A stretch of DNA of 64,000 nucleotides from Chiloscyllium plagiosum (taxonomy: Eukaryota): positions 102,917,676 through 102,981,675 of the forward strand of contig NC_057717.1 of assembly GCF_004010195.1 (NCBI RefSeq). The letters run 5' to 3'. Under the pieces are notes generated by a model that was given only the letters and a program-made list of their open reading frames with translations, had not been told where the DNA came from and did no database searches. The position numbers and the translations under genes were made by a program. Shown one piece after another: positions 1 to 64,000 of the stretch (positions are counted from its first letter, which is position 1; each line of letters starts with the position of its first letter).

Positions 1-399
1 CCAATGATCAAGTGGGGCACGCTGGATATGAGTTCCTGGTCATACCATTCATGCCAAGCTTTGGGAGTGGGTAGTGCCAATGACAGGTGATTGAGGGAAT
101 GTTTGAATGACGAGACAGCTACCCCACCTTAGTGATAATGGTCAGATTCTTTTGGAGGGGTTTATACCACATGGCTTAGTGAGTTTCCTCGCCGCACCTT
201 CCCAAAACCACCTCATTAACCATGTTTTCCACCCAAACAGGATTCATCACATTCTACTACAACCACGTCTGACCACACACCATTCCCAGAACAACTCACC
301 ACTGCCAGGAAATCATAGGAATTTGGAGTGGGAGTGGGCAATTCAGCCCTTTGAGCCTGCTCTACCATTTGACATGATCATATCCCAGATTCAACTCCA

Positions 400-695
400 G
401 GGTGGCTCAGTGGTCAGCACTGTTACCTCACAGCGCCAGTGACTCAGGTTCAATTCCAGCCTCGGGCAACTGTCTGTGCGGCGTTTGCACGTCCTACCTG
501 TATCTGCATGGGTTTCCTCTGCGTGCTCTGGTTTCCTCCCACACTCCAAAGATGTGCAGATTAAGGTGGATTGGCCAGGATAAATGCAGGGATATGGTTG
601 GTGGTTGGGTCTGAATGGGATGCTGTTCGGATGGTTAGTCTGGACTTGGTGGGCTGAATTCCACACTGTTGAGAGCCTATGATTCCTGAAATCCT
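400..695 (+). mobile_element. HE1-type tRNA-derived SINE (V-SINE superfamily)
   Basis: A-box-like tggctcagtgg, B-box ggttcaattcc, V-domain tgtctgtg..gtttgcac..gggtttcctc, CR1-like tail ccacactg..ctatgattc. Confidence 0.9.
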
Positions 696-2027
696 GGAAC
701 TGACTGCCATCGCTGGTGTGGCACCATCTTTGAAAGGCTGTTGTGCATTTGACAAGCACCACACATCTGGGGCTGACCTATGTGGTCTCTGACATTTCTC
801 CCAAGTACGGCAGGCAATCCAGGGAGCCAAGCATACTTTTAGGACAATTAGCAAAAGTTTTGAGATCACTGTCACTGAGACATACTTTATCTTCTAGATT
901 TACTCATTAACTTTAAATTCTGCCGTGGTGGGATTTGAACTCCTGACCACGGCGCATTCACCCTGTATTATTGTCTCTGTGAGCTCATTACGGCAGTTAA
1001 AATCTCCCAATCTGAGAATGAGCTGGCAAATTGATGGAGAGGGAACATTTGGAACACACAGGAATGCAAAAGACTGACAATCCAGGGGCAGCAATACTGT
1101 GCAGTGAAACACAGCTGACACTACAGCAAAGCAGAAGCCAAACCTCAAATAATGAAAGCTAAAAGATGCTTTGGTTTATAGCCTTAAATCTTTTAAATGC
1201 AAAGCTGGAAATTAATTGTGGTCTAGAGAACGTTAAGATAGATTTCATTACAATGGAATTAATGTAGCTGAAAAATTATATTAGAACCTCAATGAGGAGG
1301 GGAACCAGCTTCTTAATAGAAATGTTCAATATTGTGAAGAATTTTAATCGGGTCAAGGTATTAAATAAAACTATTTCTACTGGTTGCTAAATCAGTAACC
1401 AGATTGTAAGATTGCTGCAGTGATGAAGGGAAGGATTCGGAGACTCCCTTTTCATTTCTTTAATTTCTTTATTTGTTGTCAGGTGTATTTTGTGACAAAA
1501 TACAGTGAAAAGTGTTGTATAGTGTCACCACTCTCCGGCGCCATCTTAAGACACAGAAAAATAAACCAAAATATGGAATACAAAGGCAGAAAAGTATCGA
1601 AATTCTAAAGTGTTGAGCTTTACAGTACTACTTGGTAAGTGCTCCATCATGGATCCATTAGACTGTAAGATATAGGAGTGGAGGTAAGGCCATTTGGCCC
1701 ATCGAGTCCACTCTGCCATTTAATCATGGCTGATGGAATTTCAACTCCACTTACCCGCACTCTCACAGCAGCTCTTAATTCCTTGCGAGATCAAGAATTT
1801 ATCAATCTCTGCCTTGAAGACATTTAACATCCCGGCCCCCACTGCGCTCCGTGACAATGAATTCCACAGGCCCACCACTCTCTGGCTGAAGAAATGTTTC
1901 CTCATTTCCGTTCTAAATTGACCCCCTCTAATTCTAAGGCTGTGCCCATGGGTCCTAGTCTCCCTGCCTAACGTAAACAAATTCTCAATGTCCACCCTTT
2001 CTAAGCCATGCATTATCTTGTAAGTTT

Positions 2028-2543
2028 GGGAGAAGATTTGCAGCTTGGGTGCTTGTTGTTGTGGTTCTGTTCGCTGAGCTGGGAATTTGTGTTGCAAACG
2101 TTTCGTCCCCTGTCTAGGTGACATCCTCAGTCCTTGGGAGCCTCCTGTGAAGCGCTTCTGTGATGTTTCCTCCGGCATTTATAGTGATTTGCATCTACCG
2201 CTTCCGGTTAGCCACGAAACGACACAACCAGCTATCCTTAGTAGCCACACACTCCGATGACAAGCAACATGAGTTCGACTGGGACAACACTACTATTATA
2301 GGACAAGCCAAACAGAGAACAGCCAGGGAATTCCTAGAGGCATGGCACTCATCCACAGATTCAATCAATAAGCACATCGACCTGGACCCAATATACCAAC
2401 CACTGCAACGGACAGCTGGAACTGACAACCGGAAGCGGCAGATTCAAACCACTACAAATGCTGGAGGAAAGATCACAGAAGCGCTTAACAGGAGCACTGA
2501 GGATGTCACCTAGACAGGGGACGAAACGTCTGCAACACAAATT
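2028..2543 (+). mobile_element. Penelope-like element fragment (family E): GIY-YIG C-terminus plus pLTR, preceded by an inverted pLTR copy
   Basis: ORF 2160..2513 HSDDKQHEFDWDNTTIIG..REFLEAWHS..SINK; 2028-2208 is largely the reverse complement of the 3' segment; 15-bp TSD ttatcttgtaagttt at 2013-2027 and 2544-2558. Confidence 0.9.
2494..2533 (+). ncRNA. Minimal type-I hammerhead ribozyme motif (intact core)
   Basis: GCA-CUGAGGA-U-GUCACCU(AGAC)AGGGGAC-GAAA-CG-UC-UGC; helix I GCA/UGC; ACGU palindrome at helix III; second copy on the minus strand at 2094-2133. Confidence 0.8.
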
Positions 2544-3160
2544 TTATCTTGTAAGTTTCTATTAGATCTCCCCTCAACCTTCTAAACACTAATGAATATA
2601 ATCCCACGATCCTCAGCCATTCATCATATGTTGGGCCTACCATTCTAAGAATCTCCACTGGACAAGCTCCAGTGCCAGTATGTCCTTCCTGAGGTGTGGG
2701 GCCCAAAACTGGACACAGTATTCTAAATGGGGCCTAACTAGAGCTTTATAAAGTCTCAGAAGCAGGGTCATGGGCCTAATGGCCAGGAACAAATCCCCTT
2801 CGCCCTACCAAAGACTCTGGATTGAAAGTCACCCACTCTTGGGCACCATCTTGCCTCCATTTATGCCCTCACCTCCAAGAGCCCTTGATGGACCTTGCCA
2901 ATGCAGATGCCACCAAGTACCACACTGACAATGAGCCAGCCTTGGGCCCACCTCATCGATGCAGACATTGTCGATGCCCCAGGTCTCGTAATGGACTCGA
3001 ACCCACCTCCGGCACTGCCTCCATGAATCTGCACTGGACACAGACACCATCTGGGAACCCAAACCCATCTCTGACACCACCACCAGTCAATGCTGGGATC
3101 ACATTTTGCCCACTATGCCTTCACCAGGACTGAATTCTTACTCTCTTCGCATGACTATGT

Positions 3161-3511
3161 TCATAGAATTATAGAATCCCTACAGTGTGGAAGCAAGCCA
3201 TTCAGTCCATCAAGTCCACACTGACCCTCCTGCATCCCACTTCCCTCCCAAACCCGGATCCATGTAACGCTGCATTTCCCATGGCTAACCCACCTAGCCT
3301 GCACACCTCTGGACACTATAGGAAATTTAGCATGACTAATCCACCTAACCTGTATATCTTTGGACTGTGGGAGTAACTTGAAGCACCCGAAGGAAACCCA
3401 CGCAGACATGGGGAGAATGTGCAAACTCCACACGGTCGGCCAAGGCTGGAATCAAACCTGTGTCCCCAGTACTGTGAGGCAGCAGTGCTAACCACTGAGC
3501 CACCACGCCAC
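3161..3511 (-). mobile_element. HE1 SINE
   Basis: Full head, V-domain and tail in reverse; ATTCTATG-like tail repeat. Confidence 0.92.
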
Positions 3512-3849
3512 TCAGAAATGATGATAACTGAAGTTGAAACCATGATAGGGAGAGGCCCAGGGTGGATGGGTAATGGGTGGATAACTCTTTCCAGAGGGCT
3601 GGCAGAGGTGCAATGGGATGAATGGCCCTTCCTGTTCTGCTTCAATCGTTGAATGAGAATGGGACTTGGCAACGATTGCAAATGCTTAGCAGTTCTCAAC
3701 CCAACCCAGCTAGGAGTCGCTATTTATCAGAAACATAATAACTAGGAGTAGGAATAGGCCATTCAGCCCTTCAACACTACTATGCCATTCAATATGGAGG
3801 TATTTGCATTACACAGTATCAGAATTAGTTCAATGGGAAGCATTAAAAT

Positions 3850-4190
3850 CAATCCTGATGTTCCATGAGGGAGTGTTGTGCTGTCAACAGTGCCATCTTT
3901 CAGATCAGGTGCTATTACATTTTTTCTGCCCTCTGAAGAAATGTAATAAATTCATTCTATTTTAAAAAAACAAAGAGGGGGAGGTTCCTCTGGTGTGCTG
4001 GCCAATATTAATTCCTTAATCCACATCTCAAAAGTCCTGGCAATATCAGCTTGGTATTTTTGGAGGCTTGCTGGGTGTAAATTGGCCATCACATTTTCTC
4101 CATTACAACTGTGAGTGCATTGTAAGCATAATTTGAGAGTTGATGTAGTTTGAAGTTTAATTTCCAACTGATTAAGGGTATCCTGAAGTT
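3850..4190 (+). mobile_element. Old Deu-domain SINE remnant (SacSINE1/AmnSINE1-like)
   Basis: gagggagtgttgtgctgtc..gtgccatctttcagat..ggtgtgctggccaatattaattcc..gcttgctg..aaattggcc..cattacaac. Confidence 0.6.
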
Positions 4191-4493
4191 GCGAGTTCAA
4201 CTAGACAGTTTTTTTTTTGTGTAGTTTTATTTCCCTAGCATGCCCTGAGGCAAAAACTGCCTGCTGAATGTTACTGTATCTGTGTAGATGGAAAATAAGT
4301 TACTCCATTTTCTCGATTTTGTGATTATTGAAAACTGGCCATGTGGAAGATTACAGCGATGTGCACGGTGGGGGCTTGAGCCATATGCAGAAAATGAGTG
4401 ATGAATTACAATGAGAAATGATTGGAACTTTATACACCCCACTCTGAGTGCAGTTAAATGGGGCTAGAGCAGGGTATAATATTGGGGGTGATG

Positions 4494-5136
4494 TGTTATG
4501 GACTAGACCAAACCTACTCAATACATAGCAAGGAGATAGTCTAGACCCCAAATCTTAATTTATTTAAAGGCAAGTGTAAATTGCTGCATTCCAGATATTA
4601 TTGGTTTAACAGACTAGGCTTCAAGGAAAGCACACTTTATTCTTAAACCTCAAACAAGAAGAGAGGAATTGGCATAACTTTACCTCTATTGAAATACTTA
4701 ACAAAATAATATATTATTTAACTGCTACTCGTCAACCGTTCCAATGTAGCAGCATCCTGTAAACACATCCTTGGCAAAGGTAAGTTCAGCAAAACAGATT
4801 TCCCTCACATTCTGTCTTCCCCCAGTCCAGGAGGAGCAGCACCAGAGAGAGAGAGAGAAAGAGAGCGCGAGCGCTCAGGATGTTTGTAGCAGCATCAGAG
4901 AGAGAGCCGTATCCAGCAGCTTCAACTCTTTAAAACAAAACCCAACTTCAGCACCTGAAAGCAAATCTAAAACCCTGGGTCTGTGTGACCCTGACTCCAC
5001 CCACTCATGTTTCTTTTATCAAATTTTTTTAAAACCCCAAAGTTATTTGGTTTCCATGGAGCAGACACATTGTCACCACCCCTCTTCAAAAGAAATAGGG
5101 CAAAACAAATCCCTTCTAAAGACACATATCGTCACA
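4494..5136. mobile_element. Probable solo LTR
   Basis: Begins TGTTATG and ends CGTCACA (TG..CA, imperfect short inverted ends); related sequence at about 30640-31210; no clean TSD found. Confidence 0.5.
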
Positions 5137-5200
5137 CATTGCAGTAGCGTGCTTGTCACCTGCCTGCTCCCATGTGTATTTTACCTGCAGTTAGGAAATT

Positions 5201-5332
5201 GAGAAAGTGAGGACTGCAGATGCCAGAGGTCAGAGTCGAAGGTTGTGGTGCTGGAAAAGCACAGCAGGTCAAGCAGCATCCGAGGACCAGGCGAATCAAC
5301 ATTTTGTGCATAAGCTCTTCATCAGGAATCCT
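5201..5332 (-). mobile_element. Penelope pLTR-derived short element, family A (degenerate hammerhead)
   Basis: aaagtgaggactgcagatg..ctggaaaagcacagcaggtc..ttcatcagg, shared with the terminus of the long PLE at 9312. Confidence 0.8.
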
Positions 5333-5459
5333 GGTTGGAATATTGGTGCCAAGTGTACAAATAATGTTGGGCAGCTAGGGAGGGAGTCGGCATGTTGTGA
5401 TTGGACACCCCCTACCCAACAGAAGCCATCCCCACTCACTGGGGTGCTCTCACATCCCT

Positions 5460-6127
5460 CAGTGGTGCTGCGGTGGAGAGGGTCGAGAGCAAGAAGTTCC
5501 TAGGAGTAACAATCCCCGACAATCTGTCCTGGTCCACACACCTATGTTCAAGAAAGCACAACAATGCCTTTACTTCCTGAAGAGGCCAAGGAAATTCAGC
5601 ATGTCCATAAGGTCTCTCACAAATGTTTATAGATGCACCATAGAAAGCATTCTACCTGGATGCATTACAGTGTGGTATGGCAACTGCTCCGCCCAAGACT
5701 GGAAGAAACTCTGGAGAGTCATGAACACAGCACAGTCCATCGCTCAAACCATCCATTGACTCGGTCTATACCACCCACTGTCTTGGGAAAATAGCTAACA
5801 CCATCCCACCCTGATTATACTCGCTTCGACCCTTTTCAGGGTGAGTAGAAGATTGCAAAGTTTGAACAGACGCACAATCAGGTCCAAGAACAGCTTCAGC
5901 CCCATCGTTATCAGACTTTTGATCTCTATAATGTTAAGTCTGATTTCTGTGTCTCTCTCTCTGTCTCTCTCTCTGTCTCTCTCTCCTCTTCTCTGTGGCT
6001 GTAACACTGTACCCTGCACTCTGTTCTGCTACCCTGATGCACTTTGTGTGGTATGATCTGCCTGTAAAGCACGTAAGACAACAATTTTCACTGCGGTACA
6101 CAGGACTGTAAAAATCAAATCAAATCT
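5460..6127 (+). mobile_element. Rex1/Babar-like LINE 3' fragment
   Basis: KKAQQCLYFLKR.RKF.MS..LTNVYRCTIESIL.GCITVWYGNCSAQD; 3' UTR ending in (AAATC)n. Confidence 0.85.
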
Positions 6128-6759
6128 CACTGCCCTGATCACTTCACCCCTTCCCCCTTTCACAAACCCCTTTCCCCTTGGCCAACCTGACCCTGCAGAG
6201 TCTACGATCTTTGGCGTAAAGTCCATTCCTTTCCTTCCTGGACTGACTGCTGTCCCAACCTTAACCATGGCTGTGGGTGGTCCTACTGGCACAGAGAGAC
6301 ACCCATCCATTTCAGTGCAACCATTAAGTTCTGCCTCGAGTCAATATAGGGTCTGCCGGCTCTCGGGTGGTCGCAGGTCTGACCAAGAGACAGTGGGCTC
6401 CACTTTGGGAGATCTGGTGGGTACTGCCCCATCCCCTCCACCCACGTAACATTCAGGCCATAAAACCAACTCATGCAGCTTAGATATTAATTCACCATTT
6501 AACGGAGGTGGGAGGTGGGGTGTGGGGGAAACTGGGGAGGCAAGACCGGACATCATGTTTCTGTTTCCTCAAGGGAACCCCTGGTACACAGCTACAGCCG
6601 AATGATCAATTCTCAACCTGTATTTTGTAGCATTTCCCTTGTTTCTCACAAATGAGAGTCATTAGTGCCCAGAATAGATGAATCTCAGAATGATTCAGCA
6701 CAGAAGGAGATTGCTGGATGATCTTTGAAAATGCTATCCAATTTATCCTCCAACAAGTG

Positions 6760-7800
6760 AGAATCCAACTATGGCCTCTTTACATTCACCATCATTAGAT
6801 CCCTGTCCACATCCTGGGGGTGTTACCAATTCCCAACAATCGAACTGACCCAGCCATCTAAATGCTGTGGCTACTAGAGCAGGTCAGAGGCTAGCAGTAA
6901 GTTCCAGAATTCCTACCTCCTCCAAAGCCTGTCCACCTACGACAGGGTTAACCATAGTCTGAACCCATCTACAAGGCACAAGTCAGGAATATGATGGAAT
7001 ACCTCCAACTTGTCTGGATGGGTCCAACAACACTCACGAAGCTTGACACTATCCAGGACAAAGCAGCCCGTTTGATTGGCAACACATCCACTGCCTCCAA
7101 CTTTGCTCCTTTCGCCTCCAGCACAGAGTGGCAGCAGTGTGTACCATCTACAAGATGCAGTGCAGCAACCTACCAACACTCCTTCCACGGTCATCTCTAC
7201 TGTCTAGAAAGATGAGGACAACAGATACACGGATCCACTCGCACCCGCATCTCCTCCCTGAGTCATGCAGTCGCTATCCTGATATGGAAATACATAAGTT
7301 GTTCTTGCAGTGTCATTGGCTCAAAATCCTGGGAGAGACTGGGGTGTCAAGGTAGCTCAGTGCTTAGCGCTGGTGCCTCATGGTGCTAGGGACCTGGGTT
7401 TGATTCCAGCCTTTGGTAGATTGTCAGTGTGGAGTTTGCACATTCTGAATGGATTTCTTCTGGGTGCTCTGGTTTCTTCCCACAGTCCAAAGATATGCAG
7501 GTTAGGGTTGAATTGGCCACGCTAAGTTGCCCATAGTGTTCAGGGATGTGTAATTTAGGGGTGTTAGTCAGGGGTAAGTGTAGGGGAATGGGTCTTGGCG
7601 TTACTTTTTCGACGTTCAGTGTGGACTTGTTGGGCCTGTTTCCGCACTGTAGGGTTTCCTTTAAAAAAAGCACCAAGCTGGCCCTACATCTCAAAGACAG
7701 CAGTGATTCAAGAAAGCTGCTCACCACTGCCTTCTTCTGGACAGTACAGGAATGGGGGGGGGGGGATGCTATCCTGGCCAGACCTACTGAATAAACATAA
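6760..7800 (+). mobile_element. CR1/L2-like LINE 3' fragment (second family), interrupted by HE1 at 7340-7660
   Basis: MEYLQLVWMG..LTKLDTIQDKAARLIG; the same peptide occurs at 24323-24787 and around 31800. Confidence 0.75.
7340..7660 (+). mobile_element. HE1 SINE
   Basis: tRNA head, V-domain, gggcctgtttccgcactgtaggg tail. Confidence 0.88.
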
Positions 7801-8279
7801 ACAAAATTGTACTGTCCTGCTCTTTCTCCATAGCTTGTTAAATATTTTCCCTTTAAGTATTTATCCAGAGCATTTTTAAAAGTTACTACTCAATCTGATT
7901 CCTCTGCCCTTTCGTGCATTATAACAATGGGCTGTTTAAAAATGATTCTCTCCTATCACCCTCTAGTACTGTTTTGCCAATTATATTACATCTGTGTGCT
8001 CTGAGTACAAACCCTTCCACTGCTGGTGAGTGTGCCCCTGGTAAAATCCAACATGATTTTGTCCACCTCTAATATACCACCACCTCGCCACCACGATACT
8101 AAGGAGAACTACCCCAGTTTTTCAAAGACTCCACATCAGTAACATGTCTGATCTAGTCCTTTTATTTTGGAAGAAGAGTACAAAATGGGGAAGAATTAGT
8201 TTTGCATGATATTGAGGAAAGGAGAGAGATGTGGTCCAGGAATCCAATTTCAAACAAATAATTCAGTTCATTTCTCCAT

Positions 8280-8590
8280 TCATAGAATTAAATCCCTATA
8301 GTGTTGAAAGAAGCCATTTGGCCCAAGTGTACACCAACTTTCTGAAGAGCAACCCAGCCCCTCACCATAACCCTTATGGCTAATCCACCAAGCCTGCACA
8401 CTATGGGGCAATTTCCCATGGCCAATTCACCTAACCGGCGCATCTTTGGATCGTGGGAGGAAAGTGACATACCTGGAAGAAACCCACGCAGATACAGGGA
8501 GAATGTGCAAACTTCAAGGAGACAGTCGCCTGCGGCTGGAATCGAACCTGGGTCCCTGGTACTGTGAGGCAGACGTGCTAACCCATATAA
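8280..8590 (-). mobile_element. HE1 SINE
   Basis: Reverse copy with B box ggaatcgaacc. Confidence 0.88.
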
Positions 8591-9311
8591 AGCTGTCATC
8601 TACAGCTTCAATTTCTGGAAAGTTGCAGTGCGGGATAATACCTCACCTTCTGACAACATAGAATGAGCAGCACAAAAAACAGGCCATTCGACCCAACCAG
8701 TCCATGCTACCATTCATCTTTCTGAGGCTCTAATGAGATGCTGAGGTATACATGTGGGGAACTGAACCCTATAGTTTTCCCACTCCACCTCTTTGAGCCA
8801 AATGTGCACGTGTAAAAGAAATCGCAGAAGCAAAGTGCTTCAAAAAGAAACCCACTGACTTTTGTTCAGTGTTCCCAAAGTCACGCATGGATTCCCTTTT
8901 TGGGGTGTGCCGGGATTGATTTAAAATCACCAAGGGAAGGTGACCACGTTAATGGTCAGTGAATACACTTCTCTCAGTCTTCCTACTATTCCAGGCTGTA
9001 TGCAATCAACTGTACAAGACAAGGAGAAATCTTCTTGTGCACATATTCACTCCAATACGTCCAGACATAGAATATCATTGCAGATTGAATATTGCTGAAA
9101 AGAATTCCAGATTTAAACTAATGTTGACAATGTACATTACAAGAAAGAAGTAATCCACCATCTTTTTGTCTGTAGAATAAATTGGTATGATCCTTTGAAA
9201 TTTGGCACTCTTTCACTTGTCCTGATGAGTGCAAAGCGTGCAGCTTCAGTTCGAGGACAGACACCAAAAAAAACTGCAGATGCTGGAATCCAAAGTGGAC
9301 AATCAGGAGAC

Positions 9312-11176
9312 CAGGAGAAAGTGAGGACTGCAGATGCTGGAGAGTCAGAGTCGATAGGTGTGGCGTTGGAAAAGCACAGCAGGTCAGGCAGCATCGAAGG
9401 AGCAGGAGAATGGACGTTTCGGACATAAGCGCTTCATCAGGAATGTGGTGGGTGGGTGTGGGGGCTGGGAGATAAATAGGGTCTAGGGCTGGGGTTGGGG
9501 GGAAGGTAGCTGGGAAGGTGACATTTAGATGCAGGTGGGGGGTTAATGGTGATAGGGTGGAGTGAATAGGTGGGAAGGGAGATGGACAGGGGAGATAGTT
9601 CAAGAGAGTGGTGTCGAGTTGGAGGATTGGATCTGGATTGAGGTGGGGAGAGGGGAGATGAGGAAACTGGTGAAATCCACATTGATGCCATGGGGTGGGA
9701 GGGTCCCAAGGCAGAAGATGAGGTGTTCTTCCTACAGGCGTCAGGTGGCTTGGATTTGGCGGTGGAGGAGGCCCAGGACTTGCATGTTCTTGACAGATTG
9801 GGAGGGGGCGTTGAAGTGGTCGGCCACAAGGTGGTCGGTTTTCTTTGGTGTGTGTGTGTGTCCCAGAGATATTCTCTGAAATGTTCCGCGAGTTGGCATT
9901 GTGTCTCCTCAATGCAGAGGACACCACAACAAGAGCAATGGACACAGTAGATGAGGTATTTGGATTTGCAGGAAAATCTATGCCGGATATGGAAGGATCC
10001 TTTGGGCCCTTGGATGGAGGTGTGGGGGAGGTGCGGGCTCAGGTTTTACACCTCTTGTGGTAGCAGGAGAAGGTGCCGGGAGTGGAGGATGGGTTGGTGA
10101 GAAGCATGGACCTAACAGAGGGAGTTACAGAGGGAATAGTCTCTGCAGAATGCTGACAGGGGTGGGAGGGAAATATCTCTCTGGCAGTAGGGTCTGACTG
10201 AAGGTGGCAGAAATGGCGGAGTATGATGTGTTGTATCTGGTGGTTGGTAGGTGGAAGGTGAGGACTGGGGTGTTCTATGTTTGTTGCAGTTGGAGGGGTG
10301 GGGTTAAAGGTTGGAGGTTCAGGAAGTGGAGGAGATGTGCTGGAGGGCATTGTTAACCATGTGGGAGGGGTAGTTGCAGGCCTTGAAACAGGAGGCCATC
10401 TGGGATGTCCTAGAGTGGAATTGCTCCTCCTGGGAGCAGATACGACAGAGCCAGAGGAATTCGGAGTAAGGGGAGGTGGTGTGAGAAGAGGTGTAGTCCA
10501 GGTAGCTGTGGAGGTCAGTGGGTTTGAAATAGATGTCCGTGTTGAGCCCATCGCCGGAAATGAAGATGAACCGGTTCAGGAAAGGGAGAGAGGTGTCTGA
10601 GATGGTCCAGAAATCAGAGTGGAAGTTGTTTGTGAAGGTGATGAACTGTTCAACCTTCTTGTGGGACAGGAGGAGGTGCTGACACAGTCTTCGATGTAGT
10701 GGAGGAAAACGTGGGGAATGGTGCGGGTGTAGCTGCAGAAGATAGACTGTTCTGTGTATCTGACAAGGAGGCAGGCATAGCTGAGGCCCGTATGGGTACC
10801 CATGGCCACCTCTTTGGTCTGGAGGAAGTGGGAGGATACAAAGGAGAAGTTGGTGAGGGTCAGTTCAGCCAATCGAATAAAGGTGTCAGTGTAGGGGTAC
10901 TGGTCGGGTCGGTGGGAGAGGAAGAAACTGAGAGGTTGTGGAGGCCTTTGTCATGGTGGATAGGGACTGGATGTCCACGGTGAAGATGAGGCGCTGGGGG
11001 CCGGGGAACTGAAAGTCTTGGAGGAGGTGGAGGGCATGGGTGGTGTCCCAAATACATGTGGGGAGTTCCTGGACTGGGGGGGGGGGGAGCAGGACGGTGT
11101 CAAGGTATGAGCAGATAAGTTTGGTGGGTTAGGAGCAGGCAGAGACAATGGGTTGACCAGGTCAGTCAGGCTTGTG
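9312..11176 (-). mobile_element. Decayed Penelope-like retroelement (RT + Cys-rich linker + GIY-YIG + family A pLTR), probably Neptune clade
   Basis: ORF 10576..10872 AELTLTNFSF..FLQTKEVAMGTHTGLSYACL..FLHYIEDC (RT, YIDD decayed); PGTFSCYHKRCKT linker; about 9865-9955 reads LIYCVHCSCCGVLCIEETQCQLAEHFREYL (GIY-YIG); terminal repeat with hammerhead at about 9410-9444; many frameshifts. Confidence 0.88.
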
Positions 11177-11302
11177 AGGTGGAGAAATGGACGTTTCGGG
11201 TTTAATTCCCAAAGAAGGGCTACACTCGAAACATTGACCTATCCACATCCTGATGCTGCCTGGCTTGCTGTGTTCTTCCAGCCTCCTGCTTGTCCACCTT
11301 GG
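11177..11302 (+). mobile_element. Family B fold-back short element, right part (left part at about 9259-9310)
   Basis: gaagggctacactcgaaacattgac..gatgctgcctggcttgctgtgttcttccagcctcctgcttgtc matches 31432-31570; gaggacag repeated at 9253-9260 and 11302-11309. Confidence 0.7.
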
Positions 11303-12078
11303 AGGACAGCAATACTGAGTAAGCAGGTAAGTCAACTGGGATGGACTGTTAGCTCTGTGCCTAGTTGCTATTAATTGCAAAGGAATACTGAACACAGCAG
11401 GGGTGAATATTCTGACTGTTGGCAATCAGGAAGAATTGAGATGGTTCAGGTTGCAGACTAATCAGTTCTGTAGTCTTATTTCTGCAGGGTGTTTCTGCCC
11501 TTTCATCTCATTCCCACTCCATTGAAGTGGGGCTTAATTATGCATGTGTTCACCATCCTAATGAAGGCCACTGGCAGGACATGCAATAAGTTCTGCCCAG
11601 TGGGACCTTTGCTCATTATCCCCTGCCATTGAAGTGATACAATAGAATCAATTCTTTCAAAGGGACTGAGGGAAGAAAGTGGGGATCTGTGCATATTTTT
11701 CCCATCTTGGAGTAACTTCTTTTTTTTCTGGCTGTTAAAAATCCTCTTGTGATGGAGCAGAATTATTGCTACTGATTGTAACACTTGTGTTTTTTTTCAA
11801 ACCCTTTTGTCAAATTGATTTTAAAAATATTTCCTCAGGGTTAGGTTCACTTTACAATAACCTGTTCCAAGGCACACAATATATATGACATGAACTGAGA
11901 TAATTAGTACGAGTGGCAGTCAATACAATCATATATGCCTGCATGAGATCTGTTTTTGTAACAACAGACGGTTATTAAACACATTCTTCAGCAGATTCCA
12001 TCTTTGAAAAACTCGCAGGATTTCTGGTAGAATATATGGGGCAGAGGCAGTGGAGGGGAGGGGTGATTTTAGAATTTT

Positions 12079-12426
12079 TCATAGAATCCCTACAGTGTAG
12101 AAGAAGGTCATTTGGCCCATCAAGTTCACACTGACCCTATGAAGAGCATTCCACCCAGACCCACCCCATCTTCCTAACCTATCCCTGCAACCCTGCATTT
12201 CCAATGGCTAACCCACACATCCCTGGATGATATGGGCAATTTCCCATGGCCTATCCACTTAACCTGCATATCTTTGGACTGTGGGAGGAAACCGGAGCAC
12301 CCAGAGGAAACCCACGCAGACACTGGGAGAAAGTACAAACTCCACACAGACAGACACCCGAGGCTGGGATCGAACCTGGGTCCCTGGCGCTGTGAGGCAG
12401 CGGTGCTAACCACTGAGCCACCACGC
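12079..12426 (-). mobile_element. HE1 SINE
   Basis: Near-consensus full-length reverse copy. Confidence 0.93.
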
Positions 12427-13265
12427 AGTCCAAAGGTGAAGGTCATCTGTGTAAGCCTGATATTGGATAGGACTCCTCCTGGCTTTTGGCAACTATTGCA
12501 GGTTAAGTGTCCACCTGCTCTCTCAGTAATTAGTTGATGTTAATGGAACACACAGAGTTAGCATCCTGTAGCCAGCTAATGCTGGCATATGTCTCTTTCT
12601 TTCATAAAGCATGTGTTGGGAAATTAATACTCTATCACAGGAAAAAACAAAAATGGATTGATTAATTAATGTGAACAATGTAATGAACTAAGGCGCTCTC
12701 ATTACAAGGTCTGCAACTCTCAGATCTCTGTGCTCCTCTAAATCTGGGTTGCCATGCAATCCTAATTTCCATCCTTTTCTCATCAGGGGCCATATCCCCA
12801 GCTGCCTGGACCCTAAGTTTTGGAATTCCCTCCTGAATCCCCTTCTTTCCTCTTTTATTTTAAAGATGCACCTTCAAACCAACCTATTTGATAAGGTTTG
12901 TCATCATCTGCCCGACTGCAGCTCAGTGTCAAAGGTATTTATTGATTACGGCCCTGTGATAACACCTTGGGAGATTTTACTGTGCATAGGTGCAATATAA
13001 ATGTAAATTGCTTCTGTAATTGTAACGTAAGCTGGCAGGCTGGAGCATGAGTAGCCATCACATATCAATGTGGCAACCAATTGTACACATGACTGAACAA
13101 ACGTGCTGCAGTTTTGTATCATTGCTAACCTCTGGCAATGTTTTTCAATCTCTGTACCTCGATAAATAATACAGAAAACCACCAAAACCTTGTGTATATC
13201 TGCTTGTATCGTTATACATACGTCCAAATGAAAGCCAAGGTAATTTTGACAAAGCCTATGGATGC

Positions 13266-13620
13266 CATAGAATCCTTACAGTGTGGTAGCAGGCCATTCA
13301 GCCCATTGAGTCCGCACGGACTCTCTGAAGAACATCCTACCCAGACCTAAACGCCTACCCTACCCCTGTAACACTGCATTTCCCATGGCTAATCCATCCA
13401 ACCTACACATCCCTGAACACTATGGGCAATTTAGCATGGCCAATCCACCCTAACCTGCACATCTTTGGACTGTGGGAGGAAACCAGAGCACCCAGAGGAA
13501 ACAGACTGAGGGAGAATGTGCAAACTCCACACAGACAGTCACCTGAGGCTGGAATCGAACCCGGCTCTGTACTGCTGTGAGATAGCAGTGCCAACCACTG
13601 TCCTGCACAGTGCCCTACCC
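13266..13620 (-). mobile_element. HE1 SINE
   Basis: Full-length reverse copy. Confidence 0.9.
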
Positions 13621-14604
13621 AATGCTTCTCCCTCAAGCAGCATCACAAAAGCCGACTTATCGCATTGCTGTTCTGGAAAAATTCTTTTTGATTTGGTTTT
13701 ATTTATCGCCACGTGTACTGAGGTGCGGTGAAAAGCTTTGTTTACAATCAGTCCAGGCAGATCAGAGTAAGCAGAGCTCAGATTACTAATCTTTGCAGTG
13801 CAGCAGCCAATAAATGTCCAAAGCACTTAATTAGTCACAAGAGGCTCTGAGGCCATGAAAGGTGCTATATAAATGCAGGGCCTCTTCCTTTCTATCTCTG
13901 CAATGTTTTAGAAATGGTTCAGTGGGGTATTCTCCCTCTCCATGCATTTGCCCAGTTTGTAATAAATGCTCCTATGACGGCTGATGCACAGGCAGCTTTG
14001 CCTCGCGGTCTGTGAAGAAGTAACTTCAACTCAGAGGGAAGCTTAAATACCATCGGCCTGAGTTTATATCAGACACTTCTGATAATTAGCGAGTTTCTTT
14101 GACAGATAGAAATGCTTTTATTTATAGAGCACTTTGTGCTGTCGCCAAGCCTGAGTTCCTCATGCGATGGATTACTCCAGGAATGCAGTGCCTCTTAAAC
14201 AAAATGATGCAGAGGGCAAAGATCACAGTGTGTAAGAAGGGAAATAGATTAACAGCTAATGTACGCTTGGCTTGCCTGATCTCCTGTCATGGTTCTGTTC
14301 CATTGGAGCAAGTCAGAGAACATTTTCTTTTTGATCTCTTATTGGCGTTGGAGTGACTTTTCTCTCATGACTGGTTTCATGGCTGTTGGAGGTTAAAAGG
14401 TGGGGATTAGGTTATAGTTGTTCAGTTGCCTCTGATGACCTCAAATTTGGGGTAGACCTCTGTTGCACAAGGTAATGGTTCTGAAAGGGTTAATGCTAGA
14501 GACTGCGTTTTGATCACCCAATCTGATGAGGTTGTACATGAAAGGGTGTCAGATGGAGATGTATCTGTCATTGTTCACTGCTGAATTATTTGGTTATTAT
14601 CTGG

Positions 14605-14742
14605 AGATCTGAAGAGGAATCATGCCCACACTCAAATTATTAATTTTGTTTCTCTCTCTTCATAGGTGCTGCAAGACCTGTTGAGTTTCTCAAGGTTTCT
14701 CTGTGTTGGTTTCAGATTTTCAACATCTGCATTATTTTGCTT
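14605..14742 (+). mobile_element. Family C pLTR-derived short element (highly degenerate)
   Basis: tctgaagag..tctctcttcataggtgctgcaagacctgttgagtttctc..ttcagattttcaacatctgca, similar to 58530-58660. Confidence 0.6.
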
Positions 14743-15108
14743 ATAATTAATTATTGTGCTGGCTATGCCCAACTAACCAATGTAACTTGTACCCATCATG
14801 CAATAGACAGCATTTTATTGTTAAGTGTGTCTTCTTGTTAAGATCCACTTGTGGTTTATCCTCTTCTACTGTTAATAAAACAGGCCATTTTGATTCACTA
14901 AGTATTGAAAGGAGGATTCCAGACCCCAACTCCTCATTCATGGATGGTCCATGCTGAGGGGGTCAGGGTAGTCTGGGGGCAGGCAAAGACCTTTAGGAGC
15001 AGAGATATGTCATAGCTACCGGAAACAACATAGACTCATAGAGTAATTCAGCATGAAAACAGGCCATTTGGCCCAAACTTACCATGTTGGCAGTTCCAAT
15101 TTTGTTTT

Positions 15109-15398
15109 AAGATTAGATTAGATTCCCTACAGTGTTGAATCAGGCCCTTCAGCCCAACCCGACCCTCCAAAGAGCAACCCACCCAGACCCATTCCCCTAC
15201 ACGCAATTTAGCATGGCCAGTTCACCTAACCTGCACATGTTTGGACTGTGGGAAGAAACCGGAGCACCCAGAGGAAACCCACACAGATACGGAGAGAATG
15301 TGCAAACTCCACACAGATAGTTGCCTGAGGTGGGAATTGAACCTGGGTCTCTGGCTTGTGAGGCAGCAGTGCTAACCACTATGCCAGCGTGCTGCCCA
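15109..15398 (-). mobile_element. HE1 SINE with (ATCTA)n tail
   Basis: agattagattagatt tail in reverse, V-domain, tRNA head. Confidence 0.9.
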
Positions 15399-15761
15399 CA
15401 TTTGGTCCCTATCCCTCTAAACCCTTCCCATCCATGTAGCTATCAAAATGTTGATATTGTACCTGCCTCAACCACTTTCTCTAGCACCCCATTCCATATA
15501 TGCAACCCTCTCTACATGAAGAATATTCTGATTTAAGTTTGATAAATTTCCATTTTCCTCTTGAATTTTTTTTTTTGCTTTGGTGATGTGTTGCTGCTAC
15601 AATGTGTGGGATCTGCTGGACATCAAGGTGACCCAGAGTGAACACATCTGTGGAGTGTTTTTTTTTGCCATTGGAGGCTACTTCAGATCTGAGTTGTGGA
15701 ACTGAGTCTGAGCTGCAGACACTGCTGTGTCAGGCAAGGTACAGTTGTGAGGTTCTTGTAA

Positions 15762-16086
15762 GCTGGGGAGACACTGCTGCCCCACAGAGCCAGGAACCCT
15801 GGTTTGATTCCAGCCTTAGGACTGTCTGTGTGGAGCTTGCACATTTCCTGTGTCTGTGTGGGTTTCCTTTGTGTGCTCTGGTTTCCTCCCACAGTCCGAC
15901 GATGTGCAGGTTAGGGTGAATTGGTCATGCTAAATTGCCCGTGGTTTTCAGGGATGAGTAGATTAGGTGCATTAGTCTGAGGTAAATGTAAAGTAATGGG
16001 GAATGGGTCTGGGTGAGATGCTCTTTGGAGGGTCTGTGAGAAACTGTTGGACCTAACGGCCTGTTTCCACACTGTAGGGATTCTAG
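15762..16086 (+). mobile_element. HE1 SINE
   Basis: V-domain and ggcctgtttccacactgtagggattcta tail. Confidence 0.88.
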
Positions 16087-17404
16087 GAAGCTGTGCGGAC
16101 AAGAGTGGATACAACAGGGAAACTGAACAAACTCTTAAGGTAAAGCCAGCAACTTCAATTTACACGTAAGTGATCAGTTTTGCAGCACTTTAGAATGTCA
16201 TGTAAGCATGAAAGATCTCATACAAATGCAAACTGTGCTTTTCCTACACTGAGCTACCTGAGCCCTAGCTTTCGGAAGGCCGTCTCCTTGCATTAGCAGA
16301 ATAATTTCTGGTTTAAACATAACTGATTCTGTGTGGAGTTGGAGTCTAAGATGGAAAAATGTGATCTAAAATCCTGCAAGAATTGGATTCTGAAATAAAA
16401 GGCAAGCTTTTTGAATGATTTCTATTGATCTTCCTTCAACAAACCATCACAAGTCTGACTCTGTCCTAATTGCATGTTGCTTTCACAAATAACAGAGCTT
16501 TTCTCTATGCCCATTATAGCTGCTAGTGCTTGAGGAGGTTTCGAAGCTAGAAGAATATGTGTCTTCCTGATGCAGGAGAAATTAATCGTTGTTTTGGAAA
16601 TGTCTTCTACTTTCAGGCAGGGGATGTGTCTCGTTCTTTATTGTGCGTTAAGTCTTCCACAGAGAACCTGGAAAGGAAATTAGAAGCAAGGAAGGTATCT
16701 GACTCAAGAGATGGATTTAATCAAGACTCAATTACTTTGCCTGAGATTTGTGGACACACAATTAATATACCTCGCTTGCCTGAGTTAAGATCTAGTTGGC
16801 TGCGAACCAAACGTGGAGTCTGATAACCTGCCCCCTCCCCTGTGTAACACAGTGCTAGACACAGCTGACTGATCTCACTTTGATGGAACTAAGAGCTTGA
16901 TAGGCAGCTCCTGCTGGATATAAGACAGGTTACAAGCCTGTGAATTACGTTGACCTCCTGTGATGCCCCAGTCCACAATTTCTTGACCAAGGCTCCCAAA
17001 GCGCAACACTCCTCTCAACGGAGACCAGTTAATCCAAGGTCCATCCCTTCATGTTTACTGCATTCAGTACTTCGTGGCCTTTATTTCCACTGAAATAAAG
17101 AGAATATTGATGCTACCTGAATGACTTGTCAAAATTAATTGGCAGCAGGGAATGTGTTAAACCTTGACAGCAAAAGGGGAATTGGTGTAACTCATTAGCG
17201 TTTGTGGGGCATTTTGTTTCTGAAGACAATCCATGTCTTTAAAAGTCTTGCATCACACCCTATTGTGTGCTTAGCTTTCTGCTGTGACATAGTGACTCAT
17301 ACTCCTTGTTAACCTTAAACATTGCAGCTGTCCACATCACCATTTAGAGGAAGAATCTTTGCATACTTTGGAGGCTCTAACCAATCACAGTGGAGGGAGT
17401 CCAC

Positions 17405-17490
17405 TGTGCTGGAAAAGCACAGCAGGTCAGGCAGCATCCGAGGAGCAGGAAAATCGACATTTTGGGCAAAAGCCCTTCATCAGGAATGAA
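17405..17490 (-). mobile_element. Family A short element, followed by a partial HE1 (17497-17658, minus)
   Basis: Reverse strand reads AUUC-CUGAUGA-A-GGGC(UUUU)GCCC-AAAA-UG-UC (G12 lost). Confidence 0.8.
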
Positions 17491-17796
17491 TGCAATTAAG
17501 CCAATCCAACTAACCTGCACATAATTGGACTACAAGAGGAAACCCACACAGACACAGGGAGAATGTACAAGCTCCACTCCTTGTCCGAGGCTGGAATCAA
17601 ACCGGGTCCCTGGCGCTGTGAGGCAGCAGTGCTATCTATTGAGTCACCGTGCCACCCTCAAAGGCTGTAAATCTAACACCCGACATATGAACATTTCCTG
17701 AACTTAGCTACAGCTCCTTTATATTGTCCTGCGTTGTGTACCGGCCTAGCGAGCAAATCGATTTGGGTATAGAACCCATTCACATCCCATGGGCTG

Positions 17797-17939
17797 AGAC
17801 AAAGTGAGGGCTGCAGTTACTGGAGAGTCAGAGTCGAAAAGTGTGGCGCTGGAAAAAGCACATCAGGTCAGGCAGCATCCGTGGAGCGGGAGAATCAATG
17901 TTTTGGGCATAAGCTCTTTGCCGGGAATTTGCAGCACCA
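17797..17939 (-). mobile_element. Family A short element
   Basis: Family A body; imperfect TSD cacatcccatgggctg (17781-17796) / cacatcccagagactg (17940-17955). Confidence 0.8.
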
Positions 17940-18499
17940 CACATCCCAGAGACTGCCTGTTCATGGTTTGTTGACAGACAGAGATAAGCTGGTGTGACAC
18001 TCAGTGGTTCCCTGTCAGGTTTTGCTTGACAATCCCTGCAGCAATGTGCCTTGGGATGCTTTGCTTCCCAAAAAGGTGCCACATAAATGCAGGTTGCTGT
18101 CACTCGGCTTGCAATGGGTACTTTCAGCCTCCTCAGTGATCTCTGACAGCCGATAATTTGTGTGCTTCCCTGGTGCATACAAACACATCTGGGGGTTGTA
18201 ATTCTGTGCGACGGAATATTTCAAAATTTGCCAAAGGCACCAGTCTCGGAGGAGTGACAAGCAATGAGGATGTGACTTATTGACCGTAACAGGATATGGA
18301 CATATGAGCAGAACTGGTAGATAAATGGCAGGTGCAATGTACTACAGAAAAGTGTCAGATCTAGCATTTTGGCAGAAGTGATAGTGTAGTAATGAGAGGC
18401 CTGCTTGCTTGTGATTGAACATTACCAGCATTGATAGACATCGTTACTTTCAGTCCTGTGCTATAACTTCACTAAGTCAGTACCTCAGTCCCTATTTGG

Positions 18500-19270
18500 T
18501 ATGCCAGGTGGTACTCCTGGCATATCCGTTAAACCAGTGTTGAAGGCAATAGTTGAGAGGGGGATGAGGTTACAGATTGGACTGGAGTACAGTTCTGCTG
18601 CTGTTGGTGGCCTACAGCGCCTCATGGGTACCCAGTCTCCAGTGGCTAGATCTGGTCAAAATCTGCCCCGTTATAAACAGTCACACAATATGATGGAGGG
18701 TATTCACAATAAAAAGGTGGGATTTTGTCTCCACAGAGACCGTGTGGTGGTCATCCTTATTGATACTGTTGTAGACAGATGCATCTGCAGCCGGCAGATT
18801 AGTGAGGATGAGGTCATGTGTGTTTTTCTCTCTTGTTGGTTCCCTCGCCAGTTGCTACAGACCCAGTTTTGCAGCTATGTCCGTTAGGATCTGACCAGCC
18901 TGATCAGTATTACTGCTGCCAAACTACACTTGGTGGTAGATATTGCGTTGCCCCCACCCTGAATACATTCTACATTTTACACCCTTGCCCCTCTCAGTGC
19001 TTCCTCCAAGAGGTGTTCAACACGGGGGAAGAGTTGGGGATGGATGGAGCGGGTGATACTCAGCAGGAGGTTTCCTTGCCTATGTTTGACTTGGTGTCTT
19101 GAAACTTCATGGGGTCTGGAATCAAAGTTAAAAAGCAACTCCATCTCATCCAGTTTACCACTGTGCCATCATCTCTGCTGGGCCTGTCCTGTTAGTGGAA
19201 CAGCATCTATCCAGTGATACTGAAGGTAGCACCTGGGACTTTGACTGCAACATATTATTCAACAAGAATG
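18500..19270 (-). mobile_element. Old LINE fragment (probably endonuclease region of the CR1/L2-like family)
   Basis: Degenerate LINE-like sequence; no intact ORF. Confidence 0.45.
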
Positions 19271-19998
19271 ATTATTTCTTGACTATGACTCTGTTACTTG
19301 ACTATACCGCGAGACCTAGGTCCCATAATCATTGTACACTCAACTAATGGGAATATTTTTTGTCGGCTTCATTTAGCCCTGGGATAATGTTCTACCCTTC
19401 TATTAAATCTCCTCTCAACCTCACCAAATGTTAGTACATGACTTTGCTAGGTCAGCAAGGGTGTGCAGAGTGTTGTTTCCAGGATCTTGGTCAAAGCTGA
19501 GTGGTTCTGTCCAGTTTCTATCCCTTTCTTTGACTTTGGAATGGTAATGGCCCTTGAGAAGGTGTTGAGGAGCTGACTTGAACTATGGCAGTCCATGTGC
19601 TTTAAGTTCACCTATACTGCTATATCTACACTGATGATAACTTTGCTTTCCCAAAGATGATTTGGGATATTAAAGGGATGTGAGGAACAGTTGATTTTAG
19701 CACTTTGAATGACATAATGATGCCAATGTTCATTTTGAAGGTAAAACAAGGATTGGTTAAACTTGAACTTGGCTCCTTCGGCCACGCTGGTATCCTCACC
19801 CCAGGGTATCAAGGTAACTAGGAGAGCCAGGTTACAGTTCTTTCACAGTTTGCATCAGCCTCTTGGTCTCAAGAGACTCTATAAAGAAGTGATTTTAACA
19901 ACAGGCTCCAATGAGTCAGAAAAAAAATTTCTAAATTTGACTGTGCAACATTTTGGTACAAATATTTGTGTCTGGGTGTGTGAGAGACAGACAGCACT

Positions 19999-20160
19999 CT
20001 AGCCTGTATATCTTTGGATTGTGGGAAGATATTGGAGCATACCCATGCACACACAGGGAAAATGTGCAAACTCCACACAGACAGAGTGCCCGAGGCTGGA
20101 ATCGAACTCATGTCCCGGGCACTGTCAGGCAGCAGTGCTAACCGCTGAGCCACTGTGCCT
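19999..20160 (-). mobile_element. HE1 SINE 5' part
   Basis: tRNA head and V-domain in reverse. Confidence 0.85.
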
Positions 20161-21030
20161 TCTTCCACCATTGTGCTGCCCCTTAATTGGAAATTTATCA
20201 CTATTCCTTCAGTGTTGCTGGGTCAAAATCCTGGAACCGCCTCCCTAACAGGACTGTGTGTGTGTCCCTACAGCACATGGACTGCAGTGGTTCAAGATGG
20301 CAGTTCACCACCATCTTCTTAAAGATACTGGCCCAGCCAGCAGCACCCATCAACCAAGGATGAGTGAAAACATTTCTATACTCACTTTCGCATGAAATAC
20401 TTCACTTTATCTCTTTTAAACAAGTACGTTTACAAATGGTTTGTCTTTAAGAGATGATTTCTCTGGAATAAATACTCCTTGTAGTATTTAGTTAATCCCA
20501 TCATGATGTTAACCGAGTGGTGTTCCATGTTTTTTTTTCCAAATGAAACAAACATTGCTCCAGACCTGAATCTTCTTGGCTGCAAAATTCAGCCTCTCGG
20601 GTCACTGATTAATTTTAAGTTCTCTGTTCTCATTGGTTTGGAGATGTCTTGAGCTGCTGTATTCACACTGCTCCGATCAGGCCTTATTCAAGTGGCAAGA
20701 TTTTTTTTTTGTTTGCAAATTACTGGGCCATTGAATTCGCAACAAGACTGATCAGCAGATAAATCACTGTGAGCGCAAATAGCATCTGGATTTTAAAAGG
20801 CAATTTCCAAGGACTTACAAAGATGAACCATTCTCTGGTTATTAATTAAAATCCCCCATTGCAATGAAGTTTCCACTTGACCTTTCAAGTCCTTTTGTGC
20901 TGAGTCGCACGCTGGCTTCTGATTTCCTGCAGCCCTGTTGAGTCTTATCAAGGCTTGAATGGGGTGAGACATTTGAAAAAGAATAACAGCTAATGGACAG
21001 GCACTAGAAACAGAGTGGAATCTAGATGGT

Positions 21031-21164
21031 AGGAGCAAATTACGGCAGCTGCTGGAACCCGTACTGAAAGCAACAAATGCTGGAGGTCACAGCGGGTCAG
21101 GCAGTATCCATGGAGAGAAAGCAAGCTAACATTTCGAGAACAACCAGAATTCCTGTCTGTTTTT
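21031..21164 (-). mobile_element. Family D pLTR-derived short element
   Basis: aggagcaaattacggcagctgctgg..gggtcaggcagtatccatggagagaaagcaagctaacatttcgag; TSD tggaatctagat(g/a)gt at 21016-21030 and 21165-21179; plus-strand relative at 29685-29806. Confidence 0.75.
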
Positions 21165-21690
21165 TGGAATCTAGATAGTGAGTAATTGGAGGGATAATTG
21201 TGTCTCACTATACCAGCAGCACCAGTTAAAGTAACCTTAATCTCACCCGGCCACTCTTAGAGAGGATTATCAGATTTATGAACTGACCTCTCGTATATTA
21301 GAGTTGATCTTGCCCTGCACTTTCTCTGTAGCTGTATCATTCTATTCTGCATTCTGTTCTATTACCCTGCTGTCTTATGTGCAGGGCGATGTGTCAGGTT
21401 AGCACGTAAAACAATACTTTTCACTGTGTCACTGTACAAGTGACAATAATAACAAATTAAGTTGTTGGTTTAACCTGAGGGTCAGCATACCTCAGGTGAG
21501 GGGAGGGGTTGAGAAGGAGAGTCCTGAATGGGAAGGGATGAGAGGGATGTGGGCCAAATGTTGGCAAATGGGACTAGGTTAATGTAGGGTATCTGGTCAG
21601 CATGGACAAGTTGGACCAAAGAGTCTCTGGGAATTAAACTCATGCTGTTGTCATTGCTGTATGTTACAGACTAGCCATTCAACCAACTGA

Positions 21691-21988
21691 TTCTGGATTA
21701 GTGGTGCTGAAAGAGCACAGCAGTTCAGGCAGCATCCAAGGAGCTTCGAAATCGACGTTACGGGCAAAAGCCCTTCATCAGGAATAAAGGCAGTGAGCCT
21801 GAAGCGTGGAGAGATAAGCTAGAGGAGGGTGGGGGTGGGGAGAAAGTAGCATAGAGTACAATGGGTGAGTGGGGGAGGGGATGAAGGTGATAGGTCAGGG
21901 AGGAGAGGATGGAGTGGATAGGTGGAAAAGGAGATAGGCAGGTAGGACAAGTCCGGACAAGTCATGGGGTCAGTACTGAGCTGGAAGG
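21691..21988 (-). mobile_element. Family A (young variant) Penelope pLTR plus purine-rich flank
   Basis: aatcgacgttacgggcaaaagcccttcatcaggaat followed by a G-rich segment homologous to 9445-9620. Confidence 0.85.
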
Positions 21989-22026
21989 CTAACTGATCCC
22001 CCTCTGCCAGGCAAATCACAGCTTTA

Positions 22027-22158
22027 CTAGGCAGAAGTGGGTATTGCAGATGTTGGAGATTAGAATCAAGATCAGAGTGGTGCTGGAAAAGCACAGCAGG
22101 TCAAGCAGCATCCGAGGAGCAGGAAAATCAATGTTTCGGGCCGAAGCCCTTTATTCGG
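22027..22158 (-). mobile_element. Family A short element
   Basis: Perfect 14-bp TSD aaatcacagcttta at 22013-22026 and 22159-22172. Confidence 0.88.
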
Positions 22159-22879
22159 AAATCACAGCTTTAGATGCTGTAAATGCAAGGACACCCATTT
22201 CTTCCAATTCATATCTTTGTCTCCTCATTTTACCATTTTTTTTTCACTGAATGTGTTCCCTCCTTCTCCCGCCCTCATTCTTCCCCCTCACTGTTCCTCA
22301 TTCTCTCTCTGTCTCTCTGGTGCTAATGGCTCACCATTGATCTCATACAAAGGAACAATGGTCCTGGCCTGAAGGACAGAGACCAATTGTTTACTTGGGA
22401 ACTGCCTCATTAAGTTGAAACTGATTCATGTGGAACCCTATTAAATGACCAAAACCGCTGGTCTCCCAAACAATAACAGTTTTAATTGTACATTCTCTTC
22501 ACTTGTTTTCAGTTCAGTCTGGTCAGGATCTAATTACTGTCAATGCTACTCTGCAAAGAAGTTAAGGCGTGAGAACATCACAGCCTCCACTCCAACTGAA
22601 CTCAGTCTGCCTCACATCTCTACTTCTTCAAAACACTGTTTTGCAGAAGAACGCTCATTGACAATTGAACTGACTTCATATTGTTTTGCCTCCGAGCACA
22701 ATGAAAAGGAACTATTTAGTCACTTTCACCTATCTGCATCCACACAGAAGAAAAACACCCTCCACCAATACTGACACTGTGGACTTCAACAAAAGTCATC
22801 TTTATGAATGGCCATTTCTTTGATTTTTTAAGCATTCCTAATTGTAAGCTTCCTTTTCTGTATTTATTTTCTCTTCCTC

Positions 22880-23280
22880 GTGAGAGATTGTCTGTGTTAG
22901 AGAATGTGTGTGCATGTGTCTGAGACAGTGTGGGAATGTGAGTGCACGTGAGAGAATGCATGTGAGGGAGAGAGAGAGTGTGTGTGTGTGCGTGCGTGTA
23001 TGCAAGAGAGTGAGAGAGAGAGAGTATGTGTGTGCAAGAGAGTATGTGTGTGCGAGAGAGATTGTGTGAGACAGTATGTGTGTGCGAGAGAGCATGTGTG
23101 CACGAGAGAATGTGTGTGAGAGTTTGTGTGAGACTGAGTGTGTGAAAGAGAGTGCGTGTGTGTGTGTGTGAGAAAGTGAATTGTGTGTGAGAGATAAAAT
23201 GAGTGTGTGCGTTTGAGACTGAGTGTGAGAGCGAGGATGTCTGGATGTGTGCAGGTGTATGTTGAGAGAATTGGAGAAAC
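22880..23280. repeat. Compound (TG)n/(GA)n microsatellite, followed by a pyrimidine-rich tract at about 23385-23585
   Basis: Directly visible alternating tgtg/gaga runs. Confidence 0.95.
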
Positions 23281-24324
23281 ACACAACAGCCCCTTTCAAA
23301 AAGGAAAAGAAATTTGAGTAACTAACTAAAACTACAAGATAAATGGAAAAAAAAGTCCCTCTTTTTGTCGGTAATACACTCATTACCCCCCCCCCCCCAT
23401 ATTCCACTCCTCTCTCTCCCCCCACATTCCTCCCCACCTTTCATTTATCCCTCCCCTTGTTTCCCCCTTTTTCTTTCTCAAATCTCCCTGTCTCTCACCC
23501 TCCTTATTGCTGTCTCACCCATCCTTATTTCTTCTCTCTCCAGCACTGTCCCCTTGTCTTCTCCATTTATTGTTCCTTTGCTCTGTAGAGATTAACAGTG
23601 CTGACAGAATCTGCCCAAGTTATGTTCTGCTCCTTCTATTGTCAACTATTTGACAAGTCAGGAGAGTGAGGATCAGCTGAATGTTACTATGTGCAGCTCA
23701 GTATTTGACAGTAAAGTGACAGGAAGGCATTGCATAAAGACATCTCATTATACCATCACATTTTAATAGTGCATGAGTTTATGTAGCAAAAGCATCCAGA
23801 AATTATTTGCTGTGGCTGGAAACGACACTAAGCAATGAAGTTAATGAGTTTAATCAAGGCTAAATGAAAATCTAATTAAACCCTTTTATCATTTCCTCTA
23901 ATGATGGTCACCAGACCTTGAGTTCAGCTCCTAAGGTGATTATCTTCTATGTGTCTGACTGACTGATGTCCATTGAAATCCCTACCTTCATTGCAATTGC
24001 TGGTAAACATCTATCCTTAATCTCTGAGCTCCCACCGCCACCTTCTCTGCTCTGTATCAGTCAGTCACAAGTTCTCACCATCCCTCAAGAATCTCAGATG
24101 TTATTTTCCGCTACTCTGACACCTTGGTCGGTATTCCAAAATCGGAGTAATGTAAAAATAAAGCCAAGAGATGGGAGGTAAAAGCTCAGGGTAGTTATGG
24201 GGATGTGGAATTCGGGGTTAAGGGGTGTACTGAAAGGCTTTCATTATATTCTAACTTTTTAACGGCCTGTCCAGAGTTGCTGTCACACACCTCTGGAGCA
24301 AGTGGGACTTCTGAAAATGTATTC

Positions 24325-24855
24325 AGTCATGTGATGTTGGTGTCACTGGCTGGGCCCAGCATTTATTGCCCATCCCTAGTTGCCCCTTGAGAAGGTTGGG
24401 GTGAGCTGCCTTCTTGAACCGCTGCAGTGCACCTGCTGTGGGTTGACCCATAATACCCTTGGGGAGGGAATTCCTGGATTTTGACCCAGCGACAGTGAAG
24501 GAATGAAGATATAATTCCAAGTCAGGAAGGTGAGTGCCTTGGAGAGGGTGATATTCCCAGGCGCCTGTCACCCTTGTCCTTCTAGATGGAAGTGGTTGTG
24601 GGTTTGGAAGGTGCTGTCTGAGGATCTTTGGTAAATTTCTGCAATACATCTTGTAGATGGTACACACTGCTGCTACTGAGCATTGGTGGTGATGGGAGTA
24701 AATGTTTGTGGATGTGGTGCCAATCAAGCGGGCTGCTTTATCTTGGATAGTGTCAAGCTTCTTGAGTGTTGTTGGAGCTGCCCCCATCCAGACAAGTTGG
24801 GGGGGTATTCCATCACAGTCCTGACTTGGGCCTTGTAGATGATGGACAGGCTTGA
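24325..24855 (-). mobile_element. CR1/L2-like LINE 3' end (second family)
   Basis: ORF 24323..24787 LKKLDTIQDKAARLIG..AAVCTIYKM..FTVAGSKSRNSLP..FKKAAH; tail gatgggcaataaatgctggg. Confidence 0.85.
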
Positions 24856-25454
24856 ATCTAGGCCTCCTAAGTCCAGAAGTAGGGGCTTACCACTGCACCC
24901 ATACATCCCCAAGATTAACATTATGGCACGCTCTACATAATTGCCTGAGGTCCTAAAGTACTTGGAACCCAAGCAAGTGCTGTTTAAATGTAGTCACTAT
25001 TGCAATGCAGGGAGTTTGTGTTGAGTGAATAACTGATGCTAACCACAGGCAATGGGTAGATTACTACCCCCTTCTCCTTTCCCAACAGGGTGTACAAGGT
25101 CTACTTAGTCATGTATGCTCAAAGAAAGCTTGATAGTCTAACGCAAAGAGGCGCCACCCTTCGCCAAGGTGCAGTTTATTGGAGGGTAACAATCATTTAC
25201 ATGTTACATTAGTAAGAGAGATGTCCTGGCAACAACAAAGAGGAGACTGTTATAAGAGGCCCATCTACTTTGGGAGCAGCCTTTTCCCCCCTCCCAACTC
25301 CTCATGACATGGTCAGATTGGGCAAAGCTCACTGCAGTCTCTGGGGTTACCCCTTCTCAGAGCCATCACCTCTTACAACAACTCACACACAGCAAACAAC
25401 AGCAGTAGTAATGACCACATGAGCTGCTTTAGTGATGTTGGTTCCATTGTTGTC

Positions 25455-25715
25455 ATTGGCAATCACTTGCTGACAAGTATGATCGTCCACCTCGGAAAAT
25501 CAGTGTTCACCGGTCATTGTTTATGTGGCTTCCTGTGAGGCTGATGAGTCTGATCCTGGCTCCAATCACACATTTGGTAGGTGGGATGTGGTCCTTGGCT
25601 TTGAGATCGCTGACGATCCTTTCTCCCATTCCTTTTGTGTACTTCCTCTTGCCAGTGGGTGTTCTCAAAGAATTGTGTCCCTTGATTAAGAAGATCCTCC
25701 AGGTCAGTTTCTCCT
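25455..25715 (-). mobile_element. RTE/BovB-like LINE 3' fragment
   Basis: QGTQFFENTHWQEEVHKRNGRKDR followed by a decayed Zn-finger-like end, resembling the RTE ORF C-terminus. Confidence 0.55.
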
Positions 25716-26572
25716 GAATGAGGTGGCCCGTGCATTGAGATCTAGCATTCAGTTTGGCTCTTCAACAAACCCTATTGAGTGACATTTCATGGCAACCTGA
25801 AAGGACAGATCTCACTTTGCTTTAATGTCTCTCCTGAAAGATGGTACCTCCAGCCATACAGAGCTGCTCACTCCACATCAAGCTTCCACCTGGAATTTGT
25901 CCCTCTAGACTGGGACTCAAGCCTACAGATGAAGAGGTGAGAGCTCTAAACATGAAGACAAAGCAAAAGGCCTGGAACAGAATGAATGAGAAGAGTGAGT
26001 TAATATGATACAACAAGAATTAGTGATGCATAGTGACTTGAAAATTCAAATTCCATTCCATTTAAGGTGAATATTTTAACCAGTCTTTTGGGAAGTCTGT
26101 GACTGCATGAATTATTCTACGGATGCCCTAAACCAGTCACCTCTATCGCTTCATAGAATAATGATGAAATCTCCAGCACAGCACAAGGGAAGATGATTGA
26201 AAAATTCATCGAGGCCTGTCAAAGGGGTGTCATTGATGTGTTCATGAATCTGGCTGTGTTATCATGCTGGACAATGACAGTGATATGACAAGACAATGTG
26301 CAGGAAATTGATTCATAGAACTTTCCTTCAACTGATGCTTCCGACAACCTTGTCTCTTTCACGGGGGTCTGTGACTCTCAGGAACTCAGTGTGAAATTGA
26401 TGCGTGAACCAATTATACATGGCAACAACAGGACCAGAGTGCAATTACTGGCTGCTACATCCTGTGAAGTTAACTGGCCACATGGTTGGACATCTGACAG
26501 CAAGCTGCCTCCCTCAATGAACTCTCACCATTCTGACATTTGATATGGCCTGAAATTACTGCACAAACTGAT

Positions 26573-26604
<32 letters not shown>

Positions 26605-26776
26605 TCTCTCTCCACTCTGCCTGACTCTCTCACTGTCTCTCTGTACCTAACACGTTTTTCCATGTGAGAGAAAGTACAGCAAGCTCATCCTCAGCAGGAA
26701 GAAGAGGCAAACTGAACGGAATATGGACTGACATTCGCATCCATTTGAGGCCTTCAGAGTGCACAGAACTCTGTCA

Positions 26777-27495
26777 GTCATAGAGATGTACAGCACGGAA
26801 ACAGACCCTTCAATCCAACTTGTCCATGCCGACCAGATATCCGAAATTAATGTGGTCCCATTGCCGAAATTAATGTGGTCCCATCGCCTGCATTTGGCCC
26901 ATATCCCTCCAAACCCTTCCTATACATATACCCATCCAGATGCCTTTTAAATGCTGTAATTGTACCAGCCTCCACCACTTCCTCTGGCAGCTGATTCCAT
27001 GTACACTCAACCCTCTGTGTGAAAAAGTTGCCCCTTAGGTCTCTTTTAAATCTTTCCCCTCTTACCCTATACCTATGCCCTCTAGTTCTAGACTCCCCCA
27101 CCCTGGGAAAAAGACCTTGTCTATTAACCCTATCCATGCCCCTCATGATTTTATAAACCTCTATAAGGTCACCCTTCAGTCTCTGATGCTCCAGGGAAAA
27201 CAGCCCCAGCCTATTCAGCCTCTCCTTATAGCTCAAACTTTCCAACCCTGGCAACATCCTTGTAAATCTTTTCTGAACCCTTTCAAGTTTCACAATGTCC
27301 TTCCTGGAGCAGAGACACCAGAATTGAACGGGGTGTTCCAGAAGTAACCTAACCAATGTCCTGTACAGCCAGAACATGATCTCCCAACTCCTGTACCCAA
27401 TGCACTGCCTGATAAAGGCAAGTGTACCAAATGCATTCTTCACTATCGTGTCGACTTGCAGCTCCACTTTTAAGGAGCTATGAACCTGCACTCCA
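26777..27495 (-). mobile_element. CR1 (HER1-like) LINE, 5'-truncated
   Basis: ORF 26847..27491 LYRTLVR..LERVQKRFTRM..YKERL..GDLIEVYKIM..NFFTQRV..FKRHLDGYM; ctctatgact tail; local 21-bp tandem duplication at about 26841-26885. Confidence 0.95.
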
Positions 27496-27874
27496 AGCCC
27501 ACAATTTTTGTCCTTGCGCTCAGAATTTACAGGGAAGTCTGTTAAAATGTGTTACCAACTGGATTTCATTCAGAAAAGACTGCACAAAACCTCTAAGTCA
27601 CAAAATTGTACCCTGAAGTCCCCAACGATTAGATCCCCCCAGTTCCCATCTCCACTACCAATGCTTTGAAGTGCAGATGACAATTCATCGCAGTGCTGAG
27701 GGGCTGCTTCACTCTGAGGAGGGTATCGGCCATCAGGTTGGAGATCAATGCAAGGACCTGTCTGCACGTTCATCTGGAAGCTAAAGAACCCATGTCGTTA
27801 CCTGAACAGCAACAGGCCAGCTGACATGTACCTAGCAGGACCACACAAAGAGATACCTGACAAAAGATCTGATG

Positions 27875-28230
27875 ACCTAGGAGCAGGAGCAGGCCCCAGA
27901 GCCTGATCGACCGCTTAGTACCATCACGGCTGATCTCAACTCAACCTCAATTCCACTTTCCTTTTCAATCCCCATTCAGCCCATTATTAATTAAATGTCT
28001 GTCCATCTCTCCCCCGTATTGACTCAATGTCCCAGTATCCACCCCGCTCCAGTCAATTCCACAAGTGTACTGCCCTTTGAGAGAAGTGATCTTCCCTCAC
28101 TTCTGTTTTAAATCTGCGCCCCCATCCTAAAGATATGACCTCTCATTCCAAATTGCCCTACATGAGGGAGCATCTGCTCTACATCGACTTTATCGATGTA
28201 TCGATCTAACCTTTTGTGTCTTGTCTACCT
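27875..28230 (-). mobile_element. Older CR1 3' fragment
   Basis: taggagcaggagcaggcc..aattccacaag..gagaagtgatcttccctcacttctgttttaaat. Confidence 0.65.
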
Positions 28231-28454
28231 CAATAGAATCATCGAATTTTGCAGTACGGAAGGAGGCCATTCCACCCATCGTATCTATACCAGCTCCCAA
28301 TAGGGCTACCTAGTTAGCTCCACTCCCAGCCCTATCTGTGTAGTCCATTAACAGGTGCAGCAACCTTTTATACAATGAGTTTTTCTAACCTTTTTTTAAT
28401 TGTAACTTCCTGTGGTTCCTCATGTTCACCAGTCACCCCATTCCTTAGTATTTA

Positions 28455-28662
28455 TAGAGTCATAGAGAGGTACAGCATGGAAACAGACCCTTCAGTCCAA
28501 CCCGTCCGTGCCGACTAGATATCCCAACCCAATCTAGTCCCACTTGCCAGCACCTGGTCCATATCCCAACAAACCCTTCCTATTCATATACCCATCCAAA
28601 TGCCTCTTAAATGTTGCAATTGTACCAGCCTCCACCACTTCCTCTGGCAGCTTATTCCATTC
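28455..28662 (-). mobile_element. CR1 (HER1-like) 3' end
   Basis: atagagtcatagagaggtacagcatggaaacagacccttc tail in reverse. Confidence 0.9.
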
Positions 28663-29684
28663 TCTGTGCCTGCCTTCTTGTGTGGAGACAGACCCAATGT
28701 GTTCACCTCACTTAGCAGGAATGGCCTCGTGAATACATCAGAGGACAACACTGGTGGATGTTGAATATGTCACCCACTCTTGACCGGTAAGTTCTAGAAT
28801 CAGAACCGTTCACTTCGTGACAGCTGACTGCACAGCCTTCTCCCTGAGGCTACAGGTTATACTGAAGGAAGTCACTCAGCTCGGTGAACACATCATTTTT
28901 GAGTCACACTGGCCTCACGTTTTGCACATAGCCCAGGTACAGCGTTGGAACAAAGTTCCTGGGAATCACAGGGAGGATAATGCAGTGCGCTCCCCCTCCC
29001 CCTTTTCTGTGTATCTCTTCCAAACTCTAGAGCATAATGGCTGAAACTGCTCAATCTCTCATCACGAGTCAAACCCTTCATCTCTGGAATCAATCCAGTG
29101 AACCCCTCCACCTCTGATCTGCCTCCGATTCAACTACAACCTTCCTCAAGTCAGGGGACTAAAATTGTACTTGGTCCCTTTGCAGTAGGAGGTGGTTAAG
29201 AAATCTTGGCTCCTTACATCAATTTGCATCTACATAGCGCCATTAACGTGGTCCCAAGGACAAAGCAGCCATCTTGACTGGCACGCCACCTTAGAGCTTC
29301 AGTACTCACCCCTTTCACCAACTGCACGGTGGCTGCAGTGTGTACCACCTACAAGATGCAGTGTAACAATTTACTAAGGCTGTTTTAACAACATCTTTCA
29401 ACCCATGGCCTCTAATCCTTAGAAGTATAAGGGCAGCAGATGCATGTGTACACAGCAACCTGCAAGTTCCCATCCCAGCCAATCACCATCCTGACTTGGA
29501 AATTTATCACTCTTCCTTTGGTGTCACTGGGTCAAAATTCTGGAAATCTCCCCTGACAATTCAAGTGGGGAACTTTCCATTAGCCTCTCCAGAGGTTGTC
29601 CCAAGGCACATCACAGAAGCAACAATTAACAAGCGTTAGCAGCAAGAGAGGTGGAGAGTGAATAGCCTGGGTGAGAACAAGCTT

Positions 29685-29806
29685 GAGTTATCTACACTTG
29701 AAACCTTAGCCTCCTCTCTTTCCATGGACGCTGCCTGATCCACTCTGATCTCCAGCATTCTTTGTTCTCTGTGTAGATTCCAGCGCCTGCTGTGGTTTGC
29801 TCCTAC
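29685..29806 (+). mobile_element. Family D short element (degenerate)
   Basis: gagttatctacacttgaaaccttagc..tttccatggacgctgcctgatcc..tttgctccta, reverse-complement match to 21031-21138. Confidence 0.65.
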
Positions 29807-30189
29807 CCTGATCCATCAAGGATGTTGTAAGGAATGAAATAACTGAAGGCAGAGGTGGAGAGATTTGCAGAGCTTGGTGCATGCCTTCTGTGTTCGAGAT
29901 GCCAGTATCGGAGTCACGGAAAGCACACACCAGTGAGGAGAGAACGGGGTGGTGCACAGCTCCCGGAGAGGGGAAGGTCTGGGTTGGGATCACAGCGATC
30001 CGAGAACCCAACCCACTCCCCCTCCATTCGTTGACTCCACGTGAGAAGGCAAAAGGGGCTTAGCTCTGCTGTCTCATCCATCACTGTGTCCCCTGTTTAT
30101 TTAGGAGTCCCAGAGAGATGGGGCTTCTCGTTGGCGCCCTGGAGTCTTAAAAGATTAAGGTGCATTATCTGGGCTGCATAACCAGGAAT

Positions 30190-30645
30190 ACTTACACTAC
30201 AGAAAGCATTCTATGCGGGTGGATAACAGCCTGGTACTGCAACTGCTTTGCCCAGGATTGTAAGAAACTACAGAGGGTGGTCTGCACAGCCCAGACCCAT
30301 AGAAGCCAACTTTCCATCCGCGGACTCCACTTACACCTCTCGCTGCCGCAGAGAAATTGCCAACATCATCAAAGACCCCTCCCACCCCAGTGATGCTCTC
30401 TTACATCCTCCTGCATCAGGTAGGGCATTCACATTCACCAACAGGTTCAAGGACAGCTTCTTCCACACTGTTATTGGACTGCTGAATGGACCTCTCTAAC
30501 TTCAAATAGTGTTGATCTTGCTTTGCAGTGTAATCTGTATGCCTCACTCTGTCTAAGCACCCGAAGGTCTATATGTCTTTGTTTGTTGTGATCTGCCTGT
30601 ACCGCTCACAAAATAAACAAATCTTTTCACTGTACTCAGGTACCA
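30190..30645 (+). mobile_element. Rex1/Babar-like LINE 3' fragment
   Basis: TESILCGWITAWYCNCFAQDCKKLQRVV..NIIKDPSHP..TNRFKDSFF..VIGLLN. Confidence 0.85.
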
Positions 30646-31299
30646 GACACTCCCAAAACAGTTCAAGAAAGTAGCCCAGACCCTAACTTTGCTGGGGCAG
30701 GTATAAAGTGGATATTCCAGGAGGGATGCAGCTAGCCCAACCACTTAGTTTTAAACAAAACAGAACTTATTTGCAAGATCACCAAATGAAACACAAATAA
30801 AAGAGGACAGACCTACAGGATAACTCCAAAAACCCAACAGCCTATCCCAACTTAATTATGCTGTTCCAAATACTTGCAACAATTGCCATAAACACCTCTT
30901 TGCAATAAATGGTAAAATCAAACACAGGGTCGGACAGGAGAGATGTCAGAGAGATGGCACAAAGATTCAGCATGAACACCTTCTTCCATGTAGCTGTTTC
31001 TTGGGCCAGCAGCCTCAAACTGACTGCCTGCTTTCAGTGAACAGCCAGACTGCTAAAACCAAACTAGAGTAAGCTGAACTGGGAGAACGGGCCACTCTCC
31101 TTTCAGTGTACAAGTGTTTTTTTTAAACTTGAAAGCATTCTCAAGTAGTTAAATGCAGACTTTTTGGAATCGCTGCTTTTACCACTTCTCTGACCACCAG
31201 CAAAGAAAAAATTGCCCAGCTGTGTCCTGCACGTGTACAGCATGGTAAATCTGACCCGACCAGTTAACGCCTCATCGATCCACTCTATTCAGTGCCATT

Positions 31300-32235
31300 T
31301 GTGACTCCTCCCATACTGAAGCAGTTTGTGTCCATATGCAACGGAGTATTTCATGTTGTGGTTGTGAAGTACCAAGGAATGGCCATCTCTGATAAACGAG
31401 AATCTAACCGCTGCCTCTTAACTTTGAATGGAGACAAAAAAAAACTACAGATGCTGGAATCCAAGGTCGAGAAACAGGAGGCTGGAAGAAGGGCTACACC
31501 TGAAACATTGACTTCTCCAGCTCTTGATGCTGCCTGGCTTGCTGTGTTCTTCCAGCCTCCTGCTTGTCTATCTTAACTTTGAATGGCATTACCACCACTG
31601 AGTCCACAATGAGCAATATCCCAGGTGTTACCATGGAGGAGAAACTGAACTGGACCAACAACATACATACTGTGGCTGTAAGAGAAGTTGAGAGATGTCT
31701 GCAGCAAGTCTGTCACCTCTTGACTTCTTAAGACCTATCCACCATCTACAAGGCATCAAGTCAGGAATGAAATGGGATATTCCCACTTTGTAGCTCCAAC
31801 AGCACTCAAAGCGCTTGACACCATCCAGGACAAAGCAGCCTCTTGACTGGCATGCCATCTTAGAGCATCAGCACTCACCCCTTCCACCAACTGCATGGTG
31901 GCTGCAGTGTGTACCACCTACAAGATGCAGTACAACAACTTTTTGAGGCTGTTTTAACGACATCTTTCAACCTGTGACCTCTAATCCCTAGGAAAGTACA
32001 AGGGCAGCAGATACATGGGTACATAGCTACCTGCAAGTTCCCGCCCAAGCCTATCATCATCCTGACGTGGAAATATATCGCTATTCCTTCAGTGTCACTG
32101 GGTCAAAATTCTGCAATTCCCTCCCTACAATTCAAGTAGGGAACTTTCCATTAACTCCTCCAGCACAATTAAGGATGGGTAATAAATATTGGCACAGCCA
32201 ACAACACCCTCATCCTATGAATGATTATGAGAAAA
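31300..32235 (+). mobile_element. CR1/L2-like LINE 3' fragment (second family) carrying a family B insert
   Basis: cttgacaccatccaggacaaagcagcc; tail gatgggtaataaatattggcacagcc. Confidence 0.75.
31432..31570. mobile_element. Family B fold-back short element
   Basis: caggaggctggaagaa / ttcttccagcctcctg inverted arms; perfect 16-bp TSD tcttaactttgaatgg at 31416-31431 and 31571-31586. Confidence 0.88.
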
Positions 32236-32879
32236 ATGTCTTATAGTGCATCAAGTGAGAATTTGAATTGTTGCTTACATCTTTCCTGAACCACCGTTTA
32301 CTGCCTGTCTTCTGATGGGTTAATTCATTTCAGACTGAAATTGTTCTTGGAGCAGAACTTTGTATTGTCAAATCCAGTTAGGAACTTCCTCGCTACCTTT
32401 CCACTTCTGCTTACTCAGCAGTTTTGAAAAACACAGCTATATCCTCTGTGTAGAGGATGTGAGATGTTCCGTTTTTTGTTTAATTCTCCAGCCAAGTCAC
32501 TTTAACCTTAACAGCTAGGTATCCAACCATGATTGCAATTCATGTGATACATCTCTTGGCTGATCGTTGCTTAATTATAAGTAGACCTGTGTTTAGGAGG
32601 TGAGAACTGGTCTTTATCCAGCACAGTCATGACTTAAGGGCATCTCAAAACATTGTGCACTCAATTAAATAGAGTCAGTTTTGCAATGTTGAAAACGCAG
32701 CAACTACTCTGTGCCCAGCTGGGCCCCCAAAAGCAGTAATGTGATCATGACCAGGTAATTTGTAACCTTAGATGAGGAACAAGAGAACTTGTTCTCTTTC
32801 AAGTCCGCTACACAGAGGTGATGTGCTCCTGGTTTACAGGCATATCAAAGTTCAGCTCCCTGTGTGGAATTGGGACTGA

Positions 32880-33152
32880 GTCATAGAATGGAAGCAGGCC
32901 CTTTGGTCCGAAGTGTCTAAACCAACTCTCCAAAGAGCATCCCACCCAGACCCATACCTCTTACCCTAAACACTATGGGCAATTTAGCACAGCCAATCCA
33001 CCGTAACCTGCACATCTTTGGACTGTGGGAGGAAGCCCACACAGATACAGGGAGAATGTACAAACTCAACACTGGCAGTTGCCCAAGGGTGGAATCGAAC
33101 CTGGGTCCTTGGTGCTGTGAAGTAACAGTGCTAACCCACTGAGCCACCGTGC
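32880..33152 (-). mobile_element. HE1 SINE
   Basis: Reverse copy with internal deletions. Confidence 0.88.
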
Positions 33153-33606
33153 TGACTGGAGATGGTCAGTTTGGATTTTGGGCGGGGCTCTCTGGAGAGG
33201 GATCTGAACCCAGAGGTGAGAGAGTGTCGCTAAGCAAGCTCTCGTCACTGTGGAGACTGATGGACCTGTTTTGGGAATTGCCAGGTCCATTTCATTTGGA
33301 GCATTACAAAGGGGTGAAGACCTATCTCATAAATCTCATTAAGAAATGGGTGGAAGTATAAACTAAGTAAGACCGGTGATAACCACTGGTTGCTAATATC
33401 ACTAACTTAACATAATTGGTCATGTTTCTTCATTTGAGAGGGATGCAGCGAATCAATTGTTAGATTCTCTGTCTGATGATGGGTCAGCTTCTCATTCCAA
33501 GATTCAAAACATGACTGGGTATGACAACAGTGAACAAAGAGAGATAGGGTTCTCTTTACTCTTAATCAATCTACAATCCTGTCTTGTTATCTGTTCATAC
33601 AATACA

Positions 33607-33922
33607 GGTGGGTGGTACAATGGCTCAGTGGTTAGCACTGCTGCCTCACAGTACCAGGGTCCCAGGTTCGATTCCGGCCTCGGGTGACTGTCTGTGTGAG
33701 TTTGCACATTCTCCCCGTATCTGCGTGGGTTTCCTCTGGGTGCTTCGGTTTCCTCCCACAATCCAAAGATGTGCAAGTCAGATGAATTGGCCATGCTAAA
33801 TTGCCCATTGTGTTAGGTGCATTAGTCAAAGGGGAATGGGTCTGAGTGGGTTACTCTTCGGAGGGTCGGTGTGGGCTGGTTGGGCAGAAGGGCCTGTTTC
33901 CACACTGTAGGGAATCTAATCT
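33607..33922 (+). mobile_element. HE1 SINE with (ATCTA)n tail
   Basis: A box tggctcagtgg, B box ggttcgattcc, tail gggaatctaatct. Confidence 0.93.
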
Positions 33923-34211
33923 GAGGTGTTATTAACTGGGCCAGCATTTATGGCTGAGCCCTAAATTCCCTGGAGGAGATAGTGGTGGGCTATCTCTTGA
34001 AGTCCTGTAGTCCTTGTAGTGTCAGTGGTCTCACAGTGCTGTTAGATAGGAAGTTTCAGGTTTTAGACCCAGTGACAGTGAAGGAATGGCGATACATTTC
34101 CAAGGCAGGATGGTGAGTGGCTTGGAGGGGAACCTGCAGGTGGTGGTGATCCCACATATCTGCTGCCCTTGTCCTTCTGGATAGAAGCGATCATCGATGT
34201 GGAAGGTGATA

Positions 34212-34538
34212 CAGGTACCCAATCCTTTATCCGAAATCTGAAAAACTCCGAAATCCGAACTTTGTTTGTGGAGTGTGGAGTGTCATTTTGGTGTGCGAAC
34301 AGGTGACCCAACTCCACACCCAGTCGAACCACATCATTCAGATGTGACGTGGCAGCGTGGCCCAGCACTGGCAGACATCAATTCTGTCTCGGGGCTTGTA
34401 CTATTCACATGTGCATCTGCTGTGAGGTAGTTTTCTTTAACTTCACTGTGAAAATGTCATTTATTCCGAAATCTGAAATGTTCCAAATTCCAAAAAACAA
34501 CTGGTCCTAAGGATTTCAGATAAACGATTGGGTATCTG
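34212..34538. mobile_element. Non-autonomous DNA transposon (MITE), Tc1/mariner-pogo (Tigger-like)
   Basis: 27-bp TIRs caggtacccaatcctttatccgaaatc / gatttcagataaacgattgggtatctg (24/27), flanked by TA on both sides; inserted in a LINE fragment. Confidence 0.88.
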
Positions 34539-34744
34539 TATCAAAGGAGACTTGCTGAGTTACCACAATGTATGTCAGTGGTTAAGGGAGCGAATGCTGA
34601 AAGTGATGGAATTGGTGCCAGTCACGTGGGCTGCTTTGTCCTGGATGGTGTCAAACTGCTTAAGTGTTGTTGGAGCTGCACTCAGTCAGGCAAGTGAAGA
34701 CTACTCCATTACGCTCTTGAATAATGTATTGCAGATGGTAGACA

Positions 34745-34858
34745 TCAGTTCTGAGGAAGGGTCACCGGACTCAAAAACATTACCTCTGCTTTCTCTTCAC
34801 AGATGCTTCCAGCTTTGCTCAGCTTTTCCAGCAACTTCTGTTTATGTTTCTGATTTAC
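34745..34858 (+). mobile_element. Family C short element
   Basis: agttCTGAGGAagggtcaccggactcaaaaacatt.. (hammerhead with G12 lost) then ctcttcacagatgc..ttccagcaacttctg. Confidence 0.75.
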
Positions 34859-35094
34859 TGTCTGAGTGAAGAAGTTATTCTCCATCTCAGTCCTAAATGA
34901 ACCCTAATTCCTAACTGCTTAGTTCAAAACTCTCCAGTCAGGAAAAGACAGCATCTCATTATCTGGGTCTAGCTCCTTAAGAATTGTATCAGTGGCAAAG
35001 TGATTGCCCCTCATCCTTCTGAACTGTAGGGAATATAGGCCTGGCCTACTCAATCTCTCCTTGGAGGATAAACTCTCATTCCATCAATCAGTCT

Positions 35095-35847
35095 TTGTTT
35101 TGATTTGTTTTGGTTTGATTTATTACACGTACCAAGATGCAGTGTTGTAACATATGCTATCCAAGCAAATCATACCTTCCATAAGTACATCAGGGTAGTA
35201 GAACTGACTGCAGAATATAGTGTTACAGCTACAGGGAATGTGCAGTGAAAGATCAAATCTAATATATGAGAGGTCTGTTCAAAACTCTGATGACAACAGG
35301 GAAGAAGCTGTTCTTGAATCTGTCAGTGCATATTTTCAAACTTTTGTATCTTTTGCTTGACAGGAGAGGTTGGGAGAGAGTATAACTGGAATGGGAAGAG
35401 TCTTTGATTATGTTGGTTGCTTTCTCAAGGCAGTGGGAAGTGGAGTTGGAGTCAATGCATGGGAGACTGGTTTGTGTGATGGACAAGGCTATGTTCACAA
35501 TTCTCTGTAGTTTCTTGTTGTCTTGGGAAGAGCAGTTTCAAACCAAACTGTGATGCATCCAGATAGGTTACTTTCTATGGTTCATCTATAAAAATTGGCA
35601 AGAGTCCTTGTGGAGATGCTAAATATCCTTAGCCTCCTGAGGAAGTAAAGGTGTTGGTGTGCTTTCTTGACTGTAGCACCAACATGGATGGACCAGGATG
35701 GGTTGTTGGTGATACTTACCCCAAGGAACATTGAAGCTCTCAACCATCTCCACCTCAGCATCACTGACACAGACAGGGGCAGCTCCTCCACTCCCCTTCC
35801 TGAAGTTGATGACCAGCTCCTTCATTTTGCTGACATTGAGGGAGAGA
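35095..35847 (-). mobile_element. Rex1/Babar-like LINE 3' fragment
   Basis: MKELVINFRK..EVEMVESF; FLGVSITNN.SWSIHV..VKKAHQHLYFLRRLR; NIIKDSSH..DRFKNSFFP. Confidence 0.88.
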
Positions 35848-36012
35848 GATTCTCTCTCAGTGTTGTTTATCCTTCCTTAGCTAAGGAATCCACAGAACTG
35901 TACACAGAACTCCAGGTGTGACCTCACCATGGCCCCGTATAATTGTAGGAAAGCTTCTTTATTCTTATATTCCATCCCTTTGCAATAATGACGAGTGTGC
36001 TATTAGCAACAT

Positions 36013-36329
36013 GTGTGGTACAGTGACTCAGTGGTTAACACTGCTGCCTCACAGGGACTGCGGTTCGGGCGACTGTCTGTGTGGAGTTTGCACATTCTCT
36101 GCATTTCTGCAGGTGCTCTGGTTTCCTCCCACAATCTAAAGGTGTGCAGGTTAGGTGGATTGACTCTGCTAAATTGCCTACAGCGTCCAGGGATGTGCAG
36201 GTTAGGTGGATTAGCTGTGGAAAATACGGGTAGAGAGTCGAGGGACACGTCTGAGTGGGATGCTCTTCAGAGAAGTGGTGTGGACTTGATGGGCTAAATG
36301 GCCTATTTACACACTATAGGGATTCTATG
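36013..36329 (+). mobile_element. HE1 SINE
   Basis: Head, V-domain and gggattctatg tail. Confidence 0.87.
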
Positions 36330-37236
36330 GTTAGCTTTCCTAATGGCTTGTTGCAGATTAAGAAAGATACCCACCTCATTTCTAACATGGCAGCTAGGAG
36401 TGGGCAACAGGGGTGCCAATGGGTATACAAGCCTTTGTGCCCACAGCATTCATACCTCAACCCATGCTCCTTATTGTCACCCAGTGGCAAATGTGTGTGT
36501 ACGGTCCCTCACGAGGACTGGGCTTTGCTGTGATGCCAAGTGCAGCTAAACAGCTCACCAACATTTTTGGTCAGTGTGGGCCACAAAGATAGGGCATTGG
36601 AAAGTCACTTGCAGTACTTGTGGAGCTGAATACCAGGAAGCAAAGAGGGGGAAAAGGATTCTCCCCACTCAGGCGTTTAAGAAAGCCCTCGATTTCCGAG
36701 CTGTAACAGGAAGGGGAACAATTTTCATTTTGCAATAGTGGCTTGACAAATCTTAAGATGAGAAAAGGAAGATAGTTGTTGGGGAAAGATTTTGTTGACT
36801 GGGAATAAGCTGCTAAATGCAATATAGCAGGCTCCTCCAAACTGACACAGTTCAATTCTTCGATTAGAAGCTTGTGAATATTGAATCAATTACACTGACA
36901 GTGATATGGTTTCCCCAGCAGTAAATACATACTTGTTTGTGGAAGGGCATTAATCATGTAATATCGAGAAGCTTATTCCAGTGCAGTCTTCTGACTTGGC
37001 TCATCTTCCTCCCCCACCTGCATGCGGTTGTACGGGACTCTGTCAACAGCTTAATAATCTCATTTATCAACTGACGATGAATAGTTAGGAGGAACCTGTA
37101 TTAATGTAGTGTCAACTGTGGCACACTTCGTAATTCAATTCCCACCGAATCAGAAGACTTGAGTTTGAATTCTTTCTGACGTTGTACAGGAACAAAAAAA
37201 TAATTTTTTCTTTCCAACGCAGTAGCTCCAGGTTCC

Positions 37237-38487
37237 TAAAAGAAAACAACGAATGCTGGAAATCAGAAACAAATGCAGAAATTGCAGGGGGAAAATACCT
37301 GGCAGGTCTGGCAGCACCTGTGGAGAGAAAGCAGAGTTAACGTTTAGGGTGCAGTTCTTCAGAACTGATTGTAGCTGGGGTAAGGTTGGTAGATATACTG
37401 TAGATAGGTAGGGGGGAGAAGTAAATGCTAGGTGGCGATGGAGCCCACAGAGGGAGAACAACAGTCAGGCAGACAACGGGGTGGGTAAAGGTCAGCCTGA
37501 GGGCATAGACGGCTGCTAATGGGGAGTGATAGAGGCTGACATTGGGATGGTTGTGATAGCAGCCCATGTGATGACAAGGCCTAGTGTGTCGGGTTGGGGT
37601 AAGGACATGGAAGGAGGTGCTCAGGTCCTCAAGTTATTGAACTCGATGTTGAGTCATAGAGTCACAGACAAGCAGGAGACTGGAAGAACACAGCAAGCCA
37701 GGCAGCATCAGGAGGTGGAGAAGTCAACATTTCCCTTCCTCAGGACCTGGGATGCTACCTGGTTTGCTGTGTTCTTCCAGCCTCCTGCTTCTGCAGGTTT
37801 TATTTTGTCTCTATAGAGTAATTGAGTCATACAGCACAGAAATAGACCCTTCGGTCCAACCAGTCCATGCCAAACATAATCCAAAACTAAACTTGCCCCA
37901 CCTGCCTGCTCCTGGCCCACATATCTCCAATCCTTTCCTGTTCATGTACTTATCCTTCAGGCTGCAGGGTTCCCAAGCGGAAAATGAGATGCACTTCGCT
38001 GGAACACGACAGCAAACCTGAGGCAGAGATGTTAGCCAGAGAATAGGGTGGTGTGATGAAATCAAGATTAGCGTGGTGCTGGAAAAGCACAGCAGGTCAG
38101 GCAGCATCCGAGGACCAGGAAAATCGACATTTCGGGCAGGAGCCATTCATCAGGAATGAGCTCATTCCTACACGAAATGTTAATTTTCCTGCTCCTCGGA
38201 TGCTGCCTGACCTGCTGTGCTTTTCCAGCACCACTCTAATCTTGATTCTGATCTCCAGCATCTGCAGTCCTCACTTTCACCTGGTGTGATGAAGTGGTAG
38301 GCAACTGGAAGCTCAGGGTCTTTTTTTTGTGGACGGAACACTTGGCATATAGACCAACCCTTTCCCTAGCAACAATTAGTTCCGAAGAAGGTTCGGTGGA
38401 CTCAAAACATTAACTCTGCTTTCTCTCCATGGATGCTGCCAGACCTGTTTAGGTTCTCCAGCAGTTTCTGGTTTTGTGTCCAGATCT
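37237..38487. mobile_element. Family C Penelope-like fragment with inverted pLTRs, containing nested family B (about 37665-37790), CR1 tail (about 37812-37950) and family A (38061-38281) insertions
   Basis: Minus-strand pLTR at about 37237-37366, plus-strand pLTR at about 38376-38487; body pieces resemble 9600-9850. Confidence 0.7.
38061..38281. mobile_element. Family A fold-back short element
   Basis: About 70-bp inverted arms; perfect 12-bp TSD tggtgtgatgaa at 38049-38060 and 38282-38293. Confidence 0.9.
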
Positions 38488-38741
38488 TCTTTCCCACTCA
38501 CTGGAATTTGTACGCTCTTACATCCTATAAACCTGTGGTGCTGTGTGATCTTTCACATCCACCAGAGAAGGGAAGACAGGGCCTCAGTGTAACATCATAT
38601 CTTAGAGATGGCACCTCCTCCAGTTCAGCCTTCCCTCAGTGTGAGGCATCCTTTTTCTGTCGCCTCTGAGCACCGTGCACTCCAACAACACTCCTGACGG
38701 TGAGCGAACATCCTAGACTGATACCCGAGTAGGATGCTGCA

Positions 38742-38835
38742 CTATGGTGACGAAACGTCTGAAAATGAACCTTCCAGCTCAGCGAGCAAACATCCAGAAC
38801 TTCAACCTGAGCTACAAATCTTCTCAAAACTCACT
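38742..38835 (+). mobile_element. Family E pLTR fragment
   Basis: gacgaaacgtctg..ccagctcagcgagca..gagctacaaatcttctc matches the reverse complement of 2028-2107. Confidence 0.75.
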
Positions 38836-38853
38836 ATCTACTTTGTTCCCCCC

Positions 38854-39197
38854 TTTATCCATTCGCAGGATGAGGCTGTCGCTGGCAGGGCAGCATTTAT
38901 TGCCCATCCCTAATTGCCCAGAGGACAGTTGAGAGTCAACCACATTGCTGTGGGTCTGGAATCACATGTAGGCCAGACCAGGTAAGGATGGCAGTTTCCT
39001 TCCCTAAAGCACATTAGTGAGCCAGATGAGTTTTTTTTTCCCTGACTATTAATTCATTAGATTCTTAATTCCAGATACTTTATTGAATTGAAATTCTACC
39101 ATCTGCCCTGGCAGGATTTGAACCCTGGTCCCCAGAATGTTATCTGGGTCTCTAAATTAACAGTCCAGTGATAATACCACTAGATCATCACCTCCCC
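38854..39197 (-). mobile_element. Second tRNA-derived SINE family sharing its tail with the CR1/L2-like LINE
   Basis: Reverse head with ctagtgg A-box-like and gggttcaaatcc B box; tail cagcatttattgcccatcccta also at 24358-24379; degenerate relatives at about 895-975, 49310-49490 and 55248-55490. Confidence 0.8.
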
Positions 39198-39344
39198 ATC
39201 TGTTATGCTACAAATTGCAGGAACTATATATCAGAAGCTTAAACTTGATAAGCCACCTCATGCTTGATATTTCTTATTTAGCATTCAAAATACCTGCTGA
39301 GCAGCTTAAGGTAAAGCCTCCACAGTCCAACTCTCATTACCGAA

Positions 39345-39696
39345 GCCAAGTTCAATTCTGGTTTCCCTGCTATTGGAAGGATGTTGTGAAATTGAAAAGG
39401 CTCAGAAAAGATTTACAAGGATGTTGCCAGGTTTGGAGGGTTTGAGCTACAGGGAGAGGCTGAATAGAACATAGAGCATAGAACATAGAAAAGTACAGCA
39501 CAGAATAGGGCCTTTGGCCCATGATGTTGTGCCGAGGATTAATCCTAATGTAAAATATAATAACTTCACCTACACATCCTTCAACTCACTGCTATCCATG
39601 TGCATGTCCAGCAATCGCTTAAATGTCCCCAATGACTCTGAATAGGCTGGGACTGTTTATTCTGAGGTGAAGGAGGCTGAGGGGTGACATTATTGA
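39345..39696 (+). mobile_element. CR1 internal fragment with an opposite-strand CR1 tail inserted at about 39468-39637
   Basis: VQFWFPCYWKDVVKLKR..; ctgaatag duplicated either side of the insert. Confidence 0.8.
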
Positions 39697-40165
39697 GATG
39701 GATCTGTACATCTCTTTGACACATCGGAGAAGGCAAGAGACTTTGCGGACAAATTAACTTAATCTGAACAATTTAGTATGTGTGTAGTGCTGTTTGGGTA
39801 TGTCTCTACTTTTCTTTAAGTCTTTAAAAAATCTTTAAGATTTTTTTTATTGGTAATAATCTGGTCTAAACTATGCTCAGGGGTGCTTTAGATGTGTACT
39901 TTCAATTTCTAAGTTAAATTGTACTTACTTGTTTTTCTTTCAAAATTTCTTTGTTCACATTGTTATTTCAAGGTGTATTTTCTTTCTTTTGTGCTTGTGT
40001 TTGTGGCGCGGCTCTAGCTGGGAGGAGGGAAAATGGTTGGGATGGTTAGGCGCCTACTTACAGGCAGTTTATGCCTGGTTCAGGTATTTAAATGCCTGGG
40101 CTGCAGTTTTGGCAGTGGGATGGGAAATTGGGTTTTGGCAAGTGATCAAATTACCCCCTTTAGTG
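39697..40165 (+). mobile_element. L1-like fragment: ORF1 C-terminus and T-rich inter-ORF spacer
   Basis: 39697-39762 translates DGSVHLFDTSEKARDFADKLT*, resembling the fish L1 ORF1p end. Confidence 0.55.
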
Positions 40166-40439
40166 AAATAAGGAAAACCTGCAGCCTTTCACCGTAATGG
40201 AGATGAATAAGAACATCTCACAAAATGGCAAATGTTTTTATTATCGGTGATATGCTTAATGGTGTCATTATCGGTGTGACTACTAGATCTTCTGTAAACC
40301 ATTAATAACTCACTGAATTGTGATGTTTCCATTTAGTCCCATAGCCCCCTTATCTAACCTAAGTAATATTATTCCATTGCCTGAAATAACGTTTTTATGA
40401 ATAGTAGGACTTTAAAAGTTGAGGTAGGTATTGGAAAAT

Positions 40440-40960
40440 GCCACCATCAACACCCTCATGCTCCCATGCTCTTGCCCAAAGCCCCCAACCCCACCACTTC
40501 CTGACCTCCACCTTATTCCACAGTCCTCCATTCCCAAACCCTTCATTCACCCACCTCCACACACCCGACCAACAGACACTGACCCCCACCCACACCCTGC
40601 CTCATTCTCTCATCCTCATTCACTGACAATGCCCTTCATCCCAAACCCCACCTTGTCCACCCGGCCCAGTCCCCACACTCTGTCCAACAAGGTCACTATC
40701 CACACCGTTCACCCATACCCCCACACCTTGTTGAATGGTGTTTTATTCCACCCTGTCACCACCCAACACCGTCCTCACTTCCTCATCCACCTCCCTCATG
40801 TCCCCACACCCTGTCCACAGACACCCGTCCCATTCACATCCCCTTCATTCATTGTCCAACACCCCTCATCCCAAACCCCCTCATCCATCCACCCACTCAT
40901 ATCCCTGTTCAACAGAATCCCACAGACACCCTATCATCATCCTCCATCCCCATTCTCAGC
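40440..40960. repeat. C-rich, G-poor low-complexity tract
   Basis: Repeated ccca/cctcat/cacacc words with very few G. Confidence 0.85.
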
Positions 40961-41956
40961 CAGAATGATTAACAATATTGGCCAAATCCCCTATCAATCA
41001 CTGCTTTAGATAACTGGGATTGGTTTGAAGTGTAATACCATCATTTTCTAGCCCTCATTCACAGAGTGATTTGGAGAAAGCTCCTTGTTTTCATTGTGAG
41101 AAGTTGTTACAAGCCCAGTCATGGGTTCTGTTTATGGTAGACTTTGTTCGCTGTCAAATAATCCATTTACTGTGCGTCCTGCTGTAATTCTCACCTTTGG
41201 CAGACACAGTGGTGTCAGTGTAACAAACTCTTCAAATGAAGAATGTAACTGTTGTGTTGTCCTGTTCATCTCAAACACACCAGTCCGACTGGTCCAACAA
41301 TGATGAGGGTTCCTTCTTGGAAGGTATGAGGGTGGAATGGTGGTCTACAAGAATAGTGCCTGGAAGGTGAGCTCTCAGCCACTTGTAAATGCTGTCAAAT
41401 GGGATTAGATTAGGTTAGGATATCTGGCTGGCATGGACAAGTTGGACTGATGGGTTTGTTTCCATGCTGGACATCTCTATGACAATGAGCAAACTGACAA
41501 AACTGTGATTGTCTTTAGAGCAGCAAACGCCGAGAGCAGATTTTATACAGGTCTTTAAGCTTATGAAGTGTTTTGACATGGTAATGAGGAGAGATAGTTC
41601 CCATTGGTTGAAGCAATAAGCACCTCCCATATTCTGTATAAATGAGTGGGTCTCAGACTAAGTGAACTACCATTGAGTTTCAGCTTTGTCTCCAGCAGGG
41701 TATTTGTCCCTAATGACACAATGCTCATGTTAGTTTCCACATTAGTGATTGATGTAGGTAACGTGGTATTGAAAAATTCAACAGGTGTTTATTACAGCTC
41801 CAATGTGTACCAACATTGTAGTAATCAGAGGGCACAAATTTAAAATAATAAGCTTAAAAATAATGGGGGATAATGAGAAAGAATTTGATATTTGAAAACA
41901 AATTGCTGTGATCTAGAATGTGTTGTCAGAAAGGGATAGGGAGCAGATTCAGTTGT

Positions 41957-42273
41957 GGGGTGGCATGGTGGCTCAGTGGTTAGCACTGCTGCCTCATGAT
42001 GCCAGGGACCTGAGTTCGATTCCAACCTTGGGGCACAGTCTGTGTGGAGTTTGCACATTCTCCCCGTGTCTATGTGAGTTTCCTCCCACAATCCAAAGAA
42101 GTGCTGGTTAAGTGGATTGGCCGTGCTAAATTACCCCATAGTGTCCAGGGGTGCGTAGGTTTGCTATGGAAAATGTTACGGTTATAGAGAAGGGGGTGAG
42201 TCTGGGTGAGATGCTGTTTGTAGAGTCAGTTTGGGCTGACTGGCCTGTTTCCACACTTTGGGGGATTCTATGA
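41957..42273 (+). mobile_element. HE1 SINE
   Basis: Head, V-domain and ggggattctatga tail. Confidence 0.9.
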
Positions 42274-43741
42274 TCAGACAATGGGTTACCATTGCCTCAG
42301 ACAAGGGGCATTACTGAGAAACTAGGACCTTCAGCCTGGGTGGGAACTGAATCCACCCTGTTAACATCGCTATACATTACAAACCAGCAGTCCAGCTGCA
42401 CTGACCCGGTGGGTATGATGTGATCCACACTTGGTCTCAGGTTCACTCAGAATGTAGGAGGCATTTATTACTTCAGTCTCAATATCAGCTATCTGACCCC
42501 AATGCTGAAGACTGTTGACAGTTGGGTGAACAGAAAGATTTTTGTTTGTGATATGGCGACACAATGAATGCCCAAACCAAAGGGAGCTGGATAAATACTC
42601 TCAAAGGACAGATGGTCAGGTTGATGGGGCAAGAGCAGGGGAGCAGATCTAACTGGATAGATTTATCAATGAGCAGTTAAGGCAAGATGGGCAGAGCAAG
42701 CTCCATTTATGGTGTATGATTCTATCCTTATTAGTACTTATTTCTGGTAGAAACTCAGTTACTCACCAACAGTACTGAGACTGAAGCAATAATTGATTCC
42801 TACATTCTGACTGATGGACTAGGCCTGAGACCGAGTGTGGAACATATTCTACCCATCGAGTCAGTCTAAGTGGTTGATAGTATGTTTTGTATCTAACCTA
42901 AACTGTTGCATAGTGTTTTTTTTTGCAAAACTTTAATTAAGACAATACCCCTTAATGATCCACCAGTATGCCTCCAACAAAAGGGTGTTTAAGCAACATT
43001 CTTGTCAAGTGCTTGTGGTTGTTGTTATGCATTCTCTGAAGGTCAGGTTCTGTATGTGACAGCAATTATAATGTAATAAAAACCAGGGCACAGATCAATA
43101 TGCTAATAACCTTTCTATTCTCTATTTGCACCTGCCAATCTTGTGCAGGTCTCTGCTTGGACCAAACTTGAGAGATGCATCCAAAAGCAGTTGACGTAAC
43201 CTTTGCTTGATTCAATTAGGTTTTATCTCATTTAACTGGTGCTCTGCACTGCTCCAGAGTGTGTATCAGCTTAACTGTGAGAGTGCTAATTGTGCTGTCT
43301 CTCCTCGATTCTCATTCTGATCGCAATCGGACTGAATTCTGAGTGTGTCATTAGCAGAGAAGAGATGCTGAAATTGGGGCACAGGCAAGGGCAGCTGTGT
43401 TTGGAGTGATGCCCGTGTTTAAGTCAGGCAGTGTAGTTAAGATGCTAATTCCACAGCCTTCGATGGCAGAATCAATGCAATTCAACAGAAGGTGAAGGGT
43501 CAAATGCAAATTGTAATGACGCCAAGTCTCTGACTCGATCAAAGCTCACCATTCACAAGCTGTTTCTATCTTCTGCTGGTTGTGCAGAATGAGCTCCTTC
43601 CATAGAAGCAGAGAGAATAGGGACAGGAAAAGGCCATCCAGCCTGCTCCACCATTCAATGTGCTTATGGTTGATCATCCAACTCAATCCCCTATTCCCAC
43701 TTTCTCCCCAAGCCCTAAGACCTGTATCTAACTCTGACTTA

Positions 43742-44441
43742 GGGTCATAGAGCTGTACAGCACGGAAACAGACCCTTCGGTCCAACTTGTCCAATCCGAC
43801 CAGATATCCCAACCCAATCTAGTCCCACCTGCCAGCACCCGACCCATATTCCTCCAAACCCTTCCTATTCATATACCCATCCAAATGCCTTTTACATGTA
43901 GTAATTGTACCAGCCTCCACCATTTCCTCTGGCAGCTCATTCTATAAACGTACCACCCTCTGCGTGAAAAGGTTGCCCCTTAGGTCTCTTTTATATCTTT
44001 TCCCTCTCACCCTAAACCTATGTTCTCTAGTTCTGGACTCCCCCACCCCAGGGAAAACACTTTGTCTATTTAATCTACCCATGCCCCTCATGATTTTATA
44101 AATCTCAATAAGGTCAACCCTCAGCCTCTGATGCTCCAGGAAAACAGCCCCAGCCTAATCAGCCTCTCCTTGTAGCTCAAATCCTCCAACCCTGGCAACG
44201 TCCTTGTAAGTATTTTCTGAACCCTTTTAAGTTTCACAACATCTTTCTGATAGGAAGGAGACCAGAATTGCATGCAATATTCCAACAGTTGCCTAACCAA
44301 TGTCCTGTACAGCCGCAACATGACCTCCCAACTCTTGTACTCAATACCCTGACCAATAAATGAAAGCGTACCAAACACCTTCTTCACTATCCTAACAGTG
44401 GCCGAACCAATGTCCTGTACAGCCACAACATGACCTCCCAA
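43742..44441 (-). mobile_element. CR1 (HER1-like) LINE, 5'-truncated, inserted in an older CR1 (about 43610-43740 and 44460-44760)
   Basis: ORF 44121..44465 FGTLSFIGQGIEYKSWEVMLRLYRTLVR..; older host ORF 44462..44743 RRNIFTQRV. Confidence 0.92.
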
Positions 44442-44864
44442 AAGTATTATTTCTTTTGGCCTCAACTGCTTTCTGTAGCAGGAAATTCCACAGGCTCCCC
44501 CACTCTCTGGGTGAAGATATTTCTCCTCACCTCAATCCTAAATGGCCTACTCCTTATCCTGCGCCTGTGTCCCCTGATTCTGGATTGTTCAGTTATCAGG
44601 GACATCCTTCCTGTGTTTACCCTGTCTAGCCCTGTTAGAAGTTTATAGGTTCCTGTGAAATGCCCCCTCATTCTTCTCCCAGTGAATATAATCCTAATCA
44701 TAATCCTAATCTCAGTCTCTCTCTCAGACCTCAGTCCTGCCATCCCAGGAATCAGTCCAGTTGGTTGTTTATCAGTTTATGGCATATGATTCAATAAAGC
44801 ACTTATTTGAGATGATAACTCCATTGTTCACCAGGACTACTGAGATTGAAGAAATACACACCAG

Positions 44865-45227
44865 AGGTGCTGGTGTTGGACTGGGGTGGACAAAAGTCAG
44901 AAGTCAGACAACGCAGCATCCAGGGAACAGGAGAATCGACGTTTCGGGCATAAGCCCTTCTTCAGGCTTATGCCCGAAACGTCGATTCTCCTGTTCCTTG
45001 GATGCTGCCTGACCTGCTGCGCTTTTCCAGCAACACATTTTCAGCTCTGATCTCCAGCATCTGCTGACCTCACTTTCTCCTCAGAAGTCAGACAACACCG
45101 AGTTATAGTCCAACAGGTTACAGTCACTCCTTCATCTGACAAAGGAGCAGCGCTCCAAAACTTGTGATTTCAAATTAACCTGTTGGACTATAACCTGGTG
45201 TCGTGTGACTTCTGACTTTGTCCACCT
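44865..45227. mobile_element. Family F fold-back short element hosting a family A insert
   Basis: ggtggacaaaagtcagaagtca..gttatagtccaacaggtt / aacctgttggactataac..tgacttctgactttgtccacc inverted arms; degenerate hammerhead tctgacaaaggagcagcgctccaaaa at about 45136-45160. Confidence 0.85.
44913..45080. mobile_element. Family A fold-back short element (young)
   Basis: Perfect 16-bp TSD tcagaagtcagacaac at 44897-44912 and 45081-45096; 44-bp inverted arms; minus-strand core CUGAAGA-A-GGGC(UUAU)GCCC-GAAA-CG-UC. Confidence 0.93.
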
Positions 45228-45465
45228 GAATAAATGAATAAAGCTCAGACCAAACAAACTGACACTATGGTGTGAGCTTTTCCTTCAGGCGGGTTTTTGT
45301 CTGGTATGGTGCAATGCTAATGCTAGCTCCAGGAACAAGAATGAGATGCGAGTAACTTGGCATTGAAAGATTCAGTAGATGTATATTACTACTCTTACAT
45401 GTAAATATATCATGATCGCAGTCACTTCAGTGTCTGGGCTAATATTAAGTTGGTCAGCTGCAAAC

Positions 45466-45777
45466 AGATTAAATTCCCTACAGTGTGAAAACAGACCATT
45501 TGGCCCAACAAGTCCACATCGACCCTCCGAAGTGTAACCCACCCAGACCCATTCCCCTACCCTACTTTTACCTCTGACTAATGCACCTAACACTATGGGG
45601 CAATTTAGCGTGGCCAATTCACCTAATCTGCATATCTTTGGATTGTGGGAGGAAACCCATGCAGACACAGGGAAAATGTGCAAACTCCACTCGGACAGTC
45701 ACCCAGTATGGGAATTGAGCCTGGGTCCCTGGCACTGTGAGGTAGCAGTGCTAACCACTGAACCACCATGCCACCCA
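45466..45777 (-). mobile_element. HE1 SINE
   Basis: Full-length reverse copy. Confidence 0.9.
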
Positions 45778-45927
45778 TGTGCAATGTGCCATGTCATGTC
45801 ATGCTTTAAGTGACCCGAGTTAAGATGGAATATGAGACCTTTATACTTTCAGCTTACATGCTGTCACAGGGATGATATCATGAGCATGTATCTTAAACGT
45901 ACAATGAGATACTTCTCATGACTGGGA

Positions 45928-46240
45928 TGGGGCAACACAGTGGCTCCATCTTTAGCGCTGCTGCCTCACAGTGCCAGAGACCTGGCTTTGATTCCAACCT
46001 TGGGTGACTCTCTGTGTAGGTTTCTTCCGGGTGCTCCAGTTTCCTCCCACAGTCCATAGATGGATAGGTTAGATGGATCGGCCATGCTAAATCGTCCCTA
46101 GTGCCCAGGGATGTGCAGACTAAATGGGTTAGCCTTGGGAAATGCGGGATTACAAGGACAGAATAGGGGACTGGGTCTGGATGGGATGCTTTTTGAAGGG
46201 TTGGTGTGGACCTGATGGTTCAGACTGTCCAGATTCTATG
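45928..46240 (+). mobile_element. HE1 SINE (older)
   Basis: ctgctgcctcacagtgccagagacc..tttcctcccacagtcc..gattctatg. Confidence 0.85.
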
Positions 46241-46418
46241 AGACATGACTCACCACGTGATTCTGTTCGCCCTATCAGCTCAGAATTGAGTCGACAAGGT
46301 GCATTGGTGTTTAACCTCAGCAAGCTCTACATGTGTTTACACAACTCAAGCTGAATCCTATTTTGGCATACTGCACCCTCCACCATTCCACTGTTTTAAC
46401 TTCCTGTTCATGTCTCTC

Positions 46419-46648
46419 TTTAGATTAGATTAGATTAGATTACAGTGTGGAAACAGGCCCTTCGGCCCAACAAGTCCACACTGATCCGCCGAAGCGAAAC
46501 CCACCCATACCCCTACATTTACCCCTTACCTAATACTACAGACAATTTAGTATGGCCAATTCACCTGACCCTGCACATCTTTGGATGGTGGGAGGAAACC
46601 GGAGCACCCGGAGGAAACCCACGCAGACACGGGGAGAACGTGCAAACT
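46419..46648 (-). mobile_element. HE1 SINE 3' part, (ATCTA)n subfamily
   Basis: (ttaga)n tail; closely similar to 63854-64000 and 56887-57208. Confidence 0.9.
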
Positions 46649-47238
46649 CTTCTTCAGCATTGTCTCCTCTAACCCCAGTGTTTCCCATTTGAAGACCAGG
46701 CTTTGAGACCTTGCAGTCTCTCCCTCCTCTCTATTGTCAGTTCCCGAGCTGCACATTTGGCCCATACCTGGATTGATTCTTTCCCCTGCCTTATTACCAC
46801 AGAGCAAAGGCAGGGGCTCTCTTTCTGTTTTGTGCCATATTCAGGTAAACCTCAGTTGGGGATCACAGCAGTCTGTGAAGGAGATCACTCTCTCAGACGC
46901 TCTTACAATGCACTGTAAACTCCATCTTAAATTAACATGCTAACGGAGAACAATGTGAGACTTCCAACCAGGGAATAAAGATCTTTCATTCATATAGCAT
47001 CCTTCATGACCTGAATGTCCCAAAGTACTCTTTGGCTAATGAAGTACATTTGAAACAACATAATGGCTAGGTAACCTGACTTTTTTTTTCGGGGTTGGGG
47101 GTTAAGTATTGACAAGGACGCCAATGAGAATTCCCATGCATAAGTTCAAAGTAGACCTACAAGATCTCCAACCTGACAGAGCCTCAGTATAACATCTCCA
47201 GCGACAACCTGGCACTCGCTCAGTACTGTCCTGAGAGT

Positions 47239-47459
47239 TGAAAAGTGCTGCGCTAGAAAAGCACAGCAGGTCAGGCAGCGCCTGAGGAGCATGGGAGTCG
47301 ACGTTTCAGGCAGAAGGCCTCCATCACAAATGAATGAAGGGATTATGCCCGAAACGTCAACTCTCTTGCGCCTCGGATGCTGCCTGACCCGCTTTTTACC
47401 AGTGGCCACACTTTTCAACTCTGACTCTCCTGCATCTTCAGTCCTCACTTTCCTCCTCC
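47239..47459. mobile_element. Family A fold-back short element inside a Deu-SINE remnant
   Basis: Inverted arms; TSD actg(t/a)cctgagagt at 47225-47238 and 47460-47473. Confidence 0.85.
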
Positions 47460-48179
47460 ACTGACCTGAGAGTGTCAATCTTGTCTTCATTTTATGCTTC
47501 AGTCCCTAGTACTGGGTTCAAACCTCTGACCTCCAAATTTAGAAATAAGAATGTTATGAGTTGAGCAACCACCTGAAGCCAAGGGAAGGAATTGTGATGG
47601 CAGGGTAATTCAATCCACTGAAGTTCCTGAGAACCACAGAGACTGAGGGAAAGCTTGTACTAGAATGAATTGCACTGCTCTGCGCTCCAATCTCATCACT
47701 TTACCTTCTAATGTCAGTGACCCTTCAAACTGCAAAGTAGACCGGAGGGGCTGAGTAACAAATGGAGGATTAATAGAACAACAACGACAGCAGTTCCTTG
47801 TCTTTTCATCAGTGGCCACTTCTGGAGATCCATAAATCATACGCAGCAACCATCTCCGCAGAGAATATAATCCCAGTAACTCAATAATTCATTAGACCCT
47901 GCAGCAGACATCCCACTTAGTTAAAACTCTGTGACAGGCGCAGCGACAGGCACCTGGAAATAACAGAATATATTTCCTATCTATCACTGCAGCCAGCTAT
48001 TCATTCCTTTTAGTTTCCGACCACTGGTGGTTTGTGGCCGGGGAAGTTTGCAGCCACCAGTCCTCCAAAGAAAAATAGCCTTAAATAACCTCCAGTTGTT
48101 CTTTCATTGGATGTGGGTATGAGCGGCAAGGACAGCGTGTATTGCTTGTCTCTCATTGTCATTGAACTGAGTGGCTTGA

Positions 48180-49280
48180 CTGTAAGATATGGCAGCAACA
48201 GTAGGCCATTCAGCCCATCGAGTCCACTTCACCAATCAACAGGATCGTGGCTGATCCTCAACCCCACTTTCCTGCCTTTTCCCCCCACAATGCTTGATTC
48301 CCGTCCTTGTTAAGAATCTATCCCAGCCTTGAATAAGCTTAACGGCCCAGCCTCGATAGTTCTCTGTGGTAAAGATATTCCACAGGTTCACTGCTCTCTG
48401 ATAGTCATGGAGTTATGCATCGCAGAAACACACACTTTGGTCCAACCAATCCATGTTGACCATAGTCCCAAACTAAACTAGCTCCACTGCCTGCATTTGA
48501 CCATATCCCTCCAAACCTTTCCTATTCATTTGCTTATCTAAGTGTCTTTTAAACATTGCAACTGTACACATCTACCAATTCCTCAGGAAGTTCATTCCAC
48601 GTGCGAACCACCCTCTGTGTAAAACATTTGCCCCTTATGTCTTTTTAAATCTCTCCCTCTCCCTTTAAAGATATGCCCCCTAGTCTTGAAATACCCGGCC
48701 CAAGGGAAAAGACACCTTCCATTAACCCTATCCTCATCTCTGTCTTAAATATGCGACCCCTTATTCTGAGTTGAAGCCCTCTGGTGCTAGACTGTCCTGC
48801 CAGAGGAAACATTCTCTCCGTACCTGTCCTGTCACATCCACTAGAACCTTGCATGTTACTGTAGTGTTTGTAACGAGGTCAGCCAGGTGGACCTCATAGA
48901 ATATGAGTTCCCTGATTGGGGCTGTTAATCAGGGAGCCCTGGCTGACAGATAGGAACAGGAGTGTCACGCTGAGAGCTGGCTCTGATGGAACTAGATCAG
49001 TGTCATACCTTATGCATGTGTAAATAAAGGGTGACTTGGTGACGGGATACCAGCCTCTGTGGAGTTATTTCAGTCTCGGTAAGATCACCTCTCATTTTTC
49101 CCAAACTCTCAATGAATTTAAACTGGCCCAAGCCACACAATCTCTCCTCAGAAGGCAATTCCTCCATACCTGGTCCCAGCCTAGTCAATCATCTCCAGTC
49201 TACCTCCAATGCCAATATATCTTTCCCTTGATAAGGGGACTACAGCTGTTCACGGGTATTCCAGCTGTGGTCTGACTCTA
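48180..49280 (-). mobile_element. Older CR1 3' fragment with nested younger CR1 tail (about 48400-48730) and LTR
   Basis: MTRLGPGMEELPSEERL..MRGDLTE; ERMFPLAGQSSTRG..LRIRGRIFKTEMR. Confidence 0.8.
48869..49072 (+). mobile_element. Probable short solo LTR
   Basis: TGTAAC..TTTCA termini, internal AATAAA at about 49023; interrupts a CR1 fragment. Confidence 0.55.
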
Positions 49281-50934
49281 GTTTATTTGTGGCCTGCTGG
49301 GCTGTCACAGACACCAGTTAATCTTCAACCACGTTGCTGTGGGTCTGGAGTCACATGTCGTCCAGACCAGTTTCCTTTCCTAAAGGACATTAATGGACCC
49401 GATAGGTTTTCACAACAATCACTGATAGTTTCACAGGCACCAGCACTGAGACTTGCTTCCAACTCTTTGATGGAATTTAAATTCTACTTGCGGGAGTGGT
49501 GCAGGAGCTTCCCAAATGACCTCCCCAAAACAAGAGGGACAAGTAGAGACATTAACAGTAGGAAGTGAGTGGGGATGGAGACTGGGTTACTTTAACATTG
49601 TGTCTGTCCTGTTGGCAGCAGGCAGAATGGGTGAGAGTTTCCCGAATATTCTGTCACAGTGATGCATAAAGTGAATTATGTGTTCGCATATAAACCGCTG
49701 ACGCAGAAACAGGAAAACAATAAGATGTAATTACATAGTGCCTTCAACGGAGTAAAATATTCCAATACGCTGCATGTGGACATTTTAAAATGGATGTTAC
49801 AACAGCTTACTGGAGTGGCTGGGATTTGAACCTCCTGGCTTTGGGATAGGGATGCCGCCACTGTGCTACAGGAGCCCTCAAAACAGTACACATATGGCAA
49901 TATCAGGGCAGCTGAACATTGGTCAAAGAGGTCAGATTTAAATAAGCATTTTAAACATGTCCTTCAGGATGGGAAGTCAGATCTTAGGCAGTGCAATAAA
50001 TATGTCGAACAATATTTGCAACAAGAGGTTAGAGGTTTCTTCTAAGAATGCCTTCCAGAAAGAGCGCACAAAGATATAACAGTCTCATATAGACTTCCTG
50101 ATGCATTGTTGTATCTGAACGAAGTCATACCTGCTTCAGACTTACAGCATTGACTTAGCCTGTGAATACTAACTGGATAGCTTGAGAGAGATCTGCAATG
50201 CAGGTCTTAGGGGAAAGGTACTATAATAAAGAACTGTCTATCAAGCAAGGACAAAGAATCAAAACAGCAGCAGGGGGAACAAAATGTAATCTATGCAAAC
50301 ACAGTCAATGGGCATAATGGTCTTCCTGTGTCCTTGTACAAAAGCATGTGCTTCCTCTAATCTGTCAGCTGTCCAGTCAGTGCTGGGCAGGTAGGTCAGT
50401 CACCAGAGGTCACAGGTTAAAGATAATTGGCCAACAATACAGGTGACAGAGTCTTTAACTCACGTTATTCACAACAGCAACTTGCATTTATGTCACTCCT
50501 CCAATGTATTGCAACATTCCTAAGGCATTTCACAGACGTGTTATCGAACACAATCTAACTTCGAAGCCACATGAAATTCTGGGACTGGTGACTGATAGCC
50601 TCAAACCTCCGGTAAAGGGAATGTTGAAGCTGGAGAGGGAATTTCCGAGCCCAGGCTCGTGGAGTTGATTGAGCTGGCTACCCATGGGTAGAGCAATTCA
50701 GACTGCAGGAGCGTGGATCTCAGAGGGTTGTAGGGTTGAGGATGGGTGCAGAGACTGCAAGCAGGTGAGAACAAAGCAATCTGAAAAGAATCATGGAAAT
50801 GACTACAGGACAGATATTTGGTCTATTGCTTCCATGCAGAGTCCTGAAGGAGAAATGAACCAAGGGCCACTCTCTAGTCTCTTCCCTGCAAATGTTTCCT
50901 CTTCAGATAATGATCTATCCACACGACTAGAGCA

Positions 50935-52365
50935 GGGTGGTAAGGACAAGCCAGGGAACTATAGACCTGTGAGTCTGATGTTGGTAGTGGGCAAGTTGTT
51001 GGAGGGAATGCTGAGGGACAGGATGTACATGTATTTGGAAAGGCAAGGACTGATTCGGGATAGTCAACATGGCTTTATGCGTGGGAAATCATGTCTCACG
51101 AACTTGGTTGAGTTTTTTGAAGAAGTAACCAAGAGGATTGATGAGGGCATGGTGGTAGATGTGATCTACATGGGCTTCAGTAAGGCGTTCGACAAGGTTC
51201 CCCATGGGGGACTAGTGAGCAAGGTTAGATCTCATGGAATACAGGGAGAACTAGCCATTTGGATACAGAACTGACTCAAAGGTAGAAGACAGAGGGTGAT
51301 GGTGGAGGGTTGCTTTTCAGACTGGAGGCCTGTGACCAGTGGAGTGCCACAAGGATCGGTGTTGGGTCCTCTACTTTTCTTAATTTACATTAATGATTTG
51401 GATGTGAGCAGAGGAGGCACAGTTGGTAAGTTTGCAGATGACACCAAAATTGGAGGTGTAGTGGACAGCAAAGAGGGTTACCTCAGATTACAACAGGATC
51501 TGGACCAGATGGGCCAATGGGCTGAGAAGTGGCAGAAAGAGTTTAATCCAGATAAATGTGAGGTGCTGCATTTTGGGAAAGCAAATCTTAGCAGGACTTA
51601 TACACTTAATGGTAAGGTCCTTGGGAGTGTTGCTGAACAAAGAGACCTTGGAGTGCAGGTTCATAGTTCCTTGAGAGTGGAGTCACAAATAGATAAGATA
51701 ATGAAGAAGGCATTTGGTATGCTTTCCTTTATTGGTCAGAGTATTGAGTACAGGAGTTGGAGGTCATGTTGCGGCTGTATGGAAGGTCATGTTGCGGCTG
51801 TACAGGATGTTGGTTAGGCCACTGTTGGAATATTGCATGCAGTTCTGGTCTCCCTATCAGAAAGATGTTGTGAAAATTGAATGGGTTCAGAAAAGATTTA
51901 CAAGGATGTTGCCAGGGTTGGAGGATTTGAGCTATAGGGAGAGGTTTAATAGGCTGGGACTGTTTTCCCTGGAGCATCGGAGGTTGAGGGGTGACCTTAT
52001 AGAGGTTTATAAAGTCATGAGGGGCATAGATAGGGTAAATAGACAAATCCCTGGGGTGGGGGATTCCAGATCTAGAGGGAATAGGTTTAGGGTGAGAGGA
52101 GAAAGGTATAAAAGAGACCTAAGGGGCAACTTTTTCACACAGAGGGTGGTACATTCATGGAATGATCTGCCAGAGGATGTGGTGGAGGCTGGTACGGTTG
52201 CAACATTTAACAGGCATTTGGATGGGTATATGAATAGGAAGGGTTTGGAGGGATATGGGCCGGGTGCTGGCAGGTGGGACGAGATTGGATTGGGATATCT
52301 GGTTGGCATGGATGAGTTGGACCAAAGAGTCTGTTTCTGTGCTGTACATCTCTATGACTCTATGA
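50935..52365 (+). mobile_element. CR1 (HER1-like) LINE, 1.4-kb 3' fragment with reverse transcriptase domain (pseudogenised)
   Basis: PGNYRPVSL..SQHGFMRGKSCLTNL..FSKAFDKVPH; SGVPQGSVLGPLLFLIYINDL..KFADDTK; stop at 51272-51274 and frameshifts; ctctatgactctatga tail. Confidence 0.97.
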
Positions 52366-53059
52366 ATGAACTTGCTGAAGAAGGAAGGCAATGTTAAAAT
52401 GAGACCAGGAGCTAACAAGCAGCAAGGGGCCCAGTCTGATTTGCAGCAGAAACAACCCAGACTTGCTTGAACTTCAAATCACCAAATGCAAAATCCTGTA
52501 AGAGTTGTCATCATCGGGCGAAGGGTTCAGGTTGGTTTTCTTTGCAGGTTTCAAAGACACTTCCACACCCTTACCAAGGGTGGGTTATACTAGCCATTCA
52601 GAATTAGCCTCAGAGGAGTTTCATGATATTGACCAGAGCATAAGAGTCACACATCCGAAACTGACATTTGGAAGTGAATATTCGTTGGGGTGGAGGGTGT
52701 GGGTAAGGGATGTCACAGTATTCACCCAGCACATTTTGATCTTACACACTTCTGGAGCAGACAGGGTGAAGAACCTGGACCTCCTGTCTCAGAGATAGGG
52801 ACATTGCCACTGCATCACAAGAGCCAGAACACAGTGTTGCAATGAAATAAGATAATGATTTGATCGATTAAGTCAACACTTGCTCACAGTACCTCAAGTT
52901 TCAATTGTTCCATTCAAAACTCATCACTTTATTTCCTCACTGACACCTGGTTTATCTTTCACTGACCTAACTGAAAGCAAAGTACTATGGATTCTCAGAA
53001 ACAGAAAGTACTGGAGGAATTATAGGGTTTCCTACAGCACCTTCTAGTTATTCTGATCT

Positions 53060-53790
53060 CATTAGGCTGAGAGGAGAAAGGTATAAAAAAGATCTCAGGG
53101 ACAACGTTTTTACGCAGAATGTATGGAATGGGCTGCCAGAGGAAGTGGTGGAGGCTGGTACCATTGCAACATTTAAAAGGCATCTGGATGGGTATTTGAA
53201 TAAGGAAGGGTTTGAGAGTTTGCATCAATATTTACAACACCATAAGAGCAAGGAGCTGAAATTAGGCCATTCAGCACATCCATCCTCTGAGAGTGCCACT
53301 TCTCCCCTCCCTTCTCCAACTGTCCTGAATACCAAGATATTTCTTCTAACCAATCTGCTCAATTTCCTGCATCTAGAATGCAATCTATCCCTCATGGTAT
53401 CCTCCAGCCATAGAACAACATCGAGCATAGAGCAGTACCGCTCAGGAACAGGCCCTTCGGCCCACAGTGTTATGCTGAACAATTGCGTCTTCTGCCTGCC
53501 CTTGGTCCACACTCCCTCCAATCCTTGAATATTCATGTGCTTACCTAAAGGTCATTTACTAATGTAGCCGCTTCCACCACCACCCTGGCAGCGTGTTCCA
53601 GACTCCTACCACTCTTTCTGTAAAAATACTTGCCCCTCACATTTCCTTTGAACTTTTCACCCCTCTCACCTTAAATGAATGCCACCTCATATCAGACATT
53701 TCAGCCCGGGAAAAAATATTCTGACTGCCAACCCTATCTAAACATCTCATAAATGTATAGACTTCTCTCAAGTCTCCCCCAGCCTCGGTT
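53060..53790. mobile_element. CR1 3' fragments (plus about 53060-53217; minus about 53410-53790)
   Basis: VEAGTIATFKRHLDGYL; reverse tail caggaacaggcccttcggcccac. Confidence 0.75.
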
Positions 53791-55986
53791 ATCCAGGATT
53801 TGATGTGTGCCAATCAACATTGCATACTCCCTCCTCAGGACCCCTTAAGTACAGGCATAACCTTAAAGGGGGAGCAGGCAGTATGGGTCTAAACACCTCC
53901 TCTATGAACCTGCTGCCTGGCAAATGGCCACCTACAATTTCCTTATGGATATTGTTAGTCAACCTGATCAGATGTGTTATGCCACACCACTGGGACTTGA
54001 ATAATGACCTTCTGGCTCAATGGTAGAGACACTACCACAGTGCACAAGAGCCCTGCATAACTTCCTGCATCAATTATTTCCTGTCTCCTGCAAGGCTATG
54101 CACCAGGGGCTCGAAAGTGGGATTAACGTGAGCTTGTTTGTGCAAGCTGGCACAGACATGGAGGGCTGAATGGCCTCTCTCTGTGCTGTATCTCTCCTTT
54201 GTTTCTCTGATTCCTGCGACCTCTGCCCTCCGATCCCGCCCTCATCCTCTGATTGGACCTTTAACCCCTCTGAGACTTTCTACATGACACCCAAAGCCAC
54301 AGTCAGCTGCAATTTAATTATGCAGTTCCCTCTATTGGGAGGTGAAATCTGTCATCTTGAACTTGTCACTTTATCTGATTTTAAAGGAAAAACAAAAGCC
54401 TTTGATGCGATTATTCTGAAAGCTAGGAGCACTGAAAACAAATTGCATTCTGGTAATATTTTTATCCTGTGATTGTTCTGTCATAATCACAATAAGATAA
54501 AGTTGTCTAATGGAATTCTACACTCGTTTAATGTTCCTTTTTGTCCACTTTCACCATCGCCTGTACTGTTTGCACTGCCTTTCATTATTTTCTTGTTCTC
54601 TGTGTCAGATCAGGGTGAGGCTCAATTCACTGGCAACATCCAGAACAGATGAGGGCATTCAGTCCATCAAACCCATTCTGTTCCTCTGTTAGATCATGGC
54701 TGGTCTGTGCTGTGAATCCATTCATCAGGGGTTTATCTCTGACCCCTTATTATCCAAAACTGACACTAGTCTGTCCATCTTAGCCTTAACTTGCAACTGA
54801 TCCTTAGCATTCAAAGTCTCTTTTGGGGAGATAATTCCTGTAATTTTAAGGTTTAAGCATCTTGACTGAGTTGTGACTCGATCTTCCATACTTGAGGAAT
54901 GCAAGTCTAGGACCCAAAGGACTTATCGTACATGAGATTGAACAGTAAACGTTAGCATTCTATGCAACCTTCATGATCAGGTTTACAGTGTCCACCTTCC
55001 ATGTTCAGGGTCAATTCTGCCATGGTGACTATCCCCCAACCCTACACGCCAAAAACACATGTCTCTCCTCACCCCAATAAACCCTACTGCTACCCACATC
55101 ATGGAATTCCAACAATCACCATCAAGATTCTTCCATACCTGTGCAAGTTAGACCCAGGTAATAAATTGCTGAATCTTTGCTTTGGAGACCTGATCTATCC
55201 TTGATGCTGTGACCAGAACTGAATGCAGTTCCTCCAGACACAATCTAGGGGGAGTCGATTGTCTAGTGGTAACTTCACTGGACTGGATTCGCACTCAGCT
55301 CAGGCGAAGTGGGTTCAAATCCCCAATGATAGCTGACAGGATTTCAAATTCAGTTACCAATTCTGGCCCTTCAAACCATCCTGCATCACCAATCCATGTC
55401 CTTAACTGGAATGCCTTGCATGTGACACCTCAGTTCCCCTTAGGAGCAACTATTGATGGCCTTATGTGCGATGACCACATACTGTGGAAAGGTAAACATC
55501 TGGAAAAGAATTCACAATCTAACCTGCCACCTCCATCATTTTGAAAATTAACACCCTTAAATTATTGCCTTGTGTTAGAGGTGAGAGTGGACCTTTAACT
55601 GCTGCGGTCTTGGGATGATGGTCTTCCCCGGAAGGGTATTTGGAAGATTGTTGAAGGATTCTGACCCAGTGGCATGGCCTAGAATGTGGAGCTTTTTGTG
55701 CTGTACTGGTAGTATCCCTGCCTTTGGAACTGAAAGGCCTGGGTTCAAATTTTACCTCCTCTACAGGTGTGTATGTGTGTGTGTGTTACTACAGGTCTGA
55801 ACAGATTGATCTGAAATACTCAGAGAATAATGCGTGTGGATTTTGTAAAATCTTGAAATGGTAAAAGAAACAAGCGCCCGACAATGATTAGCTCCAGGCT
55901 GTTTAAGAAGCATTTTGCATTTAAGTAGCACCTGCAACGTCCTAAAACATCCCAAGGTGGTCCACAGGAGCATATTCAAATGAAAG

Positions 55987-56165
55987 GTCAAGAAATGTGG
56001 CGTTGGAAAAGCACAGCCGGTCAGGCAGCATCCGAGGAGCAGAGAATTGACGTTTCAAGAGTAACCAATCATCTCCTGCTCCTTGGATGCTGCCTGAGTG
56101 ACTGTGCTTTTCCAGCACCACACGTTTTGACTCTGATCTGCAGCATCTGCAGTCCTCGCCCTCTC
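55987..56165. mobile_element. Family A fold-back short element
   Basis: Inverted arms; TSD catattca(a/g)atgaaag at 55971-55986 and 56166-56181. Confidence 0.87.
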
Positions 56166-56364
56166 CATATTCAGATGAAAGCATTCAAGAAGCCACATGG
56201 GGCTAACTGGGTAGATGACCCAAATGTTTGGTCAGACACAAGTTGCAGCCTGGAGAGGGGCAGGGAGCACAGGGAAAGATTTAGGGTTGAAATGTTCATT
56301 TTTTTTTAAGGAGGGAGGTAAAGCGGGGGGAGATGTTTAGTTTGCTTTTTTGGCGGGAGGGAGG

Positions 56365-56878
56365 CAGAGTTTGATTGATTGTCACGTGTATCGAAGTATA
56401 ATGAAAAGCTTTGTTTGCGAGCAGTACAAACAGATCACAGTCGGCAAGGATGTACAGATCAAAAAAGACTTAGACAAAGGCATAGGGTTACATCACATGG
56501 GAGTGCGCTGGGCAAGATCAATGTTAACAAGATTTGCATTATTTGAGGCTAGACAGTCCATTCATCAGTCCAATAATGACCGGGAAGAAGCTGTTCCTGA
56601 ATCTGCTGGTGCATGTGTTCAGGCTTCTGTACCTTCTGCCTGACGGAAGAGGTTGTAGGAGATCATTATCAGAATTCCACAGCAGCAAGCTGTGTAAATG
56701 GAGCCCAAGGATGGGAGGTTGGCTTCTGTCTTGGTGTGGGCTGTGCTCACCACCCTCTGTAGTTTCTTACGGTCCTGGGCAGAGCAGTTGCCATACCAGG
56801 CTATTATACACCCAGAGAGTATGCTTTCATTGGTGCATCTGTAGAAGTTGGTGAGGGTCCTTACCGACATGCCAGATT
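56365..56878 (-). mobile_element. Rex1/Babar-like LINE 3' fragment
   Basis: ORF 56619..56870 MSVRTLTNFYRCTNESILSGCIIAWYGNCSAQDRKKLQRVV. Confidence 0.88.
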
Positions 56879-56886
56879 TTTGTTTT

Positions 56887-57208
56887 GGATTACTTACAGT
56901 GTGGAAACAGGCCCTTCAGCCCAGCAAGTCCACACTGACCCGCCAAAGCAAGTCCACACTGACCCACCCAGACCTATTCCCCTACATTAACCCCTTCACC
57001 TAACACTACGGGCAATGTAGCATGGCCAATTCACCTAACCTGCACATTTTTGGACTGTGGGAGGAAACCAGAGCACCCGGTGAAAGCCCACGCAGACACG
57101 GGGGGAATGTGCAAACTCCACACAGTCAGTCGCCTGAGGCGGGAATTGAACCCGGGTCTCTGATGCTGTGAGGCAGCAGTGCTAACCACTGAGCCACCGT
57201 GCCGCCCA
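56887..57208 (-). mobile_element. HE1 SINE (young subfamily)
   Basis: Near-consensus; internal duplication of caagtccacactgaccc. Confidence 0.93.
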
Positions 57209-57315
57209 TAAAACGTGGACTGTATTGGTGGAGGGTTGTAACCTTACTCTGGGACAAGAGTCCTGAATTTAAGTGCCACTTTGCTCCAAAGGTATTAGCT
57301 ACCTGGGGAAGAAGA

Positions 57316-57436
57316 ATCACACTAGCTTTCGGAGCGACGCTCCTTCATCAGGTGATTGTGGACTATAACCTATAACCTGGTGTTGTGTGATTTTTAACTT
57401 TGTACACCCCAGTCTAACACCGGCATCTCCAAATCA
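57316..57436. mobile_element. Family F short element with inversion
   Basis: Perfect 12-bp TSD tggggaagaaga at 57304-57315 and 57437-57448; right part matches 45180-45227. Confidence 0.88.
57320..57354 (-). ncRNA. Minimal type-I hammerhead ribozyme motif (intact core)
   Basis: CAC-CUGAUGA-A-GGAGC(GUC)GCUCC-GAAA-GC-UA-GUG; helix I CAC/GUG; AGCU palindrome. Confidence 0.8.
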
Positions 57437-58453
57437 TGGGGAAGAAGAGGTGCTTTTGTACTGTCTTGAGGAATGAAAAGCTCAGTTTTAAGGAGGAGGG
57501 AGGCAAAGAGGGCGGAAGCGATTGAGGGACCCAAAGCTCATCCATTTGGTGGGGCAGAGAAGCAGAGAGAGGGAGAGATTCAGGGAAGGGATTTCAGAGG
57601 TTGGGGTCCGAGCAACTGGAGGCACAGTTGCCAACGGCTAAAGAGATTAAAATCAGGAGGTCCAACCTAACAATGTGCACAGATCTCAGAGAGTGGGTAG
57701 GGCTGGAGAAAGGGCTGAGAAATTACTCATACGGTTAGTGAGATTGTATGATAAATATGGCGGACTAGCTTCTACAATTTACATGCATTCAGAATGGAGT
57801 GCATAAAATATCGAAAGAAAAGTCGTCTCGAGTTGCCAGAAATTCAAACACATTCCAACGTGAGCACCAGTCTCTGAATAAATTTTAAGAAAGAATGAGA
57901 ACTTTTAACAGCTCTGAGGCAAGCATGCCTGGTCTTTGTCAGTTATTGGTTGAATTTTATTGTTTTGTCAATAGTCGTAAAATCAAAATATAATTATTAT
58001 CCACCCTCTTTTTGCAATTCCCATCAAAATACAGTCAACATCTAGCTCGCTTTCAGGAGTGTTACAGATCACTTCACTGTATGCAGACAGTTTAAGGATT
58101 GTTATTTATTGGGACCTAAAGTAAGGGTTTTAAATCTCTGTTTTCCTTCTTATTCCTCCAGCTTTTTTGCTTCTCCTCCCCTTTTGAGTGGTCTCTGGGG
58201 TCCGGTTCCATGTTGCTGTGGTATGTTATCAGAATGATTGCTGTTCACTGACAGTTGAATTGTGACTATGCTGGAGATGGGGTAGCATTGTTGCAATAGG
58301 CAGACCTGATAGTTCAATGTGCTCAAACACACACCCATCCTCCTCCCAGAAGTATACTTTGTATTTAGCTGCAATGCAATACAGCAGTGAAAAACTGTCA
58401 TTCGATCATACGGAACTTGAATATCGGTGATAAAATAAAAGCACCTTTTGCCC

Positions 58454-58665
58454 AACCAAAAACAGAAATTGCTGGAAAAGCTCAGCAGGTCTGGCGGCAT
58501 CTGCACAGAGAAATCAAGAGTTAATGGTTCGGTTCTGAGGAAGGGTCACTGGACCCGAAATGCTAACTATTGCTTTCTCTTCGTAGATGCTGCCAGACCT
58601 GCTGGGTTTTTCCAGCAATTTCTGTTTTTGTTTCTGATTTACAGCAACCGCACTTACTTCGGATT
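58454..58665. mobile_element. Family C fold-back short element
   Basis: aaaaacagaaattgctggaaaa / ttttccagcaatttctgttttt arms; hammerhead GUU-CUGAGGA-A-GGGUC(ACUG)GACCC-GAAA-UG-CU-AAC at 58532-58567 (cleavage site mutated). Confidence 0.88.
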
Positions 58666-58757
58666 GTAGTTTCTGTCCACTTTTCCTCTGCCCGTCAGGA
58701 AAATTTGCAAGAATGCCAGTGTAAAGGGAGCGATGTTTTGGTACTGTATGAGAGTTG

Positions 58758-58869
58758 AAAAGTGTGGTGCTGGAAAAACACAGGAGGCCAGGCAGCATCT
58801 GAGGAGCAGGAGAATCGACGTTTCGGGCATAAGCCCTTCTTCCAGCATGCGCAGTCCTCACTTTCTTCC
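58758..58869 (-). mobile_element. Family A short element with inversion, inside an older repeat (family G, about 58690-59065)
   Basis: Perfect 15-bp TSD actgtatgagagttg at 58743-58757 and 58870-58884. Confidence 0.9.
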
Positions 58870-59249
58870 ACTGTATGAGAGTTGCATGCTGATTGATTGG
58901 CAAGTGGACTCTGATTGGCAAGTGGACTCTGATTGGCACAGATGTTGTCATGAATGAGACAACAGTTAGATGACAACTGACAGTTAACTGCCAAGTATTA
59001 TTACTTTGGTAATTTTTATTTTTTGCAGATTGTCCCGATGAGATCAGGAGGGACAGCTTCAATAGTCAGTGCCTTCATTTGAGCCATACACAATGTCACG
59101 TTCTTCCTGAGCTGCTCAGTCGTGTAATTTAGCAGATGAAAACTGACTGAAGGACTTCCTTTTGTATTGAACCTTTCATGTCAGGAATTCTCAAGGCTCT
59201 TTGATGCTACTGATGCTTTTTTTTTATGTGTTGGCAGTACAGACTAACA

Positions 59250-59590
59250 ACCACATTCTGCCACATTTCTCAAGTGATGAGCATGGTTCACAATGCGATA
59301 ATGAACAGGTAATCTGTTCCGGTAATATTGATTCAGAGGTAGATATTGGAGTGAACTCCCATACACTTCCTCAATGTGGTGTCGTGAAATCGTTTGCACC
59401 CAACTAAACAGGTAGCACAAGCCTGGGTTTAATGTCTCTACCAGAAGGCAGCACCTCCAACTATGCAGTACCCCCAACAGTGCTGCACCAGAGTATAAGA
59501 CTTGGCTTTTATGGGATCACGCTGGGATTGTGTGTTGAGCATAGGACCGTATGGACCAAAGGCAGGCACATTACTAACTGAGGCACAGCT
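59250..59590 (-). mobile_element. Old Deu-domain SINE remnant
   Basis: gggtttaatgtctcta..gaaggcagcacctccaactatgcagtacccc..cagtgctgcacc. Confidence 0.6.
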
Positions 59591-59988
59591 GTCCTTTAAT
59601 GTAGAAAACATGGCAATCGATGTGTGCACAGTGAAATCCTACAGATGGTGATGTGATATTGAGTCCAGAGCTGCTTCAGTGTTGGTTGTTGAATACCAGT
59701 AGGAATACATTCCAGGAATATCAATAGCTCAGAAATGCCTAACAAGTGTTTGGACATAATGCCTCGAAGCTTTTGACTGACAGATTTGTTTTATTCTTTC
59801 ATTTGCCTCACATGAATTGTTGGATTAATCCAAATGATAAAGATTCAGCTTGAACCTTGGTGAGAAATTTCTATTTGAGAAATGGGCCTTTTGGAGTACT
59901 TTTTTTCTCAGGAAGCTCATATCTAAAAAGGTTCTGATCATAAACTCCTGCTTATTCCACTCCATGTCCAGCACGCATCCTTGGCCAA

Positions 59989-60325
59989 TGGGTGGCACAG
60001 TGATCCAGTGGTTAGCACTGCTGCCTCAGAGTGACAGGTTCCTGAGTTGGATTCCAATCTTGGGCAACTGTGTGGAGTTTGCATGCTCTCCCCGTGGCTG
60101 TGTGGGTTTCCTCCGGGTGCTCTGGTTTCCTCCCACAGTCCAAAGCTGTGCAGGTTAGGGTGGATTAGCCATGCTAAATTGCCGATAGTGTGCAGGCTAG
60201 GTAGATTAGCTATAGGAAATACCGTGTTACAGGTTAGGGGGTGGGTGTGGTTGGAATGTTCGTCAGAGGGCTGGTTTACACTTGCTGGGCTGAATGGCCT
60301 GCTTCCATAATTGGGGATTCTATGA
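59989..60325 (+). mobile_element. HE1 SINE
   Basis: Head, V-domain and ggggattctatg tail. Confidence 0.9.
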
Positions 60326-60831
60326 ATGTTCCCTTAATGTCAAGTAAATGTTACATTTTCAGACATTTATTTCCTTAGTGTGTTTCTGCAGTAATCCTTT
60401 TTTATCCTTCTACATCTGTTTTCTGAAACTACACAACATTGGAGCATTGAATGGTCCACTCCGAATTATAAGGCCTCTGTCTGCTTGATTAAAATAATGT
60501 GACAAGGTCAAATTAACTCAGAAGAGAAAGTAGCTCTGTCTGCTTCCCATAAAGATGCGATAGCTTTTTAAAAATGCATCCGAACAGCAATTACCACTGA
60601 ACCAGAAAGAGGTTAACTGAAGAACCCTAACAGCAGGATGAAAACAGCAGCAGTTTACATTTTAAAGATTCTGTGTAAAATGTAAAAACACTCACATAAA
60701 CAAATGCATCTCCTATTCAGTGCTGCCTGAAAACACCACACAGACGCACACATTGTTATACATGTGAATGCTGTTACAGCCAGTCCCCTACCAAGGGTGC
60801 TCAGTTCATTTTGGTTCAACCCAGGTCGACA

Positions 60832-61455
60832 GGGTAATGAAGAAGGCATTTGGTATGCTTGCCTTTACTTGGTCAGTGCATTGAGTACAGGAGTTGGGAG
60901 GTCATGTTATGGCTGTATAGGACATTGGTTAGGCCACTTTTGGAATACTGTGTGCAGTTTTGTAGGAAGGATGCTGTGAAACCTGAAAGCTTTCAGAAAA
61001 GATTTTAAAAAGGATGTTGCCAGGGTTGGAGGGTTTCAGCTAATGGGAGAGGCTGAATACACTGGGGCTATTATCCCTGGAACATCGGAGGCTGAGGGGT
61101 GACCTTTTAGCGGTTTATAAAATCATGAGGGGCATGGATAGGATAAATATACAAAGTCTTTTCCCTGGTGTAGGGGAGTCCAAAACTAGACGGTGTAGGT
61201 TTAGAGTGAGAGGAGAAAGATCTAAAAGGGACCCAAGGGGCAAAGCTTTCAGGCAGAGGGTGGTGTGTGTATGGAATGAGCTGCCAGAGGAAGTGATGGA
61301 GGGCATCTGGATGGGTATATGAATAGGAAGGGCTTAGAGGGATATCAGCCAAATGCAGGCAAATGGGACGAGATTGATTTAGGATATCTGGTTGACATGG
61401 ATGAGTTGGATAGTAGAGTTTGTTTCCATGCTGGTACAGCTCTTTGACTCTCTGT
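60832..61455 (+). mobile_element. CR1 (HER1-like) LINE, 5'-truncated
   Basis: MRGMDRINIQSLFPGVGESKTR..FRVRGER..QRVVCVWNELPEEV; ctctttgactct tail. Confidence 0.92.
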
Positions 61456-61809
61456 TCCTGGGTCAAGAAGGATACTTCGTGTCTTTACTCAGCACCTCCC
61501 TTAATTGGTCGCAAAAAGGTCAATTTTAAAAAGGATGTTTAAAGAAAAGAGGTTACCTCATGGAAACCTTTCCCCAATCCAAATATACGTACATTTCCAA
61601 AGAAGCAAATTTAACCAGACTTTCTCCATTTAAAGAAAGTGTGAGTTTGTCAGGTACTAAACATGGGAAGAGTTCCTTCAGAGTTGAATGTGACTTGGAT
61701 ACTGATCTCAAGGCCTGTCATTCATCCAGAAACTCCCCCGTGCTCACCCGTCAGCTCTTAGTGTGCTGGTTGGCAGTTGATTGGACAGGTTTGCTCATTG
61801 TTATGTTGG

Positions 61810-62400
61810 CATTTTAGTTTCCACCTTGAAAATTTCGAGGAAAATTGTTGAATTAGAGGCAGTTCAAAGAAGGCTCACTCGACTGATTCCTCAGATAAGT
61901 GAGTTTTATTTTGAGGATAGGATGGACCTGCATCCAATGCAGTTTGGAAGAACAAGAGAAGGGCTGATTAAGAGATCTCGTTGGGATGTTTACATGGGAG
62001 ACGATGTTTCCCCTTGTGGGAGAGACTAGACTACAGTCCACAAGTTAGAAACGAGGGCTCTCTCATTCAAGACAGGTGAGGCAAATTAGTTTTTTTCTCT
62101 CTGAAAGTGTCATGGGACCATGGACTTCAATCCCCATTGAATATTTTTTATGGCTAGGTTAATAGATTCTTGACTGACAATAGAGTCAGGGTAAGCGTAG
62201 AGTAATGGGATAGGGGAATTGGTCTGGGTAATATACTCTCTGGAGGGTCGATGTGGACTTGTTGGGCCAAATGGCCTATTTCCACGCTGCAGGGAGTCTA
62301 CGAAATTCTATGAAATGAGAAAGCAGTGGGGTTGGAGCTGATATCAGATTAGCCTTGATCATTGTGAATGGTAAAGCAGGATGAATGGAACATCCCTGCT
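61810..62400 (+). mobile_element. Old CR1 fragment with an HE1 3' part (about 62190-62312)
   Basis: LEAVQRRLTRLIP; ggcctatttccacgctgcagggagtc. Confidence 0.7.
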
Positions 62401-62621
62401 CCTAATCCTAATGTTTATTGGAGGAGGGATTCTCATCCTTACAGTGGGCGGGGGTGTGGTTTGAAGTTTTTTGAGTTTGCAGAAACCACAGTTGAAAAGT
62501 CTGGTTAAGCTTCAGTCATTGCCAATGAAGGCATTGGAAATATTAACGCGCAGGGACCAAAGGTTCTGGTCTTACCAATATTTGGTTGGGGGGAAATGTT
62601 TTGGCCATTCATCAGATTGAC

Positions 62622-63072
62622 AGTTTATTTTTATTTCAAGAATATACTTTATTCATTAAAAAAACTTTGCATATACGCATAGTCACAAATGCAGTTCGGT
62701 TCTGCACAGTAGCACATCAAGGATACAAATGAACATTAGAGTTTGACTCTAACCAAAGTCATCTCTTACACATGCAAGATTATATTTACATGCATTAAGA
62801 CTTGAGGAGAGTCCGACAACTGAACAGACCCCCATTTACCTTCAGCAGGAAGACCTCAGACGACGGTCTTTCCCCACCATGCGTTGGTGGCAGCTGCCCC
62901 AAGCTTTAATGTGTCCCTCAGCACATAGCCCTGGACGTTGGAATGTGACAGTCTGCAACACTCGGTCTGGAAGACCAAAAAGGTCCGGGCAGACCAAAGA
63001 GTGTCTTGCACTGAGGTGATGGTCCTCCAAGCACAGCCGATGTTTGTCTCGGTGTGCGTGCCAGGGAACAGT
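62622..63072 (-). mobile_element. Tx1-like (L1 clade) LINE 3' end
   Basis: Reverse translation LFPGTHTETNIGCAWRTITSVQDTLWSARTFLVFQ..ECCRLSHSNVQGYVLRDTLKLGAAATNAWWGKTVV*, then 3' UTR with AATAAA and an A-rich end. Confidence 0.8.
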
Positions 63073-63853
63073 TTGACACTGGAAGGGTGGAGTGATGTAC
63101 TACGAGCTAGAACTCACTCTGAGCTGTGAGTTGAACCTGACCCATTTTCGCAAATGATACCGAGGACAATGTGCAAATGAAGAGTTGGCTGAGGACTGCA
63201 GAGATTGAGCCGAATCAGTGCATGGGGCTGTTAACCCTCCACATAGGCCACACTGAGCTTCTGCTGGTTTCTCCGAGCTGCTGGGCGGAAGGCAGTTTCC
63301 CTCCAGAGGTGCGTTTCATTGCCCTCCCCCTTCCTTCGGAAACTGGCAGCAACTATTAAACTATCCCGATGGGTCCAACCAAATGGCACCAAGATGGCAA
63401 GCCTTGATCTATGAGCAAGGGAGCAAGGTGGGAGATGCTAGTCCCCATTCTTCTTGCTTCTCTTGAAGAATTCCCAGTCCTGTTTTCAACAGAATCTCAG
63501 CTCATTATCAGTCACTGCTGCCAATGTGGTACAAGTCCTAATGGTAGCAATTACTATTTAGGCATGATATTTAAATTAACATCACAGTTTTTAGTCATTT
63601 CAACTGGTCATGAATATTCAACACATGAGACTTGGTGGCCGATCTTTTATCAACAATATTGATTCAGAGACACTTCAGGTATAGCAGAATTATCTCTTAA
63701 GTAATGGACAATGGTGCCTTTTCCTTTGTTTTGTGGTTTGTCATTTGTTGGAATCATAAAGTCATACAGTCCTTGTGTATATTTAGAACGGTGATAGGTA
63801 GACTCTTGATCAGTTGGGGAATCAAGGGTTATGGGGAAAGGGCAGGTAAGAGA

Positions 63854-64000
63854 TGATTAGATTAGATTAGATTAGATTACGTTTTAGATTAGATTAGATT
63901 ACTTACAGTGTGGAAACAGGCCCTTCGGCCCAACAAGTCCACACCGACCCGCCGAAGCAGACCCATACATCTACATTTACCCCTTCACCTAACACTACGG
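63854..64000 (-). mobile_element. HE1 SINE 3' end, (ATCTA)n subfamily (runs off the window)
   Basis: Long (ttaga)n tail then acagtgtggaaacaggcccttcggcccaacaagtccacacc. Confidence 0.9.

Follow-up and report, generated by a model that had tools for sequence, protein, structure and literature searches.

Minimal hammerhead motifs in short repeats of a shark genome, probably the end-modules of Penelope-like elements

Minimal hammerhead ribozymes in metazoan Penelope-like elements (PLEs) were published in 2014, in multiple sequence families and in thousands of copies per genome (Cervera & de la Pena, PMC4209133), and PLE expansion in the whale shark has been in print since 2018 (bioRxiv 10.1101/443036). 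The general phenomenon is thus already known, as is the hammerhead for the PLE class, and as far as the available part of the 2014 paper goes, the novelty that the first-pass annotation suggested for the repeats described below does not hold. Mechanistic work is available on PAc, a Poseidon-type PLE of Anolis carolinensis, for which the consulted sections describe reverse transcription that initiates internally and extension of both target strands (Frangieh et al. 2024, PMC11167929).

We analysed a single window, a 64-kb stretch of Chiloscyllium plagiosum DNA (NC_057717.1; all positions follow the window's numbering). A strict minimal-hammerhead descriptor (CUGANGA, 0-1 extra nt, a stem II of at least 4 bp with at most one mismatch, GAAA, a palindromic 2-nt pair, U, H) matched at four places: 2130 (-), 2497 (+), 44965 (-) and 57351 (-). 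The chance level was 0.005 matches per shuffle over 200 dinucleotide shuffles of the window and a mean of 0.007 for 300 permuted cores on the real sequence, with a maximum of 1 in both cases. Besides these four intact hammerheads there are about 18 decayed copies, or about 22 in total; the first-pass annotation, which sorted the copies into families A to F, gave roughly 20. Each of the 16 positions it cited holds a repeat copy. The additional copies are of type A (5329-, 17927-, 22160-, 47329-/47333+, 56061- and 58848-), C (37362-), E (2130-) and F (about 45140+). The loci are as follows.

2084..2209, minus: E lineage, inverted arm; intact minimal hammerhead 2093-2134, helix I broken in this copy
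2210..2545, plus: E lineage, 5'-truncated PLE arm with the C-terminal part of the ORF; intact hammerhead 2493-2534, ORF stop codon inside stem II, about 13 nt of common tail after helix I
5214..5329, minus: A copy, single arm, full tail; box intact, G12 mutated
9328..9444, minus: A copy, hammerhead 9409-9444 and full tail; whole core intact with one stem II mismatch; 3' end of the PLE remnant
9445..11160, minus: decayed, frameshifted PLE body with RT motifs, GIY-YIG region and C-rich 3' UTR
11158..11282, no single strand: B-type locus with two inverted arms, at the PLE remnant's 5' edge; box degenerate
17405..17487, minus: A copy, single arm, shortened tail; adjoins a tRNA-type SINE
17811..17928, minus: A copy, single arm, full tail; core degenerate
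21078..21140, minus: D arm truncated within the hammerhead, 3' half only
21696..21960, minus: longer A copy, reaching about 160 nt beyond the 5' side of the hammerhead; this added stretch is collinear with the 9444 element's 3' UTR
22027..22158, minus: A copy; exact 14-nt target-site duplication at its borders
29697..29807, plus: D arm; box not visible
31432..31570, plus: B two-arm insertion; exact 16-nt duplication; the apparent box belongs to the inverted arm
34747..34870, plus: C copy; box intact, GAAA mutated
37260..37362, minus: C copy; stem II deletion
37659..37821, no single strand: B two-arm insertion; 10-nt duplication, stem II deleted
38061..38281, no single strand: A two-arm insertion; exact 12-nt duplication
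38378..38490, plus: C copy; core degenerate
44862..45235, plus: older F-type two-arm element; decayed hammerhead 45132-45168; split by an A insertion
44913..45080, no single strand: A two-arm insertion; intact hammerhead 44934-44969 (minus strand); exact 16-nt duplication
47248..47441, no single strand: A two-arm locus in which each arm extends to the box region
55980..56152, no single strand: A two-arm locus, degenerate
57316..57436, minus: F insertion; intact hammerhead 57319-57355; exact 12-nt duplication; an inverted full-tail arm and a sense arm ending 8 nt past the cleavage site
58454..58660, no single strand: C two-arm locus; box and GAAA intact, U16.1 mutated
58758..58869, minus: A copy flanked 5' by a short piece of inverted tail; exact 15-nt duplication

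The catalytic boxes C3-U4-G5-A6-N7-G8-A9 and G12-A13-A14, together with A15.1/U16.1 and a non-G at position 17, are present in the four strict matches and in the majority consensus of 20 aligned copies, which retains the full core. In this alignment, read by eye and excluding B37745 and C37362 because of their stem II deletions, 11 of the 20 copies retain an intact CUGANGA box, 13 retain GAAA and five retain the whole core. All four strict matches have an extra nucleotide after A9 (a 1-nt offset) and a palindromic 15.2/16.2 pair (CG in both A and E, GC in F), and helix III is absent. Read by eye, stem II is also closed by a G-C pair in the best A, C, E and F copies; the stem sequences differ among these copies yet still pair. 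Helix II measures 4 bp in A, 5 bp in C and F, and 6 pairs plus one mismatch in E. Helix I is 2-4 bp long overall, with 3 bp in E and F and, in A, 2 bp together with one additional pair; the longer GGGC/GCCC helix previously proposed for A is reduced to this partial pairing. The Rfam hammerhead families (type I, II, III, HH9 and HH10) gave no match at the gathering score or at E<=10, either over the whole window or over short stretches, and predicted homodimer folds gave no preference to the helix III pairing of the hammerhead. The lack of an Rfam match, these homodimer folds, the short helix I and the stem II of 4-5 bp in A, C and F are points against the explanation that we prefer below. The report of minimal hammerheads in these short repeats is partly confirmed; it is real but overstated.

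These motifs share with the minimal hammerheads of PMC4209133, as the available text presents them, the CUGANGA and GAAA boxes, the G10.1-C11.1 closing pair, and the absence of helix III combined with a palindromic 15.2/16.2 pair that allows two copies to pair. In both, moreover, one genome holds several sequence families whose helices carry compensating changes, and most copies are solitary, with some opposite-strand pairs (100-700 nt apart). In contrast, stem II in A, C and F is shorter than the 6-8 bp given in that text and helix I has 2-4 bp where it gives 4-5 bp, the host is a shark whereas the hosts named there are fishes, coelacanth, Xenopus and reptiles, and the local density is high, with four intact and about 22 total copies in 64 kb.

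Rather than six unrelated families that converge on one ribozyme, the window appears to hold three lineages with a motif inherited as a PLE feature. A profile search with the A family recovered 25 arms (E<=0.01) at 19 loci, and these include the B, C and D arms. Judged by these matches, A, B, C and D are one homologous tail superfamily, with E and F separate, and the number of PLE lineages is at least two and probably three (A-D, E and F). The lineages that share the motif cannot be aligned with one another beyond its core. The B copies are degenerate, as the first-pass annotation stated, but every one is broken, and the apparent box at 31482 and 58848 is the reverse complement of an inverted arm's tail. 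Likewise, only the 3' half of the motif is visible in D copies, as had been said. The identity of B and D as hammerheads is not verifiable from these copies.

The derivation from PLEs is supported directly for A and E, which are joined to PLE frames within the window. About 160 nt separate the A hammerhead at 9444 (-) from a decayed reverse-transcriptase and GIY-YIG endonuclease frame (9603-11128, minus) that lies upstream and runs into it. Within 9445-11160 (-), the RT motifs are 64-66% identical to Chiloscyllium punctatum proteins with RVT_1, and the best match of this region (P0003) shares 47% identity over 605 aa with an 883-aa GIY-YIG-domain protein. The frame 9446-10045 (-) has 217 relatives; among the 12 scanned, GIY-YIG was found in 10, four of which carry RVT_1 as well. 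In E, a second PLE-type frame has its stop codon inside the hammerhead. The ORF of this E arm matches the C-terminal 113 residues of an RVT_1 protein at 81% identity, and this protein aligns in turn through a GIY-YIG region. RT followed by GIY-YIG in one ORF is found for both the A and the E lineages. Because F has no attached coding sequence within the window, its PLE origin is suggested by architecture alone. These placements differ from PAc, whose hammerhead, in the available part of PMC11167929, overlaps the start of the ORF rather than lying past its end or on its stop codon.

Exact flanking repeats of 10-16 nt are present at 7 of 20 loci, compared with a control 99th percentile of 9 nt, and the units bounded by these target-site duplications span 112-168 nt. 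Many loci consist of two inverted arms of unequal length with their tails pointing outward, and in one nested case an A insertion lies inside an F element. Such 5'-truncated insertions, with an adjacent inverted copy and target-site duplications, support a fit to the published structure of PLE insertions. The consulted portion of Craig et al. 2021 (PMC8557442) describes strong 5' truncation, an adjacent inverted 5'-truncated copy, a tail extension and a hammerhead near the 3' end, all of which have counterparts here. Similarly, the PAc hammerhead as described adjoins an RNA region needed for insertion, the tail that terminates PAc insertions is set by internal RT initiation, and extension of both target strands would yield inverted arms (PMC11167929, in part). 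However, the partial tandem or pseudo-LTR arrangement of general PLE insertions was not seen in this single 64-kb window, nor was a head-to-tail pair; the same-strand neighbours 17927/17487 and 22160/21785 have unrelated spacers. One window carries little weight for this negative. Moreover, the tails of A-D and F, at about 100 nt, exceed the 30-40 nt given in the available text of PMC8557442. In density the repeats equal the main tRNA-type SINE of the window, with 19 A-D loci and 19 SINE loci.

We consider it highly probable that the repeats are insertion products of endonuclease-bearing PLEs, each carrying a 3'-terminal hammerhead and tail module. This module consists of a minimal type-I hammerhead without helix III and then a tail. 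In A-D and F the tail extends about 100-110 nt beyond the cleavage site; in E it extends about 13 nt beyond helix I, or about 16 nt when counted from the cleavage site. The element's GIY-YIG endonuclease may make a staggered cut, after which reverse transcription would begin within the RNA tail and proceed 5'-ward. Both target strands would often serve as primers, giving two inverted arms with tails outward, and most products would terminate at or within the hammerhead. Once inserted, copies would decay neutrally, so that a complete core is still found in only 4 of about 22. Judging from published work on other PLEs, the hammerhead itself probably takes part in processing the element RNA, either in dimeric form or together with the element's protein.

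The 5' ends of the A copies lack the spread expected under random truncation, which counts against this explanation. By eye, 9 of the 11 box-retaining A arms start no more than about 10 nt from the box, five arms (5329, 17487, 17927, 22160 and 38157) share the same start nucleotide to within 1 nt, and only two (9444 and 21785) extend upstream. One possibility, which we regard as unlikely though far from negligible, is that the A-type and F-type units of 110-170 nt are a separate, independently amplified, non-autonomous SINE-like class, not random 5' truncations: the RNA would be discrete, with its start a few nucleotides 5' of the ribozyme and a tail recognised by the PLE reverse transcriptase, and would be copied in trans. 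The size of the duplication-bounded units is in keeping with this proposal, as are the 19 A-D loci set against one long PLE remnant in the window and, from the available part of PMC11167929, the position of the Anolis insertion RNA region just 3' of the hammerhead. However, C copies reach variably upstream of the box, with at least 28 nt common to two of them, and a promoter-bearing head (tRNA, 5S or 7SL) is absent. Furthermore, reverse transcription that starts at a 5'-proximal tail copy on ordinary PLE RNA would leave an identical pattern, and one 64-kb window cannot separate these alternatives. We entertain only tentatively, as a doubtful but specific proposal, that the dominant PLE product in this shark, rather than a truncated element, is a discrete 110-170 nt unit reaching from a few nucleotides upstream of the hammerhead to the tail. 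This unit could be a PLE-dependent SINE-like class, or it could be a "solo" product begun at the 5'-proximal tail copy of a terminally redundant PLE RNA.

Animal non-LTR retrozymes, reportedly treated by Cervera and de la Pena in 2020 (PMC7229834), offer another reading, in which the repeats would be transcribed in tandem, self-cleaved, circularised and copied back by rolling circle. A type-I-like hammerhead within a short non-coding repeat agrees with it, and a 2026 preprint (Li et al.), in its available part, links such PLE-derived and PLE-dependent retrozymes to PLE pseudo-LTRs, with one chondrichthyan included. The retrozymes described there form tandem arrays with canonical type-I hammerheads and circular RNAs, whereas the copies here are dispersed single insertions, bounded by their own duplications, often in inverted pairs, with minimal hammerheads that lack the canonical helix III and loop contacts (no Rfam match), and they are not permuted around the cleavage site. 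None of the 17 rows of a tandem-repeat search (periods up to 500) overlaps a hammerhead locus. Because tandem arrays are missing from the window, the repeats are very unlikely to be retrozymes, and the retrozyme-like option raised in the first-pass annotation is not supported. Less probable still, and already largely refuted, is a chance pattern in hairpin-forming, MITE-like remnants of DNA transposons. Many loci are indeed long inverted repeats with weak scores against miRNA precursor models, and the Rfam hammerhead models found nothing. Yet the motif is about 600-800 times commoner than in shuffles or with permuted cores, it is shared by lineages with nothing else alignable, and two lineages are joined to RT and GIY-YIG frames. 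A DNA-transposon hairpin should also have equal-length terminal inverted repeats and a duplication of fixed length, whereas these arms are unequal and the duplications vary from 10 to 16 nt.

If insertion by PLEs is the correct explanation, the short hairpin-like repeats in this shark DNA represent PLE end-modules and are neither miRNA-like hairpins nor MITEs, which is of use for the repeat annotation of shark genomes. Ribozyme work also gains three naturally occurring hammerhead variants from them. Only the way in which 5' ends cluster at the ribozyme edge could inform what PLE hammerheads do. If the discrete unit proves true, these sharp ends would be the 5' terminus of an RNA, the ribozyme would lie at the very start of the mobile RNA, and the role of PLE hammerheads would become testable.

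A minimal hammerhead ribozyme without helix III recurs in this window beyond chance expectation. It was sought with a strict descriptor of the published minimal motif, comprising CUGANGA (the box), up to one extra nucleotide, a stem II with 4 bp or more and no more than one mismatch, GAAA, a Watson–Crick 2-nt pair, U, and a nucleotide other than G. Four sites in the 64-kb window match (2130−, 2497+, 44965−, and 57351−). Dinucleotide shuffles (n = 200) yielded a mean of 0.005 matches and a maximum of 1, and scanning the real sequence with permuted core letters (n = 300) gave 0.007 on average, again with no more than 1. Thus, the motif is not a chance outcome of hairpin-rich sequence.

A repeat copy is present at all 16 positions cited in the first-pass annotation, and the copies other than the four strict matches are decayed. 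Among 20 aligned copies (B37745 and C37362 were left out owing to stem II deletions), the box is intact in 11, GAAA in 13, and the whole core in 5, as read by eye. Many of the differences are changes of CG to TG or CA. In agreement with the annotation, the aligner's majority consensus of the 20 copies retains the complete core. Rfam reported no hammerhead at the gathering score or at E ≤ 10, either for the whole window or for short segments covering the intact copies of F and E, and the motif does not qualify as a member of the Rfam hammerhead families. This outcome is expected for a motif that lacks helix III.

The annotation had proposed that at least six unrelated families, labeled A to F, converge on this motif. 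A profile made from seven A copies recovers 28 arms (individual repeat copies) at E ≤ 1 and 25 at E ≤ 0.01, and the latter collapse to 19 loci, with all B, C, and D copies among them. Given that A, B, C, and D have a common tail 3′ of the cleavage site, they constitute one superfamily. The E lineage (two arms, 2084–2545) and the F lineage (57316–57436 and a decayed copy within 44862–45235) do not align to other copies. Three distinct lineages thus exist (A–D, E, and F), and the count of six does not hold because A–D share their tail, and convergence of unrelated families was likewise overstated. The lineages do not align outside the core, and the window contains three to four that are independent.

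The best copies of A, C, E, and F carry stem II sequences that are unlike one another yet paired (six pairs plus one mismatch in E, 5 bp in both C and F, and 4 bp in A), with a G–C closing pair in all four. Compensatory pairing of helix I was also claimed, and is borne out in E, F, and C, where 3–4 bp are complementary and differ in sequence each time, but is weak in A. Family B is real as a set of repeat copies, although its hammerhead is broken in all three and cannot be read. At 31482 and 58848 (31478–31490 and 58840–58849), what looks like a box is an inverted arm's tail in reverse complement. More generally, the A/B tail resembles a hammerhead box when reverse-complemented, and an inverted arm abutting a truncated sense arm takes on the appearance of an intact box with a 1-nt insertion. 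In D, the box is wholly missing. Dimer folding was uninformative, as the predicted A homodimer joins via a neighboring palindrome rather than through a hammerhead helix III.

The proposal that these repeats derive from Penelope-like elements (PLEs), which encode a reverse transcriptase (RT; Pfam RVT_1) and a GIY-YIG endonuclease, is largely right, with both A and E linked to PLE genes in the window. A frameshifted coding remnant (9445–11160, −) stops upstream of the A hammerhead at 9444, at a distance of about 160 nt. Neither RT nor GIY-YIG was detected by Pfam in its decayed frames directly, and its identity is therefore established via relatives. The RT part is 64–66% identical to Chiloscyllium punctatum proteins with RVT_1, the best of which matches, at 47% identity over 605 residues, an 883-residue protein ending in a GIY-YIG domain. 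The frame at 9446–10045 has 217 relatives; among 12 that were scanned, 10 contain GIY-YIG and 4 also contain RVT_1. An initial word-indexed query using the GIY-YIG frame and a metagenome scan with the A-lineage open reading frame (ORF) each returned no match. A sense fragment (11158–11205, −) made up of the hammerhead 3′ half and about 45 nt of tail immediately precedes the PLE ORF, which here is cut short at about residue 300. The junction is complex, and such junctions in PLEs are ascribed to template switching.

The right arm of E codes for the C-terminal ~110 residues of proteins in an RVT_1 family from hemiscylliid and whale sharks (74–94% identity), and an E-related RVT_1 protein aligns through the GIY-YIG region of a second protein with both RT and GIY-YIG. 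The stop codon is inside stem II, and thus the E box is also coding. Two C. punctatum gene models related to 2151–2513 (+), P0157 and P0162, include the C-terminal part of this ORF at 88–94% identity; they are named as isoforms of a 5′-nucleotidase domain protein and MAP3K7, and the shared piece reflects exonisation of PLE sequence or else an artefact of annotation. No coding sequence is attached to F in the window, and its assignment as a putative PLE follows from the architecture it has in common with the other lineages.

Other repeats and frames in the window are as follows.

398–577, 3335–3517, 12248–12428, and 57017–57212: examples of a tRNA-type SINE
5379–5756 (+): separate frame with a Pfam ALKBH8_N match
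22893–23195 and 26573–26642: microsatellite-like arrays, degenerate and GA/GT-rich, plus a (TC)n tract; neither is related to the hammerheads
50669–52397 (+): frameshifted RT with RVT_1 in two adjoining frames

The last of these was rejected as a PLE, its similarity to a PLE protein not being significant (E 0.08), and is probably a LINE remnant. The SINE has 19 copies (17488–17665 and 18 further loci), equal in number to the A–D loci. A composite of SINE and A element at 17487 was considered and rejected, given that the other SINE matches stop at 157–174 of the 178-nt query, before the A junction.

Seven of 20 loci are bounded by exact direct repeats of 10–16 nt, compared to a 99th percentile of 9 nt among 2000 control window pairs. 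One of the A insertions, which has a duplication of 16 nt, lies inside an older F element. Six A–D loci and both F loci consist of two inverted arms with tails outward, bounded as single insertions. Two of these (37673–37787 and 44914–45007) receive weak Rfam miRNA precursor scores (mir-578, 39.9 bits; mir-680, 33.6 bits) that are far below threshold, and inverted two-arm PLE loci could pass wrongly for miRNA hairpins. In published work, PLE insertions show heavy 5′ truncation, an adjoining inverted 5′-truncated copy, and a tail (PMC8557442), and reverse transcription of an Anolis PLE initiates internally with both cut strands extended (PMC11167929); the duplications and inverted arms seen here agree with that published structure. 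Based on this literature, GIY-YIG would make a staggered target cut, priming would occur within the tail, inverted arms may result from priming on two strands, and inserted copies would then decay neutrally.

The 5′ ends of A copies are clustered. Of the 11 A arms in which the box region survives, read by eye, 9 start no more than about 10 nt from the box, and five of them (5329, 17487, 17927, 22160, and 38157) have a common start nucleotide, ±1. Only 9444 and 21785 extend upstream, the latter being collinear with the 9444 3′ UTR (pairwise E 9e-9; local alignment score 46, with shuffles reaching at most 35). Such clustering would not be expected if a multi-kilobase element were truncated at random. 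One possibility that fits is a discrete short RNA acting as a non-autonomous unit; initiation at a 5′-proximal tail copy, on PLE RNA whose 5′ end lies there, fits as well. C copies reach further upstream by varying lengths, and thus the sharp pattern is not general. The specific suggestion of retrozyme-like mobile RNAs is unsupported, as no tandem array contains a hammerhead (0 of 17 tandem-repeat rows in the window overlap one), and the spacers between same-strand neighbor copies are unrelated.

We can only infer what role the ribozyme might have in PLEs. Dimers of minimal hammerheads are reported to have low in vitro activity (2014; PMC4209133), and cleavage by the Anolis PLE hammerhead is reported to be protein-dependent and dispensable for in vitro insertion (2024; PMC11167929).

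The 2014 paper (PMC4209133) describes minimal hammerheads in PLEs as multi-family, covarying, and mostly solitary, and as numbering thousands in each of the coelacanth and Xenopus genomes. According to two preprints, PLEs have expanded in whale shark introns (2018; bioRxiv 10.1101/443036), and PLEs and retrozymes occur in one chondrichthyan (2026). Within the accessible literature on hammerheads and Penelope elements in sharks and other chondrichthyans, we found no description of the families reported here, and A–F have probably gone unnamed so far as hammerhead carriers. These shark families are an expected case of a known rule.
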